Below are positions 1-64,000 of a DNA stretch of 64,000 bases, piece after piece. Where the stretch lies: positions 416,001 to 480,000 of the forward strand of contig CAVSDR010000003.1 in the NCBI GenBank assembly GCA_963726745.1, read 5' to 3'. The DNA comes from an uncultured Verrucomicrobiae bacterium (GTDB lineage Bacteria; Verrucomicrobiota; Verrucomicrobiia; Chthoniobacterales; UBA10450). How positions within the stretch are numbered: position 1 is the first letter of the stretch; every line of letters starts with the position of its first letter. The notes beneath the pieces were generated by a model. That model was not told the DNA's origin. It made no database searches and saw only the letters and a program-made list of their open reading frames with translations. A program made the translations under genes and the position numbers.

Positions 1-11
1 CCGAGCGCGAG

Positions 12-755
12 ATGCAGCTCCTCCAAGGCTACTGGGAAAAGCAGGGACGCATCCTGCTTCTGCTCGACCCGGCCGCGAAGACGCCCCGGCTGGCGGATTT
101 TGTCGGCCGCCTCGGCGCGCGCGTGGATGACGACCGCCTGATGGCCTTGATGAAAACTGGCATCCAGGAAGTCGCCCGGGTGCGCGATGTCATCGGCCGT
201 TTCCTCCCCGGGAGCCCGATTACGAAACGGCTCGCGGAAGTGCAGGCGCCGTTTCTCGGAGGAACTTCCTCGCTGACCCTGGAACCGGCGCAACAGCTGC
301 GCGCCCGCAACCTTCGCCTCACGCCATTGATCGAGGCAGCCAAAGGTTATTGGGGCGAGATGGATTACAACGCCACGGACGACGCGCTCCTGCAATTTAC
401 CGAAGGCCGCGACAAGGATGCGCCGTTGCAATTCGGCGTCGCGATCGAGCAGGGCGGCAGCGCCGATGATCGGGTGCAGACCAATTCCGCGCGGTTGGTC
501 GTGGTCGCGAACTCGACCTTCGTCCAGGATAACGCGCTTACCCAGGACCAGCAGGGCCTCGACTTTGTTTCCGGGAGCATTAATTGGCTGCTGAATCGCG
601 AGCAGCTCATCGGGATCGCGCCAAAAGTGCCCACGACTTTGACTTTTAACCTCGACGAGAACGCGCTCCGGAATCTTCGCTGGGTCATCCTGGTGATCTT
701 GCCGCTTGTGCCTGCGCTCCTGGGCGGGCTGGTCTGGTGGCAGCGGCGCGCCTAA
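12..755 (+). CDS. GldG-like / ABC-type uncharacterised transport auxiliary protein, C-terminal part (runs off left edge)
   Basis: ARLVVVANSTF...LDFVSGSINWLLNREQLIGIAPK plus one C-terminal TM helix; followed by a DUF4340 gene, the usual neighbour; frame is open back to the window start. Confidence 0.7.
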   Translation: MQLLQGYWEKQGRILLLLDPAAKTPRLADFVGRLGARVDDDRLMALMKTGIQEVARVRDVIGRFLPGSPITKRLAEVQAPFLGGTSSLTLEPAQQLRARNLRLTPLIEAAKGYWGEMDYNATDDALLQFTEGRDKDAPLQFGVAIEQGGSADDRVQTNSARLVVVANSTFVQDNALTQDQQGLDFVSGSINWLLNREQLIGIAPKVPTTLTFNLDENALRNLRWVILVILPLVPALLGGLVWWQRRA

Positions 756-767
756 CGAAGGCTACGC

Positions 768-2623
768 ATGAAAAGCAAAACCACGCTGCTGCTCCTCGTG
801 GCCGCGATCGGCCTCGCGGTTTGGATCAAGTTTTACGAAAGCAAACGGCCGAACACCGAGGAAACCCAGCGCCGCGCTGGCACTGTCTTGAAATTCGAGC
901 CCGATCAGCTGGAGGGCATCGTGATCCAAAATGGCGACGACAAGATCGAGCTGCGCAAGACCGACGGGAAATGGCGTGTGGAAGCGCCGATCAAGGACCA
1001 GGCCGATGCAAGTGCGGTCGGGACTTTAGTCAGCGACCTGGAGAGTTGGGAAAAATCCGAAACCATCACCGCCGCGGAGATCGAGGCGGATAAAACCCGC
1101 CTCGCCGAGTACCGATCTCGCAAAGCCAAAGCTGCGCCTGAAATTGCTCGGGAAGGAGATGCCGCCGGAAATCTTTTTCGGGAAGGACGCGGCACTCGAG
1201 AAACGAATGTATGTCCGTTTCGAGAACTCCCGCGAGACCTACCTGGTGCGGAATAACGTGCGCGATGACATCGCGAAAAAGCCGGAGGATTTTCGCGATC
1301 GCAAGCTTACCGAATGGAGCAGCGCCCAGGTGCAGCGCGTGATTCTGCAGACGCCCGCCGGCGAAATGGAGTTGACCAAGAATGCGGACGCTTGGGAGAT
1401 CGTGAAGCCACTCCGCGCCCGCGCCGATTCCCAGAAAGTGAACGACCTGCTCGCGCAGGTCACGAGCGCGCGGATCGAGCAATTTGTGGCCGACGACCGC
1501 GGCGATCTCCAGCGTTATGGACTCGCCGAGCCGCGGGGTGCGATCACGCTTTTTGAGGCCGGGAAGAAAGACGGGCAGCTGCTGCAGATCGGCGGCGCGG
1601 CCGAAAAAGAACAGGTCTACGTGCGCTTTGCCCCGCGCAGTTTCGTCTATGCGCTGCCGAAAAAAATCGAGGAGCTCCTCCAGATCACGCCGGCGGCGTT
1701 ACGCGATCGCCACCTTGCGCGCCTTGACCCAAATAATCTCGACCGCCTGACGATCGACGCGCCCGGACAGGGCAAAACCGTGCTCGCGCGGAAAGAGCAA
1801 AACTGGGTGATCGCGAACGCTAACAACCAGCCGGCAAATTCTGCCGAGGTCACGCGTTTACTCGAAACGCTCCGCAATCAGGAGGTCACGCGTTTCGTGG
1901 CCGACACCGCCTCCGACCTCGCGAAATACGGCCTCGATCGCCCACAGCGGACGATCACTTTCAGTTCCTTCGCTTCCGAAAACACCGCGGAGTCGCCCGC
2001 AGGCGAGCATCCTTTTGCCACGCTCTCGTTCGGGCGCGCGGAAAACGGCGAAGTCTTCGCGCGGGTCAACGAAGAGCCGTTCATTGTCGCGGTGCCGGAA
2101 GGGTTGCTTGCGCAGATTCCGGCGTCGCCGAGCGCGTGGCAGGAGCTGGCCATCTTCCACTTCAAGCCGGAAGAACTGCATCGCGTAAGCGTGATGAAAG
2201 ACCGGGAAGACCGTGCTTACCCGCGGGGCCGACGGGCAATGGACGGCGGCGACGGCGGGCGCAACGCTGCACTCGATGCACGTGGAATCGTTCGTCAATG
2301 CGCTGGCTAAATTGCGCGCAGTCCGGTGGCTTGCGGAGGCGCCGCCGGCGGAGGCTTTCGCCCAGCCGCAGCTCACGATCACTTTCACGACCACGCCGGA
2401 CGACAAAGCGCTGTCTAAATTAATCATCGGCGGACCAACGCCGAACGGAATGTGGTTCGCCCGCGTCGAGGGCCGCGAGGGGACTTTCGTGCTCAGCAAT
2501 CCGGACTACAACGCGCTGAATCTGCCGCTCCTGACCGCGCGACGGCCGCTGAGCCAAGCCCGAGCCGTCGCCGCTGCAGGCCCACGTTTTCGGCGTGATA
2601 GAGCGTGGCGATGCCGCCAGTGA
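768..2623 (+). CDS. DUF4340 domain protein (apparent frameshifts near 1115 and 2210; 3' end uncertain)
   Basis: N-terminal anchor and repeated W.I..P....AD...V..LL / L..YGL..P...IT motifs spread over ORFs 768-1256, 1144-2310 and 2213-2623. Confidence 0.7.
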
Positions 2624-3272
2624 GCGGTCGGGCACGCGCTTCGCGGAAGCCGTTCGCCTCGAGCAAGGCGACCATGGCCGCGCCGCTGGGGAATTTCTCA
2701 ATCGAGGCCCCGAGGTAATCGTAAGCCGCGCGCTCGCCGGTGACCGCACCCGCCACCAGCGGCAGGATGCGATGGAGGTAGGCGCGGTAGAGCGGCCGCA
2801 GCGGGCCGGCGGGCAGGGAAAAATCGAGCACCAGAAGATGCCCGCCAGGCGCGAGCACGCGCGCTATTTCCCGCAAGGCCGCGCCCCAATCGGCCATGTT
2901 CCGCAGGCCGAAGGCGACAGTGACGCAATCGAACATCTCGTCGGCAAAAGGGAGGGCAAGCGCATCCGCCACCACGGTGCGCGACAGGCCCTTGGCCCGC
3001 GCAACCGCGAGCATCTCCGGCGAGAAATCGGCGCCGGTGACCTCGGCCGCAGGCAGCGCTTTCTCCAACGCGAGCGCGAGATCGCCGCTGCCAGTGGCGA
3101 GGTCGAGAAGTCGGCGCGGGTGCCATTGCCCGACCTGTGCGACCGCGCGCCGGCGCCACCAAAAATCGATCCCGCCGCTGAGGAGATGGTTCGCGAGATC
3201 GTAGCGAGGCGCGATTGCATTGAACATCGCGCGCACTTTCTCGGGATCGCGCTCGGCACTGGCGGTAACCAT
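2493..3272 (-). CDS. ubiE: Ubiquinone/menaquinone biosynthesis C-methyltransferase UbiE/MenG
   Basis: VRAMFNAIAPRYDLANHLLSGGIDFWWRR, LLDLATGSGDLA, VAFGLRNM; likely start ATG 3272; 3' end may be affected by an indel. Confidence 0.9.
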   Translation of the reverse strand: MVTASAERDPEKVRAMFNAIAPRYDLANHLLSGGIDFWWRRRAVAQVGQWHPRRLLDLATGSGDLALALEKALPAAEVTGADFSPEMLAVARAKGLSRTVVADALALPFADEMFDCVTVAFGLRNMADWGAALREIARVLAPGGHLLVLDFSLPAGPLRPLYRAYLHRILPLVAGAVTGERAAYDYLGASIEKFPSGAAMVALLEANGFREARARPLTGGIATLYHAENVGLQRRRLGLGSAAVARSGAADSARCSPDC

Positions 3273-3425
3273 CGGCCGGCAGTCTAACACGCGGAGACGG
3301 CCGGTTTGGTGGAAATCGTCCTCGGGCAGAAGTGCGCGACGATTAATAGGGATAAACCTTGCATCCCGAGTTTGCCTTCTGGCGTAATTGCCTGCGCGCC
3401 GCGGATTTGGTAAGCAAAGCGCGCC

Positions 3426-3635
3426 ATGGAGCCCTATGCGACCTCTCGTGAAACGAAGATTGGCATCAACCGACCGCGGATTCAGCACCTGGCAGAAACG
3501 GGGGAAGAGCGCCGTACCCGGAGCGAGCGCCAGGCGGAAAAAGCCAGCGTTGCGGCCGAGCGGAGGGCAATCAAAAAAGGGGCCCGACAACAGTTGCACC
3601 GGGAGATGATGGATGACCTAAGGGTCACAGATTAA
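3426..3635 (+). CDS. Small basic hypothetical protein
   Basis: 69-aa ORF with ATG filling the gap between ubiE and the ECF sigma gene; no recognisable motif. Confidence 0.35.
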   Translation: MEPYATSRETKIGINRPRIQHLAETGEERRTRSERQAEKASVAAERRAIKKGARQQLHREMMDDLRVTD

Positions 3636-3701
3636 GGCGCAAAGGGAGCGACCGTTCCCGGGCCATTTTTACGCTTGTAATAAAATGTGAGCCTCACCAG
3701 C

Positions 3702-4481
3702 ATGCGCGCCGTGAACAGCAATCTGGAGCCGTGTAGTGATCTCCCGCGGGAGTTCTCGACGACGCGCTGGAGCCTGATCCTGTTGACCTCGAACGCGTCG
3801 CAAACGGACGAGAAAAAATCCCGACGGGCGCTCACGCAGCTTTGCCGGACCTACTGGCGGCCGATCTTCCTCTTCACCTGCCGGCGCGGTTTTTCCGAGG
3901 AGGATGCGCAAGACCTGACGCAGGATTTTTTCGCGAAAATCCTGGAGAAGGAATGGTTCAGCCGGGCGGATCGCAAGCGCGGCCGCTTTCGCTCGCTCCT
4001 GTTGAAGTCGCTGCAAAATTTCCTGAGCGACGCGAAGACCAAGCGGCAGGCGATGAAGCGGGGCCGCGGCTTTGAGTTCGTGTCCTGGGACGATTGGATG
4101 GCGGAGTCGCCCTCGCAGTTATCCATCCCGCCAAAGAGCGTGGAAGCGATGACGCCCGAGGTGCTCTACGACCTGCGCTGGGCGGCCACGGTGGTGGAGC
4201 AGGCACTGCGGCGCCTCGGCGAGGAATGCGAAGCCAAGGGCCGCCTGCGGCTCTTCGATACCTTGAGCGGGAGCCTCGCGGTCGAGCGGGGAGACACCTC
4301 TTATGCCCAGATGGCCAGTTCGCTCGGTGTCTCCGAGGCGGTGGTGCGCCGGCAGTTGCACAATCTGCGGCAGCGCTATCGCTGGCTCCTGCGCGACGAG
4401 GTCTCGCGCACCGTGGCCGATCCCGCGGATATCGACGACGAGATCCGGCACCTGTGCGCGGCGCTTGCGGTGGAGGGCTAG
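3702..4481 (+). CDS. ECF-type RNA polymerase sigma factor (kinase-associated PVC type)
   Basis: FSTTRWSLIL, ALTQLCRTYWRPI, DAQDLTQDFFA, RGRFRSLLL and a C-terminal HTH (SYAQMASSLGVSEAVVRRQLHNLRQRY). Confidence 0.88.
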   Translation: MRAVNSNLEPCSDLPREFSTTRWSLILLTSNASQTDEKKSRRALTQLCRTYWRPIFLFTCRRGFSEEDAQDLTQDFFAKILEKEWFSRADRKRGRFRSLLLKSLQNFLSDAKTKRQAMKRGRGFEFVSWDDWMAESPSQLSIPPKSVEAMTPEVLYDLRWAATVVEQALRRLGEECEAKGRLRLFDTLSGSLAVERGDTSYAQMASSLGVSEAVVRRQLHNLRQRYRWLLRDEVSRTVADPADIDDEIRHLCAALAVEG

Positions 4482-4489
4482 AACCAAAG

Positions 4490-7330
4490 GTGCACACGGT
4501 CTCGGGAATCTCCGATTCGCCGGCTTCACTTCTCGGGCCGCACCCGGCCTGCCCGAAGTGCGGCGGGAAAGTCCGGCTGGGGCGCGGCGCCTGCGTGAGC
4601 TGCCTTCTGCTCGACGCCGCAGATGAGACCGGCGAGGAATCCGGGGAAGAATTTGCCAGCATTCTCGCGGAAGCGAACGTGCCCGATCGCCAGTGGCGGC
4701 TGGGCAATTACCAGATCCTGGGCGAGATCGGACGCGGCGGCATGGGCGTGATCTACCGTGCCCGGCAGCGCCATTCGCGCCGGGTGGTCGCACTCAAGCG
4801 CGTTCTCGGGTATCACGTGGATTCGCACGAGCGGCTGCAGCGTTTCCGCCGCGAGGCAGAGGCGGCCGCAAGTCTGGACCACCCGAACATCCTTCCGATC
4901 TACGAGGTGGGCGAAAGCGACGAAGGCTTCCCCTTCTTTAGTATGAAGTGGGCCAGCGGCGGGAGCCTGCGCGAAGTCGGGCCAACGCTACGCGACGATC
5001 CGAGGGCGGCCGTGCGATTGATGATCAAGGTCGCGGAGGCCGTCGACTTCGCGCACGAACGCGGGATTCTCCACCGCGATCTCCAGCCGGGAAACATCCT
5101 CCTGGATAGTCGCGGCGAGCCGATGGTGAGCGATTTCGGCCTGGCGAAGATGCTGAATGACGAGGCGAATGAACTCACGCAAACGTTCACCGCTTTTGGC
5201 ACCCCGGGCTATATCGCCCCGGAACAAGCCGAAGGCCGCGCGGCCGACCTGACCGCGGCGGCGGACATCTACAGCCTGGGGGCGATCCTCTTCGGCCTGC
5301 TCGCGGGGCGGCCGCCGTTCCAGGGGGCCAATGCGCTTTCCGTCATTCGCCAGGCGATGGAATTACCGGCGCCGCGTCTGCGCGCGCTCGTCCCGGGAAT
5401 CTGCCGCGACCTGGAAACGATCGTGGCCCGCTGTCTCGAGCGGAATCCTGCGGAACGCTACGCGACCGCGGGGGCGTTTGCGGAGGACCTCGAGCGCTGG
5501 CTCGAGGGCCGGCCGATTCTCGCCCGCCCGATGTCGCCGCCGATGCGGGCCTGGCGTTGGTCCCGGCGAAACCCGGATCTCTCGGGCACGATCGTGGCCT
5601 GCCTGGCGCTGATCGTGGCGGTCGTTTGGTTGCTGGGGCATAACGGCTCGGCCTTTGGCTCCGGCTCGCGCGAGAAAAGCATCGCCGTGCTCCCCTTCAA
5701 GAACCTGACCACGGAAAAAGAGAACGAGTATTTTGCCGCCGGGATGCACGAGGCGATCTTGACGAACGTAGCCAAGATCGCCGACCTGAAGGTGACCAGC
5801 CCAAGCAGCGTGCGCACTTTCCGGCCGGAGGAACCGCGCGACCTCGAGGCCATCGGCCGCGCCCTCGGCGTGCGCCACGTGCTCGAGGGCAGCGTGCAAC
5901 GCCATGCCAATCGCGTCCGCATCAGCGTGCACCTGGCCGACGCGAAAACCGGCACGCAAATCTGGGCGGAGGATTACGAGCGCAATCTCGCGGATGTTTT
6001 CGCGGTGCAGCACGAGATCGCGCAGGCAGTCGCCCGGCAGTTGCGCGCCCAACTCTCGCCCTCCGAGAAAGCCACCCTGCGTAATCCGCTCACGCGCGAC
6101 GCGGCCGCCTTCGATCTCTACCTGCGGGCGAAGGAAATCGGGGAGCAGGCGGGCTTATTTACCGCGGAGCGAATCGAGAAGGAAGTGCGCCTGCTGAACG
6201 AAGCGATCGCGCGCGACCCCGATTTCATGATCGCCTATTGCCTGCTCGCCCGGGTGCACGTGCTGGCCTATTGGTCGAACCAGGATCACCGGTCGGAGCG
6301 GCTGGAGGCAGCGCATCGCGCGCTCGAGGCCGCGAGCTCGCTGCAGCCGAATGCAGGCGAAGTGCACTTAAACCGTGCGATCGTGCATTACTGGGGGCAC
6401 CGAGATTACCCGCCGGCCCTGGCGGAATTGGAACAAGCCCGGCGTGCGCTCCCAAACAATGCCGAGGTCTGGATGTTCATCGGGTTGATCGAGCGTCGCC
6501 AGGGAAAATGGGTCGAGTCGACCCGCCATCTGGAGCAGGCCCGGGCGATGGATCCGCGCAACGAAGCCATCCTTTTCGAGCTCATGCGGACGAATTACTT
6601 TTCGCTCAAGCGCTACCGGGAGGCGATCGACGCCTGCGAAAGCGTGATCGCGTGGAAGCCGGAGTCGTTCGACTTCCAGTTGGCGCGGGCCAAGGTGGAC
6701 GTGGCCAGCGCAGGCGATGTGCGCCGCTGGCGGCAGGTCGTCTGGGGCAAGCCGGCGAAGAGCGCTGCACCCGATCTTCTGGTCTACGAGCGCCTGAGCC
6801 TGGCACTCGCGGAACGGGACCCGGCCACCGCTGAGGAGCTGCTCGCTTCCGACGCGTTCCCGCAATTTAACTGGGCCGGCTACGTGACCCCGCGCGGCTA
6901 TTACGAAGGCCTGGTCGCCGGGGCGCGGGGTGACACGGAGAAAGCCCGTGAAGCCTTCGAGCGTGCCCGCGCGATGCTGGTCGAGATCGTGGCCACGCGC
7001 GCCGATGACGCCAAAGCGCTGATTATGCTCGCGCAAGTGGAAGCGCAGCTGGGCGAGCGCGCGGCCGCGATTGCCGCCGCTAATCGTGCCCTGGAATTGC
7101 GGCCGCCGGAGAAGGACTCGGTCGACGGCCCGAACATCCTCGGGCTGACCGCCGCTACCTACGCGCAACTCGGCGAGGTCGACCTCGCGCTCGATCTCCT
7201 GGAGAAAGTCGCCCCGCTCCCGAACGCGGTAAACTACGGCTCGCTCAAGCTCGAGAGCGTTTGGGACTCGCTCCGCGGGAATCCGCGCTTCGAAGTGGTG
7301 ATGAACAGCCTCGCCCGCGGCCCACAGTAG
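4490..7330 (+). CDS. Ser/Thr protein kinase with TM helix, TolB/FlgO-like domain and TPR repeats
   Basis: GRGGMGVIY, VALK, HRDLQPGN, DFGLAK, GTPGYIAPE, DIYSLG; KSIAVLPFKNL domain; helical repeats; N-terminal CPKC..CVSC; GTG start at 4490 inferred. Confidence 0.9.
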   Translation: MHTVSGISDSPASLLGPHPACPKCGGKVRLGRGACVSCLLLDAADETGEESGEEFASILAEANVPDRQWRLGNYQILGEIGRGGMGVIYRARQRHSRRVVALKRVLGYHVDSHERLQRFRREAEAAASLDHPNILPIYEVGESDEGFPFFSMKWASGGSLREVGPTLRDDPRAAVRLMIKVAEAVDFAHERGILHRDLQPGNILLDSRGEPMVSDFGLAKMLNDEANELTQTFTAFGTPGYIAPEQAEGRAADLTAAADIYSLGAILFGLLAGRPPFQGANALSVIRQAMELPAPRLRALVPGICRDLETIVARCLERNPAERYATAGAFAEDLERWLEGRPILARPMSPPMRAWRWSRRNPDLSGTIVACLALIVAVVWLLGHNGSAFGSGSREKSIAVLPFKNLTTEKENEYFAAGMHEAILTNVAKIADLKVTSPSSVRTFRPEEPRDLEAIGRALGVRHVLEGSVQRHANRVRISVHLADAKTGTQIWAEDYERNLADVFAVQHEIAQAVARQLRAQLSPSEKATLRNPLTRDAAAFDLYLRAKEIGEQAGLFTAERIEKEVRLLNEAIARDPDFMIAYCLLARVHVLAYWSNQDHRSERLEAAHRALEAASSLQPNAGEVHLNRAIVHYWGHRDYPPALAELEQARRALPNNAEVWMFIGLIERRQGKWVESTRHLEQARAMDPRNEAILFELMRTNYFSLKRYREAIDACESVIAWKPESFDFQLARAKVDVASAGDVRRWRQVVWGKPAKSAAPDLLVYERLSLALAERDPATAEELLASDAFPQFNWAGYVTPRGYYEGLVAGARGDTEKAREAFERARAMLVEIVATRADDAKALIMLAQVEAQLGERAAAIAAANRALELRPPEKDSVDGPNILGLTAATYAQLGEVDLALDLLEKVAPLPNAVNYGSLKLESVWDSLRGNPRFEVVMNSLARGPQ

Positions 7331-7341
7331 CCGGGCGGAAA

Positions 7342-7425
7342 TGGTGCTCACGAGAGGAGTCGAACCTCCACGGGTTTCCCCATACGGTCCTGAGCCGTAC
7401 GCGTCTGCCATTCCGCCACGTGAGC
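7342..7425 (-). tRNA. tRNA-Leu(CAG), CCA encoded
   Basis: Reverse complement GCTCACGTGGCGGAATGGCAGACGCGTACGGCTCAGGACCGTA...GGTTCGACTCCTCTCGTGAGCACCA; long variable arm, anticodon CAG. Confidence 0.95.
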
Positions 7426-7478
7426 GAGCGGCGGCTAACTTGCGCGCCCGCGGCCCAGGCGCAAGCGCAATACCGCGT

Positions 7479-8354
7479 TCAACCCCGGCGGCGGGCGCGT
7501 TCTTCCAGCTGCCGCGCCTGGCGCGCTTTGCCTAACGAGCGCAGGAGATCGGCGTAATTCGAGACGACAATTTGGTAGTCGCCCGGGATCGCGCCCGGCC
7601 GGCTTTCCCAGATCGCGAGCGAATCGCGATAGAGCTCGGCCGCGCGTTCGCTGTCGCCGGAGGAATGGTAAACCACCGCCAGATTGCACTTCGATTGCGC
7701 GATGTCGGGATGCTCCGGCGGGAGCGCCTGCTCGCGGATCGCCAGCGCCCGCCGATGCAGCGTCTCGGCCTCGGCCAGCCGACCTTCGTTCGTGTAATAG
7801 ACGGCCAGATTGTTCAGCACCGAGGCGACGTCGGGGTGGGCGTGGCCGAGCTGTTTCTCGTAAAGTGCGAGCGCCTGCAGGTAGCACGGCTCCGCTTCCT
7901 CCGGACGGCTCGAGCGCCGGTGGATCAAGGCGATGTTGTTCAACATCGTCCCGAGGTCGCCATGCGGCAGTTCCTCGAGCTGCATCCCGGCCTCGACCGC
8001 TTCGGTGTAGAACCGGAGCGCTTCCTCCGCCTCGCCCAGGTTGTCGGCTAAAAATCCCAGCCGCCGCGCGGAGCGGTAGAGCGCGCGTCGATCCAGCGGC
8101 TGAGCACGCGCAAGCAGCTCGTGGGCCTGGAGCAGAAAGGGCCGCGCGGCCGTGCGATCGCCGGCTTGGTCGTGGAGTTGCCCAAGCTTTTCGAGACTCA
8201 ACGCCTGCGCCGGGTGCCCTGCGGGGAAAGCGCGCGTGGCCAACTCCGCTGCGGTCTCGGCCACGCGGATCGCTTCCGCCAAGCGGCCTCCACCGCGCAA
8301 GGTGTCGAGCTTGTCGTGGAGAAGCGCCCAGAGCTTTTCGTCGCCCTTGGCCAC
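7479..8354 (-). CDS. Tetratricopeptide repeat protein (kinesin-light-chain-like TPRs)
   Basis: Repeated HPDVASVLNNLAVYY...EAETLHRRALAIRE. Confidence 0.85.
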   Translation of the reverse strand: MAKGDEKLWALLHDKLDTLRGGGRLAEAIRVAETAAELATRAFPAGHPAQALSLEKLGQLHDQAGDRTAARPFLLQAHELLARAQPLDRRALYRSARRLGFLADNLGEAEEALRFYTEAVEAGMQLEELPHGDLGTMLNNIALIHRRSSRPEEAEPCYLQALALYEKQLGHAHPDVASVLNNLAVYYTNEGRLAEAETLHRRALAIREQALPPEHPDIAQSKCNLAVVYHSSGDSERAAELYRDSLAIWESRPGAIPGDYQIVVSNYADLLRSLGKARQARQLEERARRRG

Positions 8355-8360
8355 AGCGAA

Positions 8361-8867
8361 TTACCAGCCTTCTGAAATCTGGCTAACGAGACGAACCGCG
8401 AGGTCTTCCGCCGCCAGGGGCAAGGCCTGCCGCTCATCCGTGGCCACATCGGCACCCACGAAAAAACTGGTGCTCCCGACGGCGACTCCCGGCCCGGCGA
8501 TGACCGCGCCCGCACGCGTCTTCATTGTCCAACCGACCGAGAGGTTGAGATTGAATTCCGTGGTCGCGAGGACGTTCCCTTTCACCGACCGGGCCGGCGC
8601 GCGCGAGACGCCGTTGATCGTCCCTTCGAGGATGGCATCCGCCTTATCGGCCGTGGTGATCTGGTAAGTGCCATCCTGCTGGATCTGCTTGATGATGCTG
8701 CTGGTAACCAGCGTGTCGACCCGCGGCAGGAAGGTGTTATTCCGCAGGTTTTGCACGGCGATCGTGTGCACCGTCTTGAGCGCGCCCGGCTTCGCGGGGC
8801 CCAGCTGGTAGCCGGCGCAACCGCTTAGGAGAAACGCGCCGGCGAGCGCGACAGACAGCGCTTTCAC
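8361..8867 (-). CDS. lptE: LptE-family lipoprotein
   Basis: Lipobox LSGC, GYQLG, TIAVQNLRNNT, C-terminal helix; downstream of a bamD-like gene. Confidence 0.7.
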   Translation of the reverse strand: MKALSVALAGAFLLSGCAGYQLGPAKPGALKTVHTIAVQNLRNNTFLPRVDTLVTSSIIKQIQQDGTYQITTADKADAILEGTINGVSRAPARSVKGNVLATTEFNLNLSVGWTMKTRAGAVIAGPGVAVGSTSFFVGADVATDERQALPLAAEDLAVRLVSQISEGW

Positions 8868-10076
8868 TCAGGGCGTAGGCGTCGGCGTCGCGTCCGGCGG
8901 CGCAAGCGTCGTATCCGGCATCATCGAGGCCGGCGGCGGCAGCGATTCGTCCGCTTCCGGCGGCGGCAGCGGGGCAACGTCGTCCGGCGAGGTGCGCATC
9001 GGCGGCGCGCCGGAACCCGGGCCAAGCTTCGCCTCGGAAGGCGGCGGCTCCGGCATCTTTTTCTTCGGCGCCTTCGCCGTGGCCGCGGTGAGCTCCGGCG
9101 ATTGCAAGGCGGCGTCGCCTAATTTGGCGCGCAACTCCGCGACCCGCTTCTTCGCGCGGTCGCCTGCGGGCGAGCCAGGCTGCTGGCGAATAACGTCGTT
9201 GTAGTAAATCACTGCGGCGCGATAGTTTTTTTGCTTGTCGTAAAACTTGGCGATTTTAAAGGCGTCGCTGGTTTGCTTTTGGTCGAGCAGGCGGAGATTC
9301 TCGCGGGCTTGCGCGGTCTTTTCGCTTTTCGGGTAGCGAAAGAGGAAATCCTGGAAACCGATGCGCGCGTTCTCCGCCGCTTTGCTGTCGCGGGTGCCGT
9401 GGCGTGCTTCTTCCAGCCAAATGTAACCAATCTGATATTGCGCGTCGGCCGCGACCGGATCGTTCGGATACTTCTCGATGACCGCCTGGTAAGCGGCCAC
9501 GGCAGCATTGGCGTCGCCCTGTTTTTCCGTGGCCCGGCCGATGTTAAACTGCGCGCGCGCGGTGTAGCGCCCATACGGCGCCGAGCGCACAATTCCGGCG
9601 AAAATGCGCACTGCGCGGTCGACCGAATTGCGCACGGAAATGCCCAGGACCTTGATCTTTTTGCCGTTGAGGTATTTCTCGCCGATGCGGAACTGAGCCT
9701 CGATCGCCTCGTCGAAGTGCGGGCTCTTTGGGTAATTTTCCACCAGCACGCGGTAGGCTTCGGCGGCTTGCAAGTCGTCGCCTATTTTCTCCTGGAGCAC
9801 GGCAAAGCGGTAGGCCGAGCCGGCCGCGAGCGCATCCTTGGGATACTTCCGCACGATCGTGCGGTAGAGCTTGATCGCGCCCTTGAAGTCGCCTCCGTTT
9901 TCCGCCGCCTGCGCGCGCTCGAAGAGCTGCTGCGCGGTCGCATTTGTCTCCTCTTCGCCGGGCGCGCGGTATTTCACCTTCTCGCCCGGCCGGATAACGA
10001 TCGCGGCGGAAGCGAGCTGAGCGAGAGCGAGAGAACCTGCGAGCAGGCATGTAAAGACGATAGGGCGAGAGCGCAT
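8868..10076 (-). CDS. bamD: Outer membrane protein assembly factor BamD-like TPR protein with Pro-rich tail
   Basis: Signal peptide, repeated Y...V..YP.S....A..AQF.IG, FKIAKFYDKQKNYRAAVIYYNDVI. Confidence 0.75.
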   Translation of the reverse strand: MRSRPIVFTCLLAGSLALAQLASAAIVIRPGEKVKYRAPGEEETNATAQQLFERAQAAENGGDFKGAIKLYRTIVRKYPKDALAAGSAYRFAVLQEKIGDDLQAAEAYRVLVENYPKSPHFDEAIEAQFRIGEKYLNGKKIKVLGISVRNSVDRAVRIFAGIVRSAPYGRYTARAQFNIGRATEKQGDANAAVAAYQAVIEKYPNDPVAADAQYQIGYIWLEEARHGTRDSKAAENARIGFQDFLFRYPKSEKTAQARENLRLLDQKQTSDAFKIAKFYDKQKNYRAAVIYYNDVIRQQPGSPAGDRAKKRVAELRAKLGDAALQSPELTAATAKAPKKKMPEPPPSEAKLGPGSGAPPMRTSPDDVAPLPPPEADESLPPPASMMPDTTLAPPDATPTPTP

Positions 10077-10240
10077 TTTAAAAGACTGCGCAGGGTAGTG
10101 ACTGATGGGAAGGCAGTCAAGCTGGCCAGCCCGGCGTTTTCGCTCGCGGCAGGCGCCTGAGATGAGCAGTTTCCGGAAGCGTTCGCGCCTCGTAGACATC
10201 TCCGACAGCGAGCGATTCCGAATCAAAAACAGACAGCGCT

Positions 10241-11140
10241 TTGAATCTCCTCGACCAGCAAAAAATCCGGCTCGGCACTTGTGCCTGGAGCCACCCGGGG
10301 TGGGCTGGGCCGTTCTATCCGGCCGACCTGCCGGAGGCGCGCTGGCTGGAGTGGTATGCGCGCTACTTTCCGGCGGTGGAAGTCGACTCGACCTTCTACC
10401 AGGTGCCTTCCGAGAGCGCCATTCAACGCTGGACCGAAAGCACGCCGGCCAGTTTCCGTTTTGCCTGCAAGCTGCCGCGTGCGATCAGCCACGCCTGCCG
10501 GTTGCGCGATTGCTCACGCGAGTTCACCGACTTCATCCGCGCAGTCGAGCCTTTAGGCGACAAGCTGCATGTGGTCTTGATCCAATTGCCGACCTCCTTC
10601 GCACCGAAGGAAGGGCGCCCGGTCTTGCGCAACTTCCTGGAGCAACTTCCGCGTGACTTCCGTTTTGCGATCGAATTTCGCCATCCCGGCTGGCACAAGC
10701 CGCAGGTCGTCCGCCTGCTCGAGAAACACCGCGTCTGCTGGGTCTGGGCCGACACCAGCCCGCTGAACGAGCGCAACCTCGCGCCCTTTGAGCTTTGGCC
10801 GCGCACGGCCGATTTCCTCTACGTGCGCCTGTTAGGCGACTACTCGACAAAGTACGACGGCGACGGCAAGCACGTCCACCATTACGGCCGACTGCTCTGG
10901 AAACGCGAAGCCGCGATGGAAAGCTGGGCGATGAAGATCGAGCGGCAGATTGCGGACATGCGCAGCGTCTGGGCCTTTGTGAATAATCACTACGAAGGCT
11001 TCGCGCCCGAGACCTGCCAGCGGCTGGCGGAGCGGCTGGGCTACGAGCTGCCGCTGCCAAATTTGAGCGAAACCACCGCCTCCCCTGCGGACCTGCCGCA
11101 GCTGGAACTGTTCAGCGAAACCGGTGAGCCAACCGGCTAG
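10241..11140 (+). CDS. DUF72 (YecE/YunF) family protein
   Basis: IRLGTCAWSHPGWAGPFYP, AVEVDSTFY, LIQLPTSF, AIEFRHPGW, FVNNHYEG. Confidence 0.9.
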   Translation: MNLLDQQKIRLGTCAWSHPGWAGPFYPADLPEARWLEWYARYFPAVEVDSTFYQVPSESAIQRWTESTPASFRFACKLPRAISHACRLRDCSREFTDFIRAVEPLGDKLHVVLIQLPTSFAPKEGRPVLRNFLEQLPRDFRFAIEFRHPGWHKPQVVRLLEKHRVCWVWADTSPLNERNLAPFELWPRTADFLYVRLLGDYSTKYDGDGKHVHHYGRLLWKREAAMESWAMKIERQIADMRSVWAFVNNHYEGFAPETCQRLAERLGYELPLPNLSETTASPADLPQLELFSETGEPTG

Positions 11141-11173
11141 CGGAAGCCAGGCAGAATTTCGCCGCCTTTTGGC

Positions 11174-12499
11174 CTAACGAGTGACGAGGTGCGCCAGGAA
11201 GAGTGCCGCCAGGATCCACGTGGTGAGCGAAACCTCGCGGCGGCGTCCCGTGCCGAGCATGAGCGCGGCGTAGACCACGAAGCCGATCGCGAGCCCTTCG
11301 CTGATGCTGAAGGTCAGCGGCATGAGCACGATCGTGAGGACGGAGGCGGCCGCCTTTACGAAGTCGCTCAAGTCGAGCGCGCGGATGTTTTGCATCATGA
11401 GCAAGCCAACCACGACCAGCGCCGGCGCCGTCGCTTCCGCCGGGATGATGCGGAGGAGCGGATGGAGGAAAAGCGCGGCGAGGAAACAGCTGGCCACAAC
11501 CAGCGCGGTCAGTCCGGTGCGCCCGCCTTCCTCCGCGCCGGCGGCCGACTCGATGTAGCTCGTCACGGTCGAAGTGCCTAACGAGGAGCCGACCATGGCC
11601 GCAACCGCGTCCGCCTTGAGCGCGCGGCCGAGCCCGGGCAGTTCGCCGTCTGCTTTGAGCAAGCCGAGGCGCGAAGTGACGCCGATGAGCGTGCCCATGT
11701 TGTCGAAGAGATCGACGAAGAGAAACGCAAGGATGAGCGGGAGCGATTGCGCCGGGTGCGCCAGGAGATAGCCGAAGTCGAGCTGGAGGAACGTGGGCGC
11801 GAGCGAGGCGGGCAGCGCGACGAGGCGCTCCGGCATCTTCGTCAGGCGAAGCCCGTCCGCGCCGGGAATGAAGAGACCGATCGCAGTCAGCGCGAGAACG
11901 GAGAGAATGATCGCGCCTTTGACCCGCCGATAATGCAGCGCGGCGGCGAGCACGATCCCGCCAAGGACGAGGAGCACGCGTGCTTCGCCCAGCTTCCCGG
12001 CGGTCACGAGCGTCGCCGGATTGGCCACGATGAGGCCGCCTTTCTGCAGACCGATGAAGGCGATGAACAAGCCCACGCCGCAGGAGATCGCGATCTTCAG
12101 CTCATGCGGAATCGCCTCGATGATGCGCTGGCGCGCGCCGGTTGCGGTGAGCAGGAGAAAGCCGAGTCCGCTGCAAAAGACGAGCGCGAGCGCCGCCGGC
12201 CAGGGCACGCCCATCGCGCCGCAAATGGTGAAGGCGAAGAAGGCGTTCAAGCCCATCCCGGGCGCGAGCGCGATCGGCCAGTTGGTCAGGAGCGCGAAGA
12301 CCGCGGTCATGATCGCGGAGGCGAGCGCGGTCGCAGTCACGACCGCGCCGAAATCCATCCCGGTGGTCGCGAGGATCTGCGGATTGACCGCGAGGATGTA
12401 AGCCATCGCCGCGAAGGTCGTCAGCCCCGCGGTCACCTCGGTGCGCACCGTCGTCCCGTGCGCGCGCAGTTGAAAGAAGCGCTCGAGCCGGGCCGTCAT
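11174..12499 (-). CDS. NCS2/AzgA-family purine permease
   Basis: TEVTAGLTTFAAMAYILAVNP, ALAPGMGLNAFF, TSYIESAAG, GGRTGLT. Confidence 0.92.
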   Translation of the reverse strand: MTARLERFFQLRAHGTTVRTEVTAGLTTFAAMAYILAVNPQILATTGMDFGAVVTATALASAIMTAVFALLTNWPIALAPGMGLNAFFAFTICGAMGVPWPAALALVFCSGLGFLLLTATGARQRIIEAIPHELKIAISCGVGLFIAFIGLQKGGLIVANPATLVTAGKLGEARVLLVLGGIVLAAALHYRRVKGAIILSVLALTAIGLFIPGADGLRLTKMPERLVALPASLAPTFLQLDFGYLLAHPAQSLPLILAFLFVDLFDNMGTLIGVTSRLGLLKADGELPGLGRALKADAVAAMVGSSLGTSTVTSYIESAAGAEEGGRTGLTALVVASCFLAALFLHPLLRIIPAEATAPALVVVGLLMMQNIRALDLSDFVKAAASVLTIVLMPLTFSISEGLAIGFVVYAALMLGTGRRREVSLTTWILAALFLAHLVTR

Positions 12500-12514
12500 G
12501 GTTGATCTTGCTGC

Positions 12515-13787
<1,273 letters not shown>

Positions 13788-13849
13788 GGCGCGGACTCTA
13801 GCGCATCAAAGCACGTGACAACAGGGCGCGCGATCTCGATATTTCCCTC

Positions 13850-14918
13850 GTGGAACAGCTCAACCTCCTCGGGGTTGCCCTTGGCCTCGCGGCCCTCGCC
13901 GGGATCAATCTTTACCTGACGGTTTTCGTCACCGGCCTCGCGGTCCAGCAACATTGGATCGTCCTCGCGCCGCAATATCAGTCGCTCGAGATCCTGGCCA
14001 ACCCGGTGATCATCGCGGTCGCCGGCGTCTGCTATTTCCTGGAGTTTTTTGCCGACAAGATCCCGTGGATCGATACCGCCTGGGACGCGGTGCACACGGT
14101 CATCCGGCCGATCGGTGGCGCGCTCCTCGCGATCCAAGTGCTGGGGCATTCCAGCCCCACGTTCGATCTTCTCGTCTTGCTGCTTGCCGGGGGCACCAGC
14201 CTGGCGACGCACACCGCGAAAGCCTCCTCGCGATTGTTGGTGAATGCTTCGCCGGAACCGTTCTCGAACATCGGCGTGAGCTTGCTGGAAGACGCCGCGG
14301 TCTTCGGCGGGCTGGCCTTGATCCATCTCAATCCCCTCGCGGCCCTGGCGATTTTTGTGCTCGCGATGGCGACGTTCCTTTACTTCGCGCCCAAAATTCT
14401 CCGGGCGATGAAGGTGCGGCTTTGGCTGATTTTCAAGAAGCTCAATGGACCCGCGGGATCCGATGGTCCGCGCGCTTTGCCGACTGCGCTCCCCTCGAAT
14501 CTCGCGAGCGGTTTTCGCGCGTGATAACATCCTTGGCGAAACCATCGCCTGGGCTGTCCCATGCATCAGCGGCCGCGGCCGGCGGATCGCGCCCAATCTC
14601 TTCGGCGCGCTCGTGGCTACGCACGAAGAGCCGCGCAAAATGACTTTCGTGACCGCGAAAGGCCGCGGCTTTGCGCAGGCGATCGATCTCGATGGCTCCA
14701 CGGTCACGCGCGAGCCGAAATTTCTTTCCGAGAACCTGGTCGTCTTCCCCGCTGCCGGGAAGGGCCCGAAGTATCTCTTCGTTTTTCCGCGCTCCAGCGG
14801 CGTGCTCGTGGAGGAGATCGTGCAGTCAATCCAGGCGCGCGCCAGCGAACCGGCACCTGTCGTTAGGCCAGACCTGGACGCAGCGGCCTACCGCGGGGAA
14901 GAGACGCTTACGACCTAG
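13850..14918 (+). CDS. DUF4126 membrane protein (apparent frameshift near 14520)
   Basis: LAALAGINLYLTV, LEFFADKIPWIDTAWDAVHTVIRP, SPEPFSNIGVSLLED. Confidence 0.8.
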
Positions 14919-14930
14919 CCGGGCCTGGCC

Positions 14931-16293
14931 GTGTCGGATCTCGACCGCTACGAAGAACTGCGCGCTCGGGCGCAGGTGCGCGAGCGCGTTCTTTTCCGCA
15001 GCGCGCGCACCCCGGATGAACTGGAACTGCAAGCGCGCTGGTTTGCCGGCGACTTCGGACGCCGGCTTCCAGTCGACTTGCGGCCGGGCGATCGAGGTGG
15101 TGCAATTCGGCACCTGGAATCGCGAAGCCGGACCCGATTTCCACAGCGCCGCGATCCGCGTCGATGGCGGCGAAGCACAACGTGGCAGCATCGAGTTCGA
15201 TCTGGCCGACAAAAACTGGGAAGCCCACGGGCACGCGAGCAATCCCGCGTTCAACGACACCGTGCTGCATGTCTTCGTGCACGCGAGCGGCCCGACCTTT
15301 TTCACTCGCACGGAGGCGCATCGCCAGGTCCTCCAGGTGCGGGTGGACCCAGAGAAATTAGCCGACGCTTTCACCGGAAATATTCCGCTGGCCCGGCCCG
15401 GCCGCTGTCAGGCGCCGTTGCAGGATTTGCCGGAGGCACGCGTGCGCGGCGTGATCGAGGCGGCGGCCCGTTTTCGCCTCCAGCGAAAGGCGGCACGGCT
15501 GCACGCGATGATCGAAGCGCACGGCGAAGAGGAAGCGCTCTTCCAGGAGCTGGCCGCCGCGCTCGGCTACAAGGCGAACAAGTTGCCGTTTACCCTCCTC
15601 GCGCAACGCCTGCCGCTCGCGCTCCTGCGCGCGCAAAAGGAAAACGCGGAGGCGCTCCTTTTTGGCGTGGCCGGATTTCTCCAGGCCGCGGATTTGTCGG
15701 TCTACAGCGAGGAAACCCGCGGCTACGTGCGCGCGCTCTGGGAAGATTGGTGGCCGCAGCGGGACGCGCTCAGCCGGTTGATCCTGCCGGCCCATCTCTG
15801 GCGGCTCGGCGGCGCGCGACCGCTGAATCATCCGCAACGCCGCCTGGCGGCGCTGGCCGCGATCGTCCGCGCCTGGCCGCGGCTCTTGCGTTCGTTAGGC
15901 GAAACTGCCAGCGCCCGAGCCTTCTTCCGCGAGCTGGCGCATCCCTACTGGGAGCGACATTACACCCTGACCTCGAAGCCAGGCACCCGTGCGCTGGCGC
16001 TGGTGGGTGAATCCCGCGTGGCCGAGATCCTGGCGAACGTCCTCTTTCCCTTCCACCTGGCGCGCGGCACCGATGTCTGGGCGGAATACGAAAAACTCCC
16101 CGCGCGCCTAACGAATCGTCGCCTCGAGACCGGCGCCGCCCGCCTCTTCGCGGGCGACCCGCGCCGCCCGCAATTTCTCCGGACGGTGGCGCAGCAGCAG
16201 GGCCTGCTGCAGATCTACGAGGACTTTTGCCTGCAGGATAATAGCGACTGCGCGCACTGCCCTTTCCCGGAGCAAATGCAGAAATGGGTTTGA
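14931..16293 (+). CDS. DUF2851 family protein (apparent frameshift near 15070)
   Basis: ELELQARWFAG then FGTWNREAGPDF, WEAHGH..NPAFNDTVLHV, ALGYKANK, RPLNHPQRRLA, QQGLLQIYEDFC. Confidence 0.8.
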
Positions 16294-16328
16294 TGATTGC
16301 CGCGCGACCGTTCAACCTTCCGCCTCTC

Positions 16329-16952
16329 ATGAGCCATCCGCCCTCCGCCCGCGCCGCCGCCTTCACCCTGATCGAGTTGCTGGTGGTGATCGCGATCATC
16401 GCGGTGCTCATGGGCCTGGCTTTCCCGGCCTATCAGAAGGTGCAGGACTCGGCCAAGCGCGTCTCGGCGAAGAACGACATCACTCAGATCGTGACCGCGG
16501 TGAACGCCTTCTACACCGAATACGGGCAGTATCCCTGCGGCGCGCAGAGTGGCGCCGACGCGATGGATTACTACACCGGGAATAACACCGATAAGAAGAA
16601 TCTCTTCGACGCCCTGCGGGTGCCGTTTCCCTCCACGCCGCCGGCGCTGAACCCGCGCGGGATCGTGTTCCTCCAGCCGGCCGGGGTGAAGAGCGATGTC
16701 GCCGGGCAGCGGCGCTCTGGCATCGGCGGCGACGGCGTCTATTACGATCCGTGGGGCGGGACCTACCGCGTGAAGATGGACAACAATTACAACGGGCTGC
16801 TGACAAATCCTTATGACGCCAACACCGGCGCCGGCTTTGGTAGCGTGAACCTGGGCGTGATGGCGCTCTCGCCGGGCAAGGACAAGAAGGGCCCGGACGA
16901 TGGCGGCGAGAAGAACTACAAGAAATCAGACGACGTCATCTCCTGGCAGTAG
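16329..16952 (+). CDS. Prepilin-type N-terminal cleavage/methylation protein (pseudopilin)
   Basis: AFTLIELLVVIAIIAVLMGLAFP, AVNAFYTEYGQYP, DPWGGTY. Confidence 0.88.
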   Translation: MSHPPSARAAAFTLIELLVVIAIIAVLMGLAFPAYQKVQDSAKRVSAKNDITQIVTAVNAFYTEYGQYPCGAQSGADAMDYYTGNNTDKKNLFDALRVPFPSTPPALNPRGIVFLQPAGVKSDVAGQRRSGIGGDGVYYDPWGGTYRVKMDNNYNGLLTNPYDANTGAGFGSVNLGVMALSPGKDKKGPDDGGEKNYKKSDDVISWQ

Positions 16953-17003
16953 CACGCGATCGGCGTTGCAATCCCGAAAGCGAAACCTAAAATCCCAACC
17001 GTC

Positions 17004-17074
17004 GCGGGTGTAGTTCAATGGTAGAACGGCAGCTTCCCAAGCTGCATACGAGGGTTCGATTCCCTTCACCCGCT
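17004..17074 (+). tRNA. tRNA-Gly(CCC), CCA not encoded
   Basis: GCGGGTGTAGTTCAATGGTAGAACGGCAGCTTCCCAAGCTGCATACGAGGGTTCGATTCCCTTCACCCGCT. Confidence 0.95.
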
Positions 17075-17092
17075 TTCCTTCTTCCAGCTTCC

Positions 17093-17320
17093 ATGCGCGC
17101 GCGTTTCCCGGCGGTGTTTCTCCTTGCGGTGCTGGCTTCGGCCGGGATCGGCTGCAACGCGACGCCGGCGAAAAGCCCGCGCAAGTCGAAGGCCGTCTAC
17201 AAACGGCAAACAGGCAGCAACCTCACAAATCGCTTCGAGGTCGAGACGAGCGAGCGCGTTGCCGCTGCCGCGAAGAAACAAGCGCCGCCCGATTACGTCC
17301 CGCGGCGCGGCTTCCGCTAA
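17093..17320 (+). CDS. Small putative lipoprotein
   Basis: MRARFPAVFLLAVLASAGIGC signal with lipobox-like Cys; 75 aa. Confidence 0.55.
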   Translation: MRARFPAVFLLAVLASAGIGCNATPAKSPRKSKAVYKRQTGSNLTNRFEVETSERVAAAAKKQAPPDYVPRRGFR

Positions 17321-17399
17321 TTCCGCGGGAAGCGCGAATTGACAGGGGCCATCGCCCGCGCGAGGTTCGCGGCGGTAAAGCTACTTGGGCTTGTGTTAG

Positions 17400-17566
17400 T
17401 GGGCGCTATGCTTCCCCGATGAAGGGCGCTCAGTATTCAGTCTCAACAGCTATCGGCAAAGAAATGCCGGCCCGGGGTCCTTCGAGGGATCTCGTAGACA
17501 TATAGCTAGCTGTCGACCGCAAGGTCGCAGCGTTCGTTGCACAGCGCTCGAAATCTGTGCGTGAAC
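17400..17566 (+). ncRNA. Candidate structured leader RNA (unassigned)
   Basis: Several consecutive hand-found hairpins between TTGACA (17339) and the ATG at 17571; no family recognised. Confidence 0.3.
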
Positions 17567-17570
17567 AGAC

Positions 17571-17885
17571 ATGAAACCTACATTCCAGGCGAGCCTCCCA
17601 GCTCGTCAGCGCGATTCGTCGCATTCGTCCCGTCCCCAGCTCCGCGGTCCCCGCACCGACGCGAGCTTCCAGGTGGTCACGCCCGCTTTCGGCGGCGGCG
17701 CCACCTCCTTCCGCCATCGCGAAACCAAGCTCCATCCGGCGTTCCATACGCTGAGCGAGAGCTTCTTCGCGACCGAGGCCCGGAAGGAATCGCGCCTCGA
17801 AGGCGCGCTCTTCGCGGTCATCGTCGCCCTCGCGGCCTGGCCGATCGTGCTCGCCGTCCAGGCAGCCACGACCCTGATCAAGTAA
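17571..17885 (+). CDS. Small hypothetical protein with C-terminal TM helix
   Basis: 104 aa; ESFFATEARKESRLEGALFAVIVALAAWPIVLA; followed by a hairpin. Confidence 0.6.
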   Translation: MKPTFQASLPARQRDSSHSSRPQLRGPRTDASFQVVTPAFGGGATSFRHRETKLHPAFHTLSESFFATEARKESRLEGALFAVIVALAAWPIVLAVQAATTLIK

Positions 17886-17895
17886 ATTAACCTAC

Positions 17896-17940
17896 CCGCC
17901 GCGCTGCCGTCTTCGCCTGAAGACGGCGGGGCGGCGCGGT
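17896..17940. terminator. Hairpin between convergent genes
   Basis: GCCGTCTTC-gcct-GAAGACGGC core stem with flanking GC pairing. Confidence 0.55.
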
Positions 17941-20120
17941 TATTTCCGTCCGAAGATATTGCGGAAGGATTGGAAAATCCGGCCGGGCAACGACTCCACC
18001 CTGCGCCCGGCGTCGTTCAGGCGCTGCGCCAGCGGTTGCGTCTGCAAGCCGCCGTGCACGGTGCATGCGACCGTCGGCACCTTGTCGCTCGGGAGCGTGA
18101 TCTCGTAGGCTGAATCCGCGCCCACGCAGGCGTCGGTCGCGAGTTGGTTCGAGACCGCGCAGACGTTGGCTCGAGCCAGCGGCATCGTGGGCTTGAAGTC
18201 GGCCGCGGGATAACGCTGCGCCGCCTTGCTCATCACGCTCGTCCAAACCGGCAGCGCCAGGGTCGCGCCGTAACCCTGGGCCATGATCGTCTGCGGTTGG
18301 TCGAAGCCGACCCAAACCCCGCAGGTGAGCGCGCTGGTGTAGCCCAAAAACCACGCGTCCTTGTAATCGTTCGTCGTTCCTGTCTTGCCCGCTGCCGGCA
18401 ACTTGAAGCCTAACGAGCGCGAACTCGCCGCCGTCCCCCGGGTCATCACCTGCTCGAGAATTTCCGAAGTCATCCAGGCCGCGCCCGGATCAATCGCAGG
18501 GGCGCTGATGTGAGCCGCGCGGTAAATCGGATTGTGATCCGCGTCGTCGATCCGCTCGATGATGTAGCTTTGCTTGCGCTCCCCGGCGTTCGGAAAGATC
18601 GAGTAAGCCGAGGTCAGGTCTTTCAAATCGCTCTCGAAAGTGCCGATGTAGATCGCCGGGCTTTGCGGAATGTTCTCGCCCAGGCCGAAGCGGTAGGCCG
18701 CCTTGGCCACTTCCTCCGCGCCCACGAAATCGCCCACGCGCACGCTCATGGTATTGCGCGAGCGGATGAGCCCGTAGGAGGCCGGCTGCACGCCGCCGTA
18801 ATCGTTGTCGGAATTTCCTGGCGTCCAGTTGCCCGCGCCGCGGATTTCGCCCGGCTGAATCGGCGCGTCGCTCACGAAAGCGCCCGGCAACATTCCGCGG
18901 CTGAAGGCGAGCGCGTAGACGAATGGCTTGAAGGCGGAGCCGACCTGGCGATTAGCCGGCGCGATCGCGCGATTGAATTTGCTCTGCGCGTAATCGCGTC
19001 CACCCACGAGCGCGCGCACCCCGCCGCTGGCGTTATCGATCACCACCACCGCGCCCTGCAGGTAAGGCATCGCGGAATCCTCGCCCTCGGCCGGTGCCTG
19101 GTAGTTCGCTTTGCGCGGATGCTTGAATCCGGACTGCCGCTCGACCTTGCTCAATTGCGTTTCCAGCGCCTGCTCCGCCGCGTGCTGCACCGTCGGATCG
19201 AGCGTGGTGTAAATGTAGAGGCCGCCAAAGTCGATCTGCTCCGGCGTGAGCAGGAGGTTGAGGTCGCGCTGGACCGCGTCCATCGCGTAATTCTCCTGGA
19301 TTTGCGGGAGGCGCCGGGGATTAGACGTCACTTTCATCGCGCGCGCCTGCTGCGCCTGCGCCACGGTGATTTGCTTGAGCTCGGCCATGCGCGCGAGGAC
19401 CGCGTTCCGCTGGGCCGCGGCGCCCTCGGGATTTTTTAAAGGCGAGAAACGGTTCGGGCTCCGGATCAAGCCGGCGAGCGTGGCCGCTTCCGAGAGATTC
19501 AACTTTGCCGCCGGCTTCCCGAAGTAGGCCTGCGAGGCGGTCTCGATGCCGTAGCAGCCGGAGCCGAAGTAAATCCGGTTCACGTAAAGCTCGAGGATTT
19601 GCTCCTTGGAAAACTGCCGCTCGATTCGCAGCGCGACCATCGCCTCGAGGAGCTTTCGCCGCATATTGCGACCGCCAAGCGGCAGGCTGTTGCGCGCCAG
19701 TTGCTGGGTGATGGTGCTCGCGCCTTCGCGCACCGAGCTGCTGGTGATATTGCGGATGATCGCGCGCGCGACCCCGCGCGGGTCGAGTCCGCCGTGCTTG
19801 TAAAAACGCGTATCCTCGCGCGCGAGCAGCGCCTTGATGAAATCGGGCGCAACTTCCGTGATCGGGACCACGATGCGGTTCGCGCCCGCGAGCCGGCTGT
19901 AGATTTTCCCGTCGACGTCGAAGACCGTGTTCCGCTCCGGCATTTGCCCCACGTTCTTCAAGTCGAACGTCTGCGCCCAGACGGCGTAGATCGTGATCAA
20001 CCCAAAGACCGCGCCGACCCCGAGCGCGAGCACGGTCAAGCCAAGGCCGAGCGGCCAGCGGCTCCATCCTTTGCCGCCGCGGCGCGCCGAGACGCGCGCG
20101 AAGAGCTGGTTCATCTTCAC
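17940..20120 (-). CDS. Penicillin-binding protein 1A family (transglycosylase/transpeptidase)
   Basis: EDTRFYKHGG, GASTITQQLARN, SAFK (SxxK), SRN, KTG. Confidence 0.93.
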   Translation of the reverse strand: MKMNQLFARVSARRGGKGWSRWPLGLGLTVLALGVGAVFGLITIYAVWAQTFDLKNVGQMPERNTVFDVDGKIYSRLAGANRIVVPITEVAPDFIKALLAREDTRFYKHGGLDPRGVARAIIRNITSSSVREGASTITQQLARNSLPLGGRNMRRKLLEAMVALRIERQFSKEQILELYVNRIYFGSGCYGIETASQAYFGKPAAKLNLSEAATLAGLIRSPNRFSPLKNPEGAAAQRNAVLARMAELKQITVAQAQQARAMKVTSNPRRLPQIQENYAMDAVQRDLNLLLTPEQIDFGGLYIYTTLDPTVQHAAEQALETQLSKVERQSGFKHPRKANYQAPAEGEDSAMPYLQGAVVVIDNASGGVRALVGGRDYAQSKFNRAIAPANRQVGSAFKPFVYALAFSRGMLPGAFVSDAPIQPGEIRGAGNWTPGNSDNDYGGVQPASYGLIRSRNTMSVRVGDFVGAEEVAKAAYRFGLGENIPQSPAIYIGTFESDLKDLTSAYSIFPNAGERKQSYIIERIDDADHNPIYRAAHISAPAIDPGAAWMTSEILEQVMTRGTAASSRSLGFKLPAAGKTGTTNDYKDAWFLGYTSALTCGVWVGFDQPQTIMAQGYGATLALPVWTSVMSKAAQRYPAADFKPTMPLARANVCAVSNQLATDACVGADSAYEITLPSDKVPTVACTVHGGLQTQPLAQRLNDAGRRVESLPGRIFQSFRNIFGRK

Positions 20121-20177
20121 TGGGACGGGGCGGCGATCACGTCTGGCCGCTCAAAAAATTCTACCGGAAAGCGCCGC

Positions 20178-20522
20178 CTAAAACTTCAGGCGCACCCCGC
20201 TCCGCTGGCGCTCGTGTTCTTCGTCGGAGCAAGGGGCGTTCAACGGCACCGAGGTCTCGGCGGTGCTGGCCTGCACGATCCCTTTATCCAGGAGATAACG
20301 CTCGACTTCCTCGCCGCTCACATCGGCCACCATCTCGCCGTTTATTTCCACGCAAGGCGAGAGCGGTTGGCCGCTCTTGGTCTCCATTTCCCAACGGAAA
20401 GCCGGGTTCTGGATGATGTCCTTTTCCGTGTATTCGAGATTGTATTTCGCGAGGACCGCGCGGACGCCGCCGCTCCAGCCGCATTGCGTTTTCAGGTAGG
20501 CAGTGATTTGTGGCTTGTCCAT
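20178..20522 (-). CDS. Glutaredoxin-like protein
   Basis: YLKTQCGWSGGVRAVL, KSGQPLSPCVEING. Confidence 0.75.
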   Translation of the reverse strand: MDKPQITAYLKTQCGWSGGVRAVLAKYNLEYTEKDIIQNPAFRWEMETKSGQPLSPCVEINGEMVADVSGEEVERYLLDKGIVQASTAETSVPLNAPCSDEEHERQRSGVRLKF

Positions 20523-20619
20523 GTGGACCAAGGTTAGCACGCCCTTGCCTGATTGCAGCCTGCGCGCTGAAGAATTCCGCTCGCCTCGCGCGGCCGAACC
20601 GGCCAGAGAAAGTGACGTC

Positions 20620-21438
20620 ATGCAATCACTCCTCCCCGCCTGGCAAAATCACCCAAAGGTCGTCATCGGCATGCTCCATCTGCCGGCGCTGCCGGGCGCG
20701 CCGCTCGGCCGCCTCGGCCTGGAGGAAATTAGCCGGCAACTTCTGCGCGACGCGGAGACGCTCACGCGCGGCGGCGTTCACGGCTTGATGATGGAGAACT
20801 TCGGCGACGTGCCGTTTTTTCCGGGCGCGGTCCCGGCGCATGTGGTCGCGCACATGACCGCGCTCGCCTGCGCGGTCCGGGCGCGCTTCGACCTCCCGTT
20901 AGGCATCAACGTCCTGCGCAACGACGGCCGCGCCGCACTCGCGGTGGCGCATGCCTGCGGGGCGAGCTTCATCCGGGTGAACGTCCTCTGCGGCGCGCGC
21001 GTGACGGACCAGGGCGTGATTCAAGGAATCGCGCACGAGCTTTTGCGCGATCGCGCGCTGTTGGGCGCCGACGAGATCCGGATCATGGCCGACGTGGACG
21101 TGAAACATTCCGCCCCGCTCGCGCCGCGGCCGCTCGAGGATGAAGTGGACGACGTGATCGAACGCGGCCAGGCCGAGGCGCTCGTGGTCAGCGGCGCCGG
21201 CACCGGCAAGGCGACCGATCCCGCAAAGGCCGCGCGCGTGAAAGCGACTGCGCCGGAGACGCCGGTCTTCATCGGCAGCGGCATCACCGCAGGGACGATC
21301 GCGCAATTCCGCGAGAGCGCCGATGGCTTCATCGTCGGCACAGCCTTGAAACGCGACGGCGTCGCGAGCCAGCCGGTGGAACTCGCGCGGGTGCAGGCGC
21401 TCATGGGAGCGCTGGACGGGAAACAGGCAGCTACATGA
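20620..21438 (+). CDS. BtpA/SgcQ family protein
   Basis: IGMLHLPALPGAP, ENFGDVPF, GINVLRND, ADVDVKHS, DGFIVGT. Confidence 0.92.
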   Translation: MQSLLPAWQNHPKVVIGMLHLPALPGAPLGRLGLEEISRQLLRDAETLTRGGVHGLMMENFGDVPFFPGAVPAHVVAHMTALACAVRARFDLPLGINVLRNDGRAALAVAHACGASFIRVNVLCGARVTDQGVIQGIAHELLRDRALLGADEIRIMADVDVKHSAPLAPRPLEDEVDDVIERGQAEALVVSGAGTGKATDPAKAARVKATAPETPVFIGSGITAGTIAQFRESADGFIVGTALKRDGVASQPVELARVQALMGALDGKQAAT

Positions 21439-21952
21439 TCGGCGTGCTCGCAGCGGGAGAACCGTTCGTCGCCTTCGTGGGCGCGGGCGCTTCGGCTCTG
21501 CCGCCGGCGAGTTTACCCACCTGGACACAGTTCAATAATCTCCTCCTGCAGAGCCTGGCCGAGCGGCTCGCGGAATACAGCGGGAACCGCCAGCCGACCG
21601 CGCAGATGCTCGCGACCTTTCGCGCGTTGCGCGACACCACCGGTTTCTTCGCGCCCGATTTCCAGGCGCAGTTGATCGAGGAGGAAATCGGCGCGGAATA
21701 CTTTCGCGTCTGGCAAAGCCTGGAATCCGATCGCCCCGGACCGGTGCACGCCGGCCTGGCCGAGCTCGCGACGCCTGTCCGCATTATTATTTGGCCTACG
21801 CCGGTGCGCTCGTGACCAGCGGTGCACCCGGGCAGAGCCAGCTGGCGGCGGAGTTGATCGCGCGCGCGCGCCAGGTCGGCACGGCGAGTGGAAACGCCTG
21901 GGTCGGTGAGGAAGCCGCGCGCCTCGAGGCGAGTTTGCCGGCTGGTTCTTGA
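21435..21952 (+). pseudogene. SIR2-like domain gene remnant, probably internally deleted
   Basis: FVAFVGAGASALPPASLPTW and PGPVHAGLAEL, then an abrupt frame change near 21772 into a helical tail ending at TGA 21952; no TTNxD motif. Confidence 0.55.
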
Positions 21953-21969
21953 GCGTTGCGTTTCGGAGC

Positions 21970-22008
21970 AAAAGGGAAGGGCGCCCGCGTTTCCGCGAGC
22001 GCCCTCCG
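21970..22008 (-). terminator. Probable intrinsic terminator after rnpB
   Basis: AGGGCGC...GCGCCCT stem; minus-strand 3' tail TCCCTTTTG. Confidence 0.5.
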
Positions 22009-22010
22009 TT

Positions 22011-22412
22011 TCGATGGCGCTAAGCCGAATTCTGTCGGCTGGTATTTAGCCAGCCGGATGATCATTTATCTCAGCCCGCTTGCGCGAGCCGCCCGCGACG
22101 CTTGCGCGCCGCGTGATGCGACGAAACCCGAGGATCATAACGGACCGGCTGCCCTCCCTCTGTTCTGTCTTGCACCACATGGGGTTTTTCCTGCCACGCG
22201 GATTGCTCCGCGCGCGGTGAGCTCTTACCTCGCCATTTCACCCTTACCGTCATCTTGTCGCCAAAATGCCGGCGGTATCTTTTCTGCGACACTTTCCGTC
22301 AGCGCCCGCTTGGGCGAACGCCGCCCGCGTGTTCTCCGCGGCATGCTGCCGTTTGGTGTTCGGACTTTCCTCTGGCGAGCCTAACGACTCCCCAGCGATC
22401 ATCTGCCATCGA
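22011..22412 (-). ncRNA. rnpB: RNase P RNA
   Basis: Minus strand GAGGAAAGTCCGAACACC near the 5' end, GGTAAGAGCTCACCG, GCAAGACAGAACAGAG, ACAGAATTCGGCTTA at the 3' end; P1 TCGATGGC/GCCATCGA. Confidence 0.95.
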
Positions 22413-22452
22413 GATCAATCTACTGGGGTCGGAGAGAGAAAGCAGGGGGGAA

Positions 22453-23193
22453 TTATCCCTCCACCGAAACGCTGAGAAACCCGGGCGCTCGTGCGTTCTC
22501 CAGTCCGGCCAGGAACTGAATGCATTCGTGTCGCGCCTCGCGAAAGAATTCGTCGCGCCCGGCGCCCAGTCGTTTCAGAAGCGCGCGATGATCGAGCCAC
22601 GCCACCCAGAGGGCCGCGCTGAAGAGCGCCTGGAATTGCAGACTCCAAAGCGCGCGCTCCGCCGGCAGCAGCGCGCTCTGCGCTTCGCGCACGTGCTCGA
22701 GATGGAAGGCTACGTGTTGCGCTTCATCGGCGAGCACCCGCCGGCAAACCTGGTCGAGGATCGGATCGCGCGCGCGGCGTTGCAGCAGGCGGTAGTAGGC
22801 CGTGCCGACGAGCTCGGCGATCAGCAGCGTCTGGATCTCGAAGTTCAAACCGAGCGCGCGCCGCGTCGCGCGAAACAGGAAATGCGTCCAGTGCCGCTGG
22901 ATGAGCGCGCCGCCAAAACGCCGGACCAGGCCTTCCAGCAAACGCGCATGCTCTCCCTCCTCGGCTACGAAAAGCTTCAGCGCCGCGAGATAGCACGCGT
23001 CATCCTCGACTTGCGCGCCCGCCTTCCGGAAGAGATGGCGGCCGCCTCCGCTTTCGCCGAGTTGGAAGTGCGACAAGGACCGCGCCAATTCCGCTTTCAT
23101 CACGCCATCGAGCGGGCAAGGCGCGGCCCAATCTGGCTGGATAAATTGCGCGCGGTTCGCTTCGAAATATCGAAGCCATTCTTTTGCTTTCAT
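22453..23193 (-). CDS. Ferritin-like (di-iron) domain protein
   Basis: FQLGESGGG, EEGEHARLL, AELVGTAYY, DEAQHVAF (paired ExxH). Confidence 0.75.
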   Translation of the reverse strand: MKAKEWLRYFEANRAQFIQPDWAAPCPLDGVMKAELARSLSHFQLGESGGGRHLFRKAGAQVEDDACYLAALKLFVAEEGEHARLLEGLVRRFGGALIQRHWTHFLFRATRRALGLNFEIQTLLIAELVGTAYYRLLQRRARDPILDQVCRRVLADEAQHVAFHLEHVREAQSALLPAERALWSLQFQALFSAALWVAWLDHRALLKRLGAGRDEFFREARHECIQFLAGLENARAPGFLSVSVEG

Positions 23194-24065
23194 GTTGGTT
23201 CTCCAGTGGCGGCGATGGGTGCCGTGGAAAAGGCGCGAAGACGCGCAACGACGGCGCTGACGGTCTCCGGCAAAGTGGATGTGCCCGCGGTCACGCCAAC
23301 GACCTGCGCATTTGCAAAATCGCGGGCGCTTAATTCCTCCGCGCGCTCGACGTGTAGAGCGCGACGGCCCGCGGCGCGACAGGCGGCGACTAATTCACGC
23401 GTGTTGTTGCTGTGGTGTCCGCCTACGACCACGATCAAATCCGCGGCCGCAAGCAACTCGCGCAACGCGCGCTGCCGGTTCTTCGTCGGCTGGCAAACCG
23501 TGTCGCAAAACTTCACCTCCGCCCCGGGCCGGGCCGCGCGCAGCGCTGCCACCAATTCCCGCACGCGCTCGATCGGTTGCGTGGTTTGCGCGATCACGCC
23601 GAAACGCTTCTCCTCGTTAGGCAACTCCACTATCTGGGCGGCGGCCTCGAGCACCACCGCTGCCGGGAAATCTCCGGTCAGGCCGCGCACTTCCACGTGG
23701 TCGCGCTTCCCGATGACCACCGGGAAATAGCCGGCAAGCACCAGCGCCCGCAGTTGCGCGTGCGCGCGGTGGACCAGCGGGCAAGTGCCGTCGGTGACCG
23801 CGTAGCCCGCGCTGCGCCAGGCTTCCCGGCGCTCGTCCGACGCGCCATGTGCGGTGATCATCACCCGCGCCGTCGTGGACCGGCCAGGCTCGTCCAGCGT
23901 GCTCTCCTGCACTCCGCGGCTAACGAGTCGTGCGCGCGCCACCGGATTGTGCACCAGCTCGCCGAGAATGGTCAGCGGGCCCTCGGCTGCGAGCCGCTCC
24001 GCTTCCGCGAGGGCGTCGCGCACCCCGAAACACATGCCGAAATGCTCGGCCAGGAGGATCTTCAT
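23190..24065 (-). CDS. ispH: 4-hydroxy-3-methylbut-2-enyl diphosphate reductase
   Basis: GMCFGV, LVHNP, ITAHG, DGTCPLV, QTT, DTVCQPTKNRQ, SNNT, GVTAGTST. Confidence 0.93.
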   Translation of the reverse strand: MKILLAEHFGMCFGVRDALAEAERLAAEGPLTILGELVHNPVARARLVSRGVQESTLDEPGRSTTARVMITAHGASDERREAWRSAGYAVTDGTCPLVHRAHAQLRALVLAGYFPVVIGKRDHVEVRGLTGDFPAAVVLEAAAQIVELPNEEKRFGVIAQTTQPIERVRELVAALRAARPGAEVKFCDTVCQPTKNRQRALRELLAAADLIVVVGGHHSNNTRELVAACRAAGRRALHVERAEELSARDFANAQVVGVTAGTSTLPETVSAVVARLRAFSTAPIAATGEPT

Positions 24066-24117
24066 GGATGGTTTTTTAGGCTGCGCTTTGTCACGCAAAG
24101 TTTGTCGGCAAAATTTT

Positions 24118-24414
24118 TCACTGCCGCGCGGCCTTTACGATTTCCTCCAGCACATCGAGGTAATCCCCAAACGCTTTCCGCCCTTTCGCGGTCAGCGAGT
24201 AGCTCGTTTGCGGACGGTCGAGGATTTCTTTCGTGACCGCGATGAAACCGGCTTCGTGCAGGATCCGCAGGTGCGTCACGATATTGCCGTCGGTCATTTG
24301 CAATTCTGCCTTCAGCTCCTGGAAGGGCCAGCTCGCGCGCGAGGCCAGCAGGGTCATGATGCTGAGGCGCGCCTTCTCGTGGATGGCTTTGTCGAGCTTG
24401 TCGAAATCCAGCAT
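24118..24414 (-). CDS. Winged-helix transcriptional regulator
   Basis: LDKAIHEKARLSIMTLL, MTDGNIVTHLRILHEAG, YSLTAKGRKAF. Confidence 0.85.
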   Translation of the reverse strand: MLDFDKLDKAIHEKARLSIMTLLASRASWPFQELKAELQMTDGNIVTHLRILHEAGFIAVTKEILDRPQTSYSLTAKGRKAFGDYLDVLEEIVKAARQ

Positions 24415-24420
24415 CGGAAG

Positions 24421-25080
24421 TCATGCCGCAAGGGATTTGCGCGGCCAGGTGGCGAGGCCGTAGACGAGGTGGAAAAGGCCGAAAGTCAGAGCCATCGCGA
24501 GAGCCGTGTGGCGCGCCGGGTCCGCACTGAAAAGCGGCCCAGTCAAAAGCAGGCAGGCGGCCCCAGCCAGCAAAAACGCCCAGCCAAGAAGGCGCAGGGA
24601 GCGTGGGGCAAAGCTGACCGTTGAGAGCAGGGCCAGGCCATATGAGGTGATCCAAGTGGAAGCCAAAACCGGTAGCGCTTCCGTGGTTTCATCGTTCCGC
24701 CAGAAGAGCAAAGTGAGGACTGCGGCAATGAGTAACACCGGGGTCGCTCCAGCGATCGCCAATCGTAAGCCGGAGGTGAGGAATGCGCTGCCTTCCCGGC
24801 GAGCCTTGCGCGCGATGAAGAAGGTATTGACCGCCAACGTCGCGGCCAAAACAACCAGCCAGATGAGAATGAAATGCCGGGCCGCGCCGGGAAAGGAGAG
24901 CTTGAAGAAAGAAGTGCTGCCGCGCTCGTTGCCGAGGAAAAGGAGCACGCCCGCGGCCAGCGCGAGCGCACCGCCGATCAGCGCCGTGGGCGCCGAGATG
25001 GCGCGGTAGATCGTGGCCCGCTCCATCAGCGAGCGGATGACTCGCAGGTGTTCTTCGGCGTGGATGCGCGCGTCGTCCAT
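24421..25080 (-). CDS. Multi-pass membrane protein
   Basis: AEEHLRVIRSLMERAT followed by about six hydrophobic helices; co-oriented with the wHTH gene. Confidence 0.75.
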   Translation of the reverse strand: MDDARIHAEEHLRVIRSLMERATIYRAISAPTALIGGALALAAGVLLFLGNERGSTSFFKLSFPGAARHFILIWLVVLAATLAVNTFFIARKARREGSAFLTSGLRLAIAGATPVLLIAAVLTLLFWRNDETTEALPVLASTWITSYGLALLSTVSFAPRSLRLLGWAFLLAGAACLLLTGPLFSADPARHTALAMALTFGLFHLVYGLATWPRKSLAA

Positions 25081-25146
25081 GGCTTCACTTTGTATGGCAA
25101 AGTTGTCCGCGCGGCAACCAAATTCGCAAATATTTTTCTGCCGCCG

Positions 25147-25638
25147 TCACCGGCCGGGCGAACGCGCGTTCATCAGGAAGAGCGCCACCATCGCCAGACT
25201 GATGGCTAATTTGCCGATCATCCCGCCGAGGTTCCCGAGGAGCGCGCCCCAGCCGGCGCGTCCGGCACTAACGAGTCGTGCGCCGCCAATTAATTCTCCT
25301 GCGATCGCGCCCAGGAGCGGCGCCACCAGGAGCGTCACGAAGCCAGTGAAGATGCCGACCACAATCCCGAGAAGCGCACCGATCACGCCCCAGCGGGTGG
25401 CGCCGAAGTATTTTGCGCCGACATAGCTGGCGGCGAAATCGAGCAGGTAGGAAGCGATCGTTAGGCCGAGCAAAAGCGCCAGGGCCCACCAGCTCATGCC
25501 AAATTCCGGCCCGACAAGGAAGCGATGCCCGACCGCGGCCAGCAAGATGATCGTGCTGCCTGGGACCACCGGCAGGACGCTGCCGATGAGGCCCACGGCC
25601 ATGACCACAATCGCGAGGAGCCACCAAATGTGATGCAC
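25147..25638 (-). CDS. DUF456 family membrane protein
   Basis: GLIGSVLPVVPG, GAKYFGATRWGVIGA, GAIAGEL. Confidence 0.8.
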   Translation of the reverse strand: MHHIWWLLAIVVMAVGLIGSVLPVVPGSTIILLAAVGHRFLVGPEFGMSWWALALLLGLTIASYLLDFAASYVGAKYFGATRWGVIGALLGIVVGIFTGFVTLLVAPLLGAIAGELIGGARLVSAGRAGWGALLGNLGGMIGKLAISLAMVALFLMNARSPGR

Positions 25639-25731
25639 CCTTGTAGTTAGCTCCTTTCCGCGCGGACGCCAGAAGCGCCCGCGGCGCGAAACTTTTGACC
25701 GCTCCCTGCGCGCTCTTATACTGCCTTTCTC

Positions 25732-26226
25732 ATGGCCCTTTCCGTCGGAACCAAAGCACCGGATTTCACTCTCCCCACGAAGACCGCCGAGGGCGCGAAA
25801 GAGATCAGACTGAGCGCGCGTTTCGGCCAAGGCCACACTGTGCTGCTCTTCTTCCCGATGGCCTTTACCGGCACCTGCACCACGGAGATGTGCAGCGTGG
25901 GCAATGGTCTGGGCGAATACGACGAGCTGAACGCCACCGTCTACGGCATCAGCGGCGATAATCCCTTCGCGCAGGAAGCTTGGGCGCAGCGGGAGAAGAT
26001 CCACGTCACCCTCCTGAGCGACTACGAGCACCAGGTCACGCGGGCCTACGACGTGGCTTACGATTCCTTCCTCCCGCAGTTCGGCCTGCCGATGGGTGGC
26101 GTGGCCAAGCGCGCGGCGTTTCTGATCGATCGCGAGGGCGTGATCCAGCACGTCGAATGTCTGGAAGACGCGCGCGAGTTGCCGGATTTCGAGAAGATCA
26201 AAGCCAAGCTGGCGGAGCTGAAGTAA
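25732..26226 (+). CDS. Peroxiredoxin (AhpC/TSA redoxin family)
   Basis: [39 protein letters not shown]. Confidence 0.9.
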
Positions 26227-26228
26227 TC

Positions 26229-29116
<2,888 letters not shown>

Positions 29117-29188
29117 GCGCAGGTCAGCCCGGGCCGCGTAGCCCTACCCATAGCGCTCCGGGCCGCGCTGCGCGGAGAATGGCGGCCC

Positions 29189-29476
29189 ATGGGCAGCGAC
29201 CATTCCACGCGCTACGATCCCGAGGCCGATATCCCGCCGCAGCCCGAGCTGAGCCTCCGTGAGCAGGACGTCTTTCGCTGGATGCGCGAGGGCAAGCGCG
29301 ACAGCGAGATCGCCATCCTGACCAATGGCAACCCGCGCACGACCGAGAAGCACGCCGCCAGCATCATCAACAAATACCACGCGGAGACGCGCACCGCCTA
29401 CCAGGCCATCTACCGCGTAGGCGACAACCGCGTCGGCCAATGGAGCAACCCCGTCAGCATCGCGGTGGGCGTGTAG
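29189..29476 (+). CDS. LuxR-type HTH protein, possibly chimeric
   Basis: LSLREQDVFRWMREGKRDSEIAIL...RTTEKHAASIINK...ETRTA followed by an unrelated beta-type tail. Confidence 0.6.
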   Translation: MGSDHSTRYDPEADIPPQPELSLREQDVFRWMREGKRDSEIAILTNGNPRTTEKHAASIINKYHAETRTAYQAIYRVGDNRVGQWSNPVSIAVGV

Positions 29477-29558
29477 CTCCTAACAACAGCCTAACGAATC
29501 AGAACGGCCGGATGTGCAAGCGTCCGGTTGTTTTGTTGACAACGACCGTCGTGAACGA

Positions 29559-29777
29559 TCAGCGGAAATTATCTACCTCGAGCCCGCTGCCCTCGATGAT
29601 GCTTTTCAAAGTGCCGATCGGAATGGGCTTGTTGCCGTGAATCGCTACGATGACCTGCCGTCCGTTGGGATGACGCCACTTCTGATGGCTCCCCGATTGG
29701 CCGGCCAATGCGAAACCATGACCTCGCAGGACCTTCGTAACCTCGGCCGCAGTGCAGACCGGAAAGCGCTGGCTCAC
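29559..29777 (-). CDS. hicA: HicA-family toxin
   Basis: KVLRGHGF....QSGSHQKW, VIVAIHGNKPIPIGTLKSII; GTG start overlaps the hicB stop. Confidence 0.88.
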   Translation of the reverse strand: MSQRFPVCTAAEVTKVLRGHGFALAGQSGSHQKWRHPNGRQVIVAIHGNKPIPIGTLKSIIEGSGLEVDNFR

Positions 29778-29977
29778 GGAACGGCGAGTTCCAAAACCTT
29801 TGCGCCCTCGGCCAGCGGCACATCCGAGGGTTTGAACCAAAGTGCGAGCGCTTCTCTCGCATTAGCCACGGCTTCCTCTTCCGTGTCACCGGCGCTCGCA
29901 CAGCCGGGCAGTTCCGGGAAAACCGCCGACCAACGTTTCGCTTCCGCATCAAACTCAATCACGAGACGAAGCTTCAT
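29774..29977 (-). CDS. hicB: HicB-family antitoxin (short, no DNA-binding domain)
   Basis: WSAVFPELPGCASAGDTEEEAVANAREAL; 67 aa. Confidence 0.88.
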   Translation of the reverse strand: MKLRLVIEFDAEAKRWSAVFPELPGCASAGDTEEEAVANAREALALWFKPSDVPLAEGAKVLELAVP

Positions 29978-30281
29978 CGCTGGAAGATTACTGCATTCTG
30001 GTCGGATTGGAAGACTCCGCCGGGCGCCTCGTTCTGATCCCACCCGCTCGCTAGACGCGCAACACCGGGAAGGCATCGAAACCGGCGAGAATCTGCCATA
30101 CCAGGGAGATGACGCCCGTGATCGCGTGCGTGCGGATGGGCTTCGATCGCCAGCCGATCACCGTGACCGGGATTCCGGTTACATCAAACCAAAGGCAAGG
30201 ACGCCGAGGCTGGCGGCCGTGAGCGCCATGTTGGCGTCAGCTTGCATCAGCGCACGCCGAGTCGCAGGCTTAGGAGTTGCG

Positions 30282-31091
30282 ATGAGGCGTGAAAACACAA
30301 GCGCAGACGAATGCCCGAACTGCAGTCATTTTCCATCGTATACCGGCGGCTACTGTTTCAAATGTGGCCACTTTCGTCCTTCGAAGCGTGTTGACCCTGG
30401 CGGTGCTGATGAAATCGAAGTGACCGAATTCATGAAACGCAGCTTCGGTACGCGGGTGAGCGACGTCGAGATGACCGAAGAGCAACTCGATGTGCAACAA
30501 GAGGAGCGAAGTATGCGTTGGTTATACCGCAAGCCGAAGCCGACTGTGCTTGTTCCCGTTCATATAACTGTTGAGAACATCCGCGATGCCGCAGTGACGG
30601 TGCGAGGCATTGTCGAACGATACGGAACTACGAGCGAAGGCGAACTGATCCGCGCAATTGGCCCCGCTTGGCAGGCAGTAGCTGAAAGACTCGGCAAAGA
30701 CTGGTCTCACGCGTACGAGATCCCACCTCGAATTTGGGAGGAAATCGTGGCTGCTACTTTCGACAAAGCAGGCTACGACGAAGTCGTTCTGACATCGCGT
30801 TCAGGCGATCACGGTCGAGACGTTATTGCTGTTCGACAGGGCGTATGCTGCGTCCGAATTATCGGGTCCGTCAAAGCGTATAAACCTGGACACCTCGTAG
30901 AATATGATGACGTCCGCGCCCTGGCTGGTGTTCTTCATGGCGATCTGAAAGCAACGAAAGGAATTATCACTACGACGTCGGACTTTCCTCCGAACTTGCT
31001 GAAGGATCCGTTCATTTCACCGCTAATGCCTTACCGCCTTGAGACGATGAATGGCGTTGCATTGCAGAAATGGCTTGCCGAACTCAGGTAG
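30282..31091 (+). CDS. Mrr-like restriction endonuclease with N-terminal Cys4 motif
   Basis: WEEIVAATFDKAGYD.V.LT.RSGDHGRDVIA, VKAY, DVRALAG, KGIITTTSDF; CPNC..CFKC; TAGGAG RBS; visibly lower GC. Confidence 0.75.
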   Translation: MRRENTSADECPNCSHFPSYTGGYCFKCGHFRPSKRVDPGGADEIEVTEFMKRSFGTRVSDVEMTEEQLDVQQEERSMRWLYRKPKPTVLVPVHITVENIRDAAVTVRGIVERYGTTSEGELIRAIGPAWQAVAERLGKDWSHAYEIPPRIWEEIVAATFDKAGYDEVVLTSRSGDHGRDVIAVRQGVCCVRIIGSVKAYKPGHLVEYDDVRALAGVLHGDLKATKGIITTTSDFPPNLLKDPFISPLMPYRLETMNGVALQKWLAELR

Positions 31092-31812
31092 ACGCCTGCC
31101 GCCTACGGTCTACTGCTGAGGAAGTCATCAGTGTCGGCTTCGGTGGCATGGCATGGACTGAACTGAGAGACCATGGCCGATCAAATGTAACGCTCCAGCC
31201 TTGCCGCATGTCTGGTTTGGCACAGTTCGATATGCTGATGATTTCATCTCAGCGCCAGTTCGAAACCGCATTCCGACTCCCACTTCTTGTCCTTCGATCG
31301 TCGATTCGTCCGCCTAAACGAGAGATTTGTCTTCGGGGGCCCCCTTACAACGCTGGGCGGCGTCGTTCGGAGTGCATCTACTCGCGCACGCTGATCGAGG
31401 CGGTTTCGGAGTTACTTTCGACGCGGTGCTATGCGGAATTCTATTCTGAGGCTGCGCTTCATGATCGACGGGCGCGGGCAATCGCCGAGGACGCCTTGGA
31501 TCGAAGATTGTTCGACTTGGAAGACAGCCTCGAAGTCCAACTGGCAGAAGCACTGACGGAAGCCGAAGTCACTAGTTAATGCGACTGCTTGGTTATCCCA
31601 TCAACGTCAGATTAAACGAGTGCTGCGATCATCGTGCAGGGGTGCGGAATGAACAGCCGCATTGTCACGGCGTCGAGGGACCTCAAGCGCGCCATATGTC
31701 TTCGTTTTCGGCTGGGTGACTTATCAGATGATGGAGGAGGCGTTCCGGCCGGCGTGGACGGGTGACATGTCCGCTTCGCGACGTTCACGCTGAAACGAAC
31801 GAGGTCTCCGAC

Positions 31813-32208
31813 TTACGCCGAAGGAGCAGGCCGCGTCACGAGCCCAATCCACGCCCGGCGCTCGACATAGAGAAGGAAGAGCGCGAGCGCGGCGACGACG
31901 ATGCCGGGGGCGATGTCGTGACCGGCGGTGAGGAAGATGTGAAAGGCGAGGATGTTCACGATGATGGGGCCGAGGAAGAGCAGGCCGAGATTGCGCGTGC
32001 GCGGGATGAGGACCATGAGGCCGCCGAGCAGTTGGATGAGGGCGATGAATTTCATGTAACCGGTCGGCATCATCGCGGCCATGAAGCTCAGGGCCGGGGC
32101 AGGCATGGGTGGCGGATCTTTCGGCATAAAGCCCAGGAGGTTCATGAGTCCGAAGGCGACAAAGGCGAGGCCGAGGAGGGTGGCGACGATATGAGCGGCG
32201 ACTTTCAT
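31813..32208 (-). CDS. DoxX-like membrane protein
   Basis: LLGLAFVAFGL, TGYMKFIALIQLLGG, PIIVNILAFH. Confidence 0.75.
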   Translation of the reverse strand: MKVAAHIVATLLGLAFVAFGLMNLLGFMPKDPPPMPAPALSFMAAMMPTGYMKFIALIQLLGGLMVLIPRTRNLGLLFLGPIIVNILAFHIFLTAGHDIAPGIVVAALALFLLYVERRAWIGLVTRPAPSA

Positions 32209-32496
32209 GGGGATGCGATTGGGTGTGGGGCTCGGTTCATTTCGAACGCGTCACGCCTACCACAGCTGCGCGTCGACGAAGAACAGAAATTCACTCGGGC
32301 ACGGCATTCGCAGGCTCGGACCCGATCGCAGAAGCCGCAGAATTTCTCCGGCGGCGTCGCGGCCCGCGCCCGAGGGCCGGTGGGATACTCGCGAGCTCGA
32401 GAGCAGGCTGATCGAGCGGCTCGCTGGCGAATATCATCCGCGAAAATTTTTTCCTTGGACAGCCTTTGTCCGACCCGGGTCGCTACGATCGCCGGC

Positions 32497-32874
32497 ATGA
32501 AGAACGAGCTGTGGGGGCAATCGAACGCGGAGCCGGAGCGGGTGGAGTTTTTCGGCGCGGAGCAGTTGCGGGAAGCGCTGGAGGATTATGCGGCGACGAC
32601 GACGGCGTTGCTTTGGGCTTTGCAACTGGACCCGGAGGCCGACGCGGAGACGCCGGTCTGGTGGCCGCACCGGGCGCAAATGCGCGGGGCGCTGGCGCAG
32701 TTTGGGGAGCTTTGCCGGGCGGAGATCGAGCGGCTCGGGCAGTGGGACGAGGACGGGCTCGACCCGGAGGAGGTGCACGAAATGATCTGGGATGCAGGGA
32801 ACCGCTTGGTCGAGTGGCTGCAGCGGATGACCGGGACCAGCCCGACCGCCTCCACGGTCGGCGCCGCTCGTTAG
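32497..32874 (+). CDS. Hypothetical acidic helical protein
   Basis: ATG 32497, 125 aa, GC-rich third positions. Confidence 0.55.
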   Translation: MKNELWGQSNAEPERVEFFGAEQLREALEDYAATTTALLWALQLDPEADAETPVWWPHRAQMRGALAQFGELCRAEIERLGQWDEDGLDPEEVHEMIWDAGNRLVEWLQRMTGTSPTASTVGAAR

Positions 32875-32875
32875 G

Positions 32876-35011
32876 CTACCGGATCAGCTTCTCGAGGCTC
32901 GGGTTTGCTTCCGCGCCCAGCTCCATCGCCTTCGAATAATGTCGCTTCGCGAGTTCCTTCGCGGGCGGCTTATTCGTCGCGTAGATCACCGCGAGATTGT
33001 AGTGCGCGTCGACGTAGTCCGGATTGGCCGCGATCGCCTCGAGCATTTCCTTCTCGGCCGCTTCCTGCCAGCCCTTCTCGCTCGCGGTGATGCCGAGATA
33101 ATTGTGGGCGATGAAGCTCTTGGGATTAATCGCCAGCGCTTTGGTCAACTCCGTGACCGCCTCGTCGAACTTCGCCTGCCGGTAGTAGACGATCCCGAGC
33201 GTGCGCCGGGTAAACTCATCCTTCGGCGCGAGCGTGACCGCTTTCTTGAGGGTCAACTCCGCGGCTTTGAGCCGGCCGGTGCGGAAGTAGACCGCGCCCA
33301 AATTAGACAGCGCGTAAAGATTGTTCGGGCTTTTGGTCAGGATCTCTTCGTAGTTCTTTTCCGCTGCGCGGAACTTGCCGCCATCGAAGTTCTCCTTCGC
33401 CTCGCGCGCCACCGGGATGAGTTCCTCGGGCACGCTCGGCTTGAAGGTGGTCTCGACGTTCGGGCCTGCACCGGGTTTCGCGCCTTCCTTCGGTAGGGCG
33501 AAGCTCGCGGTCATGCCGCCCTGGGTCGCGCCCGTGCTGCCATCGGAAGTGGTCACCACCGGCATGCGCAGAAGCGCCAGCTCCTCGGTGGTCAATTTCG
33601 CGACCGGCTGCGCGAGCAATTCAATCTGCTGGTTGAGCGTCTCCGACTTGATCTGGAGCTTGTCGAACTCCGCGAGCATGAGCTTCTTCGCCTGTTCGCG
33701 GCGGGCTTCCTCCTGCCGCTCGCGCATGACGATGTTGCGCAGCATTTCGTTTTCCTTGGTCAAACGCGCGGTCTCTTCCGGGTTCGCCCCGGTGGTGCGG
33801 GCCTGCGCGAGCTGCGTGCTGGTTTCATCCAACTGCGTGCGCAATTCCGCGATCGTGCCCTCGAAGTCCTGGTTCTGCTTCTGGCTGGCGGCGAGTTGCT
33901 GCTTCAGCTGCTCGACCTGGCGCCGGACCTCGGCGATTTCCTGCTCCTTCTCCGGCTTGCCTTCGCTGATCTCGCGGATCGATTTCTCGGCCTCGGCCAG
34001 CTTCTTTTGCAGGTCGGAATTTTCCGCAACCAGGGTCTGCACGCGCTCCTGCGCCTGCTTGGAATTCTTCAACTCCGCGACCAGCTGATCGCGTTCCTGC
34101 GTGACCGCGGCAATCTGCGAATTGGCGTCGGTCAGCTTCGCGCTGGCGTCTTCCTTCTCCTTCTCGGCGGCCGCGCGGCCCTGCTCGGCGGCGAGGAGCG
34201 CGCCCTTGAGTTGCGCAATTTCCGCCCGGAGCGCTTCGCTCGCTTTGCTGTCGCCGCTACCGGAAGCCTGCACTTTCTTGAGTGAATCCTGCGCCTTCGC
34301 GAGTTGTTCGCGCGCGGTTTTCTCGGCCCCCGCGGTCTTCTGCAATTCCGTCTGCGCCTGCGTGAGCTTGCTGTTTGTTTCCTGGAGCTTCTCGTTGAGC
34401 GCTTCTTTTTCCTTCTGCACCGAGCTGTATTCCCGGCGCGACTTTTGCAAGTCGGCGGTTAATTGGTCGACCTTCTCCTGCAATTCTTTCGTGGCTTTCT
34501 TGATCGCGGCTTCGCTCGGCGCGGCGGCGGGCGGCGCGGGAGCGGCGGCGATTGCGCTGGGCGCCGGGGTTGCGCTCGCGCGCAACGGCAGGCGCGCCTC
34601 GCCGGCGTGGGTGGTCCCGATCTCCACGCTCGGCTCGGCCGGGCCGGCGTCCTGCGGGAGGAGCGGCGCGCCGCCGGGAGCGGGCTCGGAAGTCGCGGCA
34701 AGGTCTGCTTGCGTGCCGATCTTGCCCTGAACCCGGAGGATGCTTTCGCTGACCTTGCGCGAGCGATACTCGACGATCGCCGGCTGCCATTCGCCATGCG
34801 CTTTTTTCAATTCCTCGAGCAGGCTGCCGGCGAAACGAAACTTCACCAGCGCCGCCTTAAATTGGTTATCGTGCTCGAGCTTTTCGCCCTGCTGCGAGGT
34901 CATGTAAGCCTTGAGGAAGACTTCGCTGGGATCATCGGACTGAGCCCGCAGCTCGACTGGCGCAACGAGGAGCGAAAAACCGGCGATTAAAATCAGACCG
35001 ATTTTCTTCAT
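32876..35011 (-). CDS. Secreted coiled-coil/TPR protein
   Basis: Signal peptide MKKIGLILIAG, long heptad region, C-terminal TPRs (ALSNLGAVY, AHNYLGI, AHYNLAVIY). Confidence 0.85.
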   Translation of the reverse strand: MKKIGLILIAGFSLLVAPVELRAQSDDPSEVFLKAYMTSQQGEKLEHDNQFKAALVKFRFAGSLLEELKKAHGEWQPAIVEYRSRKVSESILRVQGKIGTQADLAATSEPAPGGAPLLPQDAGPAEPSVEIGTTHAGEARLPLRASATPAPSAIAAAPAPPAAAPSEAAIKKATKELQEKVDQLTADLQKSRREYSSVQKEKEALNEKLQETNSKLTQAQTELQKTAGAEKTAREQLAKAQDSLKKVQASGSGDSKASEALRAEIAQLKGALLAAEQGRAAAEKEKEDASAKLTDANSQIAAVTQERDQLVAELKNSKQAQERVQTLVAENSDLQKKLAEAEKSIREISEGKPEKEQEIAEVRRQVEQLKQQLAASQKQNQDFEGTIAELRTQLDETSTQLAQARTTGANPEETARLTKENEMLRNIVMRERQEEARREQAKKLMLAEFDKLQIKSETLNQQIELLAQPVAKLTTEELALLRMPVVTTSDGSTGATQGGMTASFALPKEGAKPGAGPNVETTFKPSVPEELIPVAREAKENFDGGKFRAAEKNYEEILTKSPNNLYALSNLGAVYFRTGRLKAAELTLKKAVTLAPKDEFTRRTLGIVYYRQAKFDEAVTELTKALAINPKSFIAHNYLGITASEKGWQEAAEKEMLEAIAANPDYVDAHYNLAVIYATNKPPAKELAKRHYSKAMELGAEANPSLEKLIR

Positions 35012-35153
35012 GCGTTCGGAAAGGCGGACCATAACTGAGGGCGAGGCGGTTGCAACGTCGCGCTGGGCGACCTCCTCAACCATAGCCGACGGCATGCCAC
35101 CTCGCCTTTGCCTTTGCAAACGCGCCTCGCAAAACTAGATTGCGCCGCTTGTT

Positions 35154-35226
35154 GGTGGCCATAGCTCAATGGTAGAGCTCCAGATTGTGATTCTGGCTGT
35201 TGCGGGTTCGAGTCCCGTTGGCCACC
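35154..35226 (+). tRNA. tRNA-His(GTG)
   Basis: G(-1)GTGGCCATAGCTCAATGGTAGAGCTCCAGATTGTGATTCTGGCTGTTGCGGGTTCGAGTCCCGTTGGCCACC. Confidence 0.95.
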
Positions 35227-35632
35227 CATCCTGCCGGCTAAATTCGCCGGGCCAGACCCCGCTGGCACGGCCAGTGCTAAAAGGGCAGGCGTGAACCAGC
35301 TTCTCCCATCTCCCAAGGTGACGGCGCCTGTGGCCCTCACGGGATTTTGGCAGCAACTCCTCGGTGACGCTTCCCTGCGTGACTGCGGTGATCTCGAGAA
35401 ACTCGTGACCGGCTGCGAGATCATCGCCGCCCTCGACGATCTCGCGCTGCTCGACTCCTAAACCGCGGCCTCACTCACGTGCGTCGGCAGACCCCGTCGC
35501 GCAACGGCTCACCCAGCGTCTGGCCGCGAAGTGTCGCCCGCGGGCAAGGCCACTTCCTCGCCCACGGCCACGGTCGACTCTCGTTAGGAATTCACTTCCC
35601 GGCACGGGGCGCTTCGCGGCATACTCGCAGCC

Positions 35633-36220
35633 ATGGCGATGCGCATCTTGCTGGCTGGCTTTCTCGGCGCGGTGGCGATGTTTTTCTGGGCCTTCATCGC
35701 GCACATGGTATTGCCGCTGGGCGAAGCCGGCACGTCCGAGCTCCCGAACGAGAAAGCGGTGCTCGCGAGCCTGCAGGATAACCTGGGCGACCAACGCGGC
35801 TTTTACATTTTCCCGGGTTCCGGGCTCGGACCCGACGCGACCACCGCAGAGAAACGCGCGGCCATGGAGGAGAGCGTGAAAACCTTCCACACCAAGCCAA
35901 GCGGCGTGCTCGTCTACCGGCCGCCGGGCCGCCATTTCGACTTCGCGAAGTGCCTCTCGGTCGAGTTCCTTCTCGAGCTGATCGAAGCGCTGATCGCGGT
36001 CACCCTGCTCGCGCAAACTCGCATCCACACCTTCATCGGGCGGGTCCTTTTCGTCACCAGCATCGGCGTAGTCGCGGCGATCACGACCAACCTTTCCTAC
36101 TGGAATTGGTATGGCTTCCCGAAGCTCTACACGCTCTCCTACATGACCACGCAGGCGGTCGGCTTCGTCTGCGCGGGCCTGGTCGCAGCGTTGATCTTGC
36201 GGAAAACGACGTTTCGTTAG
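35633..36220 (+). CDS. Membrane protein of unknown function
   Basis: Four hydrophobic segments; SYWNWYGFP motif. Confidence 0.75.
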   Translation: MAMRILLAGFLGAVAMFFWAFIAHMVLPLGEAGTSELPNEKAVLASLQDNLGDQRGFYIFPGSGLGPDATTAEKRAAMEESVKTFHTKPSGVLVYRPPGRHFDFAKCLSVEFLLELIEALIAVTLLAQTRIHTFIGRVLFVTSIGVVAAITTNLSYWNWYGFPKLYTLSYMTTQAVGFVCAGLVAALILRKTTFR

Positions 36221-36792
36221 GCTGCGGCGGTCTTCGCGGCCTGCGCCTCGTGCCGGCCCTCCGCGAATTCCTCGATCATCTTGCGATTAAACGCCGGGAT
36301 GTCGTCGGGCTTGCGCGAGGTCACGAGTCCGTGGTCGGTCACGACTTCTTCGTCGACCCAATGGCCGCCGGCGTTTTTGACGTCCGTCTGGATGGCAGGC
36401 CATGAGGTCAGCTTGCGACCCTTGACGACGCCGGCGTCGATCAGCACCCAGGGGCCGTGGCAAATCGATGCGACCGGCTTGCCGGCAGTGAAGAAGTGCT
36501 TCGCAAACTCCACCGCCGCAGGCGTGGAACGGAGCTCGTCCGGGTTCATCAAACCGCCGGGAATGAGGAGCGCGTCGAAGTCATCCGGCCGCGCCTGGTC
36601 CAGAGTCAAATCGACGTCAAACTGGTCGCCTTTATCGGCGTGATTCATCCCTTGGATCTGGCCGGGCTTGGTCGAGACGATCGTGGTCTTCGCGCCCGCT
36701 TCGTCGAGTGCCGCGCGCGGCTTCGTCATCTCCACTTGTTCAAATCCACTTGCGACCAGGATCGCCACCTTTTTTCCATCAAGCTTGCCCAT
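36217..36792 (-). CDS. PfpI/DJ-1 family (YhbO-like) protein
   Basis: GFEQVEM, LLIPGGLMNPDELR, SICHGPW, LVTSRKPDDIPAF. Confidence 0.93.
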   Translation of the reverse strand: MGKLDGKKVAILVASGFEQVEMTKPRAALDEAGAKTTIVSTKPGQIQGMNHADKGDQFDVDLTLDQARPDDFDALLIPGGLMNPDELRSTPAAVEFAKHFFTAGKPVASICHGPWVLIDAGVVKGRKLTSWPAIQTDVKNAGGHWVDEEVVTDHGLVTSRKPDDIPAFNRKMIEEFAEGRHEAQAAKTAAA

Positions 36793-36828
36793 GCCCTAAC
36801 TACGCGGCGCGAGCTGCTGTCGGACGCG

Positions 36829-37242
36829 CTAGAGCTCGTGCGTCATCGGAAGCGCGCCAGAAATTTCCTCCCAGCCCTGGCGCAGCCAAAACTCCCGACC
36901 GGATGCGTTGTCGCCCGCGACCAGGATGATCACCCGCGGAATCCCGGCCGCGCGCAGGCCCGCGAGAGCATCAGCCAGCAACTTCTGCCCCACGCCGCGA
37001 CCGCGGAATTCCGCCGCGACCGCGAGGTGATAGATGAAGCCGCGGCGCCCGTCGTGCCCGCAAAGGACCGCGCCTGCGAGCGTGCCGTTTTCCTCGGCTA
37101 CGCGGCTCAGCATGGGATTGCGCGCGAGATAGCCGGCGATCTCTGCCCGGCTGTCGCCTTCGCAGATTTCCACGCCTTCGACCGCGCGCCAGAGCGCGAC
37201 CGCGCGCTCGTAATCCTCCAGCCGGAACGCCCGTGTTTCCAC
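36829..37242 (-). CDS. GNAT acetyltransferase (YpeA-like)
   Basis: GAVLCGHDGRRGFIYHLAV...RGRGVG, FWLRQGW. Confidence 0.85.
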   Translation of the reverse strand: METRAFRLEDYERAVALWRAVEGVEICEGDSRAEIAGYLARNPMLSRVAEENGTLAGAVLCGHDGRRGFIYHLAVAAEFRGRGVGQKLLADALAGLRAAGIPRVIILVAGDNASGREFWLRQGWEEISGALPMTHEL

Positions 37243-37291
37243 CGCGCGACCATGGCGTTGCCGATGCGCGAGTTCAACGCTAGTTCTCGGC

Positions 37292-38963
37292 ATGAAGACG
37301 TCCCTCGCGCTCGCGTTTTTTCTCCCCCTGGCCGCAATCGCCGCGGCCGCGCCAGACACAAAAGAGCTGCAGCAAATGAGCGCGCGCTTCGCCCCGACCG
37401 AGCTCACGGCCGACCTCTCGAAGTTGTCGCCTAACGACCGGAAGGTGCTGGCAAAACTGGTCCGCGTCTCGAAGCTGATCGACGCGATTTTTCTGCGCCA
37501 GGTGTGGGGCGGGAATGTCGCGATGCTGCTCGACTTGAGCGCCGATCCCTCGCCCGCAGGCCGCGCGCGCTTGCACTATTTTCTGCTGAACCGCGGTCCC
37601 TGGTCGCGGCTCGATGGCGACCAGCCGTTCGTCCCCGGCGCGCCGGCCAAGCCGGAAAACGCCGGCTTCTATCCGGACGACGCGAAGAAGGAGGAGGTGG
37701 AGAAATGGATCGCCAGCCTGCCGCCGGAGGAAGCGAAGCAGGCGCGGAGTTTCTTCACCGTGGTGCGGCGCGACGCCGACGGGCGCGACTTCCGTCTGGT
37801 GCCCTACAACATGGAATACCAGAGCCCGCTGCTCGAGGCGGCGCAGCTCCTGCGCGAAGCCGCGGCGCTCGCGAGCGAGCCGTCGTTGCAAAAGTTTCTC
37901 GAGGCGCGCGCGGAAGCTTTCCTAACGAACGACTACTACGCGAGCGACGTCGCCTGGATGGAATTAGACAGCAAGATCGAGCCGACCATCGGGCCCTACG
38001 AAGTCTACGAGGACGGCTGGTTCAATTACAAAGCCGCCTTCGAATCGTTCATCGGCGATTCTCGACGAAAGCGAAAGCGCGAAGCTGCAGAAATTCTCCG
38101 GCGAGCTGCAGGAGATCGAGAACCATTTGCCGATCGATCCGAAGTATCGCAACCCGCAGCTCGGCGCGCTCGCGCCCATCGTGGTGATCAACGAAATCTT
38201 CTGCGCAGGCGATGCGAATCACGGCGTGCAGACCGCCGCCTTCAATCTGCCGAATGACGAGCGCGTGGTCGCGGAGAAAGGGACCAAGCGGGTGATGCTC
38301 AAGAATGTGCAGGACGCGAAGTTCGCCAAGACGCTGGTGCCGATCTCGAAAGTCGTGCTCAGCCCGGCGGACCAAAAGGATCTCTCCTTCGAAGCCTTCT
38401 TCACGCACATCCTGGTGCACGAATTGATGCACGGCCTCGGGCCGCACAACCTCACGCTCGACGGCCGCAAGACGACCGTGCGCCAGGAGATGAAGGAAGC
38501 TGGGAGCGCGCTCGAGGAAGCGAAGGCGGATATCGCGGGCCTGTTTGCGATCCAGCATATGATCGACCGGGGCGTGCTTCCGAAGACGCTCGAGCGCCCG
38601 CTTTACACCACCTTCCTGGCCTCGGCCTTTCGCACGATCCGTTTCGGGATCAACGAAGCGCACGGCAAAGGCCAGGCGATGCAGTTAAATTATCTGCTCG
38701 ATGCGGGTGGCTTTGCGGTGCGGCCGGATGGAACGTTTGCGGTCGAGCCGACGAAGATCAAAGAAGCGGTCGCGAAATTAACCGGCGAGTTCATGACCCT
38801 GCAGGCCGAGGGCGCTTACGAGAAAGCCAAGGCGATGCAGGAGCGGCTGGGCGTGATTCGCCCGGAAGTGGAGCGCGCGCTCGGGAAGATGAAAAACATC
38901 CCGGTGGATATCGAGCCGCGCTTCGTGACCGCGGAGCAACTGCTGCGCGACGAGGCTCAGTAA
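37292..38963 (+). CDS. Peptidase M49 (dipeptidyl peptidase III-like, HEXXH type), secreted; apparent frameshift near 38055
   Basis: IGPYEVYED, AFNLPNDERV, HELMHGLGP, LEEAKAD. Confidence 0.85.
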
Positions 38964-39518
38964 AGGAGCGGCACCAGGCGCTTCGTCCGCCGCATGTAGG
39001 CGGTGTAGGTCTCGCCGAGTGCGCCCGCGAGCGCGCGTTCCTCGACATTCATCCGGTGGATGAAGGCGCCGAAAATAGGCAGCAGGATGACGAGGATGGC
39101 GGCCCAGTTGCCTAACGAGAGGGCAAAGCCGACGAAGGCCAGCAGCACGCCGGTGTAAGAGGGATGCCGGACGACGCGGAAGGGCCCGCGCTCGACCAGT
39201 TGGTGATCGCGCTCGATCGAGACATCGACGGTGAAAAAGCGCCCGAGCGTGATGATGGCCCACCAGCGCAGGATCAAGCCCAGCGCGAACAGGAGCACGC
39301 TCCCGACCGCCAGCGCGCGGGTGTAGGGGAGCGCCGCAATGCGAAAATGTAACGCCACCGCGAGGCCGGCAACGATGCTCGCCCGCGATCACCAGCCAGA
39401 GCATCCCGAGGGTGCTTTGGTCCTGCTTTTTCCCAGTGGCGCTGCGCGAACGCCGGGTCGCGGTCAGGAGCAACTCCGAGAGGAGATAGATCAAGCCGAG
39501 CTTTGCAGGCAGCGACAT
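38957..39518 (-). CDS. Isoprenylcysteine carboxyl methyltransferase family protein (apparent frameshift near 39385)
   Basis: LGRFFTVDV, HQLVERGPFRVVRHPSYTG, VEERAL, YMRRTKRLVP. Confidence 0.85.
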
Positions 39519-39522
39519 CGCG

Positions 39523-39837
39523 TTAGCCGGCTTTCTCTTCGGCGTCCTCGCCGCGGTCGACGATGTCGCCGCTGGTGAAGAGGACATCCTTCGCGATCTC
39601 ACGCCAGAGCGGCTTCGTGCGCAGGAGCCACTCGAGGTCCATCGAGAAGTGTTTGAACTCTTCCTTCTGCGCGTTCTCCATGATCGCGCGCGCGCTCTCA
39701 TCTTTTTCCACCGACATGCGCTGCTCGTACCAATTGATTGCTTCCGCTTCTTCGCCGAGCGCGGCGATCATGCGGGCAAAGGTGCGCGTTTCTGCAGAAA
39801 GTTCGCTGGCCGGTTCGTGGTATTGGTCGAAGCCCAT
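39523..39837 (-). CDS. Short ferritin-like protein resembling encapsulin-associated ferritins
   Basis: YHEP..ELS.ETR, EEAEAINWYEQR, EEFKHFSMDLEWL. Confidence 0.75.
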   Translation of the reverse strand: MGFDQYHEPASELSAETRTFARMIAALGEEAEAINWYEQRMSVEKDESARAIMENAQKEEFKHFSMDLEWLLRTKPLWREIAKDVLFTSGDIVDRGEDAEEKAG

Positions 39838-39932
39838 GGAGCCTTCTACACTGGCGCCGCCGGAGCGCAATCAGCGGCCCGGAGGAGAGTCCGGCCCACG
39901 GGGTCGCACGACGGGCGGCGCGGGCGGGGCGG

Positions 39933-41193
39933 CTAGAGCTCGGGCGCGGCCGCGGCGGAGATGTGGTGGAGCGGATTGAGAAAGTTCAGCTTGCCGGTGT
40001 CGTCGAGCGTGATCTCGCGCGAGCGGTCGCGGTCGCGCACAAAAAGGCGCGTTTGCTCGGCGGCGAAAGCCGGGCTGAGGACGTTCATGTTCGCCTCGTC
40101 GTTCAAGCGCAGGGTGCGCAGGTCGAGATTGCCCGAGCCGACGGAAACGAAGACACCGTCCACCACCATGAGCTTCACATGCACCATCGCGGGCTCGTAT
40201 TCGTAGATGCGAATGCCGGCGCGGAGCAGCTCCGGCCAATGCTTGCGCGAAGCGATGCGGACCATCTTTTGGTCGATGTGTTTCCCCGGAACCACGATCT
40301 CCACCTTCGCCCCGCGCTTCGCCGCGGAGATCAATTCCTTGCGCAACATCTCGTCGGGTAAAAAGTAGGCGTTCTCGATCAAGAGCGAGCGCTGCGCGGA
40401 AGCGATCGCGAGCAGATACATCAGGCGAATGTCGCCGTTGCCCTGCCGCGGCGAGCTGCGGAAAGCCTGCGCGCTGAGGCTTCCGGTCGGGGCGAGCGGC
40501 GGGAAATAATCCGGCCCGTGGAGGACGGTGCCGTCAGTCTTCAGCCAATCGTCCATGAAGGTGGCCTGGAGCTGCGCGACCACCGGGCCGGTGACGCGAT
40601 AGTGGTTGTCGCGCCAATGCTCCGCGGTGTCACCGTTGCCGAGCCATTCATCGGCAATGCCGACGCCGCCGATGAAGCCGACGCGGCCATCGACGATCAA
40701 AAGTTTGCGGTGCGTGCGATTGTTGAAACGCCGCACGTCCCAGAAAAGGAGCGGGTGATACTTCACCACTTTGGCCCCGGCGCTCTGCAGCTTCTGGAGA
40801 TTCTCGCGGCCCATTTTGCCGGTGCCCTGGGCATCGAGAATCACGTTCACCTGCACGCCGGCGCGGGCGCGTTCCGCGAAAGCGTCGGCAAATTTCTTGC
40901 GCAATCTCGCCGTCCCAATAGACGTAGGTCTCGAAGTTGATCGTGCGTTTAGCCGACGCGATCGCCGCCAGCATCGAGGGGAAAATCTCCCGGCCGTTGA
41001 CCAGCGTCTGGATGCTGTTGCCCGGGACGTAATGGCCGCCGAGGAGCGCGCCGCTGGCTTGCTTGAAGGTGGGCGCGGCCGCGGAGTAAAGCGGCTGCAC
41101 CTCGCGCTTCGCCTCGCGGGAGTCGCGGCTGGCGCAGCTGGAGAAAATGCCGGCTAACGAGAGCAAAAGCGCGGCGCGGGAAAGGTGGTTCAT
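39933..41193 (-). CDS. Cardiolipin synthase-like phospholipase D (apparent frameshift near 40905)
   Basis: Two HKD motifs (HRKLLIVD, HVKLMVVD); LVNGREIFP; lipobox-like N-terminus. Confidence 0.88.
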
Positions 41194-41561
41194 TCGGATT
41201 TTTTCGAATCGAAGAGGCGCAACCGCGCGGCGAAATACTCCGCCGCATCCTCGGTTTTGCCGTCGGCCAGGCGCACCTGGTATTTCCGGTGGGTCAGCGA
41301 AGACTCGGAGGCAAGGAACTTCACAAATTGCTCCGCGGTCTGGATCCGCTCACCGGCGTAATCGAGTTTCATCCGCAAATGCTTGGCCGCCGCCGGGCCG
41401 TCGTGGGCAGAGCCGTTGCGGATGAATTGGATGCCCTTGGCCTCCTCGACATCGTGCAGGAGATAATCGATCCGCGCCTGCTCGTGGGGCGAACGCGCCC
41501 AGGCGCTCGCGGAGCCGAAGAGCAAAGCCGCGAGCAGAAGCAGACGGAAAAGAGGCGCCAT
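41190..41561 (-). CDS. DUF5329 (YfeK-like) protein
   Basis: Signal peptide, FIRNGSAH...AAAKHLRMK, TAEQFV..LAS.SS. Confidence 0.75.
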   Translation of the reverse strand: MAPLFRLLLLAALLFGSASAWARSPHEQARIDYLLHDVEEAKGIQFIRNGSAHDGPAAAKHLRMKLDYAGERIQTAEQFVKFLASESSLTHRKYQVRLADGKTEDAAEYFAARLRLFDSKKSE

Positions 41562-41575
41562 GAGAGGAGCGTCGC

Positions 41576-42055
41576 TCAGCTCGCGCTGATGTCGCTGACG
41601 ATTTTGCGTGCGACATTGCGCGCCTCGATCTCCAGCGGGCCGACGCCGAAACCGGCCGCGTCCAGCCGCTCGTCGAAGTAGAGCTTCATGAACTCCGGCA
41701 GGCTGCCGGCACGTTCGTATTGTGAAATGTGCACCAGCAGATGGGCGAGCAATTCCTGGTCGCCCCAAGCATCGACGCGCAGAATAATCCCATAGCCGAA
41801 GGAGATTCCGCGGCAGGCATGCGTAACGATATTGGTGCGCAGAGAAGCCGCGCGCAGCCCGGCATCCTCGGGCAGTGGCACCTTGTCCACCGCGACGATG
41901 CGAACACGTTCCGGTTGTTGCACGCCAGCGAGGCGAGCCTTGGTTAATTGCCTGGGTGCGAGCGGAATCCCAATGCCAAGAACCATCAGTTCCTGGCGCT
42001 GGGCCCAATCCAAGGCCAACGGGTAAAGGGTGTCGAATTCTTCTTGGTTAAACAT
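41576..42055 (-). CDS. Hypothetical protein with degenerate zincin-like motif
   Basis: GISFGYGI, LLAHLLVHISQYER, PLEIEAR. Confidence 0.65.
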   Translation of the reverse strand: MFNQEEFDTLYPLALDWAQRQELMVLGIGIPLAPRQLTKARLAGVQQPERVRIVAVDKVPLPEDAGLRAASLRTNIVTHACRGISFGYGIILRVDAWGDQELLAHLLVHISQYERAGSLPEFMKLYFDERLDAAGFGVGPLEIEARNVARKIVSDISAS

Positions 42056-42242
42056 GATCTGGAGGGGGGCGACACGAGAAGCTTAAGCAGGAAGCGGTCC
42101 GAAAACCGCGGACGACGCTGGTATTTCCGCTGCTGCCCAGCTATGGCTGGAAACTTCTGGTTTTTTTATTTCGGAAGAGATACGCCGAGCGGTTGCCTTT
42201 CCTTTCCTTGACTTCGCTCGGCCGGTTCCAGACCTTCGCGCC

Positions 42243-42578
42243 TTGGCCTTCCCACCGCAACACCCGCGTCGCTACTTGATCGTGACCACGGTGCTGAGCG
42301 CGCTCGCCGCCTTGGCCGGTGCAATGCCGGCGTTGATGTCGGTGATGATGTTCGACGCGCCCGGCTCGACCAGTAACCCGTGGACCATCTTGCTGTTTAT
42401 TTCCACGATCACCTTCCCGCTAAACTGCGTGGCCGCGATCGCGCTTTCCTGGCTGCTCTATCTGGTGAAATGGCCACGCCTGGCCTGCTGGCTGACGCTC
42501 CTGCCGCTGCTTAATCTCCTCCTTGGCGCGGTTGCGCTCGCCGGCCTCCAGTTGCTGCACGGCGGCCAGTTTTCCTAG
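42243..42578 (+). CDS. Small membrane protein
   Basis: Three hydrophobic segments, MMFDAPGS; TTG start. Confidence 0.6.
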   Translation: MAFPPQHPRRYLIVTTVLSALAALAGAMPALMSVMMFDAPGSTSNPWTILLFISTITFPLNCVAAIALSWLLYLVKWPRLACWLTLLPLLNLLLGAVALAGLQLLHGGQFS

Positions 42579-42643
42579 ACGAGGTCGTTTCGTGACCGGG
42601 CAGACAGCCGTCGCGCTGGCGCTCACGATTCCAAAGCGTGCCC

Positions 42644-44050
42644 ATGATTTCCCCGCCACCGAGCGCGCGCCCCGCCGAGAAGGCGCTGGCTCGATTTGTC
42701 ACCTGGCGGCGGGTGCTGGCCGCAGGCGTGGTTTTGCTCCTGCTCGCGGCGGCAATCTTCCTCTTCCTCGCCCTCTTCTCCGCGCCCATTCTCGAGGCGG
42801 AGAAAATTCGCACGCTCATCGCCTCGCGGATTGGCCAGAAAGTCGAGGGCACCGCCGGCCTCCTTCCCTTCCGCGCCGGGCCGCTCTCCGTGGTCTCGCC
42901 GGGTCTGGTCGTGACCGCGGACCCGCCGCGCGCGCTCACCGAACTGCGTGCGTCGCACATCGCGGCGCGCGTGAGCTTGATTGAGCTTTGGCGTGGCAAA
43001 TGGCGCATCGACCGCCTGAACGCAGACCATCTCCAGGTGGCTTACGGGGCGGCGGCCGCGAAGACGATCGACCGCTCGGAGTTCCCCGCGCCGGAGATGG
43101 TGCCAGCGGCCACGAGCGAATCGCTCATGAGCGTGGACGTGCGCCAGGTGGCGATCGACCGCACCGACCTCACTTGGGCCGACCCGGAGAAGGACGGCGG
43201 GAAATTTCGCGACGTGCAGACGTTCTTCCGGCCGGACGGCAAGAACCTCGTGGTCGAGGGAAACGGCGGGACCTTTCGGCAGGCAAAATTCCCCGAGCTT
43301 GCGGTCGTGAGCTTCAAGCTCTTCTACGAAAAGCCCACGCTCCGGATCGACCAGAGCCGGCTGACGCTCGGCCACGGGAGCGCGGTGGAGGTGCGGGGGC
43401 AATTTCGCTTTGAGGACGAGGCCTCTCTCGATCTCGCGCTCACGCTCACACGCTGCCCCATCGGGCCGTTCCTCCAGAGCGAGTCCGCGCGGGATAAACT
43501 CGAGGGCACCTTCCACGGGGATGCCCACCTGCAAAAGCAAATGGGCGACGCGGCCTCGCTCCGCGCCGAGGGCAAACTCGCGATCGACCGGCTTTTGGTG
43601 AAAAACGTCCCGGCGCTCGCGAAGGCCGCGGCCTTCACCGGAAAGCGCGAGCTCGCGCCCTTGCGCGTGGATGAACTCAGCGGCGAGTATCGTTGGGAGG
43701 GCGGCGAGCTTTCAGTGCGCCATCTTCGCGCGGAAGCGCAGCACCTCCTCGCCGTGCGCGGCCAGTTCACCTTCGAGGCCGGGAAAATAGCCGGCACTTT
43801 CGACCTCGGCGTGGCGCCCGATATTGCCGCGAAATTCCCCGGCGCGCGCGAAGAGGTCTTCACCCGCGAAGAGGGCGGCTATCTCTGGACCGCCGTCAAG
43901 ATTTCCGGGCCGCTGGAGCATCCACAGGACGATCTCAAGCCGCGCCTGATGCAGGCGCTGCAAAAGCATTTCCTCGGCGGCCTGCTCGAGCCCCTCCTCA
44001 AGCCGGCGCAAGGCGCGCGCGAGATCATCGGGCTGCTCTTTCCGGAATAG
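42644..44050 (+). CDS. AsmA-like envelope protein
   Basis: N-terminal TM anchor, beta-rich body, VKISGPLEHPQDDL near the C-terminus. Confidence 0.6.
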   Translation: MISPPPSARPAEKALARFVTWRRVLAAGVVLLLLAAAIFLFLALFSAPILEAEKIRTLIASRIGQKVEGTAGLLPFRAGPLSVVSPGLVVTADPPRALTELRASHIAARVSLIELWRGKWRIDRLNADHLQVAYGAAAAKTIDRSEFPAPEMVPAATSESLMSVDVRQVAIDRTDLTWADPEKDGGKFRDVQTFFRPDGKNLVVEGNGGTFRQAKFPELAVVSFKLFYEKPTLRIDQSRLTLGHGSAVEVRGQFRFEDEASLDLALTLTRCPIGPFLQSESARDKLEGTFHGDAHLQKQMGDAASLRAEGKLAIDRLLVKNVPALAKAAAFTGKRELAPLRVDELSGEYRWEGGELSVRHLRAEAQHLLAVRGQFTFEAGKIAGTFDLGVAPDIAAKFPGAREEVFTREEGGYLWTAVKISGPLEHPQDDLKPRLMQALQKHFLGGLLEPLLKPAQGAREIIGLLFPE

Positions 44051-44089
44051 CCGCCCGCCTGGAGGCACAGGCTCTGCTTCCCAGCAGGC

Positions 44090-44269
44090 ATGACCGCGCT
44101 GCTTCTCCTTTCCCTGCCGCTGCTCTACCCGGCGATCCTCGGCGCCTTCCTCCTGCATCCAACCTTCCGCAAAGCGCGCGCCGGTCGCGCGCCGGAGAAA
44201 GCCGCGCCGCGCCTCGAGAAATCCAAGGTGGCGGCCCTCGACTTTGGCACGCTCGCGCCCACGCGCTAA
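44090..44269 (+). CDS. Small single-TM protein (59 aa, below the ORF-track cut-off)
   Basis: MTALLLLSLPLLYPAILGAFLLHPTFRKARAG...LAPTR*; fills the gap between co-oriented genes. Confidence 0.5.
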   Translation: MTALLLLSLPLLYPAILGAFLLHPTFRKARAGRAPEKAAPRLEKSKVAALDFGTLAPTR

Positions 44270-44278
44270 ACTGCCGGC

Positions 44279-44686
44279 GTGTCCACGCCGCTGAGGATCG
44301 CAACCAAGTCGGTCCATTCGCCGATCGCGCCGGAGACCGATGGCCTGCGCATCCTGGCCACACGCCTGCGCGGCCGCGGCCTGCCGAAAACGCGCTACCA
44401 CATCTGGATGGCTAATCTCGGCCCGAGCGAGGAATTGCTCGCCGCGCTCCGCGCCGGCACGATCTCCTGGCGGGAATTTAGCCAGCGTTATCGCGCGGAA
44501 TTATTCGAGGATGGCGCGGTCGACGCGCGCAACCGCACAATCAAGAATCACGGGCAAAAGTTCACCCTCCGCCTGCTCCAGGAGCTGGCCCGAACGCAGC
44601 CGATGACGCTGCTCTGCCATTGCCCGGAAGCGGAAACGCACTGCCACCGGCACCTCCTGCGCGCGCTGCTCCTGCGCCCGATCTAA
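44279..44686 (+). CDS. DUF488 (YeaO-like) protein
   Basis: DGLRILATR..GRGLPK, NLGPSEEL, EFSQRYRAE, TLLCHC.....HCHR. Confidence 0.85.
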   Translation: MSTPLRIATKSVHSPIAPETDGLRILATRLRGRGLPKTRYHIWMANLGPSEELLAALRAGTISWREFSQRYRAELFEDGAVDARNRTIKNHGQKFTLRLLQELARTQPMTLLCHCPEAETHCHRHLLRALLLRPI

Positions 44687-44689
44687 ATC

Positions 44690-44726
44690 AAAAAGGCGCG
44701 CCAGCCGAAGCCAGCGCGCCCTTTTT
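44690..44726. terminator. Bidirectional intrinsic terminator
   Basis: AAAAAGGCGCGC...GCGCGCCCTTTTT between convergent genes. Confidence 0.75.
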
Positions 44727-44747
44727 GCGAAAGCGAAGGATCGCTCG

Positions 44748-45242
44748 TTAGGAAACCGGCTTGATGCTCTTGACGATTTTGCCGACTTCTTCCTGGTGCT
44801 TCTTCTCGTCTTCCGAGGAGACCCAGTAGGTCAGGACCATGACCTTGTCCTTGAGCGGGACGAAAGTGATGCTGATGGAAGCAGGGCCATCCTCGTCCTT
44901 GCCCTGGAAGATCATCTCGGAGGCTTCGAGGCCGTTGATCTCGAACTTCTGTTCCTTCTTCGACTTTTCGTCGAGCTCGACCTTGTGCTCCTTGAGCATC
45001 GCGAAGGTGTCGTCGATCTCGGCGTTCATCCCCTTCTCGCTGCTCACCACCACCGCGGAAATGTAGACCGCGCCGTCCGCGCTCGTGCCGCCGATGCCGT
45101 TCTCGACGTCTTCCTGGTCCCAATCTTCCGGGAGCGTGATCGACGCCGCGGCCGAATCTTCGTCCGGCAGTTTGTAGGTTTTCGCGTCGGCCGAGACAAA
45201 AGCGGCCGTGAGGAGCAATACAGGAAGCAAGGACTTGAGCAT
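44748..45242 (-). CDS. Secreted acidic hypothetical protein
   Basis: Signal peptide MLKSLLPVLLLTAAFVSADA; strong codon bias. Confidence 0.75.
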   Translation of the reverse strand: MLKSLLPVLLLTAAFVSADAKTYKLPDEDSAAASITLPEDWDQEDVENGIGGTSADGAVYISAVVVSSEKGMNAEIDDTFAMLKEHKVELDEKSKKEQKFEINGLEASEMIFQGKDEDGPASISITFVPLKDKVMVLTYWVSSEDEKKHQEEVGKIVKSIKPVS

Positions 45243-45403
45243 GTGGATTGGTTGGTTGGTGAAGTTGGCCCGGTATCTACGTCGCGCCGGACGCAAGACA
45301 AGGAAGAATTGCGCCGGTTACCGGGAAAAATGTCCCTTTTGGCCGGCGCACTGCGCGTTGTTTAGAAAGGGCCGCTTTCCGCCCTTGCCACCCCATTCCT
45401 CCC

Positions 45404-47608
45404 ATGAAGACATTCCTCCTTCGCTTTGCTCTGCTGGCGCTGAGCGCGGCCACGCTTCTCGCCGCCACGCCTCCGCAACCTGCGGTCGTCCGCACCTCCA
45501 CCTGGGTGGGCGACGGCAGCACGAACTACAACAACGGCAACTGGAGCAGCTCCGCTCTCTGGAATCCCAGCACGGTCCCGAACAACGGCGGCGGCGATGT
45601 CTTCGATGTCACCATTCCCTGGGACCCGAACGGCCAGGTCTTCAACGGCCCCGAGGTCGACATCAATGTCACCATTCGCAACCTCACCCTGGTCAACCGC
45701 GTCTTTGTGGATTCGCAGGCGTTTCCCGGCACCAACCTCACGGTCACCGGCGCGACCGCCTTCACCGTTTCGCCCGATCGGCCGGGAGAATTTGCCGCCA
45801 TCTTCTGGCGTGGCGGCACGCTCCTCCTCGGCACCCTCATGAACTACGACGTCGCCACGCACACCTTCAACGACGCCTTCCTCCTCCCGCTCGGCGGTGC
45901 GACCATCGGCTTTCACAACGCCGACATCACGAAAAACAAAGGCACGATCATCATCCTCGGCGCGAGCTCGAAGCTGGTCGACCAGGACACAGGGCTGAAC
46001 GCCTTCCGCAACCTCGCGATCAACGAAGGCGGCTTGACCGTGGCCGATGGCTACAGCTTCACCACCGTGGGCGGATTGACCAACAATGGCGGGATCAGCG
46101 CCACCACCAGCAACGGCGCAACCTCGGTCTTCACGATCTCCGGCCCGCTGAGCAACTTCAACAGCACCACCAAAACCCTCACTGGCGGCTCCTACAACGC
46201 CGAAGTGACCGAGGTCCCCGGGACCGCGACCATCCGCTTCCCCGGCGCCGATATTCGCTTCCTCAATAACGCCAGCATCCGGGTCTTCGGCGCGGGCGCT
46301 TCCATCCAGGACCTCACGGGGTTGAACGCGCTGCGTAATCTCACCGGTCTGCAGGGCGGCAGCTTCAACAGCGGTGGACTGCTCACGATCACGCCCGCGG
46401 GCGGGACCTTTACGAACAATGGCACCTACCACACGATCGATTCCGGCGGCAACCTCACCATCGCCGGGGCCCACCACAGTGTCGACGCGACCACCGTGAT
46501 CGGGCCGCCGACCGACAGCGCCAACACCGTCCTGACGATCAACGGGCACTCCACGATCGAAGGCGGCGGCCTCGACTTCGGCGGCCAGCCGGGCGTGAAC
46601 ACGCAGTATCACAGCGAGCTCCATGTGATCAACGGGATCGAGTTCCGCGGCGCCTACCTCACGGGCACGGGCACGACTTTCGCCGATGTCGGCCTCATCC
46701 AGGGCTCGGTCTTCTCGCCCGGTCATTCGCCCGGCCAAATCAATCTCGTCGGGCAATTGACGGTCAGCTCCGATTCCACGCTCGAGTTCCAGCTCGCGGG
46801 CCACGACCCCGGGAGCGGCTACGACGTCCTCGTCCAGACCGGTCCGCAAAGCATTACCCTGGGCGGCCATCTCCACCTCTTCCTGCTCGACGGCTTCGAG
46901 ACGAGCATCAGCGGCACCGACACCTTTGAGATCGTCACCTCGGAGCATCCCATCCTGGGCGAGTTTGATAATGTGGCCAGCGGCGACCGCATCTCCACCG
47001 AAGACTCGTTAGGCAGCTTCATCGTCACCTACGCGGGCAACAATACCGTCACCTTGAGCGACTTTGTGCCCGCGCCCGTGCTCGAGAGCGCCGCCTCGCA
47101 AAAACTCCACGGCGGCCTCCCCTACAGCATTCCCCTTCCGCTTACGCCGCCCATCGGCGTGGAGGGCCGCAATAGCGGCGGGAGCCACCAAATCGTGTTC
47201 ACTTTTAACAACAATCTCGTCACCGGGAATGTCTCCCTGAGCGCGCCCAATGGCGGCACCGTCTCCGGCAGCCCCGTCTTCAACGGTGACACTATGACGG
47301 TCTACCTCACCGGCGTGGGCAACGCCCAGATCGTCACCCTCACGCTCACCGGAGTCACCGACGAAGCCGGCCAAATCCTCGCCGACACCGCCGTCAGCCT
47401 GGGCTTCCTCGTGGGCGACAGCAACGGTGACGGCATCGTCAATGGCGGCGACGCCATCCAGGTGCGCAACCGCGCCGGCGCCGTCGGGCCGCTCAACTTC
47501 CGCTCGGATGTGAACCTCGATAACCTCATCAATGCCGGCGATTCCATCGTCACGCGGAATGCCTCCGGCTCGACCATCTACCCACCCGCCACCAACAGCC
47601 GCCGATGA
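45404..47608 (+). CDS. Secreted beta-helix-like protein with C-terminal dockerin-like domain
   Basis: Signal peptide, G/N/T-rich repeats, SPGHSPG, duplicated GDSNGDGIVNGGD / SDVNLDNLINAGD. Confidence 0.8.
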   Translation: MKTFLLRFALLALSAATLLAATPPQPAVVRTSTWVGDGSTNYNNGNWSSSALWNPSTVPNNGGGDVFDVTIPWDPNGQVFNGPEVDINVTIRNLTLVNRVFVDSQAFPGTNLTVTGATAFTVSPDRPGEFAAIFWRGGTLLLGTLMNYDVATHTFNDAFLLPLGGATIGFHNADITKNKGTIIILGASSKLVDQDTGLNAFRNLAINEGGLTVADGYSFTTVGGLTNNGGISATTSNGATSVFTISGPLSNFNSTTKTLTGGSYNAEVTEVPGTATIRFPGADIRFLNNASIRVFGAGASIQDLTGLNALRNLTGLQGGSFNSGGLLTITPAGGTFTNNGTYHTIDSGGNLTIAGAHHSVDATTVIGPPTDSANTVLTINGHSTIEGGGLDFGGQPGVNTQYHSELHVINGIEFRGAYLTGTGTTFADVGLIQGSVFSPGHSPGQINLVGQLTVSSDSTLEFQLAGHDPGSGYDVLVQTGPQSITLGGHLHLFLLDGFETSISGTDTFEIVTSEHPILGEFDNVASGDRISTEDSLGSFIVTYAGNNTVTLSDFVPAPVLESAASQKLHGGLPYSIPLPLTPPIGVEGRNSGGSHQIVFTFNNNLVTGNVSLSAPNGGTVSGSPVFNGDTMTVYLTGVGNAQIVTLTLTGVTDEAGQILADTAVSLGFLVGDSNGDGIVNGGDAIQVRNRAGAVGPLNFRSDVNLDNLINAGDSIVTRNASGSTIYPPATNSRR

Positions 47609-48675
47609 GCTTCCGGATCAGTCGCTCCCTCAGTCAGGAAGAGCAGGACGCGCGTCCCTTCGTTCACCTCGAGGGCAGCGCGCCGGCTTCCGCGAGCGGG
47701 GCCGGTGAGGCACTCGAGCACTCCCGCCAGCCCGGCAACGCCAGTCTCGCCGCCGGTAATCCCGAGGCCCGCGAGCAGGCGCAACGCTTCCCGCGCGCGT
47801 GCATCGTCGAGCGCCACGAACGCATCGAAACCCGCGGAGACCAGCGGCCAGGCCACCTCGGAAACGCGGCCGCAATTTAGCCCGGCCATGATCGAGCGGT
47901 GCGGGCCAGGCACGGTCACGATCTCGCCCGCCTCGGCGGCCGCGAGCGCACACGCCGCCGTCAATGGCTCCACGCTCAGGAGCTGCGGGCGGTTGGCCCG
48001 GCCGGGCGCGCGGTAATGCCGCGCCACCGCGGCCGCGAGCGCGCCCACGCCGAATTGCACCGCCACCAAATCCGGCCCGCGTTCCCCGCGGCGCGCCAGC
48101 TCGTCGTCTATTTCCCAGAGGATCGTCGAGTAACCTTCCGCAACCCAGCGGGGCACCTCGGTGTAGCCCGGCCACGACGTGTCGGAAATCACCAGGCAAC
48201 GCGCGCTCGCCTCCTCGGCCGCGCGCGCGACCGCGTCGTCGTAGCTTCCGTCGACGATCGTCACCTCCGCGCCTTCGCCCGCGATCGCCTCGATCCGCGC
48301 GCGCGCCGTCCCTGCAGGCACAAAGATGTGCGCGCTCAATCCCAGCTGCGCCGCCCGGTGGGCCACCGCGCGGCCGTGATTCCCATCCGTCGCGGTCGCA
48401 AGCTTCTCCGGCCGGACCGCGCTCGCGCGCAAGGCCCGCTCGATCGCCCAGCTCGCGCCCAGGATCTTGAAAGCCGGCAGGCCCAGCCGGCTCGACTCGT
48501 CTTTCAAGAGCACCTGCCCCACCCCGAGCACCCGCGCCAGTTCCGGCAGCTCGCGCAGCGGCGTGGGCGCGTAGCCTTCCAGCCCGCGGTGGAACTCCAG
48601 CGCGGCGCGCGTGGGCGCGGCCTCCGGCGGAAGCGCGCGCTTCCTCTCGTTAGGCAAAAAACGCGCCGGCTCCAT
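47578..48675 (-). CDS. Diaminopropionate ammonia-lyase family PLP enzyme
   Basis: YAPTPL, KDESSRLGLPAFKILGA, TATDGNHGRAVA, SDTSWPGY, SIMAGLNCG, TEGATDP. Confidence 0.9.
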   Translation of the reverse strand: MEPARFLPNERKRALPPEAAPTRAALEFHRGLEGYAPTPLRELPELARVLGVGQVLLKDESSRLGLPAFKILGASWAIERALRASAVRPEKLATATDGNHGRAVAHRAAQLGLSAHIFVPAGTARARIEAIAGEGAEVTIVDGSYDDAVARAAEEASARCLVISDTSWPGYTEVPRWVAEGYSTILWEIDDELARRGERGPDLVAVQFGVGALAAAVARHYRAPGRANRPQLLSVEPLTAACALAAAEAGEIVTVPGPHRSIMAGLNCGRVSEVAWPLVSAGFDAFVALDDARAREALRLLAGLGITGGETGVAGLAGVLECLTGPARGSRRAALEVNEGTRVLLFLTEGATDPEAHRRLLVAGG

Positions 48676-48764
48676 CTTGCTGACTAATCGCACGCGCGCG
48701 TCCATCTTGCCGTCTACCGGGCGCACGGAACCTCGGGCCCCCGCGCGCACGAACCCATCCTGGC

Positions 48765-49940
48765 ATGACTACGCTCTTCGTCTTCGCGCTTGCGCTCTTC
48801 GCCACCATCCTCGTCTCCGCGCTGGCCGATCGCACCGTCCTCTCGGTCGCGGTTCTCTTTCTCCTCGCCGGCTTTCTTGCCGGCCCAGGCGTGCTCGGTT
48901 TCATCGGCAACAATCCCTCCGAGCCGATGGTGCAAAGCATCGCCATGTTTGCCCTTTGCAGCGTCCTTTTTACCGACGGGATGCGTGCCGGGATCGACGA
49001 TCTCCGCCGCGCCTGGCGCCTCCCGGGGCGCGCGCTCCTCCTGGGCCTGCCGCTCACGCTCCTCGCCACCGCCGGCCTCGGCTACCTGCTGGCCGGTTTG
49101 TCCTGGATGGTCGCGCTCCTCGTGGGCGCGATCCTTTCGCCCACCGATCCGGTTTTCGCGTCCGCGATCGTCGGCCGCAAGGACGTGCCCGAGCGCCTCC
49201 GCTTCCTGCTCAATGTCGAGAGCGGAGTGAACGATGGGCTCGCCCTCCCGATCGTGGTCGTGCTCCTGTCGATCATCGGGCACCAGGAGTTTTCCTTCCC
49301 GGAGCTCGGCGGCGAGTTGCTCCTTGGCGTTGCCATTGGCGTGATGCTCCCGCTGCTCGCCTGCTGGCTCGAGCGCCGGCGGATCTTCGAAGTCTCAAAG
49401 ACTTACGAGGCGCTGTTTGTTCTCTCGATCGGCCTCCTGGTCCTGACCCTGGCCCATCTCACCCACGGCAACGTCTACCTCGCGACCTTCGCCGCCGGCG
49501 TCACCATCGCGAGCGTGCGCCCCGACCTGCGCGATCACTTCCACGAGTTCGGCGAGCTCATCGCGGAACTCCTGAAGCTCGGCGCCTTGCTCCTCTTCGG
49601 GGCCATGATCACGCCTTCCTACTTCATCGGCATCGGCCTGGGCGGCTTTGTCTTCGCGGTCCTCGCGCTCATCCTCGCCCGCCCGGCGGGGCTCCTGCTT
49701 TCGCTCATCGGCAGCCAGCTCGACTGGCGGGAGCGCGTGACCGCCGCCTGGTTTGGGCCGAAAGGTTTCGCCTCCGTGATTTACGCCCTGCTCCTCTTTC
49801 AATATTACGTGCCCGATGCCGAGCGCGTCTTCCATCTCATCGCGGTCGTCATCACCGGCTCGATGATCGCGCATGCCTCCACCGATGTGCTCGTGGCCCG
49901 CTGGTTCGTTCGCGCGCGCGAGCGCGAGGCCGCTGCCTAA
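48765..49940 (+). CDS. CPA1/NhaP-type cation:proton antiporter
   Basis: LSPTDP, NVESGVNDG, WFGPKG; about 12 TM helices. Confidence 0.9.
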   Translation: MTTLFVFALALFATILVSALADRTVLSVAVLFLLAGFLAGPGVLGFIGNNPSEPMVQSIAMFALCSVLFTDGMRAGIDDLRRAWRLPGRALLLGLPLTLLATAGLGYLLAGLSWMVALLVGAILSPTDPVFASAIVGRKDVPERLRFLLNVESGVNDGLALPIVVVLLSIIGHQEFSFPELGGELLLGVAIGVMLPLLACWLERRRIFEVSKTYEALFVLSIGLLVLTLAHLTHGNVYLATFAAGVTIASVRPDLRDHFHEFGELIAELLKLGALLLFGAMITPSYFIGIGLGGFVFAVLALILARPAGLLLSLIGSQLDWRERVTAAWFGPKGFASVIYALLLFQYYVPDAERVFHLIAVVITGSMIAHASTDVLVARWFVRAREREAAA

Positions 49941-49951
49941 CGAGTCGCTGT

Positions 49952-50336
49952 CTATTTGACGTCGAGATCAAAAAAGACGCGCACATGGAAGCGTCCTTTT
50001 GGCGACGTCATCGGCGGCGGCGACTACGTTTTGCACGCTCGCGCCCACGGCGCGCACGGAGGCGTCAATCGCCGGGTAGCCCGAGGACTTTGCGATCCGG
50101 AAGCGGCGCACGCGTCCGTCGCGCTCGATCTCCACATCCACCGGCACCGAGACGCGTCCCGGCGGCGCGGAGACATCCCGCGGCTGGACCCATTCGCGGT
50201 AGAAGCGCTGGTGTAGGCGATGGCTATATTCGCTGTCCGCTTTGGTCTCGTAAGGGCTGGAACGGCGCCCGCTCGCGCATCCGGCGCAGAGAAAGAACGC
50301 TGCCAGCAGGGGGAGCCATCGGCTGCTTTTAGGCAT
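49952..50336 (-). CDS. TonB/TolA C-terminal domain lipoprotein (apparent frameshift near 50015)
   Basis: Lipobox CAGC, VEIERDGRV...I.KSSG...DAS; alternate frame gives PPMTSPKGRFHVRVFFDLDVK*. Confidence 0.65.
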
Positions 50337-50394
50337 GACTTACCTATGGACGACAACGCCGCGGCATGCCAACCATCCTTTGTCCCGTCCCGAC

Positions 50395-50835
50395 ATGCCC
50401 GACGCTTTCTCCTTCGATTATCACCTCGCGCTGACCAACCTCGCGCGCCTGCTCGCGGCTTTCGCCCTCGCCTTTCCGCTCGCCTGGGAGCGTTTGCAAT
50501 CCGATCGCAATCTCGGTCTGCGCACCTTCCCCATCGTGGCCGTGGCCAGCTGCGCCTACATGCTCATCGCGGTGAACATCGCCGGCGACGACAAGGAAGC
50601 GCTCATGCGCGGGCTTCAAGGCTTACTCGGCGGGATGGGCTTCATCGGCGGCGGGGCGATCTTAAAGGATCACGGGAACGTCCGCGGCCTGGCCACGGCG
50701 GCCAGTCTTTGGAGTACCGGGGCGATCGGCGCCGCGGTGGCCTTCCGTCGCCTGGAAATAGCCGTCCTTTTGGCGGTGGCGAACTTCGTTCTCCTGCGCG
50801 GTCTCAAACCGCTTAAGGATCGCGCCAGCGACTAG
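50395..50835 (+). CDS. MgtC/SapB family protein
   Basis: WER....LGLRTF, GMGFIGGGAIL, VRGLATAASLW. Confidence 0.9.
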   Translation: MPDAFSFDYHLALTNLARLLAAFALAFPLAWERLQSDRNLGLRTFPIVAVASCAYMLIAVNIAGDDKEALMRGLQGLLGGMGFIGGGAILKDHGNVRGLATAASLWSTGAIGAAVAFRRLEIAVLLAVANFVLLRGLKPLKDRASD

Positions 50836-50838
50836 GCT

Positions 50839-51544
50839 TTAGCCGAGGATCGGAACTTTCCGGAGCGTGCCGGTTTCCAGCGCCTCATACTGCGGCGCGG
50901 CCTTTGCCTCCTCGCGCGTGATTGTGAGGTAGGCGGTCGATTTTTCAGAGCTGAGCTCGCGCACTTGCGCTGGGGTCAACAGCACTTTCTTGCCTGGCCA
51001 CCAATCGCGCGTGTCCACAATCAGGGAAGCAACCGACCAATCGCGATCGTCGACTAACAAGTCCTCGACGTGACCGATGCCGCCATCCGTCGCCTCCACG
51101 GAATAGCCAGCAAGTTCACTCGCACTGCGCAGGTGCTGATTACGCATCGGTTCCGGGGAGTTCGGCCGTTTCCGGCGGTAACGGAAGGTCGGCATGCAGC
51201 CCAATCCACGGCGAGAGACTACCCCAGTAAGGATCAAGCGCGTAGTAATCGTGATAGGAGATTTCCTGCTGCTGCGAGACCGGTTGCTGCGTGGTCACTT
51301 CGGGTGCGTCGCGCACCTTATCCTTCGTTAGGTCCACTGCGAGCGCTTGCTGCTCGTCGCTGACCGCGCCGAGCGAGGCCGGCGGAATCAGAACCTCGCG
51401 CCCGAAGAGCCAGGCTCCGGTATTTACCACCACGTAGCGCAGGACCCACTCCCTCGAGTCGAGGTAAATATCGCGCACCTTGCCGATGTCGCCATCGCGA
51501 GCTGCGAGCGCGTAACCTTTCAGTGAGTTAACTGTGTGGAGCAT
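50839..51544 (-). CDS. Two-domain PRC-barrel protein (apparent frameshift near 51200)
   Basis: LKGYALAARDGDIGKV, YVVVNTGAWLFGREVLI; HLRSASELAGYSVEATDGGIGHV, WWPGKKVLL. Confidence 0.85.
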
Positions 51545-51598
51545 AAGAGCGTTGGCCGGAGTCTTGTTGGTCTGAGAAAATTAAGTTCTGGGGGGACC

Positions 51599-51632
51599 GC
51601 AGGTGATGACCGCCAAAGCAGTCACCACCTGC
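51599..51632. terminator. Hairpin downstream of the secreted PRC-barrel gene
   Basis: GCAGGTG-ATGAC...GTCAC-CACCTGC. Confidence 0.4.
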
Positions 51633-51646
51633 GTCGGGGGAATGCG

Positions 51647-52477
51647 TTACTTCTTCGCGGTCTGGTATTCCGCGGGTTGATGCCAGAAAGGTTCCACTCC
51701 GTAGTAGGTGTAAGTGGTCATGTTCCAGTTCTGGTCGTTAAACTCGGGCCACTTTTTGCCGTCAAAATGCGCGGCCTGGTCGAGCTTCATCTTATCGGTG
51801 TTAAGCACAAAGCCTTGCGTGTCTTTCTTGCTCTGGCGGATCAGATTCCATGGCACCGCGGTCAGCTTGTCGCCATCGGCCACGAAGCTGTCTTCCAGCG
51901 AAAGGATGCCATAGGCGACCTTGCCGGAGTTCGGGTGCATGAGCACGTCCTTAATCTCGCCGATAGCGGTCGCGTCTTGATTAAACAAATCCGCGCCGTT
52001 CACCTGGCTCAAGCGCACGAGCTTCTTTCCTTTGTGCGCGGTCAGGCCGTAGGACTCGTAATTCTTGTGGAACCAGCTATCGCCAAAGTCCGGCATGCTA
52101 TCCTTGCCGAATTGTTCGCTGCTGGTGAGCTTTGACTTCTCCACTTCCACCACAAAGCCGGGCGAATCGCTCTTACTCTGGTGGATCAAGTTCCACGGCA
52201 CGGCACTGAGTTTGTCGCCGATCCCGAGCCAGCCGCCGACGGAGACAATGCCATGCGTCATCCCACCGGTATTCTCGTCGAAGAGAATGTCCTGGATTTC
52301 ACCGATGTGCTCGCCTTTTTGATTAAATAACTTCGCGCCCATGATCTCGCTGCCCCGGATTAACTTACCCGAGAGCTTCTTTCCGTTGGACGCGGTTGTT
52401 GTGCTCTGCGCGAAGGCCACGCTGGTGCTGAACAACGCCGCCACGCAGAAGGTTGCTATCGTTTGTAGTCTTCTCAT
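51647..52477 (-). CDS. Secreted protein with two PRC barrels
   Basis: Signal peptide; repeated GA.LFNQ....IGEI.D, DKL.AVPWNLI.QSK.D..GFV. Confidence 0.85.
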   Translation of the reverse strand: MRRLQTIATFCVAALFSTSVAFAQSTTTASNGKKLSGKLIRGSEIMGAKLFNQKGEHIGEIQDILFDENTGGMTHGIVSVGGWLGIGDKLSAVPWNLIHQSKSDSPGFVVEVEKSKLTSSEQFGKDSMPDFGDSWFHKNYESYGLTAHKGKKLVRLSQVNGADLFNQDATAIGEIKDVLMHPNSGKVAYGILSLEDSFVADGDKLTAVPWNLIRQSKKDTQGFVLNTDKMKLDQAAHFDGKKWPEFNDQNWNMTTYTYYGVEPFWHQPAEYQTAKK

Positions 52478-52583
52478 CCGGCAAGCTAGGAAGCGGGAGT
52501 GAAGCGAAGGTTGCGGGAGGATTACAAACCGGAAAGGCACGGTGCATTTGCCCTTCATGCTTCCCGCCCGTTGATTACTTTTC

Positions 52584-53522
52584 GTGGGACATGACCATGC
52601 GCACGGCCTCGCGGCGAAAGGCATTCGCACCGCCTTTTTCCTTAACCTCGGGTTTACTCTCCTGGAAATAGCCGGCGGCTTCTGGACCAACAGCGTCGCC
52701 ATCCTGACCGATGCGCTGCACGATGGCGGCGACTGTTTCTCGCTCGGGCTGGCCTGGTATCTGCAACATCTTTCCGCGAAGGAAGCGGACGCGCGGTTCA
52801 CCTATGGCTACCGGCGTTTTTCGGTCATGGGTGCGCTCGTCATGGGTTTGGTCTTGTCGGCCGGCGTCGCGGTGATGGCTTGGAAAGCGATCGAACGCCT
52901 GCGCCATCCGGAGGAGGTCTTTGCGCCTGGCATGATTGTGCTCGCGGTCGTCGGCATCCTGGCCAATGGCGCCGCAGTCTGGCGCACGCGCGGTGGGAAA
53001 TCGCTCAATTTGCGCATGGTCAGCTGGCATCTGCTGGAAGACGCGCTCGGCTGGGCGGCCGTCCTTCTTGGCAGCATCGCGATGAGCCTGTGGCATGTGC
53101 CAATCCTCGACCCGTTGCTCTCGCTCGCGATCGGGCTGTTTGTTCTCTGGAATGTCGCGCGCAATCTGCGCACGGTCGTGACCGTCCTTCTGCAGCGCAC
53201 CCCGCACGGGTTCGATGCGGCCCGCTTTGCCGAGCGCATGCGCGCGCGCCCGGGCGTGGTCTCGACTCACCACACGCACACCTGGTCGCTCGATGGCGAG
53301 CACCACGTGCTCACGACGCACCTGGTCGTCCGACCGGAAACGACGCGCGCGGAAATCAACACGCTCAAGCAATCAGTGCGCGCCGAGATGATGGGCGAAG
53401 AGTTCGAACATGTGACCATCGACGTGGAAGTCGAGGGGGAGGAATGCAGCGGCTGCCACGGAGAAAGTGCCGCCTCCGCGCGCGAAGAAAAGCCGCAGAG
53501 CGGGCGCGAGCGACGTAGTTAA
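52584..53522 (+). CDS. Cation diffusion facilitator (CzcD-like)
   Basis: His-rich N-terminus, ILTDALHD, FTYGYRR, WHLLED, HTWSLDG. Confidence 0.92.
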   Translation: MGHDHAHGLAAKGIRTAFFLNLGFTLLEIAGGFWTNSVAILTDALHDGGDCFSLGLAWYLQHLSAKEADARFTYGYRRFSVMGALVMGLVLSAGVAVMAWKAIERLRHPEEVFAPGMIVLAVVGILANGAAVWRTRGGKSLNLRMVSWHLLEDALGWAAVLLGSIAMSLWHVPILDPLLSLAIGLFVLWNVARNLRTVVTVLLQRTPHGFDAARFAERMRARPGVVSTHHTHTWSLDGEHHVLTTHLVVRPETTRAEINTLKQSVRAEMMGEEFEHVTIDVEVEGEECSGCHGESAASAREEKPQSGRERRS

Positions 53523-53526
53523 AAAT

Positions 53527-54537
53527 ATGAAGCACGAAAAACGAAACCAGGTCGTCGTCATTACCGGAGCTTCCGCGGGCGTGGGTCGCGCGGCCGCGCA
53601 AGCCTTCGCGCGGCAAGGCGCGCGGATCGGTTTGCTGGCGCGCGGGCAGGCTGGGCTCGAGGGCGCGAAGCGCGATGTCGAGCGCCTGGGCGGCGAGGCG
53701 ATTATCCTGCAGGCGGACGTGGCCGATGCGGCGGCGGTCGAGCAGGCCGCGGCCACGGTGGAGGAGAAATTCGGCCCGATCGATGTCTGGGTAAACAACG
53801 CCATGTGCTCGGTCTTTTCGCCAATCAAGGAGATGACCGCGGAGGAATTCCGACGCGTGACCGAGGTGACCTACCTGGGCGTGGTTCACGGCTCGCTCTC
53901 GGCCCTGCGCCGGATGCTGCCGCGCGATCACGGCGTGATCGTGCAGGTCGGCTCGGCGCTGGCTTATCGCGGGATTCCGTTGCAAGGCGCCTACTGCGGC
54001 GCGAAGCACGCCATCCAGGGTTTTTGCGATTCGCTGCGCTGCGAGTTGTTGCACGATAAGAGCCAGGTCCGCGTGGTCATGGTGCAGATGCCGGCCCTTA
54101 ACACTCCGCAATTTAGCTGGGTCAAGAGTCGGCTGCCTAACCAGCCGCAGCCGGTCCCGCCGATCTTCCAGCCGGAGATCGCGGCCGACGCAATCGTTTA
54201 TGCGGCGCAGAATAACCGCCGCGAAGTCTACGTGGGCATGCCCGCCGTGGAGGCGATCGTCGGCGATAAGATCGCGCCTGGCCTGCTCGATCACTACCTC
54301 GCCGCGACCGGTTACAAAGGCCAGCAAACCGACAAGCCGGTGTCACCCAATCGTCGCGACAACCTCTGGGAACCAGTGGACCAGGAGCGCGACCACGGTG
54401 CGCACGGCAGTTTCGATGCGCGCGCCAGCAACTGGAGCGCGCAACTTTGGGCAAATAAAAACCGCCATTGGCTCGCGCTCGGCGCGCTGGGTCTTCTGGG
54501 CGCTGCCGCCGCGCTTTTCGCGTGCGACGACGACTAG
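53527..54537 (+). CDS. SDR family oxidoreductase
   Basis: VITGASAGVG, WVNNA, YCGAK. Confidence 0.92.
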   Translation: MKHEKRNQVVVITGASAGVGRAAAQAFARQGARIGLLARGQAGLEGAKRDVERLGGEAIILQADVADAAAVEQAAATVEEKFGPIDVWVNNAMCSVFSPIKEMTAEEFRRVTEVTYLGVVHGSLSALRRMLPRDHGVIVQVGSALAYRGIPLQGAYCGAKHAIQGFCDSLRCELLHDKSQVRVVMVQMPALNTPQFSWVKSRLPNQPQPVPPIFQPEIAADAIVYAAQNNRREVYVGMPAVEAIVGDKIAPGLLDHYLAATGYKGQQTDKPVSPNRRDNLWEPVDQERDHGAHGSFDARASNWSAQLWANKNRHWLALGALGLLGAAAALFACDDD

Positions 54538-54540
54538 GCG

Positions 54541-55395
54541 CTAGCGGCGCGGTGCGGGCGTGCTCTTGGCGCGAATCAGGCGGCCATCTGGCGCGCGACG
54601 GATCCGCTGCGCTTTCGCCGCCGCCTTCTGTTTCACCTCGACGTATTTGAGACGCGCAGTCGCGTCAGCGTCGTTCGGCTTCAACTGCAGAATCTTGCGA
54701 AAATCCTCCGCGGCCGGGCCGTATTGATTGGTTAGACGATAAGCCTGGCCCCGGCGGCGATAGGCTTCCGGATCCTTCGGACGCAACTCGATGATGCGGG
54801 TGAAGTCGGCGATCGCGAGATCGTTCTTGCCCAGTTTGCGGTAGACATACCCGCGCTGCTCGAGCGCGCCGACGTCCTTCTTGTTCGCGCCGACGACCTT
54901 GGTGTAATCGTCCGCCGCCTGCTGCCATTGCTGCTTCCGCAAGTGGGCGTAGGCACGATAACGCAGCGCCGCCGGGTCCTTTGAGCCAAGCTCGATCGCC
55001 TTCGTGAGATCGACAATCGCCGCGTCGAACTTGTTCTGCTGCATCTCCAGCTGGCCTTTGTCGAGGCGGGCCTGCGCATCCTTGGGATTAAACTCGATCA
55101 CCTTTTCGTAATCGGCCAGCGCCTCCTTCGGCTGATTGTTCAACTTATAGGCCAGCGCGCGATTGGTGTAGTTCTTGGGGTCGTTAGGCTGCGCCTTGAT
55201 CGCGAGGGTGAACTCCTTCACCGCCTCGGCGTATTTCTTCTGCCGGGCAAATTTTACGCCTTTGTTGGTGTGGCCGCCGGGATCGCCCGCGATGGCAGAA
55301 CGGCGGCTGCGACGTGCGCCCTCCGCGGAGGGCACTGCGAGGAAGGGGAAGACGAGCGCGGCCAGAAGCAACAGATGGAGGGAGAATTTTTTCAT
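54541..55395 (-). CDS. Secreted TPR protein
   Basis: Signal peptide and repeated A..DFT.AI.L.PKD..AY..RG. Confidence 0.85.
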   Translation of the reverse strand: MKKFSLHLLLLAALVFPFLAVPSAEGARRSRRSAIAGDPGGHTNKGVKFARQKKYAEAVKEFTLAIKAQPNDPKNYTNRALAYKLNNQPKEALADYEKVIEFNPKDAQARLDKGQLEMQQNKFDAAIVDLTKAIELGSKDPAALRYRAYAHLRKQQWQQAADDYTKVVGANKKDVGALEQRGYVYRKLGKNDLAIADFTRIIELRPKDPEAYRRRGQAYRLTNQYGPAAEDFRKILQLKPNDADATARLKYVEVKQKAAAKAQRIRRAPDGRLIRAKSTPAPRR

Positions 55396-55499
55396 AAGCA
55401 AAGTTCCTGCGAACAAAATGCAGCCAGCGGCAGCGACGTCAAACAGCCGACCCTTTCACGCGGCCGGTGGCGGACTGACGGGAGCGCGCTGCCTAACGA

Positions 55500-57266
55500 G
55501 TGATTCCGCTTGCGCCGTTGGGCCCGCGGCTTTCCAGTCAGGATCGAGTGGCTACGCTTTCGGCCGAGTTCCATCGCCTGCACGATAAAGCGCGCCCGGT
55601 CATTGGCACTCTCCTGTATGGCCTGGTCGCGAGCCTGGCCGCGGTCGCCTTCCAACTAGCCGTCAATTGGCTCTACGCGCTCTGCTACACCACGCCGGCC
55701 GCGGGAAGTTTCTGGCGTTTTTGCTGGCTCACGCTCGCGGTCATCGTCTCCACATCGCTCCTCGCTGGTTGGCTCCTGCATGCCTTTTGCCCGGAGGCCG
55801 CCGGCAGCGGCATCCCGCAAGTAAAGCTGCGCTTTTGGAAGGAATTTGGACACTCCCCGCGCCGGATTGCCTGGATCAAATTCCTCGGCGGTGTGATCAC
55901 GCTCGGCGGCGGGCAAAGTCTCGGGCGCGAAGGCCCGACGGTGCAGATCGGGAGCAATCTCGCCTCCAGCCTGGCCGGCCTGCTCGGGGTGACAAAGCAG
56001 AACCGTCGCGCGGCCAGCGCTGCCGGGGCCGCCGCCGGCTTAGCCGCCGCTTTCAACGCGCCCTTGGCGGCGGTCGCGTTCGTCCTTGAGGAGATCATCG
56101 GCGACCTGAACAGCCGCTCGTTAGGCAGCGTTCTCCTGGCTTCGGTCATCGGCGCGTTTGTGGTCCATGCCGCGATCGGCGCGCAGCCGGCCTTTGTCCT
56201 TCCAGCGCTGGCGGAGCCAACCTGGCGGGCGTACCTGCTGATGCCGATCGCGGCTGCGTTGGCCACGCTCATCGGCGTTCTCTTTCAACGGAGCACGCTC
56301 GGGTTGCGCGCGCGTTGCCGGAAGGCGCAGCGGTTTCCGCGCTGGCTGCAACCATTAGCCGGTGGGCTCACCACTTGGGTCATCGGGATCAGCATCTTCG
56401 CCTACACCGGGCGGCTGGGGGTTTTTGCCCTCGGCTACGACGATCTTTCCGATGCGCTCCAACACGGCATGGCCTGGAAGCTCGCGCTCCTCCTACTCGC
56501 CGGAAAGCTCCTGGCCACGATCGCGAGTTACGGCTTCGGCGGCTGCGGCGGAATTTTTTCGCCGAATCTTTTCTTCGGCGCGATGTGCGGCCTGGTAGTC
56601 GCTGGCCTCGGTGGACAATTCTTTGCGCTCAATCGCTCGGACGATCTCCTGGTGACGATCGGCGCGATGAGTGCCTGCCTGGGCGCGGTGGTGCAGGCGC
56701 CGGTGACCGCAATTTTGATCATCTTCGAGATGACGCACCAGTTCGCGGTGGTGCCAGGGCTGATGCTCGCGGGATTGGTCAGCCAGGCGCTCGCGCGTTC
56801 GCTTTCGAGCACGAATTTCTACGACGAAGTGCTCCTGCAAGACGGCCATCAAATCGAACACCTGGTGCCACCGCGCGATCTCCGGAGCTGGCAAAATCTC
56901 CCGATCTCGGCGATCGCGAATTTCCAGCCGGTAGCGATTAGAGACAGCAACTTCACCGCGCTGCGGGAACTGCTCGCGGCGCATCCTTACCGGCATTTTC
57001 CCCTGCTCGAAAATGAGCGCGTGCAGGGCATGGCCACGCGGCAGGAGATCGAGATGGCGATTGTGGAAGCGCGGCCGCTCCGGCTCGAGCCGGCCTTTCC
57101 CTGCCGGCCGGGTGCATCGATCCGCGAATCGCAGGCCGCCTTGATCGAATCGCCCACGCACACGCTGGTGCTGACGGATGGTCCCGAGGGAAAATTGCTC
57201 GCGGTGGTGACGCTGCACGATCTCCTGCGCGCGCAGGTGACGATGAGCGAACGCGAGCGTCCCTGA
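55500..57266 (+). CDS. CLC chloride channel/antiporter with CBS domains
   Basis: GSGIP, GREGPTVQIG, AAAFNAPL, GGIFSP. Confidence 0.92.
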   Translation: MIPLAPLGPRLSSQDRVATLSAEFHRLHDKARPVIGTLLYGLVASLAAVAFQLAVNWLYALCYTTPAAGSFWRFCWLTLAVIVSTSLLAGWLLHAFCPEAAGSGIPQVKLRFWKEFGHSPRRIAWIKFLGGVITLGGGQSLGREGPTVQIGSNLASSLAGLLGVTKQNRRAASAAGAAAGLAAAFNAPLAAVAFVLEEIIGDLNSRSLGSVLLASVIGAFVVHAAIGAQPAFVLPALAEPTWRAYLLMPIAAALATLIGVLFQRSTLGLRARCRKAQRFPRWLQPLAGGLTTWVIGISIFAYTGRLGVFALGYDDLSDALQHGMAWKLALLLLAGKLLATIASYGFGGCGGIFSPNLFFGAMCGLVVAGLGGQFFALNRSDDLLVTIGAMSACLGAVVQAPVTAILIIFEMTHQFAVVPGLMLAGLVSQALARSLSSTNFYDEVLLQDGHQIEHLVPPRDLRSWQNLPISAIANFQPVAIRDSNFTALRELLAAHPYRHFPLLENERVQGMATRQEIEMAIVEARPLRLEPAFPCRPGASIRESQAALIESPTHTLVLTDGPEGKLLAVVTLHDLLRAQVTMSERERP

Positions 57267-57309
57267 GGCTACACGCGCAGGCGCGCGTTCGCGGGCGTAT
57301 CCCCTGTGA

Positions 57310-58005
57310 ATGAGCGACCCGTTGCATTACCTGGCCGTGGCCAGCCTGATCGTGGGCGTCATCTCTGCGGCGATCATCGCGATCGACCTCTTCGCGGGAC
57401 ACCGGCAGCACATGTGGATCATGAACCTGGTCTGGCCGATCACCGGGCTCTATGCGGGCCCCTTCGCGGTCTGGGGTTACTTCGCCGCCGGCCGGCTCTC
57501 GACCGAGCGCGCGCACCGCGCGGCGCAGGCGGAGAACGATCGACCACCGGGAAAAAAGAAGCCGTTCTGGCAGATGGTCGCGCTCGGCGTGACCCATTGC
57601 GGGAGCGGCTGCACCGTGGCCGACATCGTGGGCGAATGGGGGTTGTTCCTTTTCCCGGTGACGCTCTTCGGAATGAAAATGTTCGGCGCCTGGGTGGTCG
57701 ATTATTTGCTCGCGCTCTTGATCGGGATTTTCTTCCAATACTTCACGATCGCGCCCATGCGCGACCTCTCGTTAGGCAAAGGCCTCCTGGCGGCGGCCAA
57801 GGCGGACTTCTTTTCCCTGACCGCCTGGCAGGTGGGGATGTATGGCTGGATGGCGATCGCAGTTTTCGTGTTCTTCGGCCACGAGATCCCGAAAACCGAC
57901 CCGCTCTTCTGGTTCATGATGCAAATCGCAATGCTCATCGGCTTCGCCACCGCCTACCCGGTGAACTGGTGGCTCTTGCGCGCAGGGATCAAAGAGAAGA
58001 TGTGA
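57310..58005 (+). CDS. DUF4396 membrane protein
   Basis: HCGSGCTVADI, FQYFTIAPM, AWQVGMYGWM, YPVNWWLL..GIKEKM. Confidence 0.85.
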   Translation: MSDPLHYLAVASLIVGVISAAIIAIDLFAGHRQHMWIMNLVWPITGLYAGPFAVWGYFAAGRLSTERAHRAAQAENDRPPGKKKPFWQMVALGVTHCGSGCTVADIVGEWGLFLFPVTLFGMKMFGAWVVDYLLALLIGIFFQYFTIAPMRDLSLGKGLLAAAKADFFSLTAWQVGMYGWMAIAVFVFFGHEIPKTDPLFWFMMQIAMLIGFATAYPVNWWLLRAGIKEKM

Positions 58006-58014
58006 GACGGCGCG

Positions 58015-58551
58015 ATGTCTTTATTTTTTAATAGCTGGGATGCGATCCTGCGCACGCTGGCCGCGGGCACGCTGGCTTACATCGGCCTGGTGGTGATCCT
58101 GCGCGTCTCCGGCAAGCGCACGCTCTCGAAGTGGAACGCCTTCGATTTCATCATCACGATCGCGCTCGGCTCGACCCTCGCGAGCATTCTCCTGACGAAA
58201 GACGTCTCTCTGATCCAGGGCATTCTCGCGCTCGGGTTGCTCATTGGCCTGCAGTTTGTCGTCACTTTTCTTTCCGTGCGGCTGGACAAGATCTCCCAGC
58301 TGGTAAAGGCGCGGCCGCGTTTGCTCCTGCTGCGCGGCATCCTGCAAACTCAGGCGATGCAGGAGGAACGCGTGACCGAGGGAGAAATTCTGGCCGCGCT
58401 GCGGACCGAGGGAATCGCGCGCGTGGAAGACGCCGGCGCGGTGGTGCTGGAAACAGACGGCAGCTTCAGCGTGCTGCCGGAGCTCGGCCGCGGCGGGAAA
58501 TCGACCCTCGCAGATGTGCGCGGCACCGAGTCGCTCGCGGCGCTGGATTGA
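58015..58551 (+). CDS. DUF421 (YetF-like) membrane protein
   Basis: LRVSGKRTLSKWNAFDFIITIALGS, AVVLETDGSFSV. Confidence 0.88.
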   Translation: MSLFFNSWDAILRTLAAGTLAYIGLVVILRVSGKRTLSKWNAFDFIITIALGSTLASILLTKDVSLIQGILALGLLIGLQFVVTFLSVRLDKISQLVKARPRLLLLRGILQTQAMQEERVTEGEILAALRTEGIARVEDAGAVVLETDGSFSVLPELGRGGKSTLADVRGTESLAALD

Positions 58552-58641
58552 GCCGGCAACTTCACCGGAGCGTCCACCCGAGCAGGATTGTGCGATGATG
58601 GCCCAAGTGAGAGAAAGCGCTGCCAAAATTCTGCCCGATCG

Positions 58642-59832
58642 ATGAAGACGCCTCGGCGGCCCGCGATTGTCCTGCTGGGAATGATCACGACCATGCCCGT
58701 GGGCGGCGTCATCTGGCAAACGTGGCATTACCTGGAAGGCCTGCGGCGTCTCGGCTTCGAGGTTTATTACGTGGAGGACCACGGGATGTGGCCGGCGATG
58801 TTTACCGACCAGGAAGATCCCTACGGCAGTGAACCGGCGGCGGCGTTCCTCAGGAAATTAATGGAGCGCTTCGGCCTGGCGGATCACTGGTCCTACTGCG
58901 CCTGGCATACCGATGAGCGCTGTTTCGGCCTCGACCGCGCGCAGCTCGCGCCGATCTATGCCGAGGCCGCGGCGGTGCTCAATCTTCACGGCGGCACCGT
59001 CGTGCGCCCGGAGCATCGCCGCGGTGGCGCGTTGCTTTACGTGGAGACGGATCCGGTCGCGACCGAGATCGAGCTGCACCGAGGAGTGAAGGCGACGGCT
59101 GATTTTCTCGACCAACACACAGCGCATTTCACCTTTGGCGAAAACCTCGGCGCGCCGGATTGCCGGGTCCCGCTGCCGCCGGCGAAGTACCGCTTTCACG
59201 CGACGCGCCAGCCGGTCGTCTGCGATTTTTGGGAAAGCGACGGCGGCCCGGCGGAGTGCTTCACCACGATCGCGAATTGGCGGCAGCCGGTGCGCGAAAC
59301 GACTTTAGACGGCGAGCTCTACACCTGGAGCAAGCACCATGAGTTCCTGAAATTTCTCGAGTTGCCTCGGAAAGTCGCGCAGCCCTTCGAGCTGGCCCTG
59401 AGCAGCTTCGAGCCGGCAGACCGCGAGATGTTGCAAGCACACGGCTGGCGGGTGCGACCGGCGCTGGAGTTCACCCGCGACCTCGAGGCTTATCGCGCCT
59501 ACATCCGGCAATCGCGCGGCGAATGGACCGTGGCCAAGGATCAAAACGTGCGCCTGCGCAGCGGCTGGTTTAGCGATCGCGCGGCGACGTATTTGGCCGC
59601 CGGGCGGCCGGTGATCACGCAGGAAACGGGCTTCAGCAATGTGCTGCCTACGGGCGAAGGACTGTTCGCCTTCCGCGAGCTCGGCGAGGTGATCGCGGCG
59701 GTGGAGACGATCAACGCCGATTACCCGCGCCACGCCCGCGCCGCGGCGGAGATCGCGCGGGAATTCTTCGGCGCGGAAGCGGTCCTGGCGAAGATGCTCG
59801 AGCAGGCCGGAGTGGAGATCCCCAGGCGATGA
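58642..59832 (+). CDS. Glycosyltransferase-like protein (GT-B type)
   Basis: GGVIWQTWHYLEGLRRLGFEVYYVE, YIRQSRGEWTVAK, SGWFSDRAATYLAAGRPVITQETG, AAAEIAREFF. Confidence 0.7.
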   Translation: MKTPRRPAIVLLGMITTMPVGGVIWQTWHYLEGLRRLGFEVYYVEDHGMWPAMFTDQEDPYGSEPAAAFLRKLMERFGLADHWSYCAWHTDERCFGLDRAQLAPIYAEAAAVLNLHGGTVVRPEHRRGGALLYVETDPVATEIELHRGVKATADFLDQHTAHFTFGENLGAPDCRVPLPPAKYRFHATRQPVVCDFWESDGGPAECFTTIANWRQPVRETTLDGELYTWSKHHEFLKFLELPRKVAQPFELALSSFEPADREMLQAHGWRVRPALEFTRDLEAYRAYIRQSRGEWTVAKDQNVRLRSGWFSDRAATYLAAGRPVITQETGFSNVLPTGEGLFAFRELGEVIAAVETINADYPRHARAAAEIAREFFGAEAVLAKMLEQAGVEIPRR

Positions 59833-60539
59833 GCGCGGATCGCTTTGTCATCGTCAACGCGGATGACTTTGGCCTAACGAGCGGAATCAATCGCGGCATC
59901 ATCGAGGCGCATGAACGGGGCGTGGTCACCAGCGCAAGCTTGATGGTGCGCGCGCCCGCCGCTGGCGAGGCGGCAGACTACGCCCGCGCCCACCCGCGCT
60001 TCAGCCTCGGCTGGCATGTGGAACTCTCGGAATGGCGATGCCGCGCCGGCCACTGGGAGCTGGCCTACGCGATCGTCGACGTGGCCGATGCTGCGGCGGT
60101 TACCGCGGAGTGCGAGCGGCAACTCGAGCGCTTTCGGGAATTAGCCGGCAACCTGCCCACGCACATCGATTCGCACCAGCATGTGCATTTGCGCGAGCCG
60201 GTGCGCACGGTGCTGGCAGGCTTCGCGACGCGGCTGAAGGTGCCTTTGCGCGCCTGCAGTGAAAGTGTCGGCTACCGGGGCGGCTTCTATGGCCAAACCG
60301 GGGAGGGCGAGCCCCTGCCAGAGGGCATTTCGCCGGCGGCGTTTGCCGCTTTGCTGGAGGCGCTTCCGCCAGGCTGGACCGAGCTCGGGTGCCACCCGGG
60401 ATTTTCCGGGGAGGACTTGGATTCAGTCTATCGAAAGGAGCGCGACGAGGAAGTGCGCGCGCTCTGCAGCGACGAGGTGTGGAAAAGCATCGAGCGCAGC
60501 CGGGTGCAGCTGCGCTCGTTTGCTGATTTCAACCCGTAA
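59829..60539 (+). CDS. ChbG/HpnK (YdjC) family carbohydrate deacetylase
   Basis: IVNADDFGL, VTSASLMV, THIDSHQHVH, TELGCHPG. Confidence 0.9.
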   Translation: MSADRFVIVNADDFGLTSGINRGIIEAHERGVVTSASLMVRAPAAGEAADYARAHPRFSLGWHVELSEWRCRAGHWELAYAIVDVADAAAVTAECERQLERFRELAGNLPTHIDSHQHVHLREPVRTVLAGFATRLKVPLRACSESVGYRGGFYGQTGEGEPLPEGISPAAFAALLEALPPGWTELGCHPGFSGEDLDSVYRKERDEEVRALCSDEVWKSIERSRVQLRSFADFNP

Positions 60540-60581
60540 TCGTGGACGCGCCTCCGTGCGGGAAATGGAGACGCGCCACGA
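60540..60581. terminator. Hairpin between convergent YdjC and peptide genes
   Basis: TCGTGG-a-CGCG-c-CTCC...GGAG-a-CGCG-CCACGA. Confidence 0.5.
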
Positions 60582-60589
60582 CTTCGGGG

Positions 60590-60730
60590 CTAATTCTGGA
60601 ATTTGATTCCGCCGCGGCTGGGGCCTTCGGTATTCCGGGCGCCGCCTTTGGCATCCTTGCGCGGTTTGAGGTCCGACACTTTGACCTGGGGCTTCTTTGA
60701 GGATTTGGATTTGGTGCTTTTCGTTGGCAT
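60590..60730 (-). CDS. Double-glycine leader peptide P3 (46 aa, not in the ORF track)
   Basis: Hand translation MPTKSTKSKSSKKPQVKVSDLKPRKDAKGG-ARNTEGPSRGGIKFQN*; leader nearly identical to P2. Confidence 0.75.
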   Translation of the reverse strand: MPTKSTKSKSSKKPQVKVSDLKPRKDAKGGARNTEGPSRGGIKFQN

Positions 60731-60823
60731 CGCTGGTTGGGAAATGAAGTTTGGTTTGGTGGTGAATTCGATAGCCGCATCAAGGGGATCGGACCCACAA
60801 TGGGCGTATGCTGGCAGCTCTCG

Positions 60824-61033
60824 TTAGTCGAGGTTGCCGCTGTTGCTGGCGTTATTGCTCGCCGAGTTCTGGTCGAACCGGTTTTGCCCGGCGTTACGAC
60901 CGGCGGCGTTCTGGTCGAACGCACCCGACTGGTTGCGGGCTCCGCCCTTGGCGTCCTTTTCCGGGGTGAGGTCCTGGACCTTCACTTCGGGTTTCTTCTC
61001 GGTCGATTCGGCGTTGTCTTTGTTCTGAGCCAT
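60824..61033 (-). CDS. Double-glycine leader peptide P2 (69 aa), Asn-rich core
   Basis: MAQNKDNAESTEKKPEVKVQDLTPEKDAKGG-ARNQSGAFDQNAAGRNAGQNRFDQNSASNNASNSGNLD. Confidence 0.78.
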   Translation of the reverse strand: MAQNKDNAESTEKKPEVKVQDLTPEKDAKGGARNQSGAFDQNAAGRNAGQNRFDQNSASNNASNSGNLD

Positions 61034-61037
61034 TTTC

Positions 61038-61223
61038 TTATTCCTTTGTTTTTTGGGTTGTTGATTGGGTGTCGGTTTCGCCGAAGAGCAACTGACGGCC
61101 GCCTTGGACGTTTTGTTTTGGAATCAAGTCATCCAGGCGGATCAATTGCACTTTCGGGTGTCCCTGCTGTTGATTTTTCTGATCTCCAGCGCGCGCACCT
61201 TTTTTGTCTTTTGATGCACTCAC
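61038..61223 (-). CDS. Double-glycine leader peptide P1 (61 aa)
   Basis: ...PKVQLIRLDDLIPKQNVQGG-RQLLFGETDTQSTTQKTKE; GTG start 7 nt after AGAGGA. Confidence 0.65.
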   Translation of the reverse strand: MSASKDKKGARAGDQKNQQQGHPKVQLIRLDDLIPKQNVQGGRQLLFGETDTQSTTQKTKE

Positions 61224-61237
61224 CTGCCATTCCTCTT

Positions 61238-61254
61238 AACATGCGGCGTGCCAG
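61238..61254 (-). promoter_or_regulatory. Candidate sigma-54 promoter
   Basis: Minus strand CTGGCACG-CCGC-ATGTT: good -24 box, imperfect -12 (GT for GC) at GG-N10 spacing; adjacent to a sigma-54 activator gene. Confidence 0.45.
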
Positions 61255-61360
61255 CATTTCCGAAGGCGCCAAAACGCTGTCTAAAATCGGGGTGACACGG
61301 CTGCTTTCACCCTGGTTGCGAAGGGATTAGCGCGTCGGATTACAATCAGGAAAAGTTTGC

Positions 61361-62428
61361 CTAACGAATGGTAATTTGGCGCGGCCTGGCCTCATTTCGA
61401 CCGCGAGCGTGCTTCGAATTGCGACCAGCAGGCTCATCCTGCGCCATCTGCCGCAGATAGCGGGCTAAGGTGGAGCGTGAGATGCCCAAAAGCTTGGCCG
61501 CGAGGCGCTGGTTCTGCTCGCAGCTCGCATAGACAAACTGCACATGCTTCCGGAGGGCGGACGAAAGCTTCAAGTCGGGCCCCGGACCGTTCTCGGAGTT
61601 CGAGGGTTTGCGCTCGCCGGGCGGAGCCTCCGCCTGGTGCGCATGCGGAAGATCGGGCGAGAAGCTGACGTTATCCGGCAGGATGACTTCGCCATCGCAG
61701 AAGAGAACCATCGTGCGGACGGTGTGGTTCAGCTCGCGCAGGTTCCCGCGCCAGCCGTGCGCGAGCAGCCGAGCCATCGCTTCCGGGTGGATCGCGGTGA
61801 TCTCCTTTCCTTCGCGCGCAGCGGCCGCTTTCAATTCGCCGGCAATCAACGCCGGGAGCTCCTCCAGGCGTTCGCGCAGGGGCGGAATGAGCAACGTCAG
61901 TCCGTTCAGCCGATGAAACAGGTCCTCGCGAAATTTCCCCTGCGCTACGCGTTCCTGCAGCGAGCAATTAGCCGCGCAGATGATCCGCACATCGCAGTGC
62001 AACATCCGCTCGGAGCCGAGCCGCTCGAATTCGCCATACTCGAGCGCGCGCAGGATTTTCACCTGTGCGAGCGCGCTCATTTCCGAGATCTCGTCGAGAA
62101 ACAGCGTCCCTTCATGCGCGAGCTCGAATTTTCCCTTCACCGTCTGCTGCGCGCCGGTGAAAGCGCCGCGCTCGTGCCCAAAGAGCTGGCTCTCGAGCAG
62201 GGTGTCGCTCATTGCGGAGGCGTTAAAGGAAACGAAGGGCCCGCCGCCGCGCAGCGAGGAGTTGTGAATCGCATGCGCCAGGAGCGTTTTCCCGGTGCCG
62301 GTCTCGCCCAGCAAGACCACCGGCACGTCTGACTTGCAGGCGAGTGCGGCCAAACGCAGGCAGCGCGCCATGGCCTCATTCGTCGTCGTGATGTCTTCGA
62401 GCTTGAGGTCAGAGAGGACAGGCTGCAT
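61361..62428 (-). CDS. Sigma-54-dependent activator (AAA+ and HTH, no N-terminal sensor domain)
   Basis: GETGTGKT, GAFTGA, LFLDEI, WRGNLREL, AAKLLGISRSTL. Confidence 0.92.
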   Translation of the reverse strand: MQPVLSDLKLEDITTTNEAMARCLRLAALACKSDVPVVLLGETGTGKTLLAHAIHNSSLRGGGPFVSFNASAMSDTLLESQLFGHERGAFTGAQQTVKGKFELAHEGTLFLDEISEMSALAQVKILRALEYGEFERLGSERMLHCDVRIICAANCSLQERVAQGKFREDLFHRLNGLTLLIPPLRERLEELPALIAGELKAAAAREGKEITAIHPEAMARLLAHGWRGNLRELNHTVRTMVLFCDGEVILPDNVSFSPDLPHAHQAEAPPGERKPSNSENGPGPDLKLSSALRKHVQFVYASCEQNQRLAAKLLGISRSTLARYLRQMAQDEPAGRNSKHARGRNEARPRQITIR

Positions 62429-62446
62429 GCCGGGGGTTTCCTCCTC

Positions 62447-63625
62447 CTACTCGCGGGCGTTCTCCCGCAATTGCCGCACTGGCTCGAAGACGTATTCAAT
62501 CAATGTCCTGCGGCCCACGATGATCCGTGCCGCGCCCCGCATGCCGACGCGCAGGTTGAGCGCCTGCGTGCGGCCTTTCAGCTCCTCCACCGACGCGAGG
62601 GCGACAAAGCGCGGCCCCTCGGGTGTGGTGATAGCCGACGGGCTGATCCAATCGAGCGTGGCGTTAACCGTGCCGTAGCGCTGGTAAGGGAACGCCTCCA
62701 GAAAGAGCCGCGTTTTCTGTCCCGCCTTCAGCTTGGGCAAGCCAGTTTCCGAAAGCAGTAGACGCGCGCGCGGTTGCGCATCGAGCCGGGCGAGCTGGCA
62801 AAGCTCCTGGCCATTCTGAACCACGCTGCCGGCGCTTTTTTGCGCCACCGAAATCACGACCGCATCGTAGGGCGCACGCAGGGAAACGAGATTCTGCTGC
62901 GAGTTCTCCAGCTGCGCCTTCAAGGACCCGAGCCGATAGCCGAGCTTCTCGATCTCGGAAACGTCCTGCCCGCGCTGGCGCCCATGCTCCAGCTCCATCC
63001 GCTCGCGTTCCAGCTTCACCTGCTGGAGCGTCCGCTCGGCCACGCTCAAGTCTTTCTCGGAGGCCGCGAGGTCGAGGCGCAACCGTAAAAGTTCGACCTT
63101 CGAGATGCCGCCACTGCTGGAGAGTTTATCCATCCGTTCGACCAGCTCGCGATTGGCTGCGCTATGCCGCTCGCGAAACTTCACCTCGCTCTCGGCCTGC
63201 GCGATTTCCTGCTCCTTGATCTGCGCTTGCGCCTCGTAGGCCGAGTCGGATTTCTTCAAGCCGGCCTCGCGCTCGCGCAGGTCCTCGCTCAACGTCCGGA
63301 AACTCGTGTCGAGCGTGCGGATTTCCTCGGAGCGCAGGACAAAGAGTTCGCTGCCTTCCTTGACCGTGTCGCCCTCGCTCACGGCCACGCGATTCACCAC
63401 CGCCGCGTAGGGCGATTGCACCGGGTCCGCGCCATCGCGCGGCACGAGCACAAACGGACAGGTGACCGTCTCCGGCAGGTGCACAAAAATCGAGGCGACG
63501 AGCGCAATTCCGAAGAAGGCGATGATCAACCAGCCGGTGCTGCGCACAATCCACGGCGGCGGATCCTGCGGGAGCATTTCCGACTCGTTGTCGATCGAGG
63601 GGCGGGTGGCGAGGAGCGCGGCCAT
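62447..63625 (-). CDS. HlyD-family membrane fusion protein
   Basis: TM helix, VSEGDTVKEG, coiled coil, LRAPYDAVV, AFPYQRYGTVNATLDWISP, LRVGM. Confidence 0.9.
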   Translation of the reverse strand: MAALLATRPSIDNESEMLPQDPPPWIVRSTGWLIIAFFGIALVASIFVHLPETVTCPFVLVPRDGADPVQSPYAAVVNRVAVSEGDTVKEGSELFVLRSEEIRTLDTSFRTLSEDLREREAGLKKSDSAYEAQAQIKEQEIAQAESEVKFRERHSAANRELVERMDKLSSSGGISKVELLRLRLDLAASEKDLSVAERTLQQVKLERERMELEHGRQRGQDVSEIEKLGYRLGSLKAQLENSQQNLVSLRAPYDAVVISVAQKSAGSVVQNGQELCQLARLDAQPRARLLLSETGLPKLKAGQKTRLFLEAFPYQRYGTVNATLDWISPSAITTPEGPRFVALASVEELKGRTQALNLRVGMRGAARIIVGRRTLIEYVFEPVRQLRENARE

Positions 63626-63637
63626 GGAGTCGTTAGG

Positions 63638-64000
63638 CTAAATCCCCAGCTGCTGGCTGGAGAGGTAAAAATAGAGGCCGCGCTGCGCCATCAATTCGTC
63701 GTGGTTCCCCACTTCCGCGACCTTGCCCTTCTCGAGAACCACGATCGAGTCCGCCTCGCGAATCGTGCTCAAGCGATGCGCGATCACGATCGTCGTCCGG
63801 CCGGCCATCAGACGGCTCAAGTTATCCTGGATGGCGCGCTCGCTTTCAGTGTCGAGCGCGCTCGTCGCCTCGTCGAAAATCAGCACCGGCGGGTTGTTAT
63901 AGATCGCGCGCGCGATCGCGATGCGCTGCTTTTGGCCGCCGGAAAGCGAAAGGCCGCTCTCGCCGATCTTGGTCTCGTAGCCCATCGGCAGGCGCATGAT
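63638..64000 (-). CDS. Type I secretion/peptide-export ABC transporter, C-terminal ATPase part (runs off right edge)
   Basis: [45 protein letters not shown]. Confidence 0.88.

Follow-up and report, generated by a model that had tools for sequence, protein, structure and literature searches.

An over-represented non-palindromic DNA word in an uncultured Chthoniobacterales family, possibly a self-DNA signal for biased uptake

The 64,000-nt stretch analysed here (the window) carries one nine-letter word, GCCTAACGA, 32 times, 17 on the plus and 15 on the minus strand, which raises the question of what process holds so many copies in place. In dinucleotide-preserving shuffles the mean is 0.31 copies and the maximum 2, none of 100 reaching 32. 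The eight-letter form CCTAACGA occurs 36 times (18 plus, 18 minus) against 0.89 expected, and 49 sites match the nine-letter word with at most one mismatch, against 11.7 expected. Our recount agrees with the initial annotation of this DNA, which had claimed at least 36 exact octamers divided evenly between strands, 32 of them extending to nine letters, a span from 750 to 63638, and one or two octamers per window by chance (about right). Nine of the 11 one-mismatch places that it listed were recovered within one base, whereas 25267 and 29479 correspond to no one-mismatch site of the nine-letter word.

The genome to which the window belongs (3.41 Mb on 7 contigs, 94.7% complete) contains 1,312 copies of GCCTAACGA, against 19.7 expected under an order-3 Markov model, and its commonest 10-mer is GCCTAACGAG (820 copies, 6.1 expected), the fuller form of the word, which adds a G to the nine letters. 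The core of the word is CGTTAGGC. Enrichment is about 65- to 130-fold. Our crude gene calls number 2,781 and contain 948 copies, against 22.1 ± 3.9 after shuffling of synonymous codons and 5.8 ± 1.9 after shuffling of codon order. The over-representation is thus genuine, as it stands against both the Markov and the codon-aware nulls that had been named as checks. Nor is it confined to a single contig: all seven carry the word, at 0.32-0.53 copies per kb, and so do many independently assembled relatives. Specificity is sharp, each single-mismatch variant having at most 240 copies in the genome. Flanking preferences are weak and lie on one side of the nine-letter core (G at +9, T at +10, A/T at +13); beyond four bases the flanks are nearly information-free, so that a copy of the word is not part of a longer repeat.

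In the window, copies are found inside genes, at stop codons and between genes, according to our own crude gene calls (the strand of each copy is given in brackets). Many are read as Ser-Leu(TTA)-Gly: 7530..7538 (+) in a TPR gene (7479-8354, minus strand), 11576..11584 (+) in a permease gene (11174-12499, minus), 15892..15900 (-) in a DUF2851 gene (15043-16293, plus), 18408..18416 (+) in a class A penicillin-binding protein gene (17940-20120, minus), 39110..39118 (+) in a called gene (38957-39358, minus), 47006..47014 (-) in a gene at 45404-47608 (plus), 56118..56126 (-) in a CLC channel gene (55548-57266, plus) and 57769..57777 (-) in a DUF4396 gene (57310-58005, plus). The aconitase gene has two more in this frame, 28141..28149 (-) and, in its N-terminal part (frame of the ORF 25980-28796), 26553..26561 (-), which we place in this gene though the gene caller had it intergenic; a third aconitase copy, 28901..28909 (-) at the C-terminus, is in the Val-Arg(AGG) frame, like 14860..14868 (-) in a called gene (14613-14918, plus). 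The Leu(CTA)-Thr frame is used at 16106..16114 (+) in the same DUF2851 gene, at 25458..25466 (-) in a DUF456 gene (25147-25638, minus) and at 59872..59880 (+) in a YdjC gene (59829-60539, plus). Pro-Asn-Glu is encoded at 23614..23622 (-) in a LytB/IspH gene (23190-24065, minus), 48647..48655 (-) in a PLP-enzyme gene (47578-48726, minus) and 55181..55189 (-) in a TPR gene (54541-55395, minus).

Other copies supply stop codons. The TAA at 753-755 within 750..758 (+) ends the gene finishing at 755, and that at 49938-49940 within 49935..49943 (+) ends a Na/H exchanger gene (48765-49940, plus). Similarly, a TAG stop is provided by the reverse complement of 11172..11180 (+) for the permease gene, and by 12513..12521 (+) for a called gene (12515-12829, minus), 32868..32876 (-) for a called gene (32455-32874, plus; stop at 32872-32874), 36214..36222 (-) for a gene at 35633-36220 (plus; stop at 36218-36220) and 61359..61367 (+) for a gene at 61361-62428 (minus). 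Intergenic copies lie at 13041..13049, 13383..13391, 22379..22387, 29489..29497, 37429..37437 and 55491..55499 (all +) and at 63630..63638 (-), 5 bases past the start of a gene (62447-63625, minus). Four octamers do not extend to the nine-letter word: those at 35581..35588 (-), 37921..37928 (+) and 44745..44752 (-) read TCCTAACGA, and that at 51325..51332 (-) reads ACCTAACGA.

Genome-wide, the word depends neither on strand or frame nor on gene orientation or the direction of replication. There are 681 plus and 631 minus copies, and, leaving out 144 sites in regions of near-zero GC skew, 561 (48%) lie on the G-rich strand against 607 on the C-rich strand (Fisher p = 0.45), so the strand bias by replichore that had been considered earlier is absent. 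Coding copies occupy all four stop-free frames (442, 220, 213 and 68) through rare codons, Ser-Leu-Gly leading with 442 of 943, while 222 copies are intergenic and 147 are at gene ends. The word holds 15.8% of the genome's TTA, 17.3% of its CTA and 9.5% of its AGG codons, and provides 171 of 2,781 stop codons. Density is nearly uniform (0.33 per kb in coding sequence, 0.39 in tandem, 0.35 in divergent and 0.57 in convergent spacers). Close neighbours are scarce, with 11 gaps below 100 bp against 50 expected. The word is absent from acquired islands: the three longest stretches without it are islands of lower GC with polysaccharide, O-antigen and exosortase genes.

Orthologue alignments provide us with examples of how copies come about. 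At the aconitase site 28141..28149, TCG TTA GGC (Ser-Leu-Gly) stands where the 46 orthologues listed have mostly CCG ATC/CTC GGC (Pro-Ile/Leu-Gly), and only one other of them carries the word. At the DUF456 site this genome has CTA; among the 18 orthologue hits shown, the 12 most common have a different Leu codon there, in most cases CTG or CTC and in one case TTA. As judged from such alignments, copies arise by point substitution, not by insertion. Positions also turn over, as the closest named relative shares 2 of 10 alignable sites with this genome, which suggests that the word is not required at any given position.

Related genomes of the Chthoniobacterales carry the word too, in agreement with what the initial annotation had anticipated for a lineage-specific signal. 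It is enriched across, and restricted to, one uncultured soil family that includes Candidatus Udaeobacter, with 13 to 4,336 copies per genome; by hand count, the word is at least five times as frequent as its reversed-word control in 59 of 121 family genomes, and 29 of the 121 contain 1,000 copies or more. No enrichment was found in 298 Verrucomicrobiota genomes outside the family (maximum 18 copies). The pattern is repeated in many assemblies from different studies. Within one genus, copies range from 160 to 2,425, a 15-fold spread in density. We know of no cultured member of this family. Part of it (sister genera) carries a second, unrelated word, AAGATCGACA, which the initial annotation had missed; its nine-letter core, AGATCGACA, reaches 4,941 copies per genome and at least 1,000 in 18 of 121 family genomes. 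AAGATCGACA occupies all six frames, and of 429 copies sampled, 99 lie between genes. Both words are dense in genome G052, with 1,803 copies of the first and 4,941 of the second, and to our knowledge two unrelated words at high density in one genus have no precedent among described uptake sequences.

We propose to read GCCTAACGA(G) as a self-DNA word that is shared across the lineage and kept up by a drive acting at the DNA level, most likely biased uptake, a reading to which we give a probability of roughly 45%. The word is a short non-palindromic duplex sequence, entered by point substitutions where genes tolerate them, and its density would be upheld by a process acting on DNA, not on proteins or RNA. 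In the type IV pilus/ComEC transformation pathway, a receptor at the surface or in the periplasm would favour word-bearing DNA. Conspecific fragments with the word would then enter and recombine more often, and copies would build up through molecular drive or through selection for self-DNA exchange.

It is by analogy that uptake is most likely the process reading the word, which closely resembles the sequences that let Neisseria and Haemophilus tell their own DNA from foreign DNA. The reader of the Neisseriaceae DUS is the minor pilin ComP. Uptake sequences, as described in the available text of bioRxiv 10.1101/2025.10.24.684340, are 9-10 nt long, number hundreds to thousands of copies within and between genes, avoid stop frames, are scarce in recently acquired genes and have dialects. 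The word is short and non-palindromic like the DUS and has a similar copy number, in the hundreds to thousands over both strands; as with the DUS, it occupies genes as well as spacers, keeps out of stop frames within genes, is scarce in acquired DNA, belongs to one lineage with variants from genus to genus, and coexists with transformation genes. Like the USS of Pasteurellaceae, it combines a nine-letter core with weaker one-sided flank preferences, is mostly coding, forces amino-acid and codon choices, has spaced copies and varies in density between species. However, it belongs to a different phylum from the DUS and is unrelated in sequence, it nearly lacks the inverted pairs of DUS and USS (two opposite-strand pairs within 60 bp) and has almost no DUS-like terminator arrangements, and its sister-genus variant AAGATCGACA is an unrelated word instead of a dialect differing by one to three letters.

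The competence genes to which the initial annotation had tied its uptake suggestion are partly in place. The genome has ComEC, DprA, three secretins, ten T2SSE ATPases, PilC, GspH/I/K-like minor pilins, PilA-like pilins and 16 prepilin N-terminal motifs over cut-off; PilT scores over its curated cut-off and two PilB/GspE-type ATPases fall slightly under equivalog cut-offs. In contrast to this and to Neisseriaceae, the ComP_DUS domain reaches 21.9 bits, under its cut-off of 27.3, and ComEA amounts to only a 30-residue helix-hairpin-helix match within a 95-aa ORF. The predicted fold of the pilin giving the ComP_DUS match resembles a GspG-type pseudopilin; it matches no PDB structure at E <= 0.001, and ComP is not among the rows listed. 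For the USS, the available part of PMC12616744 predicts the minor pilin ComN/PpdA as receptor. Here, the GspH/PpdA-like minor pilin does not vary with the word: it is 53-61% identical across genomes with the first, the second, both or neither word, with no additional copy in genomes dense in both. The uptake reading of the initial annotation is thus partly supported. Each sequence-level property that it had proposed to check fits an uptake sequence, but no receptor was found among the candidate pilins and ComEA examined. Of the 121 family genomes, 114 have ComEC, and so do all 11 of a genus that almost lacks the word, so that competence genes do not track the word.

A connection that the initial annotation had missed concerns integrons. 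GCCTAACGAG is the left end of the attC sites in an array of at least 12 sites in this genome (C6:736573-744893), and of those in arrays of another family of the order; that the word matches one end of its own family's attC sites is a new observation. The ten letters cover the attC R box and the first spacer bases, the first seven being the canonical R box (GCCTAAC pairs with GTTAGGC), in line with the consensus RYYYAAC/GTTRRRY given in the accessible part of PMC5027507. Such attC sites occur in 116 of 121 family genomes, and an integron integrase over cut-off in 78 of 121. As the word is a conserved attC left end, its reader may be tied to cassette traffic. For the uptake reading this match is a difficulty, as it hints at a cause beyond what self-recognition alone would lead one to expect. 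According to the portion of PMC12614218 at hand, chromosomal integrons of Vibrio cholerae gain cassettes via natural transformation.

It may be asked whether the integron machinery itself reads the word, the duplex mimicking the R box and the genome copies being integrase binding sites, attG-like cassette landing pads or an integrase by-product. Besides the attC identity, genomic attG sites, which are duplex and have a GWT core, do receive cassettes from integrases (bioRxiv 10.1101/2022.09.11.507474, in its available text). Yet we regard this explanation as unlikely. Integrase presence does not track word density: no integrase was found in the genome studied here (best match 80 bits against a cut-off of 265, Xer-like), in G073, which has the densest word, or in G081, while an intact one is present in G049 (13 word copies) and in three genomes of a nearly word-free genus. 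The first letters of attC left ends follow RY (AT 24, GC 23, AC 15, GT 6; n=74), whereas the word genome-wide obeys another rule (GC 820, GG 166, CC 99, GA 81), and ATCTAACGAG occurs 7 times in the genome, which equals its number in the attC array. Only 6 of the 1,312 copies are within attC sites; the others are lone duplex words, entered by substitution in conserved genes, without attC hairpin, L box or flanks that carry on as attC, and landing pads within conserved genes would harm. A stronger contender, although we consider it less likely than uptake, is a protein with no part in DNA import that reads the word on the chromosome. It could serve the nucleoid, repair or modification, three options that the initial annotation had already raised, or else defence, and it would need many evenly spread copies on self DNA, upheld by direct selection or repair bias. 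The lack of polarity, the use of all frames, the absence from islands, the spacing and the family restriction fit any DNA-level self mark equally, and such a reader would also suit a density that competence genes do not track, a 15-fold spread in one genus, as though a non-essential factor were gained and lost, and the coexistence of two words. Against it, we found no candidate protein, positional turnover argues that no specific site is required, and we know neither of a methyltransferase that specifies every base of a non-palindromic site of 9-10 bases nor of a repair bias so sharp for non-palindromes (1,312 exact against at most 240 one-off copies).

A Chi-like recombination hotspot, stopping helicase-nuclease degradation of self DNA, would likewise be non-palindromic, over-represented on the resident chromosome, as are Chi and KOPS/AIMS, and missing from acquired islands. 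Those words are skewed with replication direction, while this one is not. RecC was not found in this 94.7% complete genome, where only one small PDDEXK_1 protein, in a 470-aa frame, was found, so that neither RecBCD nor AddAB is seen. Enrichment of Chi in E. coli is a few-fold, far below that of the word, and we consider a hotspot very improbable. Still less credence can be given to the absence of any signal, with the word arising merely from codon or peptide usage, from a mobile repeat that has dispersed, or from faulty assembly. The lead of a single frame, Ser-Leu-Gly, could suggest it, but the codon-aware nulls give 22 and 6 copies against 948, the word falls in four frames and, in 222 cases, between genes, the alignments give substitutions rather than insertions, and the assemblies sharing the pattern come from different studies.

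Biased uptake of self DNA, the reading that we prefer, can finally be set beside two other kinds of abundant repeats. HIP1 (GCGATCGC) of cyanobacteria is also a hyper-abundant short word, phylogenetically widespread and of very uneven density, but it is palindromic; its abundance is real, and we know of no reader for it, so that with a chromosome-bound reader unrelated to import the word would be a comparable case. The NTS/Ssn-related motifs of Neisseria are abundant genomic repeats that modulate transformation. As described in the available text of PMC11893778, NTS are hairpin repeats of ~30 bp that cluster near genes and are linked to a gene for a GIY-YIG nuclease, whereas the family's word is 10 bp long, hairpin-free and evenly spread.

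The 9-mer GCCTAACGA occurs 32 times in the window, which covers positions 416001-480000 of contig C3, against a mean of 0.31 and a maximum of 2 in dinucleotide-preserving shuffles. The 8-mer CCTAACGA is present 36 times, 18 times per strand, where 0.89 copies are expected; this is exactly the hand count of the initial annotation, which had singled out the word as resembling a DNA uptake sequence. Allowing one mismatch gives 49 matches in the window (11.7 expected), among which we recovered nine of the 11 one-mismatch places of that annotation, the other two being absent. In the genome assembly as a whole (3,406,779 bases in 7 contigs, 94.7% complete), the 9-mer reaches 1,312 copies, 681 on the plus strand and 631 on the minus strand, versus 15.9 and 19.7 copies expected under Markov models of order 1 and order 3, respectively, and its density is 0.32-0.53 per kb on every contig. 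Only one 9-mer, CGCGCGCGC, is commoner, and GCCTAACGAG is the top-ranked 10-mer (820 copies, versus 6.1 expected at order 3). Within the 2,781 genes delimited by our own crude codon-usage caller, which is not a curated annotation, we counted 948 copies, versus 22.1 ± 3.9 when synonymous codons were shuffled within each gene and 5.8 ± 1.9 when codon order was shuffled. The initial annotation had tied its claim to enrichment over a codon-aware or Markov null and to a spread beyond this contig; both are observed, and the over-representation is thus real, independent of codon usage and not confined to one contig. Among longer words, a hexamer tandem array, (GCCAAC)n, yields about 140 copies of several 12- to 14-mers in this genome, and a CCGACT-type repeat about 55 copies of two 14-mers.

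The tightest part of the word is formed by positions 3-9 (CTAACGA), and its core CGTTAGGC is the reverse complement of GCCTAACG. The commonest variant with a single difference, GGCTAACGA, has 240 copies, versus 1,312 for the exact word. With the last eight letters of the 10-mer held fixed, the first two are GC in 820 cases, GG in 166, CC in 99, GA in 81, GT in 54 and AC in 30. Outside the nine letters, the genome copies show G at +9 (62%), T at +10 (43%), A/T at +13 (70%) and pyrimidines just upstream, the other flank positions having no conserved sequence. The flanks are thus nearly uninformative, which points to a short word with no longer repeat behind the copies.

All four stop-free frames are used in coding sequence, giving Ser-Leu-Gly (word on the antisense strand; 442 copies), Leu-Thr (220), Pro-Asn-Glu (213) and Val-Arg (68). 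In this genome of 64% GC, word copies account for 15.8% of the TTA codons, 17.3% of the CTA codons and 9.5% of the AGG codons. In the remaining two frames, which contain a stop, the word provides the stop codon of 171 of the 2,781 called genes (96 TAA and 75 TAG); seven of the 32 window copies serve in this way. Outside gene interiors, 222 copies are intergenic by our gene calls and 147 are situated at the ends of genes. Coding sequence has 0.33 copies per kb, and spacers have 0.39 when tandem, 0.35 when divergent and 0.57 when convergent, the last being mildly richer than coding sequence. Such near-flat density over contexts argues against a promoter or regulatory role, which we rejected, as divergent spacers are not richer than coding sequence.

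Relative to local GC skew, which is itself weak in this genome, the G-rich strand has 561 copies (48%) and the C-rich strand 607 (Fisher p = 0.45, leaving out 144 copies in near-zero-skew regions); the replichore polarity considered in the initial annotation is thus not seen. Copies avoid each other at short range, with 11 gaps shorter than 100 bp where random placement predicts 50; of 1,305 gaps between neighbours, only two separate opposite-strand copies by 60 bp or less. The terminator-pair arrangement of the uptake sequences of Neisseriaceae (DUS) and Pasteurellaceae (USS) is therefore missing, and a terminator or inverted-pair role was rejected because such pairs are essentially absent. 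Long gaps are in excess, 38 being longer than 10 kb (26 expected). We annotated the three longest word-free stretches (contig C7, 49-95 kb; C6, 414-438 kb; C3, 3-25 kb; GC 0.585-0.63 versus 0.64), which carry genes for sugar aminotransferases, glycosyltransferases, Wzy/Wzz-type proteins and exosortases. By this predicted gene content, all three are surface-polysaccharide islands, a kind often exchanged horizontally.

Orthologues provide evidence of how copies arise. At window position 28141, the aconitase gene reads TCG TTA GGC (Ser-Leu-Gly), where the 46 orthologues listed mostly read CCG ATC/CTC GGC (Pro-Ile/Leu-Gly); among these 46, one other carries the word (in a word-rich genome of a different genus) and one further is a single letter off. 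Similarly, a DUF456 gene has CTA at position 25458, where the 12 most common of the 18 orthologue hits shown have other Leu codons, mostly CTG/CTC. These comparisons indicate that copies were made by point substitution, overriding codon preference and a conserved proline, and that they are not insertions. As for turnover, we compared 22 kb of the closest named relative, about 75% identical in nucleotide sequence: of its 15 copies, 10 lie in alignable DNA, and two of these 10 are the word in the genome under study too. The aconitase gene itself (25980-28989, plus strand) is split between two frames near 26,985-27,000, Pfam Aconitase positions 4-172 falling in the frame of ORF 25980-28796 and positions 179-463 in the frame from 27001, which reflects either a genuine frameshift or a fault of the assembly.

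Named relatives retrieved via the aconitase gene are uncultured soil Chthoniobacterales MAGs, some labelled Candidatus Udaeobacter; no copy of the word was found in the loci from Chthoniobacter, Opitutaceae and Akkermansia. The GTDB family was covered by 121 genomes from 30 genera, in which the 9-mer varies from 13 to 4,336 copies and is strand-balanced throughout, so that the recurrence in related Chthoniobacterales envisaged in the initial annotation is found within the family. By hand count, it reaches at least five times the count of the reversed word in 59 of the 121 genomes, the reversed word being a generous control (59 copies in the genome under study, versus a Markov expectation of 20), and at least 1,000 copies in 29 of them. 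The window's own genus covers a 15-fold range of density, from 160 copies in G002 to 2,425, with about 2,300-2,400 in G081, G013 and G133. Each of 298 Verrucomicrobiota genomes outside the family has 18 copies or fewer of the 9-mer, and the 10-mer count stays between 0 and 14 in twelve genomes that represent other families of the order. Three unpublished genomes were counted as well (G001 and G008 in the survey that gave the 10-mer counts, G035 in the 121-genome counts); no conclusion depends on them, and their omission alters no statement.

Sister genera carry a second word, unrelated in sequence to the first. A de novo k-mer scan of G058, a family genome without the first word (288 kb sampled), returned 70 copies of AAGATCGACA (1.9 expected) and 90 of its 9-mer core AGATCGACA (5.1 expected). 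Over the same 121 genomes, this core is strand-balanced, with up to 4,941 copies in 2.9 Mb and at least 1,000 copies in 18 genomes (hand count); it is not enriched in the genome under study (60 versus 34 expected). The second word occurs in all six frames, 99 of 429 sampled copies being intergenic. Both words are dense in one genus, represented by G052 with 1,803 copies of the first and 4,941 of the second; in a 263-kb sample, their densities are 0.65 and 1.63 per kb, about 2% of the DNA. In a quick tree of the single aconitase gene, word types cluster by clade: the first word is found in two clades and the second in clades including Udaeobacter-labelled rows. The word-bearing clade has 35 rows, and no label for either word occurs on the 15 rows beyond it (12 outgroup, 3 basal). 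One-letter dialects were rejected for the two word-poor relatives sampled, as none appeared in k-mer scans of G139 (188 kb; word-poor genus), which has neither word and no third word, and of G002 (254 kb), which has no alternative word and retains a weak enrichment of the first (11 copies, 0.69 expected). Longer repeats are also over-represented in the G002 sample (loci L034-L046), with words such as AAGTAGGAAG, CGGACGGCAA and GGAATGCGGAA that may be parts of dispersed repeat elements.

Only one genome outside the family, G022, has a cluster of the 10-mer, and this cluster consists of classical arrays of attC, the recombination site of integron cassettes: imperfect hairpins of 102-154 bp that start with GCCTAACGAG and finish with GGTTAGGC. 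The genome under study has a cassette array of its own outside the window (C6:736573-744893, or L226:6573-14893), with at least 12 attC sites that are nearly uniform (103-124 bp) and of the form RYCTAACGAG-AAC-AAGAT[G/C]AGCGAC ... GTTCGCT[C/G]CATCGCNTGGTTAGRY. The codon-based gene caller called almost no genes inside this array. As no integron integrase was found in this 94.7%-complete genome (the best matches, Xer-like, score 80 and 71 bits, versus a cut-off of 265), the array looks like a CALIN. It contains all six of the 1,312 word copies that lie inside attC sites; the other copies have neither L box nor partner arm.

Using 28 of these sites as input, a covariance model detected attC in 116 of the 121 family genomes, word-poor ones included (at most 32 candidates were scored per genome, which gives presence, not array size). 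The attC left arm is alike in genomes of every word type, and one type of attC is preserved nearly letter for letter over 30 genera, a homogeneity that points to a cassette pool in common or to an integrase that co-evolved strongly. The 74 left ends listed, from 30 loci, include ATCTAACGAG (24), GCCTAACGAG (23), ACCTAACGAG (15) and GTCTAACGAG (6). Both GCCTAAC and GTTAGGC fit the R box consensus RYYYAAC / GTTRRRY given in the accessible text of PMC5027507. Thus, in one of four common spellings, the family's attC sites open with the word, which spans their R box and extends three bases into the spacer. The second word resembles the attC block AAGATC(AGC)GAC only with a three-base gap, and the attC sites of second-word-rich genomes carry the ordinary AAGAT[G/C]AGCGAC; since these sites lack it, we rejected the second word as an attC L box, and the likeness is probably due to chance.

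We favour the view that the word is a self-DNA tag held by drive at the DNA level, and we tentatively put at about 0.45 the probability that this drive is biased DNA uptake. Its sequence features are those of uptake-enhancing sequences as summarised in the accessible text of bioRxiv 10.1101/2025.10.24.684340. Like DUS and USS, which have 9-12 nt, it is a short, non-palindromic word with hundreds to thousands of copies, equal on both strands and without replication polarity, imposed on coding sequence in stop-free frames as well as on spacers, and depleted in acquired DNA, here the three longest word-free stretches. It departs from described uptake sequences in three respects: the terminator-type inverted pairs frequent in DUS and USS are missing, the second word is unrelated, and the word is identical to an attC end. 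DUS and USS are lineage-restricted and have dialects; the present word is restricted to one family, and the word of sister genera is unrelated to it and can coexist with it. The receptor of the known systems is ComP (or the predicted ComN); in the genome under study, no ComP_DUS match above cut-off was found, and a different receptor is conceivable. HIP1 is a palindrome, whereas GCCTAACGAG is not its own reverse complement. The Ssn-related motifs (NTS), which the accessible part of PMC11893778 presents as hairpin repeats of about 30 bp clustered near the ssnA gene, also differ from the word, which is dispersed and has flanks without conserved sequence.

Alternatively, the word could be read on the chromosome by a bound factor unrelated to import, for instance a methyltransferase or a repair protein, which we regard as possible but rather unlikely. 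A hotspot of the Chi type would call for an orientation bias and a RecBCD/AddAB reader; the word has no polarity, and we found no RecC and only one small PDDEXK_1 protein in the genome, which makes this explanation very improbable. Next to no weight falls on an artefact. The attC sites themselves offer a further explanation, namely that the word is linked to integrons. The word satisfies the R box consensus, but attC sites are imperfect hairpins, 57-141 nt long, that stand at the 3' end of cassettes and pair an R box with an L box, features that word copies outside the array do not have. An integron integrase is above cut-off in 78 of the 121 family genomes; G049, with 13 word copies, has an intact one, three genomes of the genus nearly devoid of the word have it as well, and it was not found in G073, the genome densest in the word (4,336 copies), or in G081, single absences being weak in incomplete assemblies. 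As its presence does not track density, the integrase was rejected as driver of the word, and it is probably not the reader either. Moreover, ATCTAACGAG, the commonest attC spelling, occurs seven times in the genome under study, which is its number in the attC array. The genome spectrum (GC, GG, CC, GA) is unlike the RY spectrum of attC ends, arguing for a reader with its own specificity, roughly G-N-CTAACGAG, which overlaps the invariant part of the attC end. Flanks and variant spectrum also disagree with genome copies being decayed attC sites, an origin that we rejected. We regard an integron-linked explanation as unlikely.

Biased uptake could itself involve attC, although we consider the following version of it doubtful. 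The reader would be an import receptor or gatekeeper of incoming DNA tuned to the conserved cassette end, so that cells would preferentially take in DNA bearing attC ends and chromosomal integrons would be fed by transformation. Through molecular drive, this preference would also have filled the cells' own chromosomes with the word, and AAGATCGACA would mark a second, later specificity. Since attC ends are common to soil bacteria, unrelated phyla could then converge on the same word. Such a bridge between integrons and transformation is plausible in the light of two sources, as far as their accessible text goes: in Vibrio cholerae, single-stranded DNA that enters by transformation supplies cassettes to the chromosomal integrons (PMC12614218), and integrases can insert cassettes at duplex genomic attG sites, their landing sites with a GWT core (bioRxiv 10.1101/2022.09.11.507474). 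The identity with attC provides a concrete, testable bridge between transformation and cassette traffic, a link lately shown by experiment in Vibrio, according to the same part of PMC12614218.

Sequence-tagged self-DNA recognition has been described for only two proteobacterial families, according to the accessible part of bioRxiv 10.1101/2025.10.24.684340. In the literature (supplements aside), we found no description of the word, the motif-string matches listed being primer-like and from unrelated papers, nor did the word appear under uptake sequences beyond the two known families. Nothing relevant was found on uptake sequences in Verrucomicrobia or, in titles and abstracts, on Udaeobacter competence, and integrons combined with uptake sequences led to the Ssn work only. 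Should the word be an uptake tag, selective transformation would be practised in soil by one of its most abundant uncultured lineages, with a bearing on gene flow, on the cohesion of species and on what becomes of extracellular soil DNA; once verified, the tag could help genetic tractability of these bacteria. Both words are strong lineage markers, of use for binning and for spotting acquired islands in MAGs.

The initial annotation had named comEC, comEA and ComP-like pilin genes as genes to look for. A complete transformation apparatus comprises a type IV pilus with its retraction ATPase, a secretin, ComEA, ComEC and DprA. ComEC is present, in an 849-aa frame; the sole above-cut-off match to ComEA is half a helix-hairpin-helix domain in a 95-aa ORF overlapping another gene, a doubtful assignment, and ComP_DUS gives sub-threshold matches only in this genome (best 21.9 bits, versus a cut-off of 27.3). 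The genome also encodes DprA, three secretins and ten T2SSE-family ATPases; one of these is a PilT that passes the curated PilT/PilU cut-off, and two are of PilB/GspE type, with best scores just under the PilB and GspE equivalog cut-offs. PilC/GspF, GspG, GspH/I/K-like minor pilins, three PilA-like pilins and a Verrucomicrobia-specific prepilin cassette are also present, and 16 prepilin N-terminal motifs are above cut-off. Such transformation and pilus genes are widespread in bacteria not known as competent. ComEC is found in 114 of the 121 family genomes, including all 11 of the genus almost without the word; competence genes were thus rejected as a discriminator of word density, as ComEC is equally present in word-poor genera.

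The best ComP_DUS match falls on a prepilin gene of the window (16329-16952, plus strand). A structural model of its product, built on a 34-sequence alignment (pLDDT 86.9), matches no PDB entry at E ≤ 0.001; the weak PDB rows are GspG-type pseudopilins and pilin N-terminal helices. Given the sub-threshold ComP_DUS score and the weak likeness to GspG-type pseudopilins, we rejected this prepilin as a ComP-like receptor. It has very many relatives (5,230 matches at E ≤ 0.001 among 8,000 candidates scored), two of them with a precomputed ComP_DUS hit. The GspH-like minor pilin, an analogue of FimT, was another candidate. It is the counterpart of the receptor predicted for Pasteurellaceae in the accessible text of PMC12616744. 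In five genomes (with the first word, the second, both or neither), it is 53-61% identical to the copy of the genome under study, its GspK-like neighbour, taken as control, being 58-63% identical, and no second copy was found where both words are dense. As it does not covary with the words in these five genomes, it was rejected as receptor. Prepilin-like genes at C3:1032975-1034733 of the genome under study give sub-threshold matches to proteins C and D of the NCBIfam 'Verru_Chthon cassette', a lineage-specific pilin-like cassette. Finally, in G034, where the second word is very abundant, ComEC is matched in two pieces (C9:459447-460251) with an in-frame TGA, which may reflect a broken gene or a sequencing error.
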